64,000 nucleotides of DNA, from contig NW_026262745.1 of NCBI RefSeq assembly GCF_021869535.1, forward strand, positions 63,178,001-63,242,000, in the 5' to 3' direction. This stretch comes from Mytilus californianus. Taxonomy: Eukaryota. The notes beneath the pieces were generated by a model that did not search any database, was not told the origin of the DNA, and worked only from the letters and a program-made list of their open reading frames with translations. Shown here one piece after another: positions 1 through 64,000 of the stretch (within the stretch, counting starts at the first letter, position 1; the number at the start of each line of letters is the position of its first letter). The translations under genes and the position numbers were made by a program.

Positions 1-647
1 AATAAATTTAACAATTTTGTTTGCAATGCATAACATTGAAGAAAAGTTATGCTTTCAAATATATTGTGATAACATTACCAATCTTTACGATACTGACTTA
101 AGTTCATCAGCTGAGCATTTCGAAACAAATGTCTCTTCAGTAATGCTCTTGGCTAAAATATTTAAGAATCCAACACAAATTCAAAAACTTAATTCAAAAA
201 GATTGCCAAAGTACACGGAATCAGTTCTATGCACGAAAGGTATATCTATATTCCTTTATCTAAAATAATTTCTAAACATTTATTACATCCAAGTCTATAA
301 TCACAATTACACAATATACGTATTTTCATGCCAGTACCAAAGTTTTGTCTACTGGGCTTGTGAAACTAGTAACACATTATTTGCATCTTAATTTTTGTAC
401 GGAGATAATTTAATTTGCATACTATAAAACAATGTTTGAATGCTAATTTAGAGCAATTCCAGTAAATTCCCTTTGCAAATCAGTTTTTTTTATAAAGAAG
501 AACTACCCTTTTAATATTTATTAGTACGCTTGTAACTGAAATGTTCATTTATTTTCTTAAATTCTACATTGAAAATTAAAGCAATGAAAGCGAATAATGT
601 TTTGAGGATTTTGACGTAAAGAGTGTGTTAGTGTCATCAAGACCTAC

Positions 648-2562
648 CTTTAAACAATATCAGAATCGCTACTGCTACTATCTTCATTACTGCAAAAAAC
701 AATACCAAATATTTTGATAAATGATGGCGGCAACTGCAAGGAAACATGAACTTATCACAACTCACTGTATAGTACAATGTATTGGGACATGGTCCACCAT
801 CTTTGAAAACAATAAATTGCACTGCAACGGCAAGATATATATACCATGAGACATTTGACGAAAACCCTAAGATCAATAATACATATTGTTTTAAGGAAGA
901 CGACATGTCTCGAAAGCATTGGTTTATCAACTGTCGCGCGTTCGGCCTACTGTAAACTCTTTAGCGGTGATCTTTTCAGAGGACTTTGAAGGTAATATCA
1001 GATCTGTTTAGTAAAAGATCATTGAAAACCAAACATTGCAAAAAAAAAACGATGTGTAAAAAAACAGCTTCAAATGTAAGTCTTTGTGATAGAATAAGCT
1101 ATGTGTTAAGTGTATGAATGATATTTCAGATAAACATAAGTAGTCTACTGCGTTGGTGATACACTTCAAGACAAAACGTCTGGATGTAAAACCTGATAGA
1201 AGATACAACGCCTATTATTTCGTAAGTCAATTGTGTCATACAACTCATCAGGGGTAATAATCAATTGTCGGGAAAAATATTTTTTAAGTTGGAGCATTGA
1301 AAACAAAACCAAAGATCTTTAAGCATTTGGAAAGGCACAAACACTTATAACCGGACGACAAAAAAACAATTTCAGAATAAAGAGATCTCGTTGCTACATT
1401 ACAAATACAAGAAGATGTGATATGAGTGCCAATGGAACCCTCTCCACCAAAGTCCCAATTTGTAAAAGTAAATCATTATAGGTCAACGTACGGCATTCAA
1501 CAAGCCTTGTCTCACACCGAACAGCAAGCTATAAAGGGCCCCAAAAATGACTAGTATATAACCATTCAAACAGGAAAACCAACGGTCTAATCTATATAAA
1601 AAACGAGAAACTAGAGACACTAATGAACCACATCAACAAACGACAACCACTGAACAACAGGTGTAAAAGGTAGTTAAAATACTAATTTCGCAAATAAATA
1701 GTCATGCATTGTTTTTAAACCATAAATCATAAAATATGTAAAGCTCAAAGCTCTGTCATGCATCACTCAGTAATATGATGATGCTTTTTAACAATACAAT
1801 TTAATACATCTCTTAATTGTGTGATCTAACGAAACCCGACAGTTATTGTCTCAATTTATTCTCCTTTTCTTATATTATAGAATTTTGTATTAATGGCAGA
1901 TCTTGTATAGTGTTTGTTAACTTTATTAAAAACTTTTAGATTTCTAAGACTGTATAAAAATGATGCATTTTATTTCAGTAGACCTGTACATGTTTGTTGT
2001 TTCTTTTTTATGTTATTCTCGTGGGTTTTCTTTAATTTTTGTAGTTCACTCATTTTTTTTTTGTGGTATTCATGCTGCTTAATCGTGTTAGTAATCTCGA
2101 CTCTTTTCATCATTGAGCTTGGTGGATTAGATTGCGTTTTATTTTTTTGTTTTACTTATCCGGGGACGATGTTTGCTCTTTATTTTTTTTTTTTTTTGTA
2201 CTCATGACTTCTGCATCTTTTGTTTGTTCTTTTTTTATGTATAGAATCACTTAAAATATTTGACACAATTATTTAGAAGCAATTATTACATGTGACTTAG
2301 TGAAATCGTCGTTTGTTAAAACTTCAATATATTTGAACTAATTTTTACATATCTTAATTAATACAATTATCACCAGAAAAAGAAATTGTTCTGCGTTTCT
2401 AAAGTAGAGATGACGCTTTTGTTTCTGTTTTCCCTATCAATTAATCTGTTGTAAAATTCTTTGTTTTCAATCTTATGTACTATAAATCATTTTATTTTTT
2501 AAAATGTATTTTTAATAGAAAATTGTTTTTACTTTAATATGAAACTTACCAATCTTAAACAT
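648..2562 (-). CDS. Paralogue A, 5' end only (coding exons 1-2, signal peptide); gene continues off the left edge
   Basis: Exon 1 at 2550-2562 (ATG TTT AAG ATT G|GTAAGT) and exon 2 at 648-689 (TTTGCAG|TA ATG AAG ... AAA G|GTAGGT) give MFKIVMKIVAVAILILFK. Same 13+42-nt layout as B, C and D. Confidence 0.75.
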
Positions 2563-2990
2563 CTTTATTCCCCTAATATTTAACATAACAGTACAATATC
2601 AAGGTATATAGTTACTTTTATTTGTAAAGCAGGGCATAAAACATATACAAAATATACAAAAAAAAACATTATTCATATTCATATCATCATAGTTTTCCTC
2701 TAATCAATATGTATTAAAGTTTAAATAGTTGTATTATATCTATATCAATAAGTTAAACAAACAAGTTTAACGATTTTGGAAATTTTGTATTTTTTTTATA
2801 ATAAACCTAAAGCTATAATTTGTAAAAAAAGTATTTTAACCCATTTATTCGGTCAAGTAACTTTTTTAAACGACAAAAATTGATACTTTTGTTGAATTAA
2901 ATGAAAAAAACAAATACAAAGACCAAATGTTGTTTACATTATGTTTTAAAGACAGTCGTATGTTAAGTTTTGTTATTCGTATTTCAGACT
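2563..2990 (-). promoter_or_regulatory. Conserved 5'UTR/promoter block, five copies (2563, 12855, 17960, 33986, 53009)
   Basis: Alignable block directly upstream of each exon 1. Contains GGGCATAA, ATTCATATTCATATC and TCAATAAGTTAAACAAA motifs; TATA-like TATATATAAA on the minus strand in B (about 13000) and C (about 34125). Confidence 0.6.
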
Positions 2991-3129
2991 CAGGACATAG
3001 TATGTTTCACCTATTGTTTTCTATTGACACACTACAAGCCATTGTTGGTATTGTCAGTAATTGTCAATTAACACCTACTGGTAACTCGAGGCTATCATGT
3101 GATCAGTAGTTAGTGCTTTGATAGTAACA

Positions 3130-3366
3130 CGATTTGTATCATGTCTTTCTTAGATTTTCGTTCATAAATTTTTCAACTATAAACGAACTGAGATTTCAAC
3201 TCCCTCAGACTTACTTGACCTTAGATGTTGTGGCTATTTTTGTATGTTTTTGTATGTTTTTGTTGGTTATGTAGTGCTTCAACTGTTTCGGTTTTTTATA
3301 CATCCTCGGCTTCCAAGTATTCAGCTATGAGCGTTCCTGATGATTGTAAATCTAGAAAAGCGCCTC
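3130..3366 (+). mobile_element. H2 hammerhead-bearing repeat upstream of A (duplicate at 53580-53806)
   Basis: GCGUUC-CUGAUGA-(short stem II)-GAAA-AGCGCC-UC; homology stops at the cleavage triplet. Other H2 copies: 8631-8805 (-), 28520-28691 (+), 57489-57800 (-, two hammerhead relics 212 nt apart). Confidence 0.65.
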
Positions 3367-3435
3367 GATGTAGTTAAGGTAGATTTAAATCCATAGACTT
3401 TTTTTAACAATTTGTCAAAATGTAACATGCAAATA

Positions 3436-3784
3436 TCTAGACCGATTGTTTCCTATGTTACAATATTATAGGGCGGAAGAATTGTGTTATGGTATCTTAA
3501 ATTCATATCTAGATCAAGACAATCATACTTGGAAATGCTAAATATGACTTTGAGTTTGTTAATAAAAAGTGTTACTTCAATTCGAGTCAATACAATGTTC
3601 TGGATTAACTTTCATAAAGAGAGCTCAGACCAACAAATTGAAAGCCAACGGTAAATATGACCTTCGATACGTGAGGAGCTATATCGTTTATATAACCATA
3701 AAAAAATTAGAACAACGCGTTATTAAGGTAGGTATTTCTTCCGCCCTATTAGATTGTAACATAGCAGTAAACAATCGGTCTAGA
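3436..3784. mobile_element. MITE-like element with about 45-bp imperfect TIRs
   Basis: TCTAGACCGATTGTT..GGGCGGAAGAA pairs with TTCTTCCGCCC..AACAATCGGTCTAGA. Absent from the duplicate region at 53.9 kb. Confidence 0.7.
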
Positions 3785-4689
3785 TCTTTCATAAAATGGT
3801 GGATTAAAACTGGTTTTATAGCTAGCTAAACATCTCACTCGTATGAAATTCGCATAGAAATTCCGTTATATTGACAACAATGTGTGAACAAAACAAACAG
3901 AGCGAAACAGTGATAATTCTTTCATAAGTGTACAACACCTTTTAACGATATGTCTTTACCGTATTGTTGACATTTTGACATTGTGAAAGTAACAAGTACT
4001 TGGTTACTGTTCTGTGAAAAAGATCTACATTTGGATAAATGATAAAAAGATTTACTGTGCACGATTAATGTTTCAAGCTAAGCTCGACGAACATATACTT
4101 ACATAAAACAAATTAAAAAGGTTGTTTTGAATTGAAGGTCAACAAAACTATCTTAACATATCTAAATGTTCATACGATTGTTTAAAGAAAGGGACCTAGT
4201 CATTGGCTTTTTTATTTATCTCTTGATGTTCTGTCCATAATTGGATTTGATAATGAGGTCAGTAAAAATTGAGAGTCTGCTCGAATTATTTAGCAAAATA
4301 GAAAACTATACAAACTTCTTACAAAGAGGCAATTAATTGACTTGTGATTTCCGAATAAATACTGTGTTCAGAAATATCAGAGTATTTATCTTCGAAATAA
4401 TGGAATCGATGTATATATGAAAAAAATAAGATTTGGTTAGACTGTTAATGAGTTTATTCTCCACCAAAGACAACATGACCTAAAAGCTAACCCTTTTTAT
4501 TGGCAAACATACTAGTATTTGAATCTAATATCGGAAAAAGAGTTTAATCTAACATCGTGAAAAGAGTTAAGCCTTTTATCGGCAAAGGCTTCTTTGTGAC
4601 ATTAATCTTTTGTAATATATAATTGTTGTCTCTGTCTTCTTAAATCTTTATCAGATTAAGTATAAGTTCCCATTTTCAATGTCTGCGTT

Positions 4690-7600
4690 TCAACTGGTAC
4701 CCAGTTTCGTTAGTAGTGTACACACTCTGTTTATAAGTGATGCACTGTCTAGACACAATAGCAAAGATGCAATTGAAATCAAAATGGCAATGCCTACAAA
4801 TCCAATACTTGCTGACGATTTTCGTGAATCCCATGCAGAAGTGTGTTTTCTCGTAAACGCTGATGTTTTTGATCTGTCAACTTTAATCTCATTTACTAAT
4901 TCGTTGATACTTTCTTCCAATGACATTTGTTTGGTTACATTGTTACATGTGCAGACACAATATGGTCTTTTAACTGAAAGAAATACAAAATAATTAAAGA
5001 GACATTCTATTAAACTGTTCAATATAAGACTTAATATATTTTATCAAACGTTCCTTTAAGAGTAAGTATAGTGTTTAACAAACTGAATTGAGTCCACGTG
5101 TACAGAGTGCATTAACACACCTGTCTTAAATTACATTTTCACATTGACTTGACTTGATAAGTAGTGAACAAATTCAAAAAGACTGAGCCGCAAAACAATA
5201 TTGTTTCAAAGCTCTATTTTCAGGTGGCTGTTTTATGCCATAATTAACAATTGAAACGATGTATTTTTCATAAGCCATATTTGATAGAAGCCGTCGTTCT
5301 TAAAATCATTTTTAATATCGCAATTGCTAAATGTTGTAAAAACTGATCAAGCAATTAAAATCTTCATTAGTACAAATATTCTATGAATATCAATTTGTCG
5401 TTCATTTCCTCATTTATTGATTTGATGATGCATTCATATATAATTTTATTCACAATCAACTTATCTTTTCTATACCTGCGCTAATTGTTGTAAATTCATT
5501 CTGTGTTGTTTGATCAATTGAAGATTTCGATATTGATATGCTGTCGAGTTGAGATGTTGTTGTATGAAGATCAGTCGATGCTTCTTCTTCGGTAGATGTC
5601 ATGTGGTGTTCAGTTGTTGCTGGTAATGTTGTTTCTGTTGTCTTATCTGCAGATGAAACTTTCAAAGAAGTTGTTTCTTTTTGTGTAGATGTTAGATATT
5701 GTGCTGTTGTTTCCTGCTTGGCTGTCACACATAAAACACAATCACTTATAACAGCAGATCCACAATTGTCATACGGTGGCACAATCAAGGCATTAGTGTC
5801 TTTATTTACTTAAAACAAAAAAACTTTTTTTTTTTTATGCATTTTGATATTGAATTTTATGCGACTGTCATACAAGTGAGAGATTAAGCTAGCTATAAAA
5901 CCAGGTTTAAAACATCATTTTCTACATGAGAAAATGTCTGTACCAAGTCAGGAATATGACAGTTATTATACTCATTCGTTTGATGCGTTTGAGCTTTTGA
6001 TTTTGCAATTTGATTAGGGACTTTCCGTTTTGAAGTTTCCTCGGTGTTCGGTATCTTTGTTATTTTACCTTTGATTCTCTTCATTCGTGTTTTGTACATT
6101 ATTGGTAGAAATTACAAGATAAGATAAACATTTAAAAGAAGGTAAACCAAATTATTAACTTTTTCTTAATTAACTGCGTATACTCCGTCATGATACATAA
6201 CAATATTAAACAAATATAGTGTGTACCGTATTTGGTATTTATTGAACAAGATATATTCCATTTTACTGAATTCTTTAAATGAATTCAGTATTATTAGTTT
6301 ATTTATCTTTGATGATTTGTTTTTGTTTCCGTATCTATTTATTTATTTATTCATATATTTACGTTCTAAATACAAATAAAAGATAAAAAAATCTTACATT
6401 CAAAGTAACACCTCTTAATATAAAGATCTTCAGCCATAACAGAAATCTGATCATTTTTTAATCGGAAAGGATCATCAAAGATATCATACATCACACATTT
6501 AGGTACAGACGGGGTAAAAGCAAATCCCCAGCATAAAATTTTAGGATCACAAAAATCTTTACAATCTTGTGCAGTTCCAAAGTCTAGTTTAGTGAATCCA
6601 CTCATTCCAGTAGTTACCTTGCTTTCGGTTTCGGTATCATAGGAAATTCCAGAATTACATATAGCTGAAGGAAAACATTATATCAGTGAATACAAATATG
6701 ACACGTTATTTATACATATATGATAGTATAACTCAATATTACTAACAGATCTTTGGATATAAATATAACAAGAAAACAAAACAATGTTAAACTATCATAT
6801 TAAATTATTAAGTTTTTTATTTTATCAGCAATATATGACAATTTACATTTAAAAATAGGAAAGGAAAAATCGTCCCTTTCGTTGTAAATTTTTTTGTATA
6901 GAGTTTCTCGTGTAAAACAGAAATATCTAAACCTAGAAGAGGACAGTGAGTGTTGTCAATATTAACTTACTATCGCATCTATCTCATCAAACTTCAAATA
7001 AAGGATACAACAGATATAGGGAGCACTTGAGTTTACCACCAGTTTTTTTGTGGGGTTCGTGTTGCTCAGTATTTAGTTTTCTATGTTGTGTTTTGTGTAC
7101 TATTTGTTGTCTATTGGTCTTTTTTTTAGCCATGGCGTTGTCAGTTTATTTTGGACGTATGAGTTTTAATGTCCCTCTGGTATCTTTTGCTTCTCTCTTA
7201 TAGTGTTAAGCATATATATTTCCTTATATATTGACTAACATCTATAAACTGACAATGATGGTCAGTTGAGAACAAAACTTTTCGACAAAAGAGATGTGAT
7301 CGGCCCAATTGTATAAAATGTCTATGTAGCAACTATCCACCGCCTTAATATGGAGCATACATCCCCCAGTTGATACGATATTAATAGCTTGCGTTTGCCT
7401 TCATGATTTCCTTGACAGAGAGTTGCTGTCCTGATTACAAGATAGCTTTGGCACCGTTGTAACGTTTGGTGAAATTGAAATCTTCCTTTCGAAAATGTTT
7501 GGCACAATCATTCATGATGATTGACCGTTATGGAATATACGTTTCACAGTTGAAGACGGATATGTTCAATATGTCGTAACCATAAGCTCTTTCTCGTTTC

Positions 7601-10600
7601 CGTCGAAGATGATCTACATGTACCAAATTAGACGAATCACTGGGCATTTATTTACCTGAGAAAATCGACGGTTGACACACGTTTTTTCTAGGTTGGTCAG
7701 TCTATAGTTTTATATCTTCTGTGTTTTTTTCAGTTGTTTGTCTTTTGATCGATTTTCCTTTTTTCTTTTTTCTTTTTTGCAATAGCATTGTCAGTTTATT
7801 TTCGACTTTTGAGTTTGAATATCCGTTTGGTATATTTCGCCTCTGGTTTACATGGATACTTAGCCTTACGCTGTAAGCAAAGTATATTTTGATACAGTCA
7901 ATTGTATAATAAAGATAATTCAATCGTGTTGAAATAAAAATAAAATCCTCTGTCCTCATATCTATTTCAGACCATAATTTTCAATCATTAAGAATTAATC
8001 ATACAGTGTAGGCAATACAAAACTCATAAAAAATAACTGTATTCATCTTTGTTGTGGAAGATGTATTGGTGCAGTAGCTTTCACAAAATGAGTGGCAGAA
8101 GATGCATTTGGGGGGGGGGGGGGGGGGGGAGGGGGTCGAAATCAAACGCCGAAGAAAAAATCAGCACCAGTCCCCAAATTGCTATATATATATAATTTGG
8201 GGACTGGTGCTGATTTTTCTTCGGCGTTTGATTTCATATATATACAAGGTCATATATGTCAGAGATATTTCATAATCATGATAAACCAAATCATGATAAT
8301 GGTAAACCAAATCATGATTGTGAAATAATTCTACATTTTCTTAATCATAAAAACTTTCTAAACTGGTCGACCGGGTAATGGGTTAAATTTAAGCAAGTAC
8401 ATTTTGTAAATCAAAGTGTATGAATGCGGTTTACAGAATATAAAATAATAAGCCAAACAATTTAGGAATAGCTTAAATGCCCCAAAAATGAAGAATACAG
8501 GAATGATAATTATTTTCAAGTAAACGGTATAAGTACATCATATCATTGTAAATTGCCAAAAATTTATTACGCACAGTTCAATAAATCAACACTTAGCTGC
8601 AACATGAAGATATGACTTCATACATGTCGTGCGTCTGAAGTCGGTTTGTTTATTTAAACTTTATCAGAAACTCTCAAATCCCAAACACCTGAAAGCCCTG
8701 GATGCATAAATAAAAAGACACATTAGTGCCTCTATGACTAAATGAAAACAATAAAAAATAGCCAAAAATAATAAAGGGTCAAATTTAACTTAAGGAGTTG
8801 GAACATTTCCCTTTGCTTAATTTATTGATTTATCAACAGGAAATTATCAAAACACTGACAACTGAGCTAATGGTAGCAGTTAAGACTAACAGATCGCCAA
8901 AAATTATTTTGAGGTCAACAATATAATGCAACAAGGATTGACCTAAAGTGGTTTTGGTTGTTCTTTGTATAATCAATTTATTTTCACCTTTCGGAATGGG
9001 ATGCTCATGAAAGGTTTTCTTCTCTTGGTAAGTATCGGCAAAGCAAATACCAGATGTTCTTTCTTTTATTGGATTGTATAACAAAGAAAAAAATTAATGT
9101 TCATTACCTGACACCAAAATGTTCTTTCATCAATTCTGTTGTATTCTTTCTTATGGAGAAGAAGTACTTTTGGTGTATTAAACTTTTCTAAATATTTTTT
9201 TATAATTTCTCGTTCTAGATTCAAAATTAAAACAGTATAGATACATTTAATAGGAGATGTTTATGTTCTGTTGAAAAAAAATATATATTTGTTTATACAA
9301 TGTATAATGTAATAAAACATGATTAAATGTTTAGACTACAGAAGTATTTGAGTAGAGTGAGTCTGTTTGGATCCTTTCTGTATTTTGTAAAACGAAGAAA
9401 CATATACTTCAAAAATGGACTTCTCCTTTGAATATATATCTTGCATGTGAAATCCTCGATAGTACCACACTGTTTCGAAAAACATCCCAACAAGCAAGCC
9501 AGAATAGAAGCAGCTCAGTAGCAGTTGTTGCGAATGATATTTTACTTTCTGCTATAGTTTGACATAAATTATTTATTTAGTCTGACGTCCTTCATCATAT
9601 TGGACGTCCACACGTTTTATCTACCTTTACAGACGAATGAGCAAGTTTTATCGGTCAAGTTCAAATATTTACAACTGCTTTCGAAGACCTTGTCTCAACA
9701 TAGATGCAAATGACAATTGACCAATTGAACAGATACAACATAAGTTGATCTTACTTGTATCGGATTCACATATAAATTGTTTTAAGTCTATTCCACATTC
9801 AGCTAAGAGCCAATGCATGTTTTCGTCATCTACCTTGACATAAGAGCATAAATCATCATAGCCACCAGTCAATACAGGTGATAAGTTAAAATACCATGGG
9901 AACCAAAATGATGTCAAGCAGTCAGTCGTCCATATACGTTTATTCGATCGATTTGGATCTGGAACATGTAGTCCTATCCAAATTTCTCCTTCAAAGTCGG
10001 AATCTCTAAAAATTAAACGAAAAAAACCCAGATATTAATCAGGTGCATTCCAAACTCTAAGCCATGCTAAAACATAACTTAGAATGTTAATATGCATATT
10101 CAAATAATTTTTGGATTTTTAAGACATTTTGATCTCCCCCATCATTGAAGAGACATTTGTCGTTGAAATTCGCAATAGGTGCAGGAAAAATTAGTACCGT
10201 TACTGTTATTCCAATGTAATGACAAATTTACACAATATTTTGGAGAATTTATTCCCTTCTATATGTGTGTTCAGCTATAAGGTTTTAAAATACCTGATGT
10301 GATTAAGGTATACAAAGATAACATATTGTTGTGTTTCCAATTAACTTTTTTAGAGAAACCATAATGTAGTAAGGTTAACTTGCAACGTCGAGTAGTCAAT
10401 ATGAAACATAAATTAACTCAAACCCGACAAACAACTATAAATATTTTACCTGTGCACCAAGAAAAGCTAAGATTTTGATCGATGAAATTAACTTTTGATA
10501 TGAACATACAGTTCGCTGTTGTCGCAGATGTAGATATTAGAAAATGAATTAACAGCGAAGAGTTTTCATACAGTCCCTTATGACAGTTTGATGAAATAAA

Positions 10601-12854
10601 GAGTCTTTACAGTTACATAGTATGTATGTCAGCCTTAAATGGAAAACCACTATATGTATTGAAATACAAAATATTCACGTGTCTAATATAGCTTTGTGCA
10701 GAAGTAGATGTTTCGCCTGTCGATCAATTTTCACTAAATGTTGTCCTATACTTTTACAATATTGGTTAGCATTATTCCAAGTCAATGGTTCGGTAAATAA
10801 GGTTGTAGAAGCTTCGGCCAAGACATCATGATCTGCAAAAAAAAATCAAACTGAATCGATGTTCCCTATTTCATTTGATTACAGCTTTATTTTATGTCAA
10901 ACTGAAATGTTCCGATGCATAATTTTCCAAACTTGTAGCTTCATTAAAATACGACTGTACTTGCACGAAATGCATACAACTATTAATAAATCATTATTAA
11001 TACAGTATTTGCAAGATATCCATAAATCGAAACGAAAATAGTCCCAATTATTTTGTTCGTGTACTGTTCGTACCATCTGAATAACAAACTGAGATCGATG
11101 CAGCATGTTGTTTATTTATAGAAACGAAAGTCTACTACTGACTACTATTGATCGTGTATTCAAAATCAACTACGCCCACTGACTTAATATTAGATATACA
11201 TTGTTTCCACTTGACTGCTTTAGACAAATGGTATTCCTAGAAATATACAGGAGGTAAGATAATTATAAAAATGGTCATCATAATTGTGATAATGTTATGA
11301 TTTGTTAACCACATCCTTAGTAAGTAAAATTTAACCATTGACATTATGTTCATCTTTGGGTACTATAAGCAAATTTGCTCATAGTTTACTATTCATAACT
11401 CATTAGAATCAGAAACGTGGCGGCGCAATGATATAATCACTTATGGCGATCTGTTTTAACGTTCTTCATTCGAAAATATACGATAGAAATGAGATGAGAT
11501 TTTTGTAACATGATTAGATATTTTTTGTTCTTTTATAGATCAATCAGAAAGCTTTTTCGTCGAATATAATAGATATTAAATAACATAGGATTTCAACCAA
11601 AAAATCCAAGTTTTATAAATACATACCTTTAATTTCTATCAGAATCAGCACTACCATTATCGTCATTACTGCAAAGATTGGCAAGTATTTCAATAATTTA
11701 TTCATATAACAGATAACTCGTTAAAACTTTATTTCAGTAAATAGCGACACAGTTTCATTTCAAGAAACATAAACAAATATTGTTCCATGTATTTCAAAGA
11801 CATATCTGAAGTGAACCTTTAAAACAATAATCGACATACATATGCAAATACTGATTGTCGTGTCAGCAACAGTTATGAAAAAAAATTCATTTGTTACCCC
11901 TGTCGGTCCGTCCGTCCGTTTTTCCATCCGTCCAATTACATTTACATTTCACATAAATGTTTTTGAATCATTTGATGTAGTATTGATGGCAGATCTCGGG
12001 TAGTGTTTGTTAAATCATTTTATACGTTTTATATTTAAATGTGTGTATCTTGTATCATTATACACTTAATAGTTGAAGACCGTATGTTGACCTATACGTG
12101 AGAGGTGTCGTTTGTTACAATGAAATTCGCGTGAGTTACTCTCTGTTTGGTTAACTGTCTCATTGACATTTTCATATATCTCCTTCGATTCGTATACTTC
12201 AGGTTAAAATATGAAAAGTGTACGCTTAATTTTGTATATAATCTAATTTTGTAACTAGATATTCTAGCAGAACCTCGGCAGTGAGTAGGATAATGAATAA
12301 ATTATGTCGTTCTATATTTTTTGTCTTTTTTAATGTGATATTAATATTAGCTAACGATCCCATACTCTTTTGGTCGATTGTGGCATCATCGAATGTGCAC
12401 TTGCCATGAGCCTAACGACAAGTACCACTAGCGGAGCTTGATCTTGCTATGATGGTTTATTTTATTCGTTTAGACATTGTACGATGTTGGATGTCTTTCT
12501 GTACCATCAATTTCGATCGCAACTTCTGTTTTTCTCACTTTGTGAATTTATGAAGCTATTGACACAGTCATTTGAAAGCACCACTTAGTGCAATCGACTA
12601 TTCATAAGCTTAAATGTACTTGAATTTATTTTTGAATACTAGTATATAACAGTTTTTATGTTAACCTCGTACGATAATTATACAAAGAAAAGCGTATCCA
12701 AAGCAGCCATGGCGGTTTCTTTTTTTTCTATTTTTGACCTTTCAATTAAACTGTTCAAGCATTATTCTTTATCTGAATATGTTTTAAGATATGATATTTA
12801 TTTAAAAAAACAAATTGTCTTCGTTATAATGAGAAACTTACCTATCTTAAACAT
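4690..12854 (-). CDS. Paralogue B: intact CTLD-PAN-mucin-TM type-I membrane protein, 447 aa
   Basis: Exons 12842-12854, 11627-11668, 10679-10832, 9755-10005, 6398-6664, 5476-5808, 4690-4973. All junctions GT-AG with matching phases (1,1,2,1,1,1); 1344 nt with no internal stop. CTLD motifs TWNNANQYC, IWIGLH, DLC, W-x4-C, FICES; PAN exon with 6 Cys (DCKDFC..CWGFAF..KCVMY..KRC); T/S-rich stalk; TM IGFVGIAILISIASLLLCL. Confidence 0.9.
5864..5963 (+). ncRNA. Twister relic, family Z (element about 5845-6075)
   Basis: Perfect 9-bp P5 ACUGUCAUA/UAUGACAGU and CUG-UACCAAGU-CAG; P2 and T1 damaged. Confidence 0.65.
7015..7850 (+). mobile_element. Two decayed Naiad-like 3' fragments (3'UTR 7015-7200; RT C-terminus plus 3'UTR 7245-7850)
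   Basis: Match to the reverse complement of 60116-60760, including a DNDGQLRTKLFDKRD relic. Confidence 0.7.
8108..8135. repeat. Poly-G tract
   Basis: Seen directly. Confidence 0.9.
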
Positions 12855-13620
12855 CTTCCTTCCCCTAATATTTTTCAAACCATTACAAAAAATATGTAGG
12901 AAGTTTCATATATAATTCAGGGCATAACGCAAATAAAAATTAATAACAAAAACATAATTCATATTCATATTCATATCAGCATGGTTTTTTTTTTTGACTT
13001 TATATATATTTTAGATTAAATATTGTCATTAAACATTAGGAAGTTAAACAAATTAGTCTAACGATTTCGGTGCTTTAGAACTTTTAAAGTTTATTGAGAA
13101 CAAGTCTATAAAAAATATGTATAGCAATTTTCTAAATAAATGAAATAGGTGAAGTACTTTTTTTTGGAAATTAAAAGATATATTGATTCTGATATTCAAG
13201 ATATGATTCAAAAATATATTGGGAAAAAAACTCAAGAACTACTGTTTTTTGTATGATATCATTAATGACAGTCATATGTTTATTTCAGCTTCATGTTTTT
13301 GAGACTACAGGTCGAGGTTTGTATCTAAAGTTGTTTGTTTCTATGGATCAAAACCCATTGTAATGACTTTAAATTATTGTAACGTAACACGTGCTAGTGG
13401 ACTACTTACGTCCGGTTCTCATCAGCCTAATGGTCAATTAATCGGTACTGATATGATAAGTGTTTCCTTCAATTTACAAATGATTTCGAATTAAATATTC
13501 TAACTCCGTGAGGCAGAGACTACCTAAGATGAATTTGTCAATTTCCCTTTAGGCTACCTACATTTGTCTCTACATGCTGAAGATTGGTCTTTCCTTGTGA
13601 AGGCGACTACAGAAAACAAG
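12480..13620. repeat. Duplicated 5' region of B matches the 5' region of C (33600-34770)
   Basis: Collinear alignment across exon 1 and about 750 bp upstream. Confidence 0.85.
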
Positions 13621-16399
13621 CTTTGAAAAGTTTTTTTTTATTATTATACTCCCAGTGGTATTTGCATTTACGATATTTCTAATCGTTCTCTGAATATGAA
13701 TTTTAGGTACCATCACTAACGATGAAGGTAAAAAGTCTATCAGGCTAGCAAGCCTGATAATTTAGTTAAGACGGGACGTGCGTTTCGTCTTCATAAGAGT
13801 CATCGCTATTGCTCTAATCAATACATCAGCTTTATAATTTTTGATCATAAACTAAAATTATCACATCATGACAAGTAACAGATCAATTTTGAATTTTATT
13901 CCGGTCTGGACAAATCTACCTACGCTCGTTAGGTTTTGCAGTTAGAAATCTAATGTTTTGAAATTTTATGAGAAGTACATTAAATCATTACAGAAAATGA
14001 TCGGATTAATAATTTAGCATCCTTGTCACCACAGGAATGATAATTACTGAAGTTGTGATACGCACGAGGACGAAACGTCAACAACTATAATAAGTCAAAG
14101 ACAGTAATGTGTCAATACCTTGATTTTTATTCAGTTGCCCGTTTCAGATCTAATGCATCATATGCATTGAAGATAATAGTTTCAAGAGTGTTTTAAAACA
14201 TTGTTGAATCATGCAAAAGGTCCATAAGTAGGTCCACATGACATGTCAATAAATGTCATTACATTTTGCATACATGGTATGATGGTCAAGATAAAACAAA
14301 TTCTAACTTTGATATTTGATTTAAGTCTATATATGTCTCAATATGTTGTGTACGCAAAATTTAATCAAACTAGGCCACAATTACCATTTGGATATTTAGT
14401 TTTTTTTTAAAATGTGTTCGATAACCCCGCCTTCCAAACAATATGGCCGACACAGCTAAATATAGAACATATAGGGTATCATGCAAGTTTTGCCTCTTAT
14501 AGTGAACATGTTGAGATCTTGCTATTATCTTTTTACATCTCAACTGTCAGATATTTCCCTTAAATAATGAAAATTACCTTTTTATTTCATTTATTTCTTA
14601 TCATCTTCAAAACTAGAATATATAGATAAAAAACTTTAAAAAGCAAAAATATTCAGCATGACAAGATCTACTAATGAGTTAATGGTCATACTGGTCAGTT
14701 TACTTCTTATTGGAGTTATTGCCCTTTAATGGCGATTTTTACATTTAGGTTGCGTTTTTGTCTTTTATCTTGAAAACCATAATGGACAGATAGAAACATA
14801 AGATCTGTACAAATCATAAACACGTCTAACACAAACACCGACCGGACGTGACAAGGTATTAATACATCCCCACAACAACCAATAAAAAAGCATTCATCTA
14901 AGACTAAAATATTAATGAGTACACATCAAAAATCCAATGGATTTAGTGTGAAGACGCCATAAACAGTCAGAAAAAAACATGACCATATGCAATGCCAACA
15001 TACTAGAGCGACGGATTGAAGAGCCATGAATATGCATATGGATATAAAAATATTATTTAGTTTGATTTTAATAAACCGAAAACAAAATCCATATTAATAC
15101 AAAAAAATAAATTTCAAAGATCTAGTTATAGTGTTGATATGGCTGCATATGGTAACCTTTAAGAATACGTTTATCTGAAGGATCGATAAGCTAACCCAGA
15201 TTGTATCTTAATGTCCGAGCTCAGTAAAAATAAGTTTGGTTCAATTATGTCAAAGTAAGCTCATAAACATTATAAGTGTATTATTGTCTAAGTATGCTAT
15301 AAATCAAATATACAAATTTAAATCAAATCGATATAAATTGTCAACTTATGCCCCTTTAAAAATTTTTGTAAATATATGTGAATTTTTTGTGTAAACACCA
15401 GATTTTCATATAATAAAGGAGATAGCACAGGTGTTAAAATGAAGTAACAGTCTCTGAAATCATTTTCAAAGTACACTGTAGGAACATGTTCAATGTATGT
15501 TATTTTGTGTGGTTTTGTTCACCGGGTTTAACTTAAAATAGTTTGCATTGTCTAAGTAAACAATCAAAATTACATTAAAAACAACACTGAACTTTCAATA
15601 TTCTTCAAGGTCACAAAATTGCATATATAATTCTTTCATAATTGTTTCTTAATATGAGTGGATTGGAATTAGGAAGAAATTAAATACAAGTTCTAGTGAT
15701 GAATTTGGACTTCTTTAGATAATAACTTTTAGAACTTTTTAGAACAAGTACGAATTTGGGTGGGCTAAAAAAAAGGATTGAATATCCTTACACATAAGCC
15801 CTTAAAAGTTTCTACAGGTATTCATTCTACAGGTCTAGAAACACATATTTTGACAATTTTGACAAAAATCTGTCGAATATTGATGAGGTAACTCTAGTAA
15901 AACGATGACAGGGAAAAAAATTTGAAGTCAGTTTTTATAATTATCTATAATATTTTAAATTCTTTGATTATTGAAATGCATTTTTCGAGTACAATGCTAT
16001 TTAAGGTGCTTGAATGATACCCCAGCAAGGGTATTAGCTTAAATGAAATTAAAACACACAAAGGGGGGTTATCTTTATATATTTAATTAGAAGAAGGGCT
16101 ATGTTGTTTTAAAAATATGTACTTTGATGATTTTTAAAGGAGTTCTTTTTACTGGATTATCTCCCTTTGAATAATCGACAAACCGCATCTGGTAATTTTT
16201 TGTACTGATGCTTTATTTAAAGATCAACACATGATTATTCAATACATCATCATTTTGTATCTCATTGATTTCCTTATTTATAAGTTTCAGGGTGCAGAAA
16301 TTGGTCGTCTTCATAGAAAAATACTGCTCTCAACGTGGGTAAACTGGTTCCAAGTACATAACATCATCGCCTAACTGAAAGGCATGGGAACCAGATGAA

Positions 16400-18600
16400 A
16401 TAGTTTTTATGGACTTCATTCATAATGAAAACATATATAAAAAAGACGACATGTCTTATAAATATTTTGTCATCTATACTTATCAAAGAAACCTGTATGC
16501 AAAACTTGCTTTTCGTCTTAATTAAAATCACATGTAGTGCCCTTAACAAATTACGAAGAAGGTCATGTTAAATCCGAATTAGGTAAAGAGCATTGAAAAC
16601 AAACATTGCATTAACGATGTGTTAAATCCAATTAGGCTCATTTAATGTCTTTTAGATAAAATGTGCTGGTATAAAAAATAATTTTGAATGTATGGTATTT
16701 CATGCAAACATAAGTAGTTGCTTTTTGTTTGCTGGCGATACGAAACGTCTACAATTAGTGTCAGTGACAAATTGGATGTAAAACCTGATATAGGATACAA
16801 CACATATAGTTTTGTAAGCCACTAAGTATATTTGAAGTTGGAGCAATTAAAAACAAAAACAAAAACAAAAACATAAGCATTTGGAAAGGATCAAACACTA
16901 ATAACAGGATGACAAAAATGATAACCGAACGCAGAGTTCTCATACTTACTAAAGGGTACTTCAAATTTAAAACATAAATAGTCTGTTATTATTTTTCAAA
17001 TCCTACCTATCAATCAACACATTGTAAAATGCTTATTTTTTATATCATATTTAATAATTTAATTTATGATGTAACACGTCTTCCTTAACTGAAAGTTTGT
17101 ATGTCCGTCAGCTCATAGACATCATTTTGTCGTGTGATCGTGAAGTCATAAAATTGAGAATGGAAATGGGGAATGTGTCAAAGAGACAACAACCCGACCA
17201 AAGAGCAGATAACAGCCGATGGCCATCAATGGGTCTTCAACGCAGAGAGAAAATCCTGCACACGGAGGTGGTTCTCAGCTGGCCGCTAAATAAATATGCA
17301 CTAGTCCAATGAAAACGGACGTGATACCAAACTCCAAAACATATAAATGAACTAAAATTAAAAAACATACAAGACTAACAAAGGCCAGAGGTTCCTGACT
17401 TGGGACAGGCGCAAAAATGCGGCAAGGTTAAACATGTTTTGTGAGATCTCAACCCTACCTCTATGCCTCTAGCCAATGTAGAATAAAGAAACAGTCACTA
17501 AGCAATACACACAGTAAAGCTCAGTTTAAAAGAAGCCCGAGTCCGATGTCAGAATAGGTAACAAAAGAAACTAAGCAAAATGACAATGATACATAAATCA
17601 ACAAAGGACTACATGTACTAGCAGTTACAGACATGCCAGCATCAGACCTTAATTTAACTGATTGAAAGATTGTGTCTTCATCATATGAAAATCAAGTACA
17701 ATCCCTACCGTTAGGGGTTTAGTATCATACCATCATAAAATATACGAGAAGAACATAACCCGTATCATGCCAACAACTGTTTTTTTTTCATTATTTACTC
17801 CTTAAAAATGAAAGTAAGAATTAAATTATTAGAAATGTAGTGAACACTTTTAAATAGACATAGACAGAAAACATAAAACAGACATTTTAAAATAAATTAT
17901 GTTATTATTTAATGTTTTGAATGCAAACGTGTTCTTACTTTAATATGAAACTTACCAATCTCTATTCTCCCTACATTCAACAAAACAGTCAATATATAGT
18001 ACATAGTTAGTTTTATTTGTAAAGCATGGCATTAAACAAATATAAAACAAAGAAAGAAAACAATATTATTCATATTTATATCAGAATGGGTTTCCTACAT
18101 TCAATATCTATGTAAAATTTAATATTTTTATACTATTTATATCAATAAGTTAAACAAATTAGTTTAACGACTTCAGTACTTGTATACTTTTTTTAATTAA
18201 CCTAAAGCTAATATTTTCACAAAATGCTTAAACATATTTGTTTGTTCAAGTAACTTTCGTTTATGAAAAGAAATTGATTCATTTATTTAGAAATTAAATC
18301 AAATTAAGCAAAACATACAAAGATTGAACGTTGTTTGCATTATAATTTTAATGACAGTCATACATGTCATATATATGCAATTCTTAATTCTAGCTATTTG
18401 TACTTTAGACTCCGGTCATGGTATGTATATTTCTTCTGATAATATGTTCTTAATTTATACTTTGCCAAAATACAGATTTTACCATGTTTTTATAAAACAT
18501 ATAATAAAAAAAAATTTGTTTTCTTCTTAAAAGTAAAAAGGAACAAAAATAAAATTTCTTTATTAAATATTTACTATAAAACATAATAATTGTTTCGAAC
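16400..18600 (-). pseudogene. Orphan 5' fragment (promoter, exon 1 and intron-1 sequence) with no gene body
   Basis: 16440-16950 aligns with A intron 1 (about 895-1395); 17930-18400 aligns with 2520-2990. Donor ATTG|GTAAGT kept at 17955; canonical ATG deleted. Confidence 0.7.
17383..17474 (-). ncRNA. Type-P5 twister, family X (element about 17150-17790); catalytic G mutated to U
   Basis: Same fold; P2 is CCUU/GAGG rather than CCCC/GGGG (pairing kept). Confidence 0.75.
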
Positions 18601-19139
18601 AAAGCAAGAATGAACCTTACGTAAAGCGTCAGAAGGTAAACTTCACTTTTAATCACGTCATAGATGGATAGATGGATGATTCTGTAACGTCCAAGGGCAA
18701 ATTAAATGCATGTTTAATACAAGAAAAGGTCAATGCGATATAAGTTTATAAGTTATATAAGTACTATACCAACACGCAGAACCGAAGTTTTACTAGTTCA
18801 TAAGGTAACAGTTCGCAGGAAGACATATCACCCTACTAGACAAATTACTCTGACTGCGGAGTTATGACTTAAGACAGGTGAATAAAAATGCAGCGGGTTT
18901 AAACTTGTTAGATGGCGCCTGTTACCGCACTACATAAGAAAACACTGTACGAAAAACAAATGTGATAAACAGCAACAAACAACAATCACTCCTTTATAGG
19001 CTCCTGACGTGGGACAGACACATATATGGCGGCGTTAAATTTTTTAACAGTCGCCGACCCTCAACCTTACCTGGGATAGTAGTGTAACATTACTAAATAC
19101 AAAGACACATTATAAAATTAGATTGAAAAGACTCGATCA

Positions 19140-19615
19140 AATAATCTAATCATATATACCAGGATGGAAATTTTGTATTTGCGCCAGACGCGCGTGTCAT
19201 ATACATTAGACTCATCAGTGACGCTAGAATCAAAAAAAGTTAAAAAAGCCAAATAAATTACGAAGTTGAGGAGCATTGAGGACCAAAAAATTCCAAAAAG
19301 TTTTGCCAAATACAGCTAAGGTAATCTATTCCTGAAGTAGAAAAGCATTAGTATTTCAAAAATTCAAAGTTTTGTAAACAGTTAAGTTATAATTATGATC
19401 ATATCATAAAAGAGTGCTGACTACTAGGCTGGTGATACCCTCGGGGAATAAAAACTCCACCAGCAGTGGCATCGACCCAGTGGTTGTAAATAAACTAATC
19501 ATGGATACTTGGATGGAAATTTTGTATTTGCGCCAGACGCGCGTTTCGTCTACAAAAGACTCATTAGTGACGCTCGAATAAAACAAAAAGTTAAAAAGGC
19601 CAAATAAAGTACGAA
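19140..19615 (-). mobile_element. Retrozyme-like tandem repeat (family H1): two type-I hammerheads 349 nt apart
   Basis: Hammerhead at 19531-19574: CGUCA-CUAAUGA-GUCU-uuugu-AGAC-GAAA-CGCGCG-UC-UGGCG (only a G5A change). Hammerhead at 19182-19225 is more decayed. Confidence 0.8.
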
Positions 19616-19820
19616 AAAGACCACATATATAACAAAAACACCAAGGCAAATTCAAAAAGGAAAGTAATAAAAAACTGACAAAATCAAATTTTATCAATCA
19701 ACGAAACAAGTGGAAAACAACTCCCATTTTCTAACTTGGTAAATACATTGTTCGTCAAAATCATAAGACTGGTATCTTTGATGAGTTATTTTAGACAATA
19801 TTGTTGATAGCAAAACATTT

Positions 19821-20006
19821 AAAAGAGGGGCGAAAGATACAAGAGTAATATTCAAACTGATAAGTTAAAAATAACTCATAATGTCATGGCTAAAAAAAGA
19901 AAAACACCTCTAGGCATTAGTTCATAAAACACAGCATAAAAAACTAAAGATTGAATAACAAAAAAATGGGGATGATCGCAGATGCTCCGGAAGGGTAAGC
20001 AGATCC
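19821..20006 (-). mobile_element. Naiad-like 3'UTR fragment
   Basis: Matches 60116-60315. Confidence 0.7.
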
Positions 20007-20516
20007 TTTTAAATATTGGTTTTATAGGTGTACAACACTTCTTGATAATAGTTCTTACTTTATAGCTGACATTGGGACATTGTGGAAGAAAAACGTACAT
20101 GTCTACTGTTCTGTAAAAATAGATAAGGATAATTTGTAAAAGTTGTATAATGCCTTCAATAATGTTTCAACCAAATCTCGACACGCATTGACATATGCCT
20201 ACAGGATATAACTCAAAAGGATTTTGTTGAAGGTCAAAACATCATTTTAAGCTTTCTTAAAATGCATGACATTGTCGTGTCATTTGTTTTCTTTTGTTAC
20301 ATTTTGATGTGTTTGTCCGCTAGTTTATTTTAAGGTTGTAGGCAGATATTTAGGAGTCGCTTTTACTTTTTATTCACAAAATCTGGAACTATACATGTTT
20401 ATAATGCAGAGTATAATAACAAAAATAAAATATATTAATGCAGTCATATACATAAAATCAATGATAAAAATTAATTAACAACACGATGTTCATTAATGTC
20501 GTCAGTTGGTTAGGAA

Positions 20517-23500
20517 TTAGTTCCCATTTTCATTTTGAACATTTTGACTGGTACCCAGTTTTCTTATCATTACAAAAACTCTGTGGATTAGCCAAGTACT
20601 GTCTAGACACAAAAGCAAGGAAGCAATTGAAATCAATATGGCAATGCCTACAAATCCAATACTTGCAGACGATTTTCGTGAATCCCATGCACAGGTGTGT
20701 TTTCTCGTATACGCTGATGTTTTTGATCTGTCAACTTTAATCTCATTTACTATTTCGTTGATATTTTCTTCCAATGAAATTTGTTCGGTTACATTATTAC
20801 ACGTGCAAACACAGTATGGTAATTTACCTACAAGAAGTCATTATGATTTTTAAAAAATGTCGTTCTAATGACTTATTCAATATAAGTCTTTCCTTTAAAA
20901 ACAAAATTTATTGTAGTTATAGCTCATTTAACAAAAAAACACCTATTATAATACTTCAAGGATCATTAGATTGTTGTCTTAATATCTGGTAAATAGATTG
21001 TACTGCAGAATTGGCTTCATAATATTGCACCTGCTATTGTTATATATCTGCCTATATTTTTATTTTCTTATCTTTTCCGAAGTCACATGCCAATCTGCTA
21101 TTTTCGAAGGCCATGGTGATAGTTTGTAAAATGGCGTTATTCCTGATTTTTTTGCATTGTTTAGTGTTTCCTGTGTACTTTTTTGTGCATTGTATCAAGT
21201 TTTAAATAAAATTTTAGAGTTTTAGTCAATTCGTCACTCGGCAACGAATTCTCTTTCAAGCTTTAAGATCAATTATAACGTTCAACTAAATGCATTCAGT
21301 CAACAACGAAATGGATTTATTCACCTGTATTAAATGAAAATACAATTATTCTAATTGACATCTTCATATTTACTGGAGAGGTTATGAACACATACCAAGT
21401 AAAATGAGGTATGGTACAATATTTAAAAGTCTGATTTTATAAAAATTCCATGTCTAGTGGCTGTTTATAGCCAGTAAATAAGAGTGAAACGTGGCGTAAT
21501 TGCGTAGATCAAACTTGATATTATCCTTTATTCTTACTAGCCGATAACAATACAATCCGCCATTCTTATTTATAGATATAAACCTTTTACGATTAAATGT
21601 TTTGCCATATGTCGGAAAAACGGTTTATCGTAATAAAACATCAGCACGTGTAGAATTACCTTTATCATTAATTGCAATTATTCATTAGTTGTCAATTTAT
21701 TGCTGTAATGATGCATGCATTAACCTTATTTGTTAATATATCTATTGTTTATCATGTTTATACCTGAGTTTATTGTTGTAAATTCCTTCTGTGCTGTTGC
21801 AAAAATGGCTGTTTTCTCTATTGATGTGGTTTCAGGCTGAGATTTTGTAGTCTGAACAAGTGACGATGTAACTTCTAATGCATATGTCACGTGATTTTCG
21901 GTGGTTTGATGAATAGACGATTTTTGTGTCGATGTGGTTGTGGACTGAGATTTTGTTGTGTGAAGATCTGACGATGTTACGTCTACGGTAGCAGTCATGT
22001 GGGTTTCAATTGTTAATGCTGTTGTTTCCGTTGTCTTTTCTGCAGATGAGACTTTAAAAGTAGTTGTTTGTTTTTGTGTTGTTGTTTCGTCAATTGCTGC
22101 CACACATGAAACACATCTACTAACAACAGCAGATCCACAATCATCATACGGTGCCACACTCAAGACATTAGTATCTTCATTTACTGTAATACAAAGAATT
22201 ATAAATATGGATTTTGTTACAATACATGTTGTCATCATTTGAGTTTCTATATAATCGAAAGTAATTTTAACATGTATAATAGTAACTGCCAGTAGTTACA
22301 GATCTATAAAAGAGGGGCAAAAGATACCAGAGGGACATTCAAACTCATAGATCGAAAATAAACTGACAACGCCATGGCTAGAAAAGAAAAAGACAAACAG
22401 ACAAATAATAGTACACAAGACACAACATAGAAAACTAAAGACTTAGCAACACGAACCCCACCAAAAACTGGGGGTGATCTCAGGTGCTCCGGAAGGATAA
22501 GCAGATCCTGCTCCACATGTGGCATCCGTCGTGTTGCTCATGTTATTACAAACCCGGTAAATAGTCTAATTCGGTAGGTCACATTCGTGAAAAGGGAACG
22601 GGATTGTAGTTACGACATAAGGAACATATCCGATATCATCTGTGAAACGGATATTCCATTACGGTCAACCAACTCGTGATGGCGTCCGTAAAATTTACGA
22701 AGGGATGATGTCCTGAATATATCCTGTGTTTTGTATTGCTGTGAGGGATGCATAATTACCCTGTAACGTTGTTGCTGTGCTTTGCTGTTTTTTTTATCTG
22801 ATGAGATAAGTCCTTTTCCACTGATTTGTAAAGTGTATTGTTATGTTGTTCTGTTACACCACTGTCTCAGGTTTGGGGAGGGTGGCGCCTTGAAACATGG
22901 TTTATTTCGCCACAATCTGTATGTGCTTCTCATAATTCAGGAGCCTGTAATTCAGTTGTTGTAATTGGTTCGTGGCTGTCATATTTGTTTTCCGTAAGTT
23001 GTTTTGTTGAATATTAGGCAGTTATTTTTCTCAATAGGATTGTTTTATATGTTTACGTATAGTTGGCTTTCATAGCCGACTAAACGTTACGGTTTTTAAA
23101 TCATTGTTGAAGGCTGTTCGGTTGCCTATAATTGCTGACATCCACTTCATTTAAACTTTTGTGGATAGTTTCCTCATTGGAAATAATACCATATCTCTTA
23201 TTCTAATTATAAATATGATCTCAATGCAGGCAAGCAATCGTTCAACATTATTCCTTATTAAACCAGTATAGTACAGTGTGTTATAACAATATAACAAATA
23301 TGTTTTACATTTACACTATGTTATATTGGTTCAACCTTGCATTTTTTTTCATTTGGCCTGAGTATTAGTCATTCATTTATTTATTATTTATTTATTTTTG
23401 CAAACTAAATAAGAAGAATAAAATAATAGGATAAAAATCTTACATTCAAAGTTACACCTCTTCATATACAGAGTTTCAACCGAAGAATAAACCTTGTTAT

Positions 23501-26500
23501 TTTCCGTGTAAAAAGGATCATCAATCTGGTCATACATCACACATTTAGGTATAGAAGGTGTAAACGCAAAGCCCCAGCACTTATGATCCCGACTGCAATC
23601 AGTTTTACACTCTTGTTCTGTTCCAGGGCTTTTTTCGTTATTTTGTCCATTCATTCCAGTTGGTACCGTTGTATCGCCTTCAGTATCATAGAAAATGTCG
23701 GAACGGGGAGAACAGATAGCTAAAGGAAAACGTTAAACCAGTATGATTAGTTAATACAAAAATGATATTTTAATTAAAGTTCACTGCAAGATCTACCGAC
23801 ATAAAAAAATCATCAAAGTTACCATGCTTATAATTTGATAAGTCAAACTGCAGGAATGGCTTATCAAATACAAAAATGATGAGCACAAAAAGTTACAAAA
23901 GTTTATGTCGAAATGTGCTTAGACAATATTATATATATATCCCTGGTGGAATCATAACCTTGGTGTTCAGAATATTTGAACATTTCATTAACAGTAAATT
24001 TACAGCAAATGACGATTTCAATGATATTTCTTGTCAATACAAATGTGCTGACTACTGGGACGTGAAACCATTGGGAATAAAACGTCGACCAGCAGTGACA
24101 TTAACCCAGTGGTTATAAAACTAATCAAAGATACCAGAATTGTATTTCGGTACGCCAGACGCCCGTTCTTCGGCAATAGACTCATCAGTGACACTAGAAC
24201 TAAAATAGTAAGAAGGCAAAATCAATTACAAATTTAAAAACCTAAAATTCCTAAAAGTTATGACAAATACGGCCAAGGCGGTCTATGCCGGTGGAAGATA
24301 AACCATAGTATTTCGCAGAGTTCAACGTTTTATAAACATTAAATTTACAGTAAATGAACATATTATGTATATTATTTGCCAACACAAAAGTGATGACTAC
24401 AGGGACGATCATACGCGCAGGGACGAAAGGTGAACCAGTAGTGGCATCAACCTAATGGTTGTGAAAATTCATCAAAGATACCAGGCTTATTACTTGGTAC
24501 GACAAACGCGCATTTCGTCTTCATCGCGCTCAAATTTTAACAGTTGTAAGGACAAATCAAATACGAAATTGAAGAGCATTAAAACCGAAAATTTCAAAAA
24601 GTTATGCCTAATAGGGCTAGACCAATATATGTCTGGGAAAGAGAAACCTAAGTGTTTCAAATGCAGAAATATTTCAAGAGAGTAAAAAATATGTTAAATC
24701 ATTATTTGTATTTAAAATCTAATGAGCACGTTTTCTGTTTTTATTCTTATTTTCGTCAATGGTTTGAGACAACAGTAGTCAACAGATGTTCAAATCTCTT
24801 CAATCGATTAAGAATATACAAATCAAGCTTAAGGTAACAAAGAAAGTATGAGAGAATCGCATGAATTTCAAAAGGAATAAGACGGGTGCATCTACGGGTC
24901 TAGCGTTTCCTGCTATGAATGTATTGCTCGAAGAGGACATACACCATTTATTTTGACACATGAAGAATGAAAACAAATTGAATAGGTGCAGCTTGGAAAT
25001 TATCCACACACACAAACGGTGACTAAATAAGTAAAATAACCACTATTACCTTCTAAAAGAGGGGCGAAAGATACCAAAGGGACATTTTAATTCATATGTC
25101 AAAAATAAACTGACAAAGTCATTTAAAAAAAACAAAAAAAGACCAAAAGAAAAACCGCAGTAAGCACAACATAGAATATTAAAGACTGAGTAACACGAAC
25201 CCCACAAAAAAACAGAAAAGATGTCGGGTGCTCTCATGTGGCAGCAGATCCTGCTCCACGTGCGACACCAATGGTGTTACTCTTATAAAATTCGTTAATA
25301 TAAATATCAACTGATTAGGCATTACAGAAATAGTGGATTGTTAAGTGTCTCTTATCTAACAATAAGACATCATCAAATTAATAAACCGTTGGTCAAGTAA
25401 ATGTTCCTAACCTGAAACTTGACCGACTGTGCACATTTGGAATCGAAACACATTTTTCATGGCAAGGGATAGACAAAACAGTTAGCGTTACACACAACAC
25501 AGACATTGAAAAATTAAAAAGCACAATGAACAGCACTTATCATTTAAGCCAGAGCAACACGAACCCCTTTTAAACAAAACTAAGGCTGATATCAAGTGCT
25601 CCGGAAAGGTAAGCAAATCCTGCTGCACATATGTCATCGGTCGTGTTGGTCTTGTAAGTACAAACATGGTGATAAGTCAAATTCAGTTTGTCACATTCGG
25701 AAATGAGAGAACCGGATGGTGTAAGCGACTTTTGGAACATATCTGTCGTCATCTGTGAAACAGATATTCACTAACAGTCAAACAACTGGTGATGGCGTCT
25801 GCAAAATGTTAGAAGGGATGATATCAAATTCACCACTTGCTATTGAAACTCTTTGTTTAATAGCTTCCTTGTGACCAGCAGCCCTCCTTCATAATAAGAA
25901 TTGCAAGCCCTGTAATAGCACCAATTGGAGATACGTACTCCAGATGTAGGCGCTGATGGAATGTTTCTACATATAAATGGAAAATTTACAATTAAGAAGC
26001 TGAAATAATCTCTTTTGTAGTAAAGGTTTGTCTCAATCGACCTTCATTGTCAATTTCTAGATGAAATTTAAGATATGAGGCAGGGTTAACTGTAGCTTGT
26101 GCATCGTATATTTCAAATTTGTTGTAATAGATTCGTTTAACATAGTTTCCAAACTTTGAATGATTAAGTGAGAGGACATCATCTATATAGCGGAAAGTGA
26201 AGTTAAAGGATAATGTTAGCAAAATGTCCTCTTCGAAGTTAATAGTGTAATCACGCCTTCAATTTCCAAATGGTGTAATAGTTAATAAGCATGCTATCTT
26301 TAAACTGATTTATATCAAGACACACCAATCTATCTTTACTGAAAGCTGAAATTAAAGTATTGGGACAGCTTCTTTCATTTTCTTAAACCCTTACCAAAAG
26401 AAGAACTTTGGTATACTAAACTTTTCAAAAGATTTTTAGTGTGTTCATCCTGAATTAATTGCAAGCTTTATAGATACAATATGTCTGATGTTTGTGTACT

Positions 26501-29500
26501 GCTGAAGACAGGTAAATTTTCAGATATGTTTTAATCAATGAATCGTTAGAATTTGTTGGACTCGACACGAATACTAATCTACACTACTACTATAGTAGAT
26601 TGTGTCATAATATTTCTGGAACTCCTCTTTAACGCTTATCAAAATAGAAATAAATACTTCAGAAAGGAACTGCTCAATTTGATATGTATTTTAGAGTCGA
26701 CGTTTTCAATAGGACTAGACTATGTTTTAATACATCCTACCAAGCTAGAAATGAAAGCATCTCAGTACAAGTTGCTGCATAATTTTTCACACCATGAGCG
26801 AAACATATCCTCACATATAGATTGTACGTCATTTATCATAGCGTACGTCCCTGTGCATTTCTAAATGCTGAACAGAGCAATGGGCTAGCTTAGTTGTAAA
26901 AAAGCAGTTATAAATCACTGTTTTATAAGAGCTTGTTTACAAGTTAAATTCAAATGACAATTGACGAATTAACAAATTGAATAAGTATTGGTTGATACTA
27001 CCTGTAAAAAATGATTCACATATAAATGGTCTTTTGGCTTTACCGCATTCATCTAAGAACCAATACATGCTTCCACTTTCTACTTTCACAAAAGCGCATA
27101 AATCGTTTTTACCACTTTTCAATGAGGGTGACCAGTTTGAATACCGATATGGCGGAAAGCAGGTATTCGCCCATACAAGCTTAGTTGGTTGATTTGAATC
27201 TGGAACATGTAATCCAATCCAAAGTTCTTTAAGACTGGGATTTCTAAAAATTAGACGATCAAACCATAACATGTGTTTATGTATATATATTTCAATGAAA
27301 TGTCTAGGATTATTTTGGATATAATCTAGGATTTCTTTCCCGATGTCCATAAAATAAGAATGCATGGTCAACGTCACTGTTCAACATTTAAGCCATATGT
27401 TGACAAACATTATATATTCAACTTTAAATATATAATTAGAATCATATGAAGAAAAGTAAAAGTTCATGCTATGTCGTTTTTATTTTCTTAATATATGAAA
27501 AAAAAAAAGAAATGGATGAGACAACTAACCACCATAGTTTAAATAAATTGGAAGTATCAATTATAAGTCACCGCATATATATTTTTTTTCGTTGGCATGT
27601 CTTATACAATATGATGTTTTACCGTAAATATTTCAAATGATTTTAACATAAATTCCACAATTTTCAGGAAAATTAACTTTTGACAGGGTGTCCCTATCCT
27701 CTTCAGTCACTTTTTGTTTGTCCTTCCCTTTTTTGTTAATAGAATGGGGCAAACTAAACATAACATGAAACCCAACGTTATAAAGGCAAATACATAATAC
27801 CCTCGGTAAGCATCAAATAAATAATGCACTGAGTATAATATCATGCAGTGGACACGACATAAAAAAACTGTTCCATGTTTACACAATGTTTGCTTATAGT
27901 GAACTTAAAGAATTTCCGAGCGGCTTTATGCTAAAGGACTTGTTGTTTTTTGTTTGGGTGCGGTTTTACCTTATCTGTTTCACCAATCTGTTAATCAAAG
28001 GAGAAAATACATTTTAAATCATGACATGATCATGTGAGCATTTATATTGAGCTGCATTATGGAAATGCAATAGGTAAACGTAAAAATATTTGTATAGGCA
28101 GCTGAATTTAAACGTGTGTATTTTTAACTAGATCAAGTACTACTTGAGTTTGAGTAGATGTAAGAGATGTTTACTGAAATGTGAATTTCATTTTCATTGG
28201 TAAAACAATTACTTAAACAAAACACATCTGTTTGCTGTTCACGCTTAGCATACAATTATGGGCATTTGCTGTGCATTAAAGGGTTGTGTGGTATAAATCA
28301 AAATGATAACCCTAAATCCCAAATAATTTTTAGAAATTTTTAGAGTTCGTCCTTTATTGGTGTACCGTAATATACTCTGTTTGTATATTCCGTCAAGAAG
28401 AATTTTGCTTATTAAAATAGGTGATTTTGAACATTTATATTAATGCATTTATGACTGTTGAGAAACGAATATCTGCTAAATGTTGTGAAGAAGCTGTTAC
28501 AGGTACATTTGTAGAAAAGGCAACACCCATGTTAGGCAATGTTGACCTTAAAAGAATTTGGTTATTCCATTCGGGTCTCTTTTGATCATATACCCCCTCA
28601 GATATTCCAGTACTTAAACATCCTTTGTCATCATCATTGGTATGTTTTTGGCGTTCCTGATGAAGTAAATTCAGAAAAGTGTTTTAGACGCTCGCAGTGT
28701 TATATTCCCCCCTGTAGTTTGAACCTCTCTCTCTTTCTGTACAAAATGTTGTAAATCGAACGTAATCTATGTAAGATTAATTGTTTTTGACACAAAACTA
28801 ATTCTCGAGTTTTGAAGTAGGTTGAAATTAGACCCCATATTTTTTTAATACAGGAAATACAAAAACAGTTTGTTTTTTCTATCAAAGTGGGGTATGCTTT
28901 ATTCGGTAGATAGACCAACATAAGCTAAACAATTAAATCTATTAGTATAAATATAAAACACATTCTATTGTAACCATCTTCTCACTGAAAAAAGCCAAAT
29001 AGACGTTTAAATACTTTGAGTCAACAGAAGTAAAATGTTTATCAAACTTACTGATGGTTAGCACGTGAAGCAACTGAGCTCTTAAAAGGCGGTCGGTTTG
29101 TCGAATGTTATAAAATCCCCACCACAATAGCAATAACACTGGGTAGGGGCAGACGGCAGACAACACTAACTTTATTATAAGCATATCAGAAAGGGGCAAG
29201 AATTATATATTACAAAATAAATTATTGAGTACACGGAAAACAGAAAATCTGGAAAAAGGTCATACGCAACTGCATATTTCTTTCCGTTTACAAATCTAGT
29301 ATCAACATGATAAATGTGCGTGATGTCAAAGAAGTTTGATATTTTGAGGCTGAGATAATTTGGTATTTAACAGTGCTAACAAAATAAATTTTCAAATAAA
29401 CGCAAAAAAGGTTTTTGCCAGTAGCAGAACACATATTAACGCGAGATACTTGTATAATCTATACTATACCAGCTTCAGTTTGAATTCCATTCTGAAAACA

Positions 29501-32500
29501 CGGGAAATTGTTCATTGGTTTTCCATATAAAACGTATTAAAATTGTCACTTATAAAACATGTAGTTTGAAACACAGTTACAATACGCTTTCCAAAAAATC
29601 GAGATATCGTAAATTTCTTTTCTACCAGCGCCCTAACACTACCTTAAACTAAAAAAAAACCACATAGATTTTGAAATTCAAATATGTTTACTTTTCAAAT
29701 ATAGCTTCCTGTAAATAACGTTCTTTTGCTTGTCTACCAATTGTCACTAAATTTTGTCCTTTACTCGTACAGTATTTGTTAGCATCATTCCAAGTCAATG
29801 GTTCGATGTATAATGTTGTGGCCGCTGAAATCAGTGCATAATGATCTGGAAAAGCAAACATCATATCACAATTTTGGCCCTTTTTAGATCAAATTATATA
29901 CTACCTCTTTAACATTCGTATCAAATTTACAAACATTTGTTTCCTATGGCATCATTACAGAAACATAAATTGCCGAAATGCATCGATACCATTGAATGTT
30001 TTTTCGTTTTCAATTGATACTTAAACTTCCTGAACGTCCCTAAAACTTTGAAACGGAACCTTTGGAATTATAAATTCAATGTAAGTATCAACCATCTATC
30101 AAGGAAATCGTGATAGGAAACAAAAAATCTCTAAAATGCCTGCTTGAATGTTACAACATATCAATGGAAAATTTCACCATTGAAAAATTGGATCATATCT
30201 TTTTTGTAAAGTTTGTGTTCAGCCTTTCCGCACTGTCAATGTTTAGATGACAAAAAAGAGACAGACTGATCAGTATCAGTGATATCCTTTATTTCAAATT
30301 AAGGAAATAGATGCGTTCAACATAGTCATCAAGCCATGAATTGCTTTATCATCTTTATAGTGAAGCTTGAAGTTAAAGGAAAATGCTAGGTTCTTTTCTT
30401 TCTTCTTGAGAAGCTCCATTATGAAGTCTGTTTTATATCCTGTATCAAGTTTGCGTCATACGAATAAAGGAAGTTGTCAAGAAGAGTCCCAAAAGAATGC
30501 CAATTGTCTGTTGAAGAACATGAAGAACACGTCATCCAACGTAATGAATATGTTGTCAACTTAAATAATCCAGCAATTTTATGATGATAACTACATGGAT
30601 GTTTTTCTTTTGAATATGATTAATCCCTTCCTAAATTAAAATAATTGCAATCGACATAAGATGATATTGTTTTAAAGGAACAAAGATATATTTCACTTTA
30701 AAGGTCAAGCAGCAAATTTTCCACACCGAATGTAAACTATAATGAATTTCGAAAGAAACAAGTTTTTTTCAAGTTTCATCAAGGCCTACCTTTCAATGGT
30801 ATCATAATCGACACTGCAAATATCTTCATTACTGTAAAACAAAGATGTAAGTAATCAATAAATCATTCTTACCGCAGCGAAATTGTTGCCATATACTTTC
30901 CACAACTCATGTATTGTGACATGGTCAACCATTTTTGAAAAAAAAAACAAAAACAATATTTTAAGTTTGTATGTGCTCGGTAACAATCAAGTTTTCATCA
31001 AATAAATTCGTATTTGTCAATACGGTATAAACCATTAAAGGCACTCGGCAAAGTTCGACGAAATCTACACAAGGGCAATTATGATATTGATTTCACCAAA
31101 TAGTATAGTAACATATCGTTTCATACATAACAAACGTTGTGTTTTGAACCAAGTTGTCTATGCTAGGGAAAACAGATAAACAAAAATAGTTGTTCCTAAT
31201 ACAATGTAATATCTTTCTTTTTGTCTTAAATTTCTTTTAAAATAGTAATAATCATTATTTTTTTCCGCAACAAATGTGTCTCCTATTTTGGAGGATTGCC
31301 ATCATTTGCTGTTACGGTTTTTTGTAGGCTAATCTTATTATATTAGCTTTTATGTACCTTTGTTATTCAACTTACCGAGATAAAAAGGCAGTTTGGAGGC
31401 TTTTTTTAATTATCACTACCGGTTCAGGTAAATAAACAGTAAAATGAGGAAATATGGAATTATTTCAATTTGGGTAAGCTATCCACTACAAGACTAAAAA
31501 ACAGGATGTTAACAAATAAAGTTCATGTATGTCGTTTAACTTTAAAACAACCGATACCTTATCGTAAGCTATAAAGAAAACACCGAATAACATAATGTGA
31601 TCTAGAATATAGCCTATTGACGAGTTTAACATGTTTTCAGTGCTCACAACTCATCTTATATAGGACATTGATGTGTCAGATATCGGTAGATGTACAAGGA
31701 AAACTGAAAAAATCATTTGGACTTGAATGACCCATCAAAATTATTCAATGCATAAACGAAAGGAGGACAAAAACATGAGTTACCGATCGAGGAGTACTCG
31801 CAGTAATTGAAAGGTAATTCAAATCAAATTTTCACTATTAAATGTGTTTCTCATTATGGAACTTAGTATTGATGATATATTGTTTGATTGTATTTGTTAA
31901 ATCTTTATGCACGTAGATTTTAACGTTTTTAATATAGAGGCGAAAGATACCAAAATACAATAACTCATAAGTCGAGAATAAAATGACATCGCCATTCCAA
32001 AAAAAAAGAAGAAAAAAGACTCAAAGACAATCTACAGCATACAAAACCCAACATAGAAAACTAAAGACTGAGCAAAACGAACCAAACCAAAAACCGGGTC
32101 TGATCTCAGGTGCTTGAAGGTGTAAGCAGATCCTGCTCCACATGCGACACCCGTCGTGTTACTCCCATATAATGCGCTGATCAGTTATTCAAAGTGATTA
32201 GGCATCACACAATAGCGGATTGGTAATTGACTGTTATCTTACCCTTAGACATCAGAACATTAATTAATAATCGGTCAAATAAATGTTCTTACCCTTAAAC
32301 TTGACAAAATACGAAAATTTGAAAGAGAAACACGTTTTTCGTGACAAAAGAAAGAGGCGACTGTTAACGGTATAAACAACACAGACATTAAAAAAATAAA
32401 AGGCACAAAGAACAACACTGAAACTAACTTGTAACTTATATCATTATACCATTGATTATTGGAGATCGTATGTTGACCTACACGTACCGTTTTTTCTTTA

Positions 32501-33985
32501 TTATATTTTTCGCGTCAGTTTCTCTATGTTTCGATTACTGTCTCATTGACATATTCCTATATCTCCTTTATTTCATGTACTAAAGTTTAAAATGAAAAAA
32601 TGTATATTACCACGAGCAACACGACGGATGCTTCTAGTAAAGCATGATCTGCTATCCTCCGGGGCACATGAGATCACCGTTTTATTCGGTTGAGGTTCGT
32701 GTTAGCCATTCTTTAGTTTTGTATGTAGCGTTTTGTGAACTTTGTGTCTTTTGGTCGTCTTTCGTTTTTTACAAATGGCGTTGTCAATTTATCTCGATTA
32801 ATGATTTTTGAATATCCCCTTTGTGTCTCACGCTTATTTTTTCTTTGTACATGCTGTCTTTCATTATCATTTTGACAATAGCTTAATTTTGAAGAATTTG
32901 ATTGGATTTTCGTTATTAAATTATTTGATTTTCGTTATTGAATAACGAAAACAATAAGATGAATATGTGATTGTATAGTTAATTAACTCTAAGGAAGAAT
33001 TTGGCAGGAAAAAATTTAAGTATCAGTTCATAATGCCAGTTTCTATATATTAAATTTCAGTTTAGCTTTTTGAAACAGATTAACATTAAAATTGATAAGG
33101 AAATAACTAGTTAGACAGTTCTGATTCAAAATTTAATCTTGTTATCTATGATGTGTTTATTTTTAATACATGTAATAGACAGTCTAAAATTTAGTAAACT
33201 TAGAAGGAAATATTATCATAATTATGTTAAGAGCTTTACTAACTCTTGCTTTTTAACATTAAACCAACAAAAATGTTTTAATCTAATATCTGAAGCAGTA
33301 TTGCTAATTTTTGTTTTTTAAATGTGTTAGGGACACGTGCTTTGTCATTGGAAACACTACGGTAGTTTTATTTTTGGAGGAAGAATAACATTAACGGTTA
33401 CTGCCCCAGATGTGTATATCGACAATAAATGTCTCTTCAGTAATGCTCGAGGCAAAATATTTGAAGATTCAAACTTATCAAAAAAGTAAACTGTACTTCC
33501 CGAGCAGCTGTTAACCCTTCGTCTGTGGTTGGGTTCATGCTGGTAAATATTTATTTCTGCACAGAGTTTTGTTGTCTGTTCTATTCGTTTAGACACGGTA
33601 CGGTGTTGGCTGTCTTTTTTTACTAATGACTTTGATCGCACCTTCCGTTTTTTCTCACCTTGTGTATATATAAACTCAAAATCTTTTCACACAACTATTT
33701 GAAAGAGCCAGTTAGTCCTAACATAATTCATGAAACTTCAATATACTTTAACTAATTTTTACATATCGAATAGTTTTTATTTTAACCTAAGATTCGTACA
33801 ATTATAATACAAACTAAAAGGTATCTTAAGCGGTTAGGACTTGTTTTCTTTTGTTTCCCCTTTCAATTCAACTGTTAAAGCTTTATACTTTATTCTAATA
33901 TGTAATAAATTATGTTATTTATTCTTTCGTTAGTTCAAAACAAAATTCTCCGTATTCTAATATGAACCTTACCTATCTTAAACAT
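20517..33985 (-). CDS. Paralogue C: intact CTLD-PAN-mucin-TM type-I membrane protein, 485 aa
   Basis: Exons 33973-33985, 30790-30831, 29692-29845, 27002-27243, 23444-23719, 21764-22183, 20517-20827. All GT-AG, same phases as B, 1458 nt open. N-terminus MFKIVMKIFAVSIMIPLKDHYALISA; longer stalk; tail extended by QNVQNENGN. Confidence 0.9.
22307..22708 (-). mobile_element. Well-preserved Naiad-like 3' fragment
   Basis: High identity to 60116-60515. Confidence 0.85.
23870..24680 (-). mobile_element. Decayed H1 retrozyme-like array, about 2.3 units with 347-nt spacing, in C intron 4
   Basis: Hammerhead relics at 24153-24193 and 24500-24530; unit body aligns with 19225-19530. A further partial unit lies at 36803-37010. 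Confidence 0.7.
25056..26225 (-). mobile_element. Naiad-like fragments (3'UTR 25056-25282; RT relic plus 3'UTR 25555-26225)
   Basis: FRYIDDVLSLN and HLEIDNEGRL relics (ORF 25992-26222); 3'UTR match. Confidence 0.8.
29990..30600 (-). mobile_element. Decayed Naiad-like RT fragment in C intron 2
   Basis: Collinear with 60530-61100. Confidence 0.65.
31935..32840. mobile_element. Two oppositely oriented Naiad-like 3'UTR fragments (31935-32162 minus; 32610-32840 plus)
   Basis: Match to the 3'UTR consensus. Confidence 0.7.
33404..33470 (-). ncRNA. H3 hammerhead relic (CUGAAGA core)
   Basis: CAUUA-CUGAAGA-GACA-uuuau-UGUC-GAUA-UACACA-UC-UGGGG. Other H3 copies at 105-148 (-), 50040-50083 (-) and 10141-10181 (+). 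Confidence 0.65.
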
Positions 33986-36900
33986 CTTCATTCCCTTAAT
34001 ATTTAACAAAACATAGCAAAAAATACGTTTGAAATTTTATTTACAAAGAAGGGCATAATGCAAATAAAAATATTAACAAAAACATCATTCATATTCATAT
34101 TTATATCAGCATGGTTTTTTGTGACTTTATATATATGTTAGATTAAATATTGTTATTATACTTATATCAATAAGTTAAACAAATAAGGCTATTTCCGTGC
34201 TTTATTACTTGTTAAGTTTATTGAGAATAAACTTATTACAAAAATGTATAGCTTTTTCTTAAACAAATGTATTAGGTTAAGTACCTTATTTTTTTCGAAA
34301 TTGAAAGACATATTGATTCTGATATTTAAAGTTACGGTGAAATAGATTGAAAAAAAAATTAAAAAAACTACTCTTGTTTGTATGATATTATTAAAGACAG
34401 TCATATGTTCATTTCAGCTATATGTATATGAGACTGCAGGTCAAAATTTTTATCTAAAGTTGTTTTTATTTAAGGATTATAACCCATTGTGGCTACTATA
34501 AATTATTGTAACTTAACACCTGCTGTTGGACTACTTGCTCCAAAGTTATCATAAGCTTAGTAATCATTTGCTTCGGTACTGATATGATTAAGGTTTTCTT
34601 AAATTTAGAAATTATTTCGAATGAAATATTTGAACTCCGTGAGGCAAAGACAACCTTAGATGTATTCGGCCATTTCCCTTTAGGCTACCGAAATATGCTT
34701 ATACGCCATTTGCATCTACATTCTTAAGATTGGTCTTCCTTTGTGAAGGCGACTAGAGAAAACAGGCTTTGATATACAGCATCTCTTGAAAAAAGTTCTT
34801 ACAGTATTGTTGACATTTCGACAGTGAGACAGAAAAACGTAAATGTTCACTGTTCTTTCAAAAGGATTAAAGTTTTACATGTTTTACAATGCATGTAATA
34901 CTGTTTCAACCTAACCTTGACAACTATATACATATACCTCAGGAAATTACTCAAAAGGGTTTTGCTTAAGGTAAAAATACTTTTTTAACATTTCTTAATA
35001 TGCAGGTGCTTATCTACAGAAAGGAACCTAGACATCGGTCTTCTTTAGTAACATCTTCAAAGTTGATGATTTTGTCCGTTAGAGGATTTTGTGCTGAGGG
35101 CAGGTATTTGAGAGTATCTATTGGAATTATTTACAAAATCTAAATCTATATAAAAATAAAAAGATATAGTATGATTGCCAATGGGACAACTATCCACCAG
35201 AGTTTAAATGAAGTGGATGTTAGCAGTTATAGTCTAGCGTTCTGAATTCAACAATGAGAAAATCTCATATCGTGTAGTAGGCTATGAAAGGTTCTGACGT
35301 GAATAATGTAAAACAAGTCAAACGAGAAAACTAACGTCATAATCTATAACAAACAATTCATGAATCACAAATATGACAGAAATACATGTTTCTCATACAA
35401 GGTATAATAACAAAAAATAATATATATAGGTATCTTCGTATATATAGAAGCAATGATTATACTTGTGAACTCGAATGACGATGATATAATTTTGCATATG
35501 TATTAATGATAATAAATTTATTCGTAAACAATACAGCTCATAGAATATATACAATTAACAAATATTCCCAGCATCATAGCATAAGCGTCCAGCTAATAAT
35601 TGTCAAATCACAATGGCAGAGAATTATACAATGCAGTCAACAATTACTGAATTTTTCAGTAAGATATAGATATTTTCCTAAATTGTTCAATTCTTTTATA
35701 TAATGGACACATGATATTTGTACAAGTCTGAAAATAGGATGTTCTTCTCCAATAATATGTTTTGATATACATTATTCTTTTTTAGCACATTTTTCTCAAA
35801 CTAAAATAAAATGATACTCGTCTTCAATTAAATGTTTGGCACAATCGACATTAACGCATATTTTGATCAATAATATATACCGATTTCTACAGTCAAGCTT
35901 TGAGATGATAAGCGATATTTGCAAATGAACGATTTGTACATATAATTCATACTACGATCCAAAAAAAATTGCAACTCATGACCATATGGTTCATAAAGAA
36001 ATCTTTAATTTCCGTTTTCACAAGTTTATAACACCTATCAAATTGATTTTTTTTACGGTTTCTTCCACAAACAAAAAATTGACTGCCACAAAATAACCAA
36101 TAGTGCTGGAATTGGCTTTAAACAAAACGTTTTTTTTTTGTTTTCGTTATGCGCATGCATAAAAAACTTTTTCAGTAAATCTCAATAAATTAGAAAAAAC
36201 AACATCTCAATGTAAACAAAACAGGTATTTATAATGGTTTTTACGATCTAGACGTGTACTTAATAATAATAAAAAAAACTTAAGTCTTGTCAGACACATT
36301 TTACATGCATTCATTCGATATGACTGGTGCAACTAGACGGTCTGAAATGCATTCACCATCCGGAGCACATTCCTTTGTTCGGATTCGTGATGCTCAATCT
36401 AATAAATAGGTTTTCGGTGTATTGTATTGTTGTTAATGTTTGTCTTTTGTCGTTTTAGTATTGCTCATAAAGTTGCCTTTTTGTATTACACTTGATATCT
36501 CCTTTCCCTATTTATATGACTTGTGTGTGAGATAAACCACTTTCAGTATCTTTCAAACCTACTTCATATGAAATAAAATTGGACTTATTTCATTCACACG
36601 ATTAACGAAACACATGAACTCTGAAGAATCAAAGAGAATAAAAAATTCACATTGAATAACAACATCGAAACTTATCCATCAAGTGAAAAGTGGTCATATT
36701 CTACTTATGTCGTTTATGACAATTTTGATTAAATGTCGCAAATTTTATCTGTTTTTTACATTTTGAAAACAGTCAAACAAAATGTGCAAATTGTATATGC
36801 TTTTCTACAAAAGACTCATCAGTGACGCACGAATCAAAATTTTAAAAGACTAAATAAAATACGATGTTTAAGAGCATTGAGTACCCAAAAAATCCAAAAA

Positions 36901-37211
36901 AAGTATTGCCAAATACAGCTAAGGTAATCTAATCATGGAGTATAAAAACCTTAGTATTCGAAAAATTCTTTAAGTTTTGTAAACAGTTAGTTTATAATTA
37001 TAATTCAACTATATCAAAACCATATGATCATAACCGAGCTTTGTGGTATAGGTGAACACCAGACTAACCATATTTCCTTGTTTGAATAGTTGGTCATAAC
37101 CGAACCGTTGTGACTTGGGACCAAAAAACATACATGATATACAAGAACTATCCACCAAACGCCAAAGGACTGAATGATGAGGAAAAACCCGTATAGTAAG
37201 CTAAACCCTCC

Positions 37212-37392
37212 TAAGCACCTGCGATCACCCCCGGTTTTTGGTGGTGTTCGTGTTGCTTAGTCTTTAATTTTCTATGTTGTGTTTTGTGTACTGTTGTCAG
37301 CCTTTTTGTCATTTTTTCTTTTTCTGCTATGGCGTTGTCAGTTAAGTTTCGAATTATGAGTTTGAATGTACCTTTGGTATTTTTTGCCTTTC
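37212..37392 (+). mobile_element. Naiad-like 3'UTR fragment
   Basis: Match to the reverse complement of 60116-60300. Confidence 0.75.
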
Positions 37393-37465
37393 TAAAGAAG
37401 GCCGGGCATGACAAAGCGTGAAAATCTTCGAATGATAAAACCAACGGTCTTATAATTTTAGTATA

Positions 37466-37790
37466 AATGAAGGCAACAGTAGTATACCGCTGTTCAATAG
37501 TCATAATTCGATTAAGCAAAAACAAATCCTGGTGACAAACTAAAACCGAGTGAAACAAATCAATTATAAGAGGAAAATAACGGAACACTAGAAACTACAA
37601 CAAAAGCAAACGCCAATGTACATAGAAACGGACTGTATATAACAACTGTTTTATTCCTGACTTGATACAGGACTTTAAAGAAAAAATGGTGGGTTGATCC
37701 TGGTTTTAGGGCTAGCCAAACCTCCCGCGTATATGGTAATGTTCAAAATACCGCTAAAATGACAACACTACGTGACAGGAATAAAGTACA
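37466..37790 (-). mobile_element. Z-related repeat with a twister relic (37645-37735)
   Basis: GCGG-GA-GGU ... CAA-CCC-ACC ... CCUG-UAUCAAGU-CAGG. The same body starts again at 57385-57470. Confidence 0.6.
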
Positions 37791-38134
37791 AACAAACGAA
37801 AGAACACTCAGCACAAACCGCAGAATAACAACGGACACCTCCCATGAATTAACGACAGAACACCAGGACACCACAAACAAAATATAAACTGCGCGTCACA
37901 TGAATGAATCAACGTCACAAAAATTGACGTATTTTTAAGACGTTTATATTATCAGAGGTAATAATGATAAAAATTATAGAATTATAAACATAACAACGAC
38001 CTTATTCTCTATTCTATTCAGTAGTTCGTACATGAACTGTCTGAAGATTTCTATACACGTCACTCCTTTCTTTGAGAGATCAATTCCCCTTGACCTACAT
38101 CATATTTGAAACATATTTCTCTATATTTAAAAAA

Positions 38135-39070
38135 AAAGAAGATGTGGTATGATTGCCAATGAGACAACTCTCCACAAGAGATGAAATGACACAGAAACTT
38201 AAAACTATAGATCACCGTACGGCAATCAACAATGAGTAAAACCAATACCGCATAGTCAGTTATAGAAGGCCCCTAAATGACAAAAGTAAAGCTATTCAAA
38301 CGAGTAAACTAACGACCTGATGTATGTACATATAAAGAACGAAAAACAAATATGATAAACAGCAACAAACAACAACCACTCAATTACAGGCTCCTGACTT
38401 GGGACAGGCACATATAGCATGTGTGTGTGGTGTGGTGGGGGGTGGGGGGGGGGGGGGAGGGGGGCTGGAGGTTAACCAGTTTGAAGGCGCCAAACCTCCT
38501 CTTACCTGGGACAGTGGTGTAACGGTACAACATAACAATAAACTATAAAAATCAGTTGAAAAGGGCTCAACTCTTCAGATGGATATAAAGTAAAAATACA
38601 TCTAACAAAAACACAGAGTGGACGTGGCAGGGTACTTATACATCCCCACAACAAAAAAGACATTAAGTACAGATCTGAGAATAATCACAGTTACTGACAA
38701 CTAGTTCAAAGCCAATAACAACTAATAAAGAAAACATGCATCTAAGACAAAAATATCAATCATTACACATCCAACATCCAATGGATTTACTGTAAAGACG
38801 TCATTAACAGTCAGAGAAAAATATGACCTTATGTAATGCAAAGATACAGGTATCGCCAGATTGTAGAGCCATGCATAAGCATATGTATATAAAGTAAATT
38901 AAGCTTAATTTTAATTTACTGATAACAAAATTAATATTAATACCAATAAAAACAATATTCAAAGATATAGTTATAGTGTTGAATTGGTAACCTTTAAGAA
39001 AAAGTTTATTTAAAGGATCGATAAGTTTACCCAGATCGTATCTAAATTTCCGGACTCGCTAACCAACATT
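38135..39070 (-). mobile_element. About 940-bp family-Y repeat with an internal twister (38387-38512) broken by a poly-G/GT expansion
   Basis: The 3' half GCCUGUCCCAAGUCAGGAGCCUG and P5 CAGGU/GCCUG are intact. Its upstream body also occurs at 14800-15225. Shorter Y copies at 18940-19085, 22830-23212, 31440-31600, 35160-35380 and 46770-46850. Confidence 0.75.
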
Positions 39071-39626
39071 TTAGTAAAGTTTTGTTTGTATATGTTTGTA
39101 GTGGTGTGCTGTTGGCTTCTAAAAACATTGTAATTTTGATATACGTTCAGTATGCAGTGTATACGTATACAGTAACGTCTCAAATTTAAATAAACGAAAC
39201 ACATGTTTTTTTCTTTTCTTAGACATTGTCATTTTGTACCAATTTAGTTTGGTCATAGCACGTAGTTGTTTGTGATGCTCCCAAGTATAGCCAACAATAT
39301 GACATTACTGAACAGCTTTACGGCATATCAGCCATTAAGGAACCTACAATTTTTCTTTGATACAGTACTGTTTTTATTGTTATGTTCTAACTTTATATCT
39401 GTAGTACTTGCTAATAGAAAAAAGCTTTTCTTGCAATTTCTATGATTCAAACTAAAATGAATGAGGGTAGAAATATCAAATAAAGATCTAGGTTAACCCG
39501 CCAACAGTTCATTTCTCACTCAGAAACCCCGTCAATGGTTGTTTTCTGTTAAATTTTAATGATTTAGTTTTCTGGGAATATTGAGTTTTACTGTGCGTAT
39601 TGCTGTGTGTTTGTTTATTCTACATT

Positions 39627-39718
39627 GGCTAGAGGTATAGGGGGAGGGTTGAGATCTCACAAAATATGTTTAACCCCGCCGCATGTTTGCGCCTGTCCCT
39701 AGTCAGGAGCCTCTGGCC
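39627..39718 (+). ncRNA. Type-P5 twister ribozyme, best-preserved copy (repeat family X, 39585-39955)
   Basis: GGCUAGAGGU-AUA-GGGG-GA-GGG-[P1]-UAA-CCCC-GCC-GCAuguuUGC-G-CCUG-UCCCUAGU-CAGG-A-GCCUCUGGCC. 10-bp P5, plus P2, P3, P4, T1 and T2 all pair; catalytic G at 39644; predicted cut 39671/39672. The only core deviation is a conserved L4 A changed to U (39700). Confidence 0.8.
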
Positions 39719-41683
39719 TTTGTTAGTCTTGTATTTTTTTAAATTTTAATTCATTTATATGTTTTGGAGTTTAGTGTGACGTCCATTTTCATTGAACTAG
39801 TACACATTTTTGTTTAGGGGCCAGCTTAAGCCCGCTTCCGGTTGCGGGATTTTCTCGATGTGTTGAAGACCAATTGGTGGACTCGGCTGTTTTCTGCTCT
39901 TTGGTTAGGTTGATGTCTCTTTGACACGTTCCCCATTTCCATTCTCAATTTTATGTTGAAGGTCAAACAAGCTATTTTAACATTTCTAAATATACATGTG
40001 TCTGTCCAAAAAAAGGAACCTAGTCATTGGTTTTCTTTTGTTACATCTTGATGTTTTTGTTCGTAAGTGTAGTTTTTGTTCAGAGCAATAGACTTTTTCG
40101 ATTTATTTACAAAATCTTAAACTAAACATGCTTATCATACAAAGTATATTAACAAAATCAATACCATGAAACTATTAGTATCGTCGTATACAAAGAAACA
40201 ATGATTAGACTTGTCATTTATTCATTGACACAATGTTCACGAATATCAAGACATTAATTAATCTTTGAAATAGTCGAGTTAAGTCTTTTATCGGCAAAAA
40301 CCTTACTCATGTCTGTTAATTTTTTTAATATATATTTTATTCAATGTCGTCAGTAGGTTTTATATCAGTTTTCCATATTCATTGTAAACGTTTTAACTGG
40401 TACCCGTTTTCCTGAACAGTGCAAACACTCTGTAGATGAGCGAAGTACTGTCTAGACACAATAACAAAGATGCAATTGAAATCAATATGGCAATGCCTAC
40501 ATATCCAATACTTTAAGACGATTTTCTTGATTCCAATGCAGATGTGTGTTTTCTGGTATACAATGATGTTTTTGATTTGTCAACTTTAATCTCATTTACT
40601 ATTTCGTTAATACTTTCTTCCTATGAAACTTGTTTGGTTACATTATTAAACGTGCAGACAAAGTATGGTGTTTTACCTACAAGAAATCAAAATAATCAAA
40701 AAAAATATTTAACTACTAAAATAGTTAGTATATGACTTATATTTAATAAAACAATTAAATATAGCGAAAGATACTTAGCAATACAATCCCATACAAATAT
40801 TTCAAGGCTCATGATATAAAAGAAGGTAATCAAAGTATTTTTTGACTTTAGACATTAACATAAAAGTAATAATGAATAATATACTATATGAATTCAGTTG
40901 TTAGCAAAAATTGCAGCTTATTTATCGTTATAACAGCATCGCGAGTAAAATTATTCTATTATTGCAATTATTTGTTATTTCGCTTGATCATTTATTGATA
41001 GAATGATGCATTCATTCACCTATTTATTTATTTTTATATCTTATATACACCTGCGCTAATTGTTGTAAATTCCTTCTGTGTTGTTAGATCAATAGTAGAT
41101 TTCGCTATTTATATGGTTTCGGACTGAATTGTTGTTGGGTGAAGATCAGACGATGTTACTTCTACGGTAGATGTCATGTAGTTTTCAGTTGTTGCTTGAA
41201 ATGTTGTTTCTGTTGTCTTATCTGCAGTTGAAACTTTCACAGAAGTTGTTTCTTTTTGTGTTGATGTTAGATACTGTGGTGTTGTGTCCTCCGTTGCTGG
41301 CACACATAAAACACAATCACTTATAACAGCAGATCCACAATCATCATACGGTGGCACACTCAAGACATTAGTATCTTCATTTACTGGGGAAAAAGACAAC
41401 TAGATTATTTGGTAATTATTATCATTCATGTTTTTGTATATCATTGGTAGTAATTACTAGATATAATGTATGTTAAAGTTAATGCATGTTGTAAGGTTTT
41501 TCTGTCTTTTTCTGAATGGTGTCAGGATTGTCAAATGAAAAACCGACCGTAGCTCTTTCTTTGGGCAATCCTGACACCACGAGGTGTGTTATACGACTAG
41601 AAAATCCTTACAATATGCATTATCAGAATAATATACTGTCGAAACATAAATGATTGGCAAAATTTGTTTAAAAATTGTATCTA

Positions 41684-41780
41684 TTCATACAAGTTTGAGG
41701 TTTAGCTATCTCTAAAACCAGGTTTATTCCACCATTTTCTACATAAGAAAATGCCTGTACCAAGTCAGGAATATGACAGT
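41684..41780 (+). ncRNA. Twister relic, family Z (element about 41670-41890)
   Basis: GAGGU ... GCCUGUACCAAGUCAGGA intact; P2 broken. Confidence 0.65.
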
Positions 41781-42235
41781 TCTTATCCATTCGTTTGATA
41801 TGTTTGAGCTATGGATTTTGCCATTTGATTAGGGACTGTCCTTTTTGAATTTTCCTCGGAGTTCAGTATTTTTGTGATTTTACTTTTTCCTTTTTACCGA
41901 TCATATTGAAAGGGAATATACTTTTCGTACATGTCTTAAGCGGTTAGGTATAAACACGACTTATGGCAATTGTTTAATGTGAAATTAAAACTCAAGTATT
42001 AATCTAGATATAAACGGTAGAAGCCACTGTTCAGTTAAAATATAAATATAGCTGAAATGACACATGATGTATTAAGATTCATGAAAAATTCAAGTCACTC
42101 TGTTACATGTAGTAATTTGTCATATAAACTATATAAAGGGGTACATTGTTTTTTATCTTGTTTCCCGACAATTTTTTGTCGCGGAAAAGCAGATTATTTT
42201 TAAACATATATATATGTATTTTAACAGACTTCAGT

Positions 42236-42340
42236 ATTATTTATTTATTGATGTATTTATTTGTTTTCTATTTATTTATTTATAAATTTATCTATTTATC
42301 TATTTATTTATTTATTTATTTATTTATTTATTTTTTATTT
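42236..42340. repeat. (TATT)n microsatellite just downstream of D exon 5 (AATAAA-rich on the gene strand)
   Basis: Seen directly. Shorter versions occur at the same position in B (about 6335), C (about 23375) and E (about 57020). Confidence 0.9.
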
Positions 42341-43767
42341 GTCTTCTTAATAAAAAAACAAAAGAAAAAGAATCGTACAATCAAATTCACACCGTTTCAT
42401 ATAAAGGTCTTCACCCGATACGTAAGTCTGGTCATTTTCTGTTCTGAAAGGATCGACATACTGATCATACATTACACACTTAGGTACAGAGGGGTTAAAT
42501 ATAAAACCCCAGCAGATAGGCTTCGCATTGCAATCATCTCTGCACTCTTGTTCAGTTCCAGGGTTTTTCTGCCTAATTCCACTCATTCAAGTAGGTACCC
42601 GTGTATCGCCTTCGATATCATATGAAATTTCAGAATCACAGATAGCTAAACGAAAACATGATATCATTGATACAAAAATTATATTCTGTTTGAATATAAC
42701 TTAAAGATATAAGAACATAAATATTTAAACATGAAAAAAACCCACCTTTAAACCGTTGTAAATATGTTATTTTTATGAGACAATACCAAGTTTTATGATT
42801 TAATCTAAATTCTCGAAAATAGATTTAGCAACAGTACCTATGTTACTATAATATAGATTATTAAGACATTACAAGTTATGGTCGTCGTTTATTTAAACAT
42901 CCTTAACGGACCGGAATAAGCTTAGCTGTAACGGTGGGTTAATTATGTACTGCATCTGAAGACCTTGTCTACACATAGATTCAATGACAATACAAGGAAT
43001 GACGAATTGAACAGACATTTATTGGTTAACACTACCTGTATTTGATTCACATATAAATGGTTTTGTATCTGTTCCGCATTCAGCTAAAAACCAAAACATG
43101 CTTCCACTTTCTACTTCCACATAAGCGCATAAATCATCATTACTACTATTCAAAGAAGGTGGCCAATTTTCAAACCAATATGGCGGAAAACAGTTATTCG
43201 TCCATACACGATTAGTTGTATCTGGAACATGTAATCCAATCCAAATTTCGTTTAGACTGGGATTTCTAAAAATAAAACTTAAACAAGAATACGTATATAT
43301 GGATATATTACGTATTGGTTATAATGATCACGTGTTTCAAAGGTTTTGTCATGTATGTAAAGCCTTGTTTCAATTTTTAAGTTTATTGACGCTATGTTTT
43401 TATTTATATGTATATTCACGGTCAATATTAAAAATCTTGCTCAATTCAGATCCGGATATAAAACATTCCGGTCCGAAATAACTGTACGTCATGACGTCAA
43501 ACATAACAATCAAGGGAGACCGCAACAGACGAAAATCATATAATTTGAATTCTTATTTGTTCTAAAAAGAAAAAAAAATGTTTTGTTTTTGTTTACATTA
43601 AAACAAGTTCATCTTTAACCATCGATATTTTCAATTGCATGTTAAAATCTTGGAAAATACAATAAAAAATACACAGAAAGAACATTGAACGCCATTTTCC
43701 TAATACATTATTTACATATATAATATAAAAATTAAAGACTTACTCAGTAAATTCGTTATATATAGTA

Positions 43768-44026
43768 GATATAAGAAGATGTGGTATGAGTGCCAATGAG
43801 ACAACTCTCCATCCAAGTCACAATTTATAAAAGTAAACCATTATAGGTCAAAGTACGGTCTTCAATACGGAGCCTTGGCTCACACCGAACAGCAAGCTAT
43901 AAAAGGCCCCAAACATTACTAGTGTAAAATCATTCAAACGGGAAAACCAACGGTCTTGTCTATATAAAAACAAGAAACGAGAAACACTTATGAACCACAT
44001 CAACAAACGACAACTACTGAACATCT
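43768..44026 (-). mobile_element. Family-W repeat (same 3' terminus as Y), truncated before the ribozyme
   Basis: Further copies at 1405-1660, 47635-47915 (with a twister relic at 47875-47915) and 51092-51330. Confidence 0.75.
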
Positions 44027-44924
44027 GTTAGATTATAATGACACCCAGACTTCGTACACGGTAAATATAGTCTGCACAGGTCCATAAAGAGATTTCCAAT
44101 AAAATGACAAACAAACGTTACTCGACGTACGGACCAAATGCTATCGGAGTCCAAATACAAAAGATATTTCTAGGGACTATATTTTATAGCCCTTGAAGTG
44201 AACTAACTTAGAGTTTTTTATCAAGTATTTTCATAAAAAACTAAAAGAGGGTCGCCGATATCATTTTAAAGAGTAAATCATTGACGGAAATGTGTAAAGT
44301 AAGTAACATTGAACTATATAATATAATACGATTTCGTTGCCAGATGCGGATCCAAGATGCATCCTAAAATGAACAAGGTAAGATATCAATATCTTTTTTA
44401 AGTAACAGACAAAGTATAACTCGCAAAACACTGATCCAAACAAGAGGTCATTACTGTGAAATCGCTTGGGTTTTTTTTGTTACGAACTTGTTACTTTTAG
44501 TGGGCAAAGTGTTCAACAGACACTTGGCATTTCTACATTTTATGTAGTACTCTTCTACCTTGTTTAATATAAGCAAGACTTAATAGTTCTCCCAAATATT
44601 ATCATCCATACATATTGACAAAAACTAAACGTATAAAGTTAAGAGACATGATGAATCTTTAACTTAGTATCCCAAAACCTGTACAAAGGTATTTTAGAAG
44701 AGGTCATACATATAATTCGTCATTTTTTTTAACAGGAACCTATCTGAATTCTAATACCTAACCGAATACTGAGAAATAAGCCTTTAACAAGAAGTTTCTT
44801 TTGCGATTCATATTTTCAATTAACCGTCAACTCCCTACTGGTATTGACGTCTTGATACCAAGGTGAGGCTTTAACTGCCAAGATTCAAATCATGTGCATT
44901 ACCAGAAATAAAATTCAAGTTACG

Positions 44925-45230
44925 CTACTGTCGATTGATTGACAGTTGGTTGCTTCACGTCCAGTGACAAATATGTCATGCATAATTAACCTGTAGAGAG
45001 CGTGACATTATATCTAAAAGAGGTATCGGAGTTAACGTCCTCACTCTAAACGGACGGGACTGCGTACTTGTACATCCCGCACATCTAAACGGACTCCCCA
45101 CTTTGGCAATGGTTAACTACCGTTCGGAACAATACCAATAGTGACCATATTTCTATTCCCTTGATCACATTTGAGAGGTTGAGTACTGTCGAGACGAGCG
45201 CGCGACCAAAGAGACAGTTATGAATCTGGA
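44925..45230 (-). mobile_element. Possible decayed SINE
   Basis: Minus strand has a GTCCG..GACGTTAA..CCG central motif and a ..GGACGTGAAGCAACCAAC..(AATC)n tail; the tRNA-like head is not clearly resolvable. Confidence 0.35.
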
Positions 45231-46325
45231 AGATACATATACATGAACGTTTATTAATTAAACATTTGCGACAAAAACGTGTGGCCTTTAGACACCGTGT
45301 CCCTTCACATGATAATATTTCCATGTTCAGTGCACCTCTTAAGATGGGTCAAACTCATAGTTGGTCTGTAATTTTAAAGGTTTTATATTTTTAACAGAAC
45401 ATAAGAACGAAATGATGCAGTAAATATAATATTCCCATGCTATCATAAGTTGGTCATAAAACTAAAAAGATCTTCTTTCTTAACAAAAAGTCAATTAAAT
45501 AGTCCGTACATGTCCGTTTTTCGTACGTCTGTATAATTAAATGCCAAATATCTTAGAAATAAAACAATTTAAACCCATTGACGTTAAACCTAGAATCCAT
45601 GCATCTTAAAAATTAAAAACAAATTAATGGATTCAGTAAAGTGTAATCATATTCTTCCTGCAGATGCGACCTCATCAATTCCATTTGATAAAATTCTACG
45701 GAAAGGTGACACAGTACTATCAGAAAGATGCATCAGTGATCTGAATTTTTACCTTCGACAAAAGTATCTTGAAATAAATTATAGAAGTATGCTACAAAAA
45801 GAAGAAGAGGCCAGTCGTGCACACCTCTTACGTTCCGGCGTGTTCGAAACTCTTGTTTTAATCTTATAACTTAAAAATGAGAATATTATCACGCTTCAGA
45901 TTCCATTATTTTTATTTGTTAATACTTGATTTTGATTTATGAGCTTTAAAAATTCATCATTAGAGAGATACATATATGGGTCAAGTGAAATGACGAAGTA
46001 ATGATCGATGCATTTGATTACCGGTAACTGAACTAAGTATTTCCTTAATGGTTGTTGTCAATGAAATCACCCAAATTTAATAACAAAATATGTAAAGAAT
46101 TAGAATAGTAGTTTGTGCTATTTTTTAAACAACATTAATTCCAACAAAGTATGTGTATTCAACGAGCCAAAAATTCATGCAGTGTATGCTCCCCTCCGTA
46201 CGTGCGCGTCGTCCTTCAATGCGATGGGCCGAGATACGGTCAGATAGGTCGGTTATGTCGAGTAATGTCATTTTATTCGAAATCTCTTATATAACCTTTT
46301 GACCGTGCCAAAAGTCCATTATTAT

Positions 46326-46468
46326 GATATTATTACGTGATTATTTCTGTGTTGGCTTTGTTATTGGTCCGAGGCTTGCTGTATTGACCTGAGGCGAAGC
46401 CGAAGGCCAATACAGCTGGCCGAGGACCAATAACAAGGCCAATACAGAAATAATTACGTAATGATATC
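46326..46468. repeat. About 143-bp imperfect palindrome capped by GGC-GAA-GCC
   Basis: Arms GATATTATTACG..CTGTATTGACCT and AGGCCAATACAG..CGTAATGATATC. Confidence 0.85.
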
Positions 46469-49400
46469 TTTATTAATTAAATATGTGCATACAGTGTTTA
46501 TCTTTTTTTTGTGTTTTATTTCCTTTCACAAGATTTTAACATGTTTTACATTGAAATCGAACTATCCAAATTTGAGTTTTCTTTTATAAGCTGCAATGTC
46601 AAACGATTTGGTGCTGTTTAGAAGAGTCTTCTACATTTTTTGATGATTTGTTAACCCTTTTCAGTCACTATAAAGTATTACAATACATATTCAGATGCAA
46701 TACATAAATAGTAATTGGAAAGGTACTGCCATTGCATGAGAGATTCAGAAACAAAATGACTAAATAAAACTAGGAGTTGAATATGATTGCCAATGAGTCA
46801 ACTATCCATAAAGACTTGATCAATAGATTACAGGTCATCCTTCAACAATCCATATGAGGTTCGGGTTGAAAAATATATGATACAAAAACATGAGATGCGA
46901 AAGTAAACAGTAAATTGAAATGCACTCATTAAACTGATAAACTGTTTTAAATAGTTATGAGGTTGACAAAAAATGAGCTTTGTGATAATCTACAGACTCG
47001 TTTCCCAAACCTGAAATAATTCAATTGTCTGGTTATAAAATGCTTTTTCAAATGAATGTGACCGTCTTCAGCCTGAAATATTTGCAACACTGAACGTTTT
47101 GGCATGTTTATGGTGAGTAAATAAAACAGCGTCTTCCAAACAACAGTTTACATTACGTTGTGTTTATCATGACTTTCGATCTAAAAACTAGAGACGTTCA
47201 GAAATCCTGTATTGGACGGATGAGAACTCGGCCAATACAGAAAAAAATCCATATTGGCCGAGTTGACACTTTTGTATAGCAAAGGTAGTTATCATCTATT
47301 AAGTCCAATAATAGAGTAGTTAATTAACAATGATAAATATTGATTAGACAATAATTGCTTATTCAAAATTAGAATCATGTGCAGAAAGTTACAGTTCGTT
47401 ACATTTTGTTGTTATCATTTTCGTAATAGGCATTTTGGTTCACGTTTTTTAACGTCAATATATATAATAAGATGCTACAACTTTAGAGTGTGTTTAACAG
47501 TAAAATGTTCAAATTTAAAACGTCACTAGGCATAGCTGACGTCAAATTATAATTATGACCAATATCAATCCGACACCAAACGAACCACACATTGATAATT
47601 TAAGAAATAAATCTATTGTAACATGTTCTTTATGTTAAGAAGATGTGGTACATGTGGTATGAGTCTCCATCAAAGTCACAATGTATCAAATGTTAATAAA
47701 TATAGGTCATACTACGGCCTCCAACACGCCGCCTTGGCTCATACCGAACAGCAAGCTATAAATGGCCGTTAAATGAACTATAACAGTTCAAACAGGAAAA
47801 CAGATGATCTTATCTATATAACAAAACGAGAAACAATTATAGACCACTCCAAAAAAAGACAACCACTGAACAACAGTCTCCCGACTTAGCACAGGTGCGT
47901 GAACATGCAGCGGATTCACCTTTAACTGCGACAGTAGTTTATCATTACAATATAAAAACACGCACTATAAAATATCAATTGAAATTGCTTAACTCAATCA
48001 CAAAAGACATTTAAACTAAAATAAGTAAACCTTTACTGATATTGGCTTTTTCAAATATTTTAGCAATTTATCTGTCAATTTGTTATACGTTGCTATTGAA
48101 CGGTATACGATGTCCATTAATATTTGAAAGGCAGACATTTATATTTGATTGTGTCTAAACTTTCTAGATAACACATGGTTTTACAATATAAAACTTATGA
48201 AATATATTTAAACTTGCTGTTTACAAGAAAAAAATTTCATTTGAAATGAAAAATATGGTGCCGTTTAAAAACAGTTGACGTTAACAATACTTTTTCATGA
48301 CACGCATGTGTATTTTGTGTCTTATAGGAAGAAGCATGTGTAAAGATTTACAACATTTCTAGATTAAAACGATGTATACTTATAAATGACTGGTATTACT
48401 TTTTAAAAATTTCTAAGGAAAACTTAATCCTGTGTTTACAAACATTGCTGTATCGTAACCTTTAATGGAATACATCTGTATGTGTTTTCCGTGATACCTT
48501 GCAGTCTGGTTTTTCTCTGATAATTTTTCCAACAAAAAAAAAAGCATACAGTCAAGTGTAGCATGTCATTATGAATCAAAATAGGTAAACAAATTTAGTG
48601 TCAATGATGGCATAAGATGGTTTAAGAAAATTCTTTTAGTCCTTAGCATGTCTAAGCTGTAATATTTTTTATTTCCGATTTTATTGACAGTGACCAAAAG
48701 AAAAACATGTATTCTTGAAACACATTATCAGCCGATATCTCCATTTATTTAAATGCGAAAAAAAATCACAATTTTCAGGCAAAGTTAAAAATTGACCGAC
48801 TGTTACCTTGTCTCCCCTTTAGGTCCAAATTTACTTCCAATTACTATAATTGAACAACCCAAACATTAGATGAAAGCCAACATAGGAAATAAATCAAATA
48901 TATGAGACCGTCAGTTAGCATCAAAGTTATAATGGACTTAATTTAGTTCTATGCAGTTTACATCATATTTTTCTATGCATCATTATATAATTGTTTTAAT
49001 CTTTTTTTTCTGTAGAGGTAAAACATTTTGAAAATGATATATGAAGGAAGCCAATTTTCGTTTATTTTTATCTCCTTTTGAAAAGGCACCATATTACCTA
49101 TATCTTTACAAGATATACACACAGTTCTGTCATTTTCTTTATACATATAACATTACTTTAATCTGAAGAAATTGAAATACTAATATATTTACATCTCCAG
49201 TATAGCTTTTTGTAAGTAAATTTCCTTTGCTTGTTGAGCAATAGCCACTAAATTTTGTCCTATACTCTTACAATATTTGTTAGCATCGTTCCAAGTCATC
49301 GGATCAATGAATAATGTTGTGGAAGCTGTAATCAGGACATATTGATCTGAAAAGAAAACATCGCTATATAATGTTGGTCCTTTTAAGTTTCATGATGTAT

Positions 49401-51908
49401 CTTTACTCAAGAAATTTGAATTAAGTTTTAAAATTGAAATAGTTGTCTTCAAAAATGAAATGACTATATTAAGATATGTCTCTTATAGACAGGAGAAATA
49501 ATCGTGAGATGACAAAACTGCTCAGATTCCTGTTATAATTCTGATTTGCATAAGACGCGTGACATTTAATTAATGTGAATTTGTTTAGAAAGGCAATGTG
49601 TACAAGGAAAACGCATAAATGGTTAATAAGCTACGAATAACGATATTTTTGGTGCAAAATGTTGCTGATAATCATTTAGGTAAAATTAAAGGAACGATAT
49701 TAATGTGACATTAGTTTTCATAGGTATATAAGAAAATAATGTCTGGCAAAACTTGGCTAAAACATTATCAAGATACAATATAAATATATAATTTTTTTAA
49801 AATAATTAATATTTTATATTAATAAATAACCGTGTACGATCGATGAGAATTCGTTTGAAAATGTACAGCATTTTTTTTTACTTGTTTAAATGTGTAGAAT
49901 TTGAGCAATTAAAGACATGCAAAAACAGGAAAATATAATCAATAATTTTGTTTGCAATGCATAACATATAAGAGAAGTTAGGCTTAAAAATATATTGTTA
50001 TAACATTTGATACCAATCTTAACGAAACCGACTTTGGTTCACCAGATGAGCATTTCGAGAAAAAATGTATCTTCAGTAATGCTCTTGGCTAAAATATTGG
50101 AGAATCCAACACAAATTCAAAAACTGTATTCAAAGTATTGCCAAAGTACACGGGATCAGAGACTTGCGTGAAAGTGATATATGTATTCCTTAATTCAAAA
50201 TAACTTAAAGTAACATTCAAGTCTTTAATCCCAATTACACAATATACGTATTTTCATGCCAGTATCGAAGTTTTATCTATTGGGGTTGTTAAACCAGTAA
50301 AATATTAATTGCATATTTTTTTGTTCACTGAGATAATTGAATAAGCATACTATGAAACATTGTTTGAAAGCTAATTTATAGCAATTCCAGTAACGTCCCT
50401 TTGCAAATAAGGTTTTCAATTGTATAAAGAAGAATTACCCTTTTCATATTTATTTGTACGCATATATTCTATTATTTTCGATCTCAAAAATTAATTTCTT
50501 AAATTCTACATTGAAAATCAAACAATTAAAAGAAGATGAGACAGTTAAAGTGAATAAACTTTAAAGGATTTTGACAATATGTGTTTGTAAGTGTCATCCA
50601 GGCCTACCTTTATACGATGTCAGAATCGACACTGCTATTATCTTCATTACTGCAAATAAATAACATATATTTCAATAAATAATTCCAACCGCATGTAAAC
50701 ATGACTTTTCCACATCTCTTTATGTAGTACAACGTATTTGGACATGGTCTTAGAAAACAATATCTTGCAATGTAATGACAAGATATTCAATGACACGCTT
50801 GAGGCAAACAATACGATCAATACTAACAGATGTTTCAATAAAACGACATGTCTCGAAAGCATTTGCTCATCAACACTTGGAAGGTCATCTTATGTCTGAA
50901 CTAGTTCAAGATCAAACATTGTCCAAAGCGGCTACAAATGTAAGTTCATATTTCGTTGGGATAGATTCAACTAACTGTTTGGAATTCTTCTGTATGAATG
51001 GTATTTCAGGTAAACATAGGTAGTTAACTACTGGCATGGTGGTACTCTTGAGAACGAAATGTCTGCATGAAAAACCTAATATAATATGCAACGAGAGTGC
51101 CAATGAGACAACTCTCCATCCAAGTCACAATTTGTAAAAGTAAACCATTATAGGTCAAAATACGGACTTCAACACGGAGCCTTGTCTCACACCGAACAGC
51201 AAGCTATATAGGACCCCAAAAATGACTAGTGTAAAACCAATCAAACATGAAAATATCGGTCTAATCTATATAAAAAAAGGAGATTACTTATGAACCACAT
51301 CTACAAACGACAACCACTTTACAACAGGTGTAAAGGCAGTTAAAATACTAAGTATGCAAAAAAAAAAGTTATTCATTGTTTTTCAACCATAAACCATAAG
51401 ATTTATGAAGCTCAAAGCTCTGCCATGCAGCACCCAGTAATATGATAATGTTGTTTAAACAATTCAATTTAATACATCTTTTACTTGTGTGATATAACGA
51501 ATTTCGACAGTAATTTATTCTGCTTTGTTTTAGATTATAGAACTTTGTATTAATAGTAGAATTTCTTATAGTGTTTGTTTAAGTTATTGACAACTTTTCG
51601 ATTTATAAATCTCTACAAAAATGATGCATTTAGTATCACTGGACCTGTGCATGTTTTTTTTTTTTGTTATACTATTTTCGAAGGTTTTCTTTATTATTGT
51701 ACCTTTTTGTATTCTTGTCTTTAATGTTTGCTAATGTTATTTGTCTATATGTTTTTTTTTTTTTTGCTTCTTTTTTACATATTTGTTTGTTTTAATAGCG
51801 ATTAAGATTATAACACAATGTTGACTGCTGTACCCCTATTTTTTTACATTTTTGCCTATTATGTCTCTTTGGTTTGGTATTGGTGTCAATATAATGGAAT
51901 TTGATGCA

Positions 51909-52008
51909 ACTGTCAAACACGTGAGAGGTTTAGCTTGCTATAAAACCAGGTTCAATTCACCGTTTTCTACATAAGGAAATGCATGTACCAAGTCAGGAAT
52001 ATGACAAT
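51909..52008 (+). ncRNA. Near-intact twister, family Z (element about 51840-52115)
   Basis: GUGA-GA-GGU ... CAA-UUC-ACC-[P3]-G-CAUG-UACCAAGU-CAGG. T1 and T2 intact; one P4 mismatch; position -1 is C. Confidence 0.7.
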
Positions 52009-52554
52009 TGTTATCCATTCGTTTGATGTGCATGAGCTTTTGATAATGCCATTTGATTAGGGACTTTCCTTTTTTTAATTTTCCTCGGAGTTCAGTGTTT
52101 TTGTGATTTTACTTTTCACACAACTTTTTGTGGTATTCATGCTCCTTAATCTGGACTCTTTTCTGCATTGAGTTAGGTTGATTATATTATGTTTTATTGG
52201 TATGTTTATTAGTCTTGGGACGAGGTTACTTTTTTTTGTACTCATGACTTCTGCATCGTTTTTTGTTCTTTCTTTATGTACATACATAGAAAAACTTGCA
52301 ATATTTTACACAATTATTTGGACGCACTACTTACATTTGACTTAGTGAAATCGTCGTTTGTTAAAACTTTAATATATCTGAACTATTTTTTTTTTACATA
52401 TCTAGGATTAATACAATTATCATCAGAAACAAAAAAATGTTCTACGTTTCTAAAGTAAAGATGACGTTTTTATTTCTGTTTTCCCTAACAATTAATCTGT
52501 TGCTAAATACTTTGTTTTTTTTATCTTATATACTATTTATCATCTTACTTTTAA

Positions 52555-52946
52555 GGATGTTCGCTACTCTGTTTCAAAATAACAAGCTTCTTAAAAGACT
52601 GTTATCAATTGAAAGAAAATAAATAAAGGAACTAAAAAAGCAGAATAAAATGAAGGGTCCGTCTGCTTGTTTTCGAGATATAAGCCATTGGAAATTTGGC
52701 GGGAAGTGATTTCTCTCTAGATTTTTCATACATTTAACATTGGCACCTTTTCTCTTTCATAAACTATGAAAAAATTACAAGGATTTAATAAGATTTTCAA
52801 ATATAGCTTTTTAAACTATATGTCATGAAATTATGAAAAGAAAAGTAGGGGTTAGCAGGCAAAAATTTTTAAGGGCATTAAATGGATAAAATCAGAGGAT
52901 TCCTAATATCTGGCCAACATACAAAAAACAAGAGGAGCGAACATCC
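52555..52946. mobile_element. 392-bp MITE with TTAA target-site duplication and GG..CC termini (Kolobok-type signature)
   Basis: TTAA-GGATGTTCGCT...AGCGAACATCC-TTAA. The empty site is visible in paralogue A at about 2497-2505. Confidence 0.8.
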
Positions 52947-54776
52947 TTAATGCATTTTTAATAGAAAATTGTTTTTACTTCAATATAAAACTTACCAATC
53001 TTTGACATCTTTATTCTCCGTAATATTTAACATGTTTAACAAAACAATACAATATCAAGGTATATAGTTACTTTTATTTGTAAAACAGGGCATAAAACAT
53101 ATACAAAATATACAAAAAATATATTATTCTAATTCATATCATCATAGTTTTCCTTTAATCAATATGTATACAAGTTTAGATAGTTATATTATTTTTTTAT
53201 CAATAAGTTAAACAAACTAGTTTAACGATTTTGGAACTGTTGTAAATTTTTTATAATAAACCTAAAGCTATAATTGCAAAAAGTATTTTAACACATTTAT
53301 TCGGTCAAGTTACTTTTTTAATTGAAAAAAAAATGATACTTTTATTTAGAAATTAAATAAAATTAATAAGCAAATACAAAGACCGAATGTTGTTTACATT
53401 ATATTTTGAAGACAGTCGTATGTTATTTAAATTTCAGACTCAGGACATAGTATGTTTCACCTATTGTTTTCTATTGACACACTACAAGCCATTGTTGGTA
53501 TTTTCAGTAATTGTCAATTAACGCCTACTGGTAACTCGAGTCTATCATATGATCAGTAGTTAGAGCTTAGAAAGTGACACGATTTGTATCATACGTTTTT
53601 AGATTTTCGTTCATACATTTTTAAACTATAAACAAACTGAGATTTCAACTCCCTCAGACTTTGTTGATCTTAGATGGTGTGGCAATTTTTGTATGTACTT
53701 GTTGGTCATATATTGGTTCAGCTGTTTCGGTTTTTTTTTACATCCTCGGCTTCAAAATATTCACTTTTGAGCGTTCTTGATGAAGATAAATCTAGAAAAA
53801 CACCTCGATATTACTAAGGTAGATATAAATCCATAGACTTTTTTAAAAAATTTGTCAAAATGTAGTTTATAACATACAAAAATATAATAAAACGTATGGA
53901 TCAGATGGATTCTGTTTCAAGCTAGTGAGCGGTGCAGAACTGTCAGATTGTTATAGATGATGTATGGAGGCTCCTATTTCCTGTAAAAAAGGGAAAACTA
54001 AACCAGAGAATTTGAAAATAAAATAAGATGATTTGCTTTCAAAAACTAATATATTATGGAGTCACAGAACTCGTTTTCTTGCTACAAAACGAAATAGGTA
54101 TATTTTTAACACATTCCCTTATAAAAGTAATTTTACTTTAGTTATCTGTCCTAAAATGGCAAAGTTACAAAAATAAATCAAACAAAACATATTTAATGTA
54201 TTTGTAAGAAATAGGGGTAAAAATATTTCAAAAACCCATTTTTTCTTCATTTATTTTAAAACTTTACAAATGAATTACATTCTTCTCGAAAATTTCCCGT
54301 TTTATGAAAAATTGATGTTTTGTCCATAATTGGATTTGATAATGAGGTCAGTAAAACATGAAAATTGAGAGTCTGCCAGAATTATTTAGCAAATTAGGAA
54401 ACTATAGAAACTTCTTACAAAACGCAATTAATTGACTTATGATTTCCGAATAAACACTATGTTCAGGAATATTAGAATATTTATCCTTGAAATAATGGAG
54501 TCAATGTATATATGAAAAAATAAGATGTGGTATGACTGCTTATTTGTATATTCTCCACCACAGACAGTATGACGTAAAAGCTAACCCTTTTTATTGACAA
54601 ACAGATTTGAATCTAATATCGAAAAGTAGTTTAATCTAACATCGTTAAAAGAGTTCAGTCTTTAATCGGCAAAGGGTTCTTGGTGACAGTAATCTTTTGT
54701 AATATATAATTGTTGTCTCTGTCTTCTTTGACCTTTATCAGATTTAGTATCAGTTCCGATTTTCATTGTCGGCGTT

Positions 54777-57351
54777 TTAACTGGTACCCAGTTTCCTTAG
54801 TAGTGCAAGCACTCTGTACATAAGCGATGCGCTGTCTAGACACAATAGCAAAGATGCGATTGAAATCAATATGGCAATGCCTACAAATCCAATACTTGCA
54901 GACGATTTTCTTGAATCCCATGCAGAATTGTGTTTTCTCGTAAACGCTGATGTTTTTGATGTGTCCACTTTAATCTCATTTACTATTTCGTTGATACTTT
55001 CATCCAATGAAACTTGTTTGGTTACATTGTTACATGTGCAGACACAGTATGGTCTTTTAACTGAAAGAAATAAAACATAATTAAAGAAACATTCTATTAA
55101 ACTGTTCAATATAAGTCTTATATTTTATCAGACGTTCCTTTAAGAGTAAGTATAGTGTTTATCAAACTGAATTGAGTCCAAGTGTACATGCATTAAATTT
55201 GTCTTACATGACATTTTTACATTGACTTGACTTGATAAGTAGTGAACAATTTCAAAAAGACTGAGCTGCAGAACAATATTGTCTCAAAGCTCTATTTGCA
55301 GGTGGCTGCCTCATGCCATTAATTACCAGTTGAAGCGATGTATTATTCGTAAGCCATATTCGGTAATAGCCGTCATTCTTAAAATCTTGCCTTTTAATAT
55401 TTTGTCGTAAACACTGTTTACCCCCTAAACATCTTCATTGGTACAAATATTCTATGAATAACAATTTTTTCCTTCATTGCCTCATTTATTGATTTAATGA
55501 TGCATTAATTTACCATTTTATTCATAATCAATGTATCATTTATATACCTGCGCTAATTGTTGTTAATTCCTTCTGTATTGTTTGATCAATTGAAGATTTC
55601 GGTATTGATATGATATCGAGTTGAGATGTTGTTGTGTGAAGATTAGACGATGCAACATCTACTGTAGATGTCATGTGGGGTTCAGTTGTTACTGGTAGTG
55701 TTGTTTCTGTTGTCTTATCTGCAGTTGACACTTTCACAGAAGTTGTTTCTACTTGTGTTGATGTTAGATATTCTGTTGTTGTCTGCTCCGTGGTTGTCAC
55801 ACATAAAACACAATCACTTATAACAGTAGATCCACAATTATCATACGGTGGAACAATCAAGAAATTAGTGTCCTCGTTTACTTAAAACAAAAAACATATT
55901 TTTTATATGCATTTTGATATTGAATTTCATGCAACTGTCATACAAGTGAGAAATTAAACTAGCTATATAACCCGGTTTAATACACCATTTTCTACATGAG
56001 AAAATGCCTGTTTTAAGTCAGGAATATGACAGTTGTTATCCATTCGTTTGATGTGTATGAGCTTTTAATTTTGCGATTTGATTTGGGACTTTCCGTTTTG
56101 AAGTTTTCTCGGAGTTTGGTATCTTTGTTATTTTACCATTGATTCTCTTCATTCATGTTTTGTATATTATTTGTAGAAATTACAAGACATTTAAAATAAG
56201 GTAAACCAACCTTTCAAGCTTTTTCTGAATTAACTGCGAATATTCTGTCATAATATATAACAATATTAAACAAATATAATGTATACCGTATTTGGTATTT
56301 ATTGAATATTATACAATTATTGTGGCCTTTTATCTATTTCTTGCATGAATAGATATTTCTCGTATCACACTGCACGGAATGTGAAACGAGAAAGTGATAC
56401 AAAAATATGCGTTAATTTGAATGGCTTCTTCAGCATCACAAGACGATATTACGGCACTTCCATTGGTTATTCGTTAGGTCAATGATGACTTTCAAAGGTT
56501 AAGACGATGTACAGTTCGTCCATGGCAACGAACATTGTGATGTCTTCAATTATATACAAAACACTCACACATTTCACCTGACAATCTTCTTTGTGTCAAA
56601 TTTTATTACATTCTAAATCGTACAAAAAGTATTAAAATATCTGATGTGAAAGTTTGACATCGGAAAATGACATATGACGTCATACTGGAATGTGCAAAAT
56701 ACTGGATCAACATTTCGCGGAATTTTTAATTTTACACATTGAGAGTGTTGACCAGAAGAGAAATAGGTTTAACAACTTGTGAAAATTGGATATCACTTGA
56801 TATCAACCTCGTTATTTAATTTAGATAGTAATAATAATCTCGCCGTAGGCTCGTTTATCATTATATTGAAATTGAATAAATCGAGCTGATATCAAGCGAT
56901 ATCCCATTCTCACTGGTTATGAAACCAATAAATATATATTCCTGTTTACTGAATATTTTTATTCGATACAGTTTTATTTCTTCATTTATCTTTGATGACT
57001 TGTGTTTGTTTACTTATCCGTTTATTTCTTTATTTCTTTATTTCTTTATTCATTCTAAATTAAAAAAGGATAAAAATAACTTACAATCAAAGTAACACCT
57101 CTTTATATACAGATCCTCAGCCATAACAGAAATCTGATTATCTTCTAATCGGAACGGATCATCAAAAACATCATACATCACACATTTAGGTACAGAAGGG
57201 GTAAAAGCAAAGCCCCAGCATGAAGTTAAAGGATCACAAAAATCTTTACAATCTTGTTCAGTTCCAAAGTCTAGTTTAGTGTATCCACTCATTCCTGTAG
57301 TAACCTTTCTATTGCTTTCAGTATCATAGGAAATTCCAGAATTACATATAG
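54777..57351 (-). CDS. Paralogue E, 3' part (PAN, mucin and TM exons); upstream exons not found in the window
   Basis: Exons 57085-57351, 55548-55880, 54777-55060, with the same lengths as B (267/333/284 nt), open frames and GT-AG junctions. About 85% amino-acid identity to the PAN exon of B by hand alignment. Confidence 0.85.
55934..56033 (+). ncRNA. Twister, family Z; duplicate of the 5864 insertion
   Basis: Perfect P5; T1 reads UU/AA rather than CC/GG. Confidence 0.6.
56779..56913. repeat. About 135-bp imperfect palindrome capped by GCC-GTA-GGC
   Basis: Arms GATATCACTTGATATC..AATTT and AAATT..GATATCAAGCGATATC; apex at 56842-56850. Confidence 0.8.
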
Positions 57352-57829
57352 CTGAAAAAAACATCATAACAGTAAATACATATAAAGGCAATAGAAGTAT
57401 ACCGCTGTTCTAAAGTCATAAATCGATTAAGAGAAAACAAATCCGGGCTACAAACTAAAAGCGAGGGATCAACTTCATAAATTACGTACGTCCGAAGTGT
57501 ATTTGTTTTATTCATCTTCATCAGGAATGCTCTATACTCAAACATTTGAAAGCAAGGTATGCATAAATACAATAAAAAAAAAATGTTAAAAGCTCTATGA
57601 CCATAGGGGACACAACAAAAAATAAGCAAAAATGATCAAAGGTCGACCAGTGATATCGGGGCATGTTTTGTAAGTGAAGATATAACAATTAATATTTTCT
57701 GCATCTGAATTCCTTATTGGATTTACCTTCAGTAGGAACGCCAAAACACGAACATTTGAAAGCAAGGAATGCATGAATACGTAGAAACGTTAGAATCTTA
57801 AGAAACATAAGGAGCCTTTTCAAAATGAT

Positions 57830-58220
57830 AAATTTGTCATTTAAGGGAAATAACTCCTATAAGAAGTCGTCTTACAGCTTTGGCTTTCATAGGCAATAGG
57901 TAGAGCTCAACATTTTGAAATTTATTGCCTTTATCACATTTTCTCAATTTATAGCAGTTTTGGTTTTCAAATTTTAGGCCGAATTTGCATTTTATCCTTC
58001 TTTTTGTTCTATTTTTACCCATTCTGATTTTGATTAGTATGTGTTGTCATTGGACACATTTTTAAAAGTAGATACCTAAATGATGATTGTAGCAAAGTTT
58101 GGTTACATTTGGCGTAGTAGTTTCAGAGGAGAAGATTTTGTAAAGGTTAACAGACGACGGACGACGGACACCAAGTGATGTGTTAAGCTCACTTGCCCCT
58201 TTTGGCTGGGTGATTTGAAA
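57830..58220. mobile_element. Helentron/HINE-like fragment
   Basis: GACGACG microsatellite followed by AAGTGATG..GCTCAC..stem-loop, the end I recognise from bivalve HINEs. Related core-repeat-like sequence at 14380-14790. Confidence 0.5.
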
Positions 58221-58619
58221 ATATGAGTGTCCATTACCTGACACCAAAAAGTGCTTGCATCAATACTGTCCTATCCTTTATAAAGAAATATTAGTACTTT
58301 GTTAATTCAAATTTGTTTAAATTATGTTTTTTTATATTTATCGTTCTACATTAAAACTGATAATTGTTTAGATTAATTATATATTAGACGTGTATGGTCT
58401 GTTCATAAAAATCATATGTTTTATGTGTCGTATATCAAATACTACAGGAAAGGAATTTTCTATTGAATGTATATCAAAATCATCGGTAGCATAATACTGT
58501 TTTAAAATACATCGCATTAAGCCAGATTATAAGACTTCAATAATATGTGTTGCAAATTGTTTTTAACTTACTACCATACTCTTACGGAAAAAAAAGTCAA
58601 CAAAGATGCAAATTATGTA

Positions 58620-58826
58620 CTGTAAATTCAGAAATTATTGCGAGGTTTTCATTAATGCGAATAATGCGACTAGGTTAGTATCGCAATAATAAGAACTCGC
58701 ATTCTGATATCTTATACATATATCTGTATGCAGATTTTCCTGACATCGCAATAAATAATCTCGCATTTCTGTCCATTCTTCAATAATCGCAATAATAAAT
58801 GCACGCAATAATTTCTGAATTTACAG
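58620..58826. mobile_element. 207-bp MITE with perfect 23-bp TIRs and TA flanks
   Basis: TA-CTGTAAATTCAGAAATTATTGCG...CGCAATAATTTCTGAATTTACAG-TA. Confidence 0.85.
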
Positions 58827-58877
58827 TACTTACTTGTACGTCCTTTATCAGCTGAGACGCCCACACGTGTCCCGAGA

Positions 58878-61800
58878 ACACAGTTATTTCGTAGTGCATT
58901 TCTTTTAGATAATAAACGAAAAAAAAAAAATCCCACTTGCGCTTTCTCCAAAATATTTTTTCAGTGTGTTGTACTATTTTTGGGACAAATTATATCAAAA
59001 TTATAGAAAACTTCATCAGCTCTAACTCAAAACATAGACAATTTTATGTTAAGGGGGTTTTGAAATTTTTTGACAGCTTCCGAAATGCTAATTTTTAACC
59101 TTTTTCAGCTGGACCAAATCACTACTTTACTTTAAAATTCATGACCCACACTTTTTTACAGTGTAATTCCATTCCCCCACTTGCTATTTGAGGCATAAAA
59201 CATGAAGAAATAAATTCGGAAAAGGTATAACAAAATTGCAAGTAACCCACTGTCCACACTAGAAACTATATTCGTGGACAACGAAAATCAAAGGACGATG
59301 AATGTGTTCCCGGACCTAATAGGATAGAAAGACTTAACCACTCTTAATGAAAATTGGAATGACCAAAGCTAAATCAATTATAAGACTAATGACAACGTTT
59401 CATGGCAATAGGTTATATACTATAAACAAAATGATAAATTCTATATTCATCTTTGCGTGTTAAATTTTGACGTTAAAATTAAAAACAATTCCACTATCAA
59501 CATTTAGGGCTTTAAAAACTATATTATTGCAAAAAATTCATTCTAAATGCCTTAATATTTCATATATCATGCATAAAAAGCAAAAGAAAACTCATTTGAT
59601 GTATCAGATTTATCACAATTATTCAAAAGTCAATTTTATATGAGCCTGTGCCTGAAAATTGAGGGTCTCCAATGAAGGGGGGCCTTACATGAAGGTGTAA
59701 TATTTTCCAGCAATTCTAAATTTGTAAAGTTTTTTGGTTATAAATAATCCTTACATATGTATTTAATGTACTTGAAATTAAAAGAAAAATGCAATTAGCA
59801 TATCATATGAGTATAAATGGTCTTAGGCCAAGAAAGACTGAAAATAATGTAGGATCAATTTAGGCCGTATCACATATTTACATTTGAAAATGCATACTGA
59901 AGCTATAGGAAATAAAATAAAATATTTCTTTTTAATCATTTCTATACTCAGGTTACATGATACAATAAATCTGTGTACAAAAGGACTCTTGCATTCAACT
60001 TTTTTGGCAGACAGTATGGTCTAATATAACGATTTTTCACTTTTAAGTGAAAGACTTGCATGCAATTTCAGTCTCAACAGGCACATATTTGAACCACTTG
60101 CTATCAGAAGAAAAGAAAAGAGGGACGAAAGATACCAGAGGGACAGTCAAACTCATAGATCGAAAACAAACTGACAACGTCATGGCCAAAAATAAAAAGA
60201 CAAACAGACAAATAATAGTACATATGACACAACATAGAAAACTAAAGACTAAGCAACACGAACCCCACCAAAAACTGGGGGTGATCTCAGGTGCTCCGGA
60301 AGGGTAAGCAGATCCTGCTCCACATGTGGCACCCGTCGAGTTGCTTATGTTATTACAAATCCGGTAAATAGTCTAATTCGGTAAGTCACATTCGTGAAAA
60401 GGGAAGGGTATTGTAGTTACGACATAAGGAACATATCCGATATCATCTGTGAAACGGTTATTCCATAACGGTCAACCAACTCGTGATGGCGTCCGTAAAA
60501 TTTACGAAGGGATGACCTCAACTTCACTATTTGGAACTCTTGGTTTAATAGCTTCCTTGTGAGCAGCAATCCTCTATCAAGGAAATAATGATAGGAAACA
60601 CAAGCCCGGGAATATCGTATCAATTGGGAGATATATACTCCGTATGCAGGCGCTGCTGGAATGTTGCTACATAGAAATGGAAAGTTCACAATTGGGAAAC
60701 TGAAATCATCTCTTTTGTCGTAAAGTTTTGTTTTCAACCGACCCTCATTGTCAATTTCTAGATGTAAGTCAAGATATGAGGCAGATTTAGCTGTATCTGT
60801 AGTATCCTTTATCTCTAGTTCGATGGGATAGATTCGCTCAACATAGTCACCAAATTTTGTATTATTTAGTGAGAGAACATCATCTATATAGCGGAACGTA
60901 GAATTAAAGGATATTGCTAACTTCTTATCTCTCTTCCTAAGAAGCTCCTGTATGAAGTCAGCCTCATAATAATAAAGAAACAAGTCGGCAAGAAGAGGGG
61001 CACAATTGGTTCCCATTGGAATTCCGACAGTCTGTTGAAAAACACGTCCTCCAAACGTAACAAATATGTTGTCAATCAAGAAATCAAGCATCTTGATAAT
61101 GTCAGTTTCAGAGAATTTTTTGTTTGAATCAGAGTGATTCTTTACAAAGTAGGATTTATCCCTCCCCAAGACAAGATACTTGTATCTACGTTCGCCATTC
61201 TTTTTAATGAAACAAAGTAATACCAACTCTTTCAATTTGTCTTTTAGTTTGGAATGGGGAATACTTGTGTAAAGTGTAGAAAAGTCAAATGTTTTAATAC
61301 TATTGCAAGATGAGAGAGTCTTAGATTGTATGTACTCTAAAAGATCTTTGGATTTTTTTAGTATCCACATCTGATTCACGCCACCTCTAGAATAGGCAGT
61401 TTCACAATAACTTTGGAGCCCGGCTTTGATTGCTGATAAAATAGATGTTAATAATTTAGAAAGAGGTTTCGTGGAGCACTTCGAAGACCCAGCAATATAC
61501 CGTTGTTTGTAAGGACACTTATGTAGTTTAGGTATCCAATACAGTGATGTATGTGCAATGAAACAAGTACAAAAAAGATATTGTAAAGTGCTTTTTATAC
61601 AAATTAAGTGACAGCTTTATTATGGACTTCAACATCTATGTACCACGTTTCTTACTTTTAACATGCTTCAAAAAGGGCGTAAAATTACAAGCAATCATTC
61701 ATACAACATAATTTGCACATTTTGTCAAAAATAATCTACTTTTCTGTAGATTCAGAGTTCACAAATGAATAATACAACTTGATGAAAGCCTGGAAACACA

Positions 61801-62490
61801 AATATTGACACATGAAAACCTGTCAGTTAGATTGTCAGAATGCCACTTATGCATCAAAATTGAAATAGCATCGAAATGCTTATTTTGACCATATAATGCA
61901 AAAATAGGTAATTTTTGCAAACATTTTGTAATAAAAGTTTAAATCCTTTAGTGTCATGCTATTTGGCAAGTTGACACTATTAAATCACCCAGGGAAGTTG
62001 CCAAAGTACAAATTCTATATCTACTGATTTCATCTCTTAGTGCCGAAGACACAGTTATTTCGTAGTGCATTTATTTTAGACAATAAATGAAAATAAAAAA
62101 AAACACCTGCGCATTCTCGAAAATATTTTTACAGTGTGTTGGACTACTTTTGTGATAAATTATATCAAAATTATAGAAAACTTCATCAGCTCTAACTCAA
62201 AATATGGACAATTTTAAGTTGAGGGGGTCTTGAAATTTATTGACAGCTTCATTAATGTTAATTTTTGAACCTTTTTCAGCTGGACCAAATCACTACTTTA
62301 CTTTAAAATGCATGAACCAAATTTTTTTACAGTGTAATTTTATCCCCCTACTTCCTATGTGAGGCATAACACATGAAGAAATAACTTTGGAAGGGGTATA
62401 AAAAAAATTGCAAGTAACCAACTGTCCACACTAGGGACTATATTCGTGGACAACGAAAATCAAAGGACGATAACTGTTCCCGGACCTAAT
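58878..62490. repeat. About 442-bp direct repeat pair (58878-59320 and 62049-62490)
   Basis: Collinear along the whole length; both copies end GTTCCCGGACCTAAT. Confidence 0.85.
60116..61548 (-). mobile_element. 5'-truncated Penelope-like retroelement (Naiad-like), RT frame open for about 377 codons plus 3'UTR
   Basis: Frame is open from about 61548 (SLYWIPKLHKCPYKQRYIAGSSKC) to the stop at 60417. Motifs KTFDFSTLY, GIPMGTNCAP, FRYIDD, SASYLDL. Long insertion between motifs A and B'; the ORF ends after the thumb with no C-terminal GIY-YIG, which fits N-terminal-endonuclease PLEs. Confidence 0.85.
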
Positions 62491-64000
62491 AATCTATACA
62501 ACCTTTACAGAAAAATTAACACGGTGTAGCCTTTCCATCTAATTTTAGTTTTTCAATGTAAAATTATAATCACAGGTAAACATGCTTTTGTGAGACCTCG
62601 AACTTAAAAGTATTATCCTTTTTCGTTAATTCAACTATTGTTAACCATAAATAAAATCACCAAAGAAATACTTGTGCTTAGGTACTGGCTGTTATCAAAG
62701 GGAGACAATTCAATCTCAATGTCAATGTGTTTTAATCACAGGGGAGATAAATCTTGTTATATGAGGAGGTAGCTCATCAACTATAGTCTATTTTTTAAAA
62801 CATCTTCTAAGTATTTTGCCTACCCATGCTTTATAATTAGTTCCTCACTTTGGGACCGCAAATTAAACTTTTTAAAAACCCTTAAATGTGATATGCTATG
62901 CAAACTTTGTGGATTTGTTTCAAAGATTCATTATAGGGTAATGAGGACGCCATCAAATAAATAAATAAGAATGACAATTTAATGCATTGAAACATTGGAA
63001 ATTCAATTGAGTGTATGGAAGTTTAGTTCTTTTTCAATTTATACTACAAAAATGTTTAAAAGTGGCTATGAATTTATTGCAATAATATGTATTGAAACAG
63101 TACATTTTTATTATCCTGACAACAAATTTGCGAAGGGACAGTTTGTATTGTTCTTGTGTGCGTTGAGGCCATATATATAGTTGAAAGTAAAAACTGTTTT
63201 ATTTTGATTTTAAATCAAAAATACACATCCAAGTTAAAACCGAGATGTGTTAAAAAAATGACCATTTTAAAGCAAAAATTCTGACTCGTAATTATTGCAT
63301 ATTGGAAATAATTCAGCCCATGGAAGTAGAATATACTCTGTGGCCAAATGATGGGTTGTTAATGGGTGCGAGTCATTATGACACTGATAAGGGTGTGAAA
63401 AGAATTATGGTAACTCCGGAATGAGATGGCTGGAAGTAGAAGTTGGGTTGATGGAAGCTAGAGACAGGGTGGTGTTAACCGTGAGAAAAGGGTTGTTAAA
63501 CAGGAATAATTCGTGCTTGGCGAAAAAATAGGAGAACAGTGAAACACAATACTGAGTGATGTAGAAGTTTGGGGGAGGGAACTGGGAATCAATGCCTCCT
63601 GTCCAATCCCCTCACAAATAGCCATAAAAGAAAAGGAGGCGGGTTCATATATGTAGCAGGAGCAATTCTGCAGGAGATATGGGGATGCAGACCACAGCTT
63701 TTTCTAGTTTGTGAATTGATTTATACGGAGACGATGGATGCCTGATGTAAACGCGCTATCTAAATAATTTTGTAAGTAAAATTAAACCAAAAAAACAGTA
63801 AAAACAATATATAATTTACAACTTAACATGTAGACCAAAAATGTACAGAAATGAAGCATTCAATAACTACCCTTATTAAGAAGGCATATGGCAGATGCAC
63901 TAACTAGCCTCGTTGGGAATTTTGCATGAGCAAAGCTTTCCTTGGTTGGTCTACACTTTAGTCCTTAGACAATTTATTAAATGTTTATCGAGCTTGATTG

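Follow-up and report, generated by a model that had tools for sequence, protein, structure and literature searches.

This locus of Mytilus californianus carries a tandem array of related genes, and it raises the question of what kind of molecule they encode and through which part of it any output would pass. On balance we consider it somewhat more probable than not that these real, Mytilus-only tandem genes encode type I membrane glycoproteins in which a CTLD-PAN head binds a ligand and the output goes through a cassette shared with many other genes. The window, by which we mean the whole stretch of 64,000 nucleotides analysed, holds five paralogues, all on the minus strand and each built on seven coding exons with matching phases, so that the exon maps bear out the co-oriented arrangement and common phase pattern given in the preliminary description. 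Each copy specifies, in order, an MFKI start, a signal peptide, a split CTLD, a six-cysteine PAN domain, a Thr/Ser stalk, and a transmembrane (TM) helix with a short tail. The lengths of exons 1 to 7 are 13 coding nt, 42, 154, 230-251, 267-276, 333-420 and 284-311. Every copy has the outgoing phases 1, 1, 2, 1, 1, 1, and all introns of the array copies have GT..AG borders. The exon peptides match one another far above chance (E 1e-20 to 1e-69). Three of the five copies (B, C and D) are fully inside the window, and A and E are completed by the flanks:

648..2562, minus strand, copy A (G0), 5' part only: exon 1 coding part 2550-2562, exon 2 648-689
4690..12854, minus strand, copy B (G1), complete and intact by boundaries, phases and per-exon Pfam scores
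12842-12854, 11627-11668, 10679-10832, minus strand, copy B exons 1-3: MFKI start, signal peptide, N-terminal half of the CTLD
9755-10005, 6398-6664, minus strand, copy B exons 4-5: C-terminal half of the CTLD (SPV/WLL), PAN
5476-5808, 4690-4973, minus strand, copy B exons 6-7: Cys box and Thr/Ser stalk, juxtamembrane-TM-tail cassette with stop
20517..33985, minus strand, copy C (G2), complete and intact by its exon map and the M. coruscus orthologue P0162
33973-33985, 30790-30831, 29692-29845, 27002-27243, minus strand, copy C exons 1-4 (SPS/WFL in exon 4)
23444-23719, 21764-22183, 20517-20827, minus strand, copy C exons 5-7 (longer stalk in exon 6, 28-aa tail in exon 7)
40393..53008, minus strand, copy D (G3), pseudogene by its in-frame stops
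52996-53008, 50608-50649, 49193-49346, 43036-43265, minus strand, copy D exons 1-4 (PPS/WFL in exon 4)
42379-42645, 41051-41383, 40393-40676, minus strand, copy D exons 5-7
54777..57351, minus strand, copy E (G4), 3' part only: PAN 57085-57351, stalk 55548-55880, cassette 54777-55060

Position 648 is the low end of copy A exon 2, and exons 3-7 of this copy are intact within 8 kb to the left of the window. Position 57351 is the high end of the copy E PAN exon; the two CTLD exons of this copy and its exons 1-2 are located 1-7 kb past the right window end. Exon 2 of copy E has no ATG, and the translation start is therefore placed at the conserved exon-1 ATG; a map with six coding exons and a start at an exon-2 ATG is ruled out by these same two features.

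No RNA reads were found on the copy B exons, for which positions 4880-10879 were searched in about 6% of one RNA-seq run and in three contig runs (RNA origin unconfirmed); the only reads in this interval fall on two interspersed repeats, at about 5850-6070 and 7044-7200. Protein fragments derived from Logan all read through into introns and are therefore of genomic DNA origin. Expression and splice junctions are accordingly taken from the gene models of M. coruscus, M. galloprovincialis, M. edulis and M. trossulus, which jointly reproduce every coding junction. P0162, for example, reproduces four coding junctions of copy C (exon 3-4 to exon 6-7), exons 1-2 not being part of that model.

These four species are also the only others in which relatives were found. 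Outside Mytilus, a HMMER search of the PAN exon against 1.84 billion representatives and word-indexed searches with a full-length orthologue, the head profile and the cassette region of an orthologue returned only a few short unnamed fragments, and the family is shown to be Mytilus-restricted. All names attached to the relatives are automatic ("hypothetical", "uncharacterized" or "MRC"), and no literature on the family was found by accession, architecture or motif. The family thus deserves the name of orphan that it had been given, with no characterised relative. Within the genus the heads form one-to-one orthologues that are 92-98% identical between M. californianus and M. coruscus; P0166, the M. 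coruscus orthologue of copy E, has this level of identity in exons 3-6.

The whole array is larger than first described, with at least nine minus-strand members within about 170 kb. Seven of the nine have intact splice sites and reading frames, and the other two are broken by multiple stops. Copy D has four in-frame stops (42587-42589, 41109-41111, 40621-40623 and 40513-40515), and two cysteines have been lost from its stalk; its CTLD exons are still open, and its orthologues P0165 (M. galloprovincialis) and P0004 (M. trossulus) are intact. Relics and a retroelement fragment were also recognised in the window:

17880..18200, minus strand, relic of an exon-1/upstream block, ATG region deleted and no gene downstream (upstream-block alignment)
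60420..61616, minus strand, reverse-transcriptase fragment of a retroelement in the copy E PAN-to-CTLD intron (RVT_1 E 5.5e-6, under the gathering score)
25843-26258, related relic in the copy C PAN-to-CTLD intron
30297-30455, related relic in the copy C exon 2-3 intron

Positions 1..6698 are a segmental duplicate of 49932-57384, with 77-87% DNA identity by blastn. The duplicated segment takes in the PAN, stalk and TM exons of B and E together with 4 kb on their downstream side, where exons 1-2 of the following gene lie; it stops some 35 bp upstream of the PAN exon. Copies B and E thus consist of a younger common 3' half under older, differing CTLD heads, and dS between the two amounts to 0.14-0.22 for the PAN, stalk and TM exons as against 0.32-0.48 for the CTLD exons. 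The array copies have a mosaic history with exon exchange between paralogues, and the family evolves by birth and death in a tandem array.

Such a history could also be that of a largely silent, decaying and dispensable cluster, in which copies are held by recent duplication and many are becoming pseudogenes. The broken members, the retroelement insertions in introns, the mosaic copies and the lack of reads on copy B in the small sample searched are all in keeping with this explanation, which we nevertheless regard as very unlikely in view of the seven intact members, the orthologues kept in at least four other species and the pattern of substitution. Pairwise Nei-Gojobori dN/dS was calculated per exon, in 12-codon sliding windows and for orthologue pairs. 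Between paralogues it is 0.33 and 0.35 in the two CTLD halves, 0.48 in PAN, 0.78 in the stalk and 0.25 in the cassette, such that the structured exons range from 0.25 to 0.48 over a dS of about 0.5-0.7 and are under purifying selection. Orthologue pairs with M. coruscus give 0.4-0.6, indicating moderate constraint only, and the copy E CTLD differs from that of M. coruscus by eight non-synonymous and no synonymous changes, which is not significant.

With adequate counts, dN/dS is above 1 in none of the per-exon estimates, in no 12-codon window and in none of the orthologue pairs. The suggestion that this is a polymorphic family consequently finds no support in these comparisons, which are between paralogues and between species rather than within populations. 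The same result bears on a role in gamete recognition or allorecognition. Mytilus acrosomal lysins are CTLD proteins, and the genus restriction, the tandem array and a CTLD without a sugar site (see below) would suit such molecules in a circumstantial way; the strong positive selection that usually marks them is not seen, however, and together with the close similarity of the heads to those of M. coruscus this makes the role extremely improbable.

We then consider what the head is. Window exons were scored against Pfam one by one, and whole-protein scores were obtained from public full-length orthologues. The two CTLD halves give marginal Lectin_C scores as single exons (22.3 and 19.2 bits; cut-off 22.6), and the full-length orthologues P0007, P0006, P0005 and P0159 score 36, 30, 43.6 and 56.3 bits. 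All full-length members have the CTLD landmarks WIGLH, YC (alpha1), LC(A/S/T), (E/V)C and F(I/M/L)C, with one additional invariant cysteine (NxC after WIGLH...W); the last canonical cysteine is absent from two truncated gene models. As previously reported for this DNA, the EPN/QPD motif is replaced by SPV (B), SPS (C) or PPS (D), and WND by WLL (B) or WFL (C and D); elsewhere in the family SPG and WHL are found. With the motifs placed on what we take to be the corresponding MBP-A numbering, four of the five canonical Ca2+/sugar ligands are gone, the acidic residue before the second Cys being the sole remainder. The family thus does not belong to the Ca2+-dependent, carbohydrate-binding C-type lectins in the strict sense, and the substitutions support the view that the CTLD would be unable to use the canonical site.

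Searched against the PDB, the family profile matches only CTLDs, of which the closest are PLA2R (4.7e-22, over several domains) and snaclecs such as the factor IX/X-binding protein (about 1e-9, the best single-domain match). PLA2R and MRC2, of the mannose-receptor family, likewise have CTLDs without Ca2+/sugar binding and are the source of the automatic "MRC" label in UniProt. In contrast to the 8-10 CTLDs of that family, the mussel proteins have one and no conserved endocytic tail motif, and the Pfam domains of each orthologue are a single Lectin_C and a single PAN, with no ricin-type or FNII domain, so the label does not describe them. Snaclec CTLDs bind proteins, not sugars, and also have an extra cysteine in the long-loop region, but at a different position from the mussel NxC cysteine; they are secreted, loop-swapped heterodimers.

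The module that follows the CTLD had been described as a six-cysteine PAN/Apple domain, and six conserved cysteines are indeed found in this exon: four are invariant in 14 of 14 aligned sequences, and the first and last are absent only from a few fragmentary or truncated rows. Against PAN_1 the window exons score 24.3, 19.2 and 20.3 bits and the orthologues 17-31 bits, such that some copies fall under the Pfam cut-off of 21.4 and are borderline; the PAN/apple assignment nonetheless holds. The 19 best PDB matches of the PAN profile are all PAN/apple domains, including the apicomplexan SML2 and MIC4 and the N domains of plasminogen and HGF, which have the same six-cysteine pattern, with marginal E-values (0.002-0.05). 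AlphaFold models have low pLDDT both for the P0162 CTLD-PAN head (29.8 with eight sequences) and for the copy B PAN exon (44.6 with 14 sequences), and both fold assignments are therefore drawn solely from sequence profiles.

A three-Cys box precedes the stalk, which is 80-110 residues long and Thr/Ser-rich (Thr+Ser+Pro 41-48%) and is presumably O-glycosylated. The architecture as a whole supports the prediction of a type I surface binding protein. Most likely the ligand of the head would be a protein or a non-canonical glycan, bound at the surface of the cell, with the stalk holding the head away from the membrane. Surface display, glycosylation, ligand type, tissue and any signalling are inferred, whereas the gene structure, the domain identities, the motif loss, the purifying selection, the restriction to Mytilus and the genome-wide spread of the cassette described below are shown directly.

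The last exon encodes a terminal cassette in the order CxCxC, N-glycosylation site, amphipathic helix, A-x-D-x-R-x-S, TM helix, Asp, tail, and the CTLD-PAN genes match its definition throughout (CxCxC, helix, A-x-D-x-R-x-S...G, TM ending in Asp, short tail). Pfam has no family for it. Of 417 candidates from a profile search of the genome, at least 150 are scored copies. The mussel genes that end in the cassette, at least 150 and perhaps about 400 of them, have unrelated ectodomains, and many of these genes are little beyond mucin repeats plus the cassette. In an alignment of 18 copies the A, D, R, S and G and the TM-end D are invariant, although the cassettes are otherwise only about 30% identical; the A-x-D-x-R-x-S motif is extracellular, 4-5 residues before the TM helix.

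The tail had been described as about 17 aa (26 in copy C) with no ITAM or ITIM. It is short and carries no motif conserved in the family, as stated, but its length is 19 aa, or 28 aa in copy C because the usual stop codon is changed to CAA, and in copy E the sequence LMYRVL, five residues from the membrane, fits the ITIM consensus. This is peculiar to copy E, as the tyrosine position is N, H, D or Y depending on the paralogue. Because the tail is short, the need for a signalling partner remains plausible; however, no charged residue such as pairs with adaptor chains is present in the TM helix, and the tail is that of a genome-wide cassette. Since the cassette is present in so many mussel genes, a partner or processing step, if there is one, would probably be generic, and its readout not particular to the CTLD-PAN family.

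The same observations can be read in two other ways. These proteins could be passive, non-signalling glycocalyx mucins or adhesion molecules, with the cassette as an anchor and the head as a sticky module of low specificity. The short tail, the uncharged TM helix, the near-neutral dN/dS of the stalk and the many cassette genes made up of little more than mucin repeats fit this explanation, but the heads are distinct one-to-one orthologues under purifying selection across species, and the juxtamembrane motif and TM-end Asp are conserved beyond the needs of an anchor, so that we think it quite unlikely. Somewhat better placed, and still unlikely, is that they are precursors of shed soluble binders, cut at A-x-D-x-R-x-S so that the ectodomain would enter mucus or haemolymph and serve there as opsonin or agglutinin. 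The invariance of the juxtamembrane residues is consistent with this, the range of ectodomains is as compatible with a shared processing enzyme as with a shared partner, and some congener models lack the TM (P0005). On the other hand, cleavage at this motif is putative, P0005 may be a truncated gene model, and conservation is equally strong in the TM helix and its inner Asp, neither of which would have to be kept if the motif served for release alone. We therefore prefer the membrane glycoprotein reading, in which the shared cassette, and not a tail motif of the family's own, would carry the output, whether by a generic partner, by clustering or by regulated release.

How does this compare with known systems? 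The vertebrate group-14 CTLD receptors (thrombomodulin, CD93, CLEC14A and CD248) bind proteins and have an N-terminal non-sugar CTLD, then small modules rich in cysteine, a mucin stalk of Ser/Thr type, a TM segment and a short tail. The mussel family shares this design as an analogy and not as a member: no sequence relationship is seen beyond the CTLD fold, and the group-14 receptors have EGF or sushi modules in place of PAN. Plant G-type lectin S-receptor kinases are an analogue of the lectin, PAN and TM combination, with a bulb-type lectin and a kinase, neither of which is present in the mussel family. Closer at hand, category C of Saco et al. 2023, the "CTLDcps", are bivalve-specific multidomain proteins with a CTLD (PMC10140915). 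From the parts of that paper available to us, these are similarly lineage-restricted, uncharacterised mussel proteins in which a CTLD is joined to other binding domains, as part of the bivalve CTL expansion (PMC10140915); the PAN/apple combination is not mentioned in those parts (PMC10140915), and the array adds PAN, the mucin stalk and the cassette.

The CTLD-PAN family itself is a typical case of the receptor expansions that are frequent among bivalves, and specialists would already expect its like in mussels; what is really new may be the last exon and not the head. Tentatively, and with the chances against it, the cassette could be a lineage-specific universal coupling module, such that one partner, sheddase or glyco-modifier reads hundreds of surface binders, CTLD-PAN being among the heads interchanged by phase-1 exon shuffling. 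Recognition in bivalves depends on germline-encoded molecules, and lineage-specific expansions of lectin domains, mostly with unassigned functions, abound in bivalve genomes. This array is a clean, well-delimited example, in which the exon structure of a non-sugar CTLD and PAN on a mucin stalk is fully resolved, chimeras from paralogue exchange and pseudogenes occur beside conserved orthologues, and the cassette provides a link to hundreds of mussel surface proteins. If the cassette is a common signalling or processing handle, it would open a large share of the surface receptors of mussels to experiment from a single point.

Self-comparison of the window (31% G+C, N = 0; assembly size 1.65 Gb) at the DNA and protein level shows that open segments on the minus strand recur as sets, and alignment of these with their flanks reveals splice sites that are exact and common to the paralogues (copies A to E). 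Upstream of each gene is a conserved block ending in AAGATGTTTAAGATWG directly before GTAAG; this is exon 1, which codes for MFKI and has an out-phase of 1, and is followed by a 42 nt exon 2 that starts with TA and likewise has out-phase 1. Exon 2 of copy E has no ATG, and the M. coruscus orthologue of this copy has ATC where other exons 2 carry their ATG, so that the start codon is the exon-1 ATG. A map with six coding exons was rejected, as the MFKI block is found upstream of each gene. The preliminary description had proposed seven coding exons and one phase pattern for all copies; exon 1 and the ATG-less exon 2 of copy E bear out the former, and the out-phases 1, 1, 2, 1, 1, 1 in every copy the latter, with the PAN and stalk exons being symmetric, phase-1 exons. 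Its limits for the array, 648-57351, do coincide with exon boundaries, 648 being where exon 2 of copy A has its low end and 57351 where the PAN exon of copy E has its high end, but a full exon set lies inside the window for B, C and D only; the remaining exons of A and E are intact in the flanks. The predicted protein is organized as follows:

Exons 1-2: signal peptide, e.g. MFKIVMKIVAVAILILFK in copy A
Exons 3-4: single compact CTLD
Exon 5: PAN/apple domain with six Cys
Exon 6 (stalk): three-Cys box, then a stretch with 41-48% Thr+Ser+Pro
Exon 7 (the cassette): CxCxC, an NVT site, amphipathic helix, basic stretch, 19-residue TM helix, Asp and a 19-residue tail (28 residues in copy C, where the usual stop is CAA)

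Window proteins were searched exon by exon, and the two CTLD exons complement each other on the Pfam Lectin_C profile, one aligning to positions 2-34 and the other to 39-106, with 19-22 bits each alone; full-length scores come instead from public congener orthologues, which match Lectin_C with 30-56 bits and PAN_1 with 17-31 bits. Against solved structures, a profile of the head (CTLD plus PAN) finds only CTLDs, with PLA2R on top (4.7e-22) followed by snaclecs such as factor IX/X-binding protein (~1e-9), and the best 19 matches of a PAN-only profile are all PAN/apple domains (Sarcocystis SML2, plasminogen, HGF N domain, MIC4), at marginal E values of 0.002-0.05. Since AlphaFold pLDDT is 29.8 for the head of P0162 (an M. 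coruscus protein model) and 44.6 for the copy B PAN exon, the CTLD and PAN folds rest on sequence profiles. The absence of EPN/QPD and WND from the CTLD, proposed previously, is upheld, with SPV, SPS, PPS or SPG at the first place and WLL, WFL or WHL at the second; by the standard MBP-A scheme, an acidic residue is left at just one of five Ca2+-site-2 ligand positions. The ligand of this head is probably a protein or a glycan of an unusual kind. One extra, invariant Cys in the long-loop region makes the ectodomain Cys count odd (17), so that covalent dimers would be conceivable.

The CTLD plus PAN family is confined in this genome to 62.96-63.37 Mb of the same contig, where nine minus-strand members with a full exon set lie at 63.148-63.321 Mb. 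A few diverged plus-strand copies (CTLD ~40%, cassette 54-58% identical) flank this main array closely, and at two of these three places no PAN exon was found at E 1e-5:

62963140-62968100 (contig positions), plus strand: diverged relative
63342466-63348873, plus strand: diverged relative
63369834-63397990, plus strand: diverged relative

Some short nameless fragments aside, public relatives come only from M. galloprovincialis, M. edulis, M. trossulus and M. coruscus (HMMER against 1.84 billion representatives, plus word-indexed searches). Their labels are "hypothetical", "uncharacterized", "Apple domain-containing" and "C-type lectin domain-containing", as well as "MRC", which is wrong. Several are co-located on single contigs, and the array is therefore common to the genus. 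Taken together, congener gene models reproduce every coding junction: P0168 begins with MFKI, P0170 and P0164 begin at exon 2, and P0162, P0004 (M. trossulus) and P0165 (M. galloprovincialis) run across the CTLD-PAN, PAN-stalk and stalk-TM junctions. Variant models (M. edulis P0170; M. galloprovincialis P0163 and P0168) include an exon-2-skipping form, a form with two CTLD-PAN units, and a PAN-less form in which the CTLD leads directly to the stalk, the frame being kept because the PAN exon is of phase 1-1. Such forms could reflect genuine isoforms or fusions, or else errors in the gene models.

Mean dN over mean dS among seven intact paralogues is 0.33 and 0.35 for the N and C halves of the CTLD, 0.48 for PAN, 0.78 for the stalk and 0.25 for the cassette; no 12-codon window exceeds 1, the maximum being 0.7-0.8 in the first half of PAN. 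M. coruscus P0162 and P0166, orthologues of copies C and E, have heads 92-98% identical to them and overall dN/dS of 0.4 and 0.6 respectively. On these values the genes are constrained, with no pointer to diversifying selection, and the description of the family as polymorphic is unsupported; a gamete or allorecognition role, raised together with it, is highly improbable. A passive membrane mucin is distinctly unlikely for a protein whose CTLD and PAN are constrained.

Window positions 1-6698 duplicate 49932-57384 at 77-87% identity, so copies B and E have a young PAN-to-TM half in common; their CTLD heads are older and differ, that of B being nearest to the member at 63.31 Mb. Between "orthologues" dS is higher in cassette exons than in heads, which indicates exchange among paralogues, and the history of the array is a mosaic. 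At 17880-18200 on the minus strand there is a copy of the exon-1/upstream block that lacks the ATG region and is followed by no gene; an array member between B and C has probably been lost there, leaving this remnant.

Two of the nine members, copy D and the one at contig positions 63284727-63294205, are broken. Copy D has four in-frame stops spread over the PAN, stalk and TM exons; its M. galloprovincialis and M. trossulus orthologues have open frames. One RNA-seq run of the assembly's own study (~6% sampled) and three contig runs gave zero reads over copy B exons, reads in this region being confined to two interspersed repeats, and Logan-derived protein fragments are genomic, as they continue into introns. 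Expression and junctions in this species are accordingly predictions from conservation and congener gene models. A decaying, silent cluster would fit the broken copies and the lack of reads, and is very unlikely for genes under constraint. The repeats are:

5850-6072, 41685-41887, 51894-52116, 55938-56136: repeat of ~200 bp in array introns and spacers
7020-7203, 22304-22540, 25054-25282, 31930-32164, 37200-37393, 60116-60345: second family, on either strand, its open frame rich in Cys and Phe

The first is covered very deeply by RNA-seq reads and by the contig runs, with zero over adjacent exons, and is an abundant, transcribed mussel repeat. The second has RNA reads over 7044-7200, and is probably part of one retroelement because reverse-transcriptase fragments (60420-61616, RVT_1 E 5.5e-6) often adjoin it.

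The best-conserved part among paralogues is the cassette (77-89% identity), which, at 30-40% identity, also forms the 3'-terminal part of many other genes, mostly right after mucin-like repeats:

4690-4973, 20517-20827, 54777-55060: cassette copies in the window
L009-L023 (other loci of the assembly): further cassette copies
L019:8056-8373: motif variant TSAPDNRVSA
L011:1904-2179, L012:1637-1966: motif variant TSAPDDR

In an 18-copy alignment, the A, D, R, S and G of a motif A-x-D-x-R-x-S..G just outside the membrane are invariant, as is an Asp that closes the TM helix on its inner side. A profile from this alignment scores at least 150 cassette copies, all with E <1e-12, among 417 candidates on many chromosomes; no Pfam model covers the cassette, and its Atlas look-alikes are unnamed mollusc proteins. 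Human MUC1 has a tandem repeat whose core, TSAPDTRPAP, is similar to this juxtamembrane motif. The sole literature match found for TSAPDNR is a MUC1 glycopeptide paper (PMC3506546). The likeness is probably chance, although it hints at a conserved O-glycosylation site.

The best-supported account, towards which we lean, is that these surface binding proteins form a family specific to Mytilus, with a non-lectin CTLD and PAN head and, as membrane end, a cassette generic to mussel genes. A soluble binder shed from the cell is an unlikely alternative for proteins with so conserved a TM exon. The terms receptor and orphan each hold in a qualified sense. We found no paper on the CTLD-PAN family. The signalling partner it was said to need is plausible and, if real, the need applies to the whole cassette superfamily. 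The array is a real, well-resolved case of a known phenomenon, publicly predicted and unstudied, and the shared cassette is a more unusual lead than the array itself.

Follow-up and report, generated by a model that had tools for sequence, protein, structure and literature searches.

A candidate type-P5 twister module in the 3' tails of Naiad-type Penelope-like elements of Mytilus californianus

What is the core that recurs in interspersed repeats with otherwise different bodies throughout the window (the whole 64,000-nt stretch of Mytilus californianus DNA analysed here), which elements carry it, and does its RNA cut itself? A first-pass annotation had proposed a hidden twister ribozyme in the type-P5 permutation. 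Although this class of ribozymes has been studied in depth, the only role documented for it in eukaryotes is to process the 5' end of an RTE element in a fluke. Our preferred reading, to which we give a probability of roughly 0.6, is that the ~90-nt core is a twister-class module of type P5, built into the sense-strand 3' untranslated tail of Naiad-type Penelope-like elements and presumably self-cleaving; families X, Y/W and Z would then be the tails of different element families.

Anatomy of the core and its copies in the window

The flagged copy belongs to family X and is composed, from 5' to 3', of the following blocks:

39627-39718, + strand: X-family core, 92 bases (covariance model, 75.2 bits)
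39627-36, +: P5a, GGCUAGAGGU, a 10-nt strand, followed by AUA
39640-43, +: P2', GGGG
G39644 and A39645, +: the GA
39646-48, +: T1', GGG, followed by a 23-nt insert
39650-59, +: palindrome 1
39662-71, +: palindrome 2, degenerate in this copy
U39671|A39672, +: predicted cut, with A39673 as the second A
39674-77, +: P2, CCCC
39678-80, +: GCC triplet
39681-90, +: P3 hairpin, followed by G39691
39692-39707, +: P4/L4, CCUG-UCCCUAGU-CAGG, followed by A39708
39709-18, +: P5b, GCCUCUGGCC, partner of P5a
39582-39955, +: whole X-family insertion at this site (self-BLAST, family consensus, read depth)

This block order is that of a twister ribozyme opened at P5. The anatomy was compared with the twister segment table of Liu et al. 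2021 (PMC8501958) and with the Rfam type-P1 consensus (UAA-cgCc-GCC-[P3]-G-CCGG-UCCCAAGC-CCGG-gUAAA-gGcg-GAGGG), whose upper-case positions are all matched in the flagged copy with two exceptions: the final loop base is U instead of C, which yields a G.U pair in T2, and position 39700, the first conserved L4 A, is T. Of the RNA reads that stem from other copies, 95-99% have A here; the flagged copy itself is a mutated relic. The insertion around it is a 5'-truncated 3' tail devoid of ORF and SECIS, with a sharp common 3' end at 39954/5 and heterogeneous loose read ends behind 39954; RNA read depth over it begins near 39571.

At least seven families (X, Y, W, Z1, Z2, Z3 and Z4) combine this common core with different bodies. 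A profile and a covariance model were built from 29 copies and, with nhmmer and the covariance model, 13 core copies or fragments were located in the window, at exactly the sites that the first-pass annotation had listed. Besides the flagged copy, they are:

3788-3848, -: Z-type half-site, 5' half of the core only (36.6 bits)
5866-5960, +: Z1 core, T1' and P2 mutated (82.6 bits)
17386-17471, -: X core, catalytic GA reads UA, P2 CCUU/GAGG compensated (76.9 bits)
18845-18942, -: degenerate W-like core, 150 nt downstream of the 18995-19076 core on the same strand (22.4 bits)
18995-19076, -: Y core, L4 A to C (38.9 bits)
22865-22949, +: degenerate Y-like core (27 bits)
37648-37738, -: Z2 core, L4 is UAUCAAGU (T1 wobble), P5 decayed (58.2 bits)
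38385-38511, -: Y core, 5' half broken by a C-rich low-complexity insert (36.8 bits)
41683-41777, +: Z1 core, second A after the cut site is U, P2' mutated (76.6 bits)
47872-47931, -: W core, internal deletion between GA and P2 (36.1 bits)
51911-52005, +: Z1 core, single P4 mismatch, CAUG/CAGG (72.1 bits)
55936-56030, +: Z1 core, L4 and T1' mutated (75.8 bits)

Each of the 13 carries at least one defect at a conserved position; all are 5'-truncated, mutated relics, and so are most genomic copies. The 16-base P4/L4 core CCTGTNCCAAGTCAGG has 10 matches in the window with at most two mismatches (0.05 expected), and its exact matches in the 1.65 Gb genome number 49,783, compared with a single one for the reversed control. 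A 354-kb sample of copies held 67-70 core sites, and its unbiased part gave about one site per 8.5 kb.

The Rfam twister-P5 model, proposed as a check in the first-pass annotation, failed to recognise the core: it gave no match at E<=10 (161 bases around the flagged site; whole genome), and RF02684 run on the whole window gave none at the gathering score or at E<=10. The single Rfam twister match in the window is RF03160 (twister-P1), which covers the 3' half of the Y core 18995-19076 with 15.8 bits (E 1.9, gathering score 67.2). We attribute this failure to the long P1 and P3 inserts and to the absent P1 pairs and read it as a limit of the models rather than as a refutation, the check itself having nevertheless come out negative.

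Several other features lie among these copies. A degenerate type-I hammerhead is found at 19181-19224 (-), with the CUGAUGA core and helices I and II visible and the GAAA lost (Rfam Hammerhead_1, 19.6 bits, E 6.2), and resembles the mussel retrozyme hammerheads that Cervera and de la Pena are said to have described in 2020. The hammerhead-like repeat family to which it belongs (19139-19396) has further copies at 19488-19615, 24153-24342 and 36806-37001; a link with the neighbouring Y core was considered and rejected, self-BLAST placing the two in separate repeat families. The C-rich run at 38425-38470 (-) shows many variable-length back-joints in RNA reads, probably slippage or mapping noise. 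Finally, 8142-8231 is an almost perfect hairpin of 90 nt built around a (TA)n centre, with spurious miRNA matches (mir-559, 51.9 bits). It may mark the junction of an inverted repeat at a TA microsatellite, reportedly the preferred target of Naiads.

The host element

Reverse transcriptase (RT) coding sequence is found next to several of the cores. In locus L038, an X core (7117-7201, -) is located 320 nt downstream of a 431-aa ORF with the RT motifs FDFSTLYT, IPMGTNCAP and RYLDDIL. This ORF stops ~220 aa past YLDD without a GIY-YIG domain and is followed by UTR, as in L051-L061, and a SECIS lies 52 nt past the stop (SECIS_1, 31.7 bits, below the gathering score of 35). Read upstream, it has an in-frame TGA just after PTDKAANNISIV and the motifs PTDKAAN and SKGPKY. 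Using tblastn, RT homology was found directly upstream, on the same strand, of X cores (L001, L003, L005, L019, L020, L022 and L038), of Y cores (L050 and the 38.4-kb copy of the window) and of Z2 cores (L007 and L021). Two upstream regions of this kind belong to the window:

17682-17746, -: SECIS-like element upstream of the 17.4-kb X core, same strand (SECIS_1, 26.2 bits, below gathering)
38746-39076, -: RT C-terminal fragment (39076-38912; tblastn), then SECIS-like element (38812-38746; SECIS_1, 24.8 bits), upstream of the 38.4-kb Y core

The first-pass description of the repeats as non-autonomous retroelements thus does not hold for X, Y and Z2, which have an RT ORF or fragment upstream on the same strand. 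It may still apply to Z1, Z3 and W: no RT was seen upstream of their copies in the 354-kb sample and, as no ORF was seen for them, these families may be non-autonomous derivatives. The core is found 240-340 nt from the 3' end of the element tail. Tandem cores occur in L051 (845 nt apart) and L053, and in L043 and L023 a core precedes the next RT, in a pLTR-like arrangement.

According to Craig et al. 2021 (PMC8557442), Naiads are diagnosed by DKA in place of DKG, by GxKF/Y and CxC motifs and by a C-terminal RT; in clam families a SECIS follows right past the stop, and heavy 5' truncation and partial tandems are further traits. The elements described here, taken together with their relatives in other assemblies, have a C-terminal RT without downstream endonuclease, the DKA, GxKY and CxC motifs, an in-frame TGA together with a SECIS, truncation and tandems. 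Searches of Pfam and PDB with the RT ORF and with the upstream ORFs yielded no usable match and recognised neither the RT nor the EN domain, so that Naiad membership rests on motifs; a large protein search returned 4587 homologues, all unnamed. Judged by these motifs and by their position, the X, Y and Z2 copies represent the 3' tails, truncated on the 5' side, of Naiad-type Penelope-like elements that encode an RT. The core is shown to be physically linked to this RT: it lies 220-500 nt past the stop codon of the C-terminal ORF, with a SECIS between the two in certain families.

The window also holds a 320-aa RT ORF (60417-61379, -) that is 43% identical to the L038 RT and has PLE-type motifs. 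No twister core was found in its tail (59600-60416, -), which instead has a GC-rich hairpin, CACCCCCAG UUUUU GGUGGGGU; hence not every Naiad-like family here carries the core. A further RT fragment at 25843-26207 (-) shows 38-40% identity to the L038 RT, with no core detected downstream.

The fold is kept by compensatory changes in the mussel and in other species

The families differ in nearly every helix, as summarised below:

P5: GGCUAGAGGU/GCCUCUAGCC (X), CAGGC/GCCUG (Y), UCAGGU/AUCUGA (W), CUGUCAUA/UAUGACAG (Z1), UGCCAUAU/AUAUGGCA (Z2)
P2: CCCC/GGGG, ACCC/GGGU, CCUC/GAGG or CCUU/GAGG
P3: hairpin differing from family to family
T1, outer pair: C-G (X, Y) or A-U (every Z family)
T1, inner pair: C-G, with U-A in W
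T2, first pair: G.U or A-U

Since the P4/L4 16-mer had served to find the copies of this genome, P4 had no room to vary among them, and relatives were therefore sought elsewhere through the protein: homologues of the upstream protein were taken and their flanks searched with the covariance model. RT homologues with 50-62% identity lie upstream of cores in five other assemblies (ERZ25069870, ERZ25069865, ERZ27289022, GCA_002832875.1 and GCA_040793815.1), the cores being 220-500 nt past the stop codon. There, P4 is AUCG/CGAU or CCG/CGG and the first T2 pair is C-G, while the outer T1 pair is U-A in L055 and the inner one A-U in L060; in certain single copies from other species, C replaces the first conserved L4 adenine.

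The relatives have a single ORF with, in order, a GIY-YIG-like N-terminus, a KR-rich block, CxC, GPKY, DKA and an in-frame TGA. In L058 the motifs read CSC, GPKY and ADKCSN, and in L061 CDC, GPKY and ADKAAN; both proteins start with (I/M)QYVGxTG..R..H, with E..WI.KL...PLGLN, followed by the KR-rich block, and Pfam gives them no match to GIY-YIG, the endonuclease that Naiads carry at the N-terminus. The TGA is at the codon after DKAxNxxxV in five loci (L038, L056, L057/58, L059 and L061). The L056 contig (GCA_040793815.1, JBFNJT010000082.1), which has a Naiad-like ORF and the start of a twister core, is filed under a bacterial symbiont bin, 'Candidatus Thiodiazotropha sp.', and is most likely misbinned clam host DNA.

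Pairing was scored in three alignments, with shuffles and slid partners as controls; the shuffle control leaves relatedness in, whereas the slid control removes it and scores far below the observed values. With 29 copies, 84.1% of cells were paired against 72.2% after shuffling (reached by none of 500 shuffles) and 30-43% with slid partners; T1 was 90.8% paired, with two-sided changes at 3 of 3 pairs, and T2 100%. With 67 copies, decayed ones included, the figures were 79.8% and 68.0%. With 41 copies, other species included, 84.9% of cells were paired against 67.9% shuffled (0/500) and 34-44% with slid partners; two-sided changes occurred at 25 of 28 pairs (0/500 shuffles) and the covariation score was 0.466 against 0.198. 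In this last alignment, P4 was 95.4% paired, with CG<->AU, CG<->UA and UA<->CG changes, T1 87.7%, with two-sided changes at all three pairs, and T2 98.7% (GU 19, AU 17, CG 2). P3 was 84.2% paired, P5 82.1%, an underestimate like the other P5 percentages since the model left one-base P5 register differences between X, Y/W and Z unfixed, and P2 70.6%, a low figure due to the Z-family register.

The fold, including both pseudoknots, is thus shown to be kept by compensatory changes, here and in other species, as the first-pass annotation had argued from differences between families: P2, P3, P5, T1 and T2 differ with compensation, above shuffles and slid controls. G.U pairs are frequent and fit one strand only, so that the structure belongs to the sense RNA. 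The conserved twister nucleotides (N|A-A, G-A before T1', the GCC-type triplet, CC-AAG in L4 and the A after P4) are all kept in the consensus of X, Y, W, Z1, Z2, Z3 and the other-species families. The block anatomy and the other-species relatives agree with the twister identity, the P5 permutation and the predicted cut site that had been proposed.

Cutting, alternative readings and known systems

The first-pass annotation had bracketed a P1 between GGN and the cut; no P1 stem adjoins the cut site, and two self-complementary blocks take its place. After GGN come a U, a perfect palindrome of 6-12 nt, a spacer of 1-2 nt and a second palindrome with N-1 as its last nucleotide:

Palindrome 1: UGAGAUCUCA, GGGAUCCC, UGGUACCA, GGCGCC, UAGCUAGCUA, UAGCGCUA, UGGCUAGCCA, AUGGCCAU, CGGGCCCG
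Palindrome 2: AAACAUGUUU, AAACGUUU; AAACC-A-GGUUU in Z
Palindrome 2, other species: AAACCGGUUU, AAAUGCAUUU, AAACGCGUUU

In the Z families, P2 is moreover just 3 bp long and bulged. A loop-less palindrome cannot form a full hairpin alone, and its perfection despite sequence change points to pairing between copies. Minimum free energy folding recovered P5, P4, P3 and often P2 and predicted domain-swapped dimers to be more stable; this stability was discounted as evidence for pairing, being expected of any palindrome. P1 is dispensable in twisters, at lower efficiency (PMC8501958), and in the hammerheads of Penelope-like elements, which cleave in dimeric form, the loop of stem III is palindromic (PMC6765202).

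The raw reads of four RNA runs were aligned to 37400-42400 at 88% likeness or more. Reads cross the predicted site (depth ~600-1260 at 39661 and ~490-1630 at 39700), and the RNA 5' ends at U|AAC that the first-pass annotation had suggested looking for did not pile up at 39671/2: in the four runs, no position qualified as a start or end of many molecules. Reads were about equal on both strands and hence give no sign of a dedicated transcript. Cut RNA, if a common template, should also give genomic copies starting at AA; counts of exact X matches with a pattern extended 4 nt at a time across the site were 7460, 6846, 6433 and 6082 (ratios 0.92, 0.94 and 0.95), with no 5'-truncation step at AA in X copies. 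Both tests are blind to cutting that is rare, pair-dependent or soon followed by decay. They argue against efficient cutting by single copies and fit either a non-cutting structural element or a pair-dependent ribozyme, for which there is room since most reads and copies are solitary truncated tails.

RNA reads from one organism label, in runs X22-X24 but not in X21, join 40049 back to 39618 (432 nt), with 19-24 nt on the two sides. This back-joint was rejected as a circular RNA in view of its short sides and of the repeat-module borders at which it lies, and suggests that the modules are arranged differently at another genomic site, or that they form tandem units.

In the preferred reading, the RNA would cut itself just 5' of the AA, after an N-1 nucleotide that is U or C (39671|39672 for the flagged copy). 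By analogy with the hammerheads of Penelope-like elements, this cleavage might process transcripts of tandemly inserted copies. With P1 replaced by palindromes, the second of which ends in N-1, a P1 could form only between two copies; speculatively, palindrome 2 would supply it in trans and cutting would need a pair of ribozymes. A Naiad twister whose P1 forms only in trans via the palindrome at the scissile end, and which cuts when two copies meet in a tandem pseudo-LTR transcript or as two RNAs, is a tentative proposal that we hold to be possible. Less likely than the preferred reading is a structured 3'-UTR element, descended from twister or convergent with it, which no longer cuts and might serve RT recognition or priming, or RNA stability. 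The fixed distance of 240-340 nt to the 3' end of the tail would suit such a role, as would the missing P1, the C found for the first L4 adenine in certain other-species copies and the lack of both an RNA end pile-up and a truncation hot spot at the site. Yet a purely structural role has no obvious need for catalytic nucleotides, and every family consensus keeps the GA guanine, the adenine following the scissile bond and the AAG of L4; moreover, both negative tests are also expected of a ribozyme that depends on pairs or whose products are short-lived.

That X, Y/W and Z are independent non-autonomous, SINE-like retroelements, each with its own twister, is improbable. Such elements would account for the similarity of the Z1 and Z3 consensus sequences fading ~100 nt upstream of the core and for the 354-kb sample showing no RT upstream of Z1, Z3 and W, and non-autonomous derivatives with common 3' ends are known for related Chlamys elements (PMC8557442). 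Heavy 5' truncation, however, explains the short copies, and RT ORFs or fragments immediately precede the X, Y and Z2 cores on the same strand, a linkage repeated in five other assemblies. A chance twister resemblance in a conserved repeat core, or a palindrome or hairpin signal acting at the DNA level, is hardly credible: the Rfam models are indeed silent and palindromes could in principle be DNA sites, but this reading is already contradicted by the compensatory changes at 25 of 28 pairs, both pseudoknots included and above every shuffle and slid control, by G.U pairs being tolerated on one strand only, and by the match of all twister blocks in order and identity.

If the twister of these Naiad tails is active, the use of ribozymes would be general for Penelope-like retroelements. 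[quoted passage not shown] Activity would also add an estimated 10^5 twister-derived sequences per mussel genome (~1 copy per 8.5 kb in the unbiased sample) and would offer a natural system for studying a P1-less, possibly dimer-dependent twister. Rfam-based annotation misses every one of these copies. Were P1 formed in trans, the module would stand as the first twister to act obligatorily as a dimer, and as an independent second dimer case after the hammerheads of Penelope-like elements.

The first-pass annotation had left the novelty of these repeats to be checked. In a search confined to literature outside subscription journals, we found no paper describing these repeats as twister elements and no description of a twister in Penelope-like elements, Naiads or bivalve repeats. 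In that literature, twister was found linked only to the Schistosoma Perere-3/RTE elements and, in an unpublished remark, to RTE 5' ends; the topic's most active group, in a paper of November 2026, still cites the Schistosoma work only.

The type-P5 permutation reportedly goes back to Roth and colleagues in 2014, and hammerheads of Penelope-like elements are said to have been described by Cervera and de la Pena in 2014 and by Lunse and colleagues in 2017. The mussel core has the same circular block order as the type-P5 twister (RF02684), namely P5a, P2', GA, GGN, P1 region, N|AA, P2, RCC, P3, P4, A and P5b, and shares with it the 8-nt P4 loop U-N-C-C-A-A-G-Y and the pseudoknots T1 (L4 with GGN) and T2 (RCC with the L4 end). 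It differs in that two perfect palindromes, within an insert of 22-25 nt, replace the P1 stem next to the cut, in its long P5 (6-14 bp), in the 3-bp bulged P2 of Z, in scores below all Rfam twister thresholds and in a cleavage that is predicted. The central domains of mollusc SINEs (MESC, Nin-DC and V; Matetovici et al. 2016, PMC4758252) are likewise ~90-nt blocks found across differing repeat bodies; contrasted by description, they follow tRNA-derived heads and have no assigned fold, whereas the mussel core follows an RT ORF and has a covarying fold.

The T-variant twisters of Perere-3 (RTE) in Schistosoma mansoni (Liu et al. 2021, PMC8501958) are likewise twister-class, integral to a retrotransposon transcript and present in high copy number. 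They are of type P1, sit at the 5' end and cleave immediately before the element, with flanking sequence supplying P1 (PMC8501958). The mussel motif, by contrast, is of type P5 and belongs to a Penelope-like 3' tail, so that its cut would fall inside the element. The hammerheads in the pseudo-LTRs of canonical Penelope-like elements (reviewed in PMC6765202) share with it the kind of host, the site in a terminal repeat or tail, a palindrome beside the cut and the tandem layout; they belong to another ribozyme class, and the dimer action that is conjectured for the mussel motif has been demonstrated for them.
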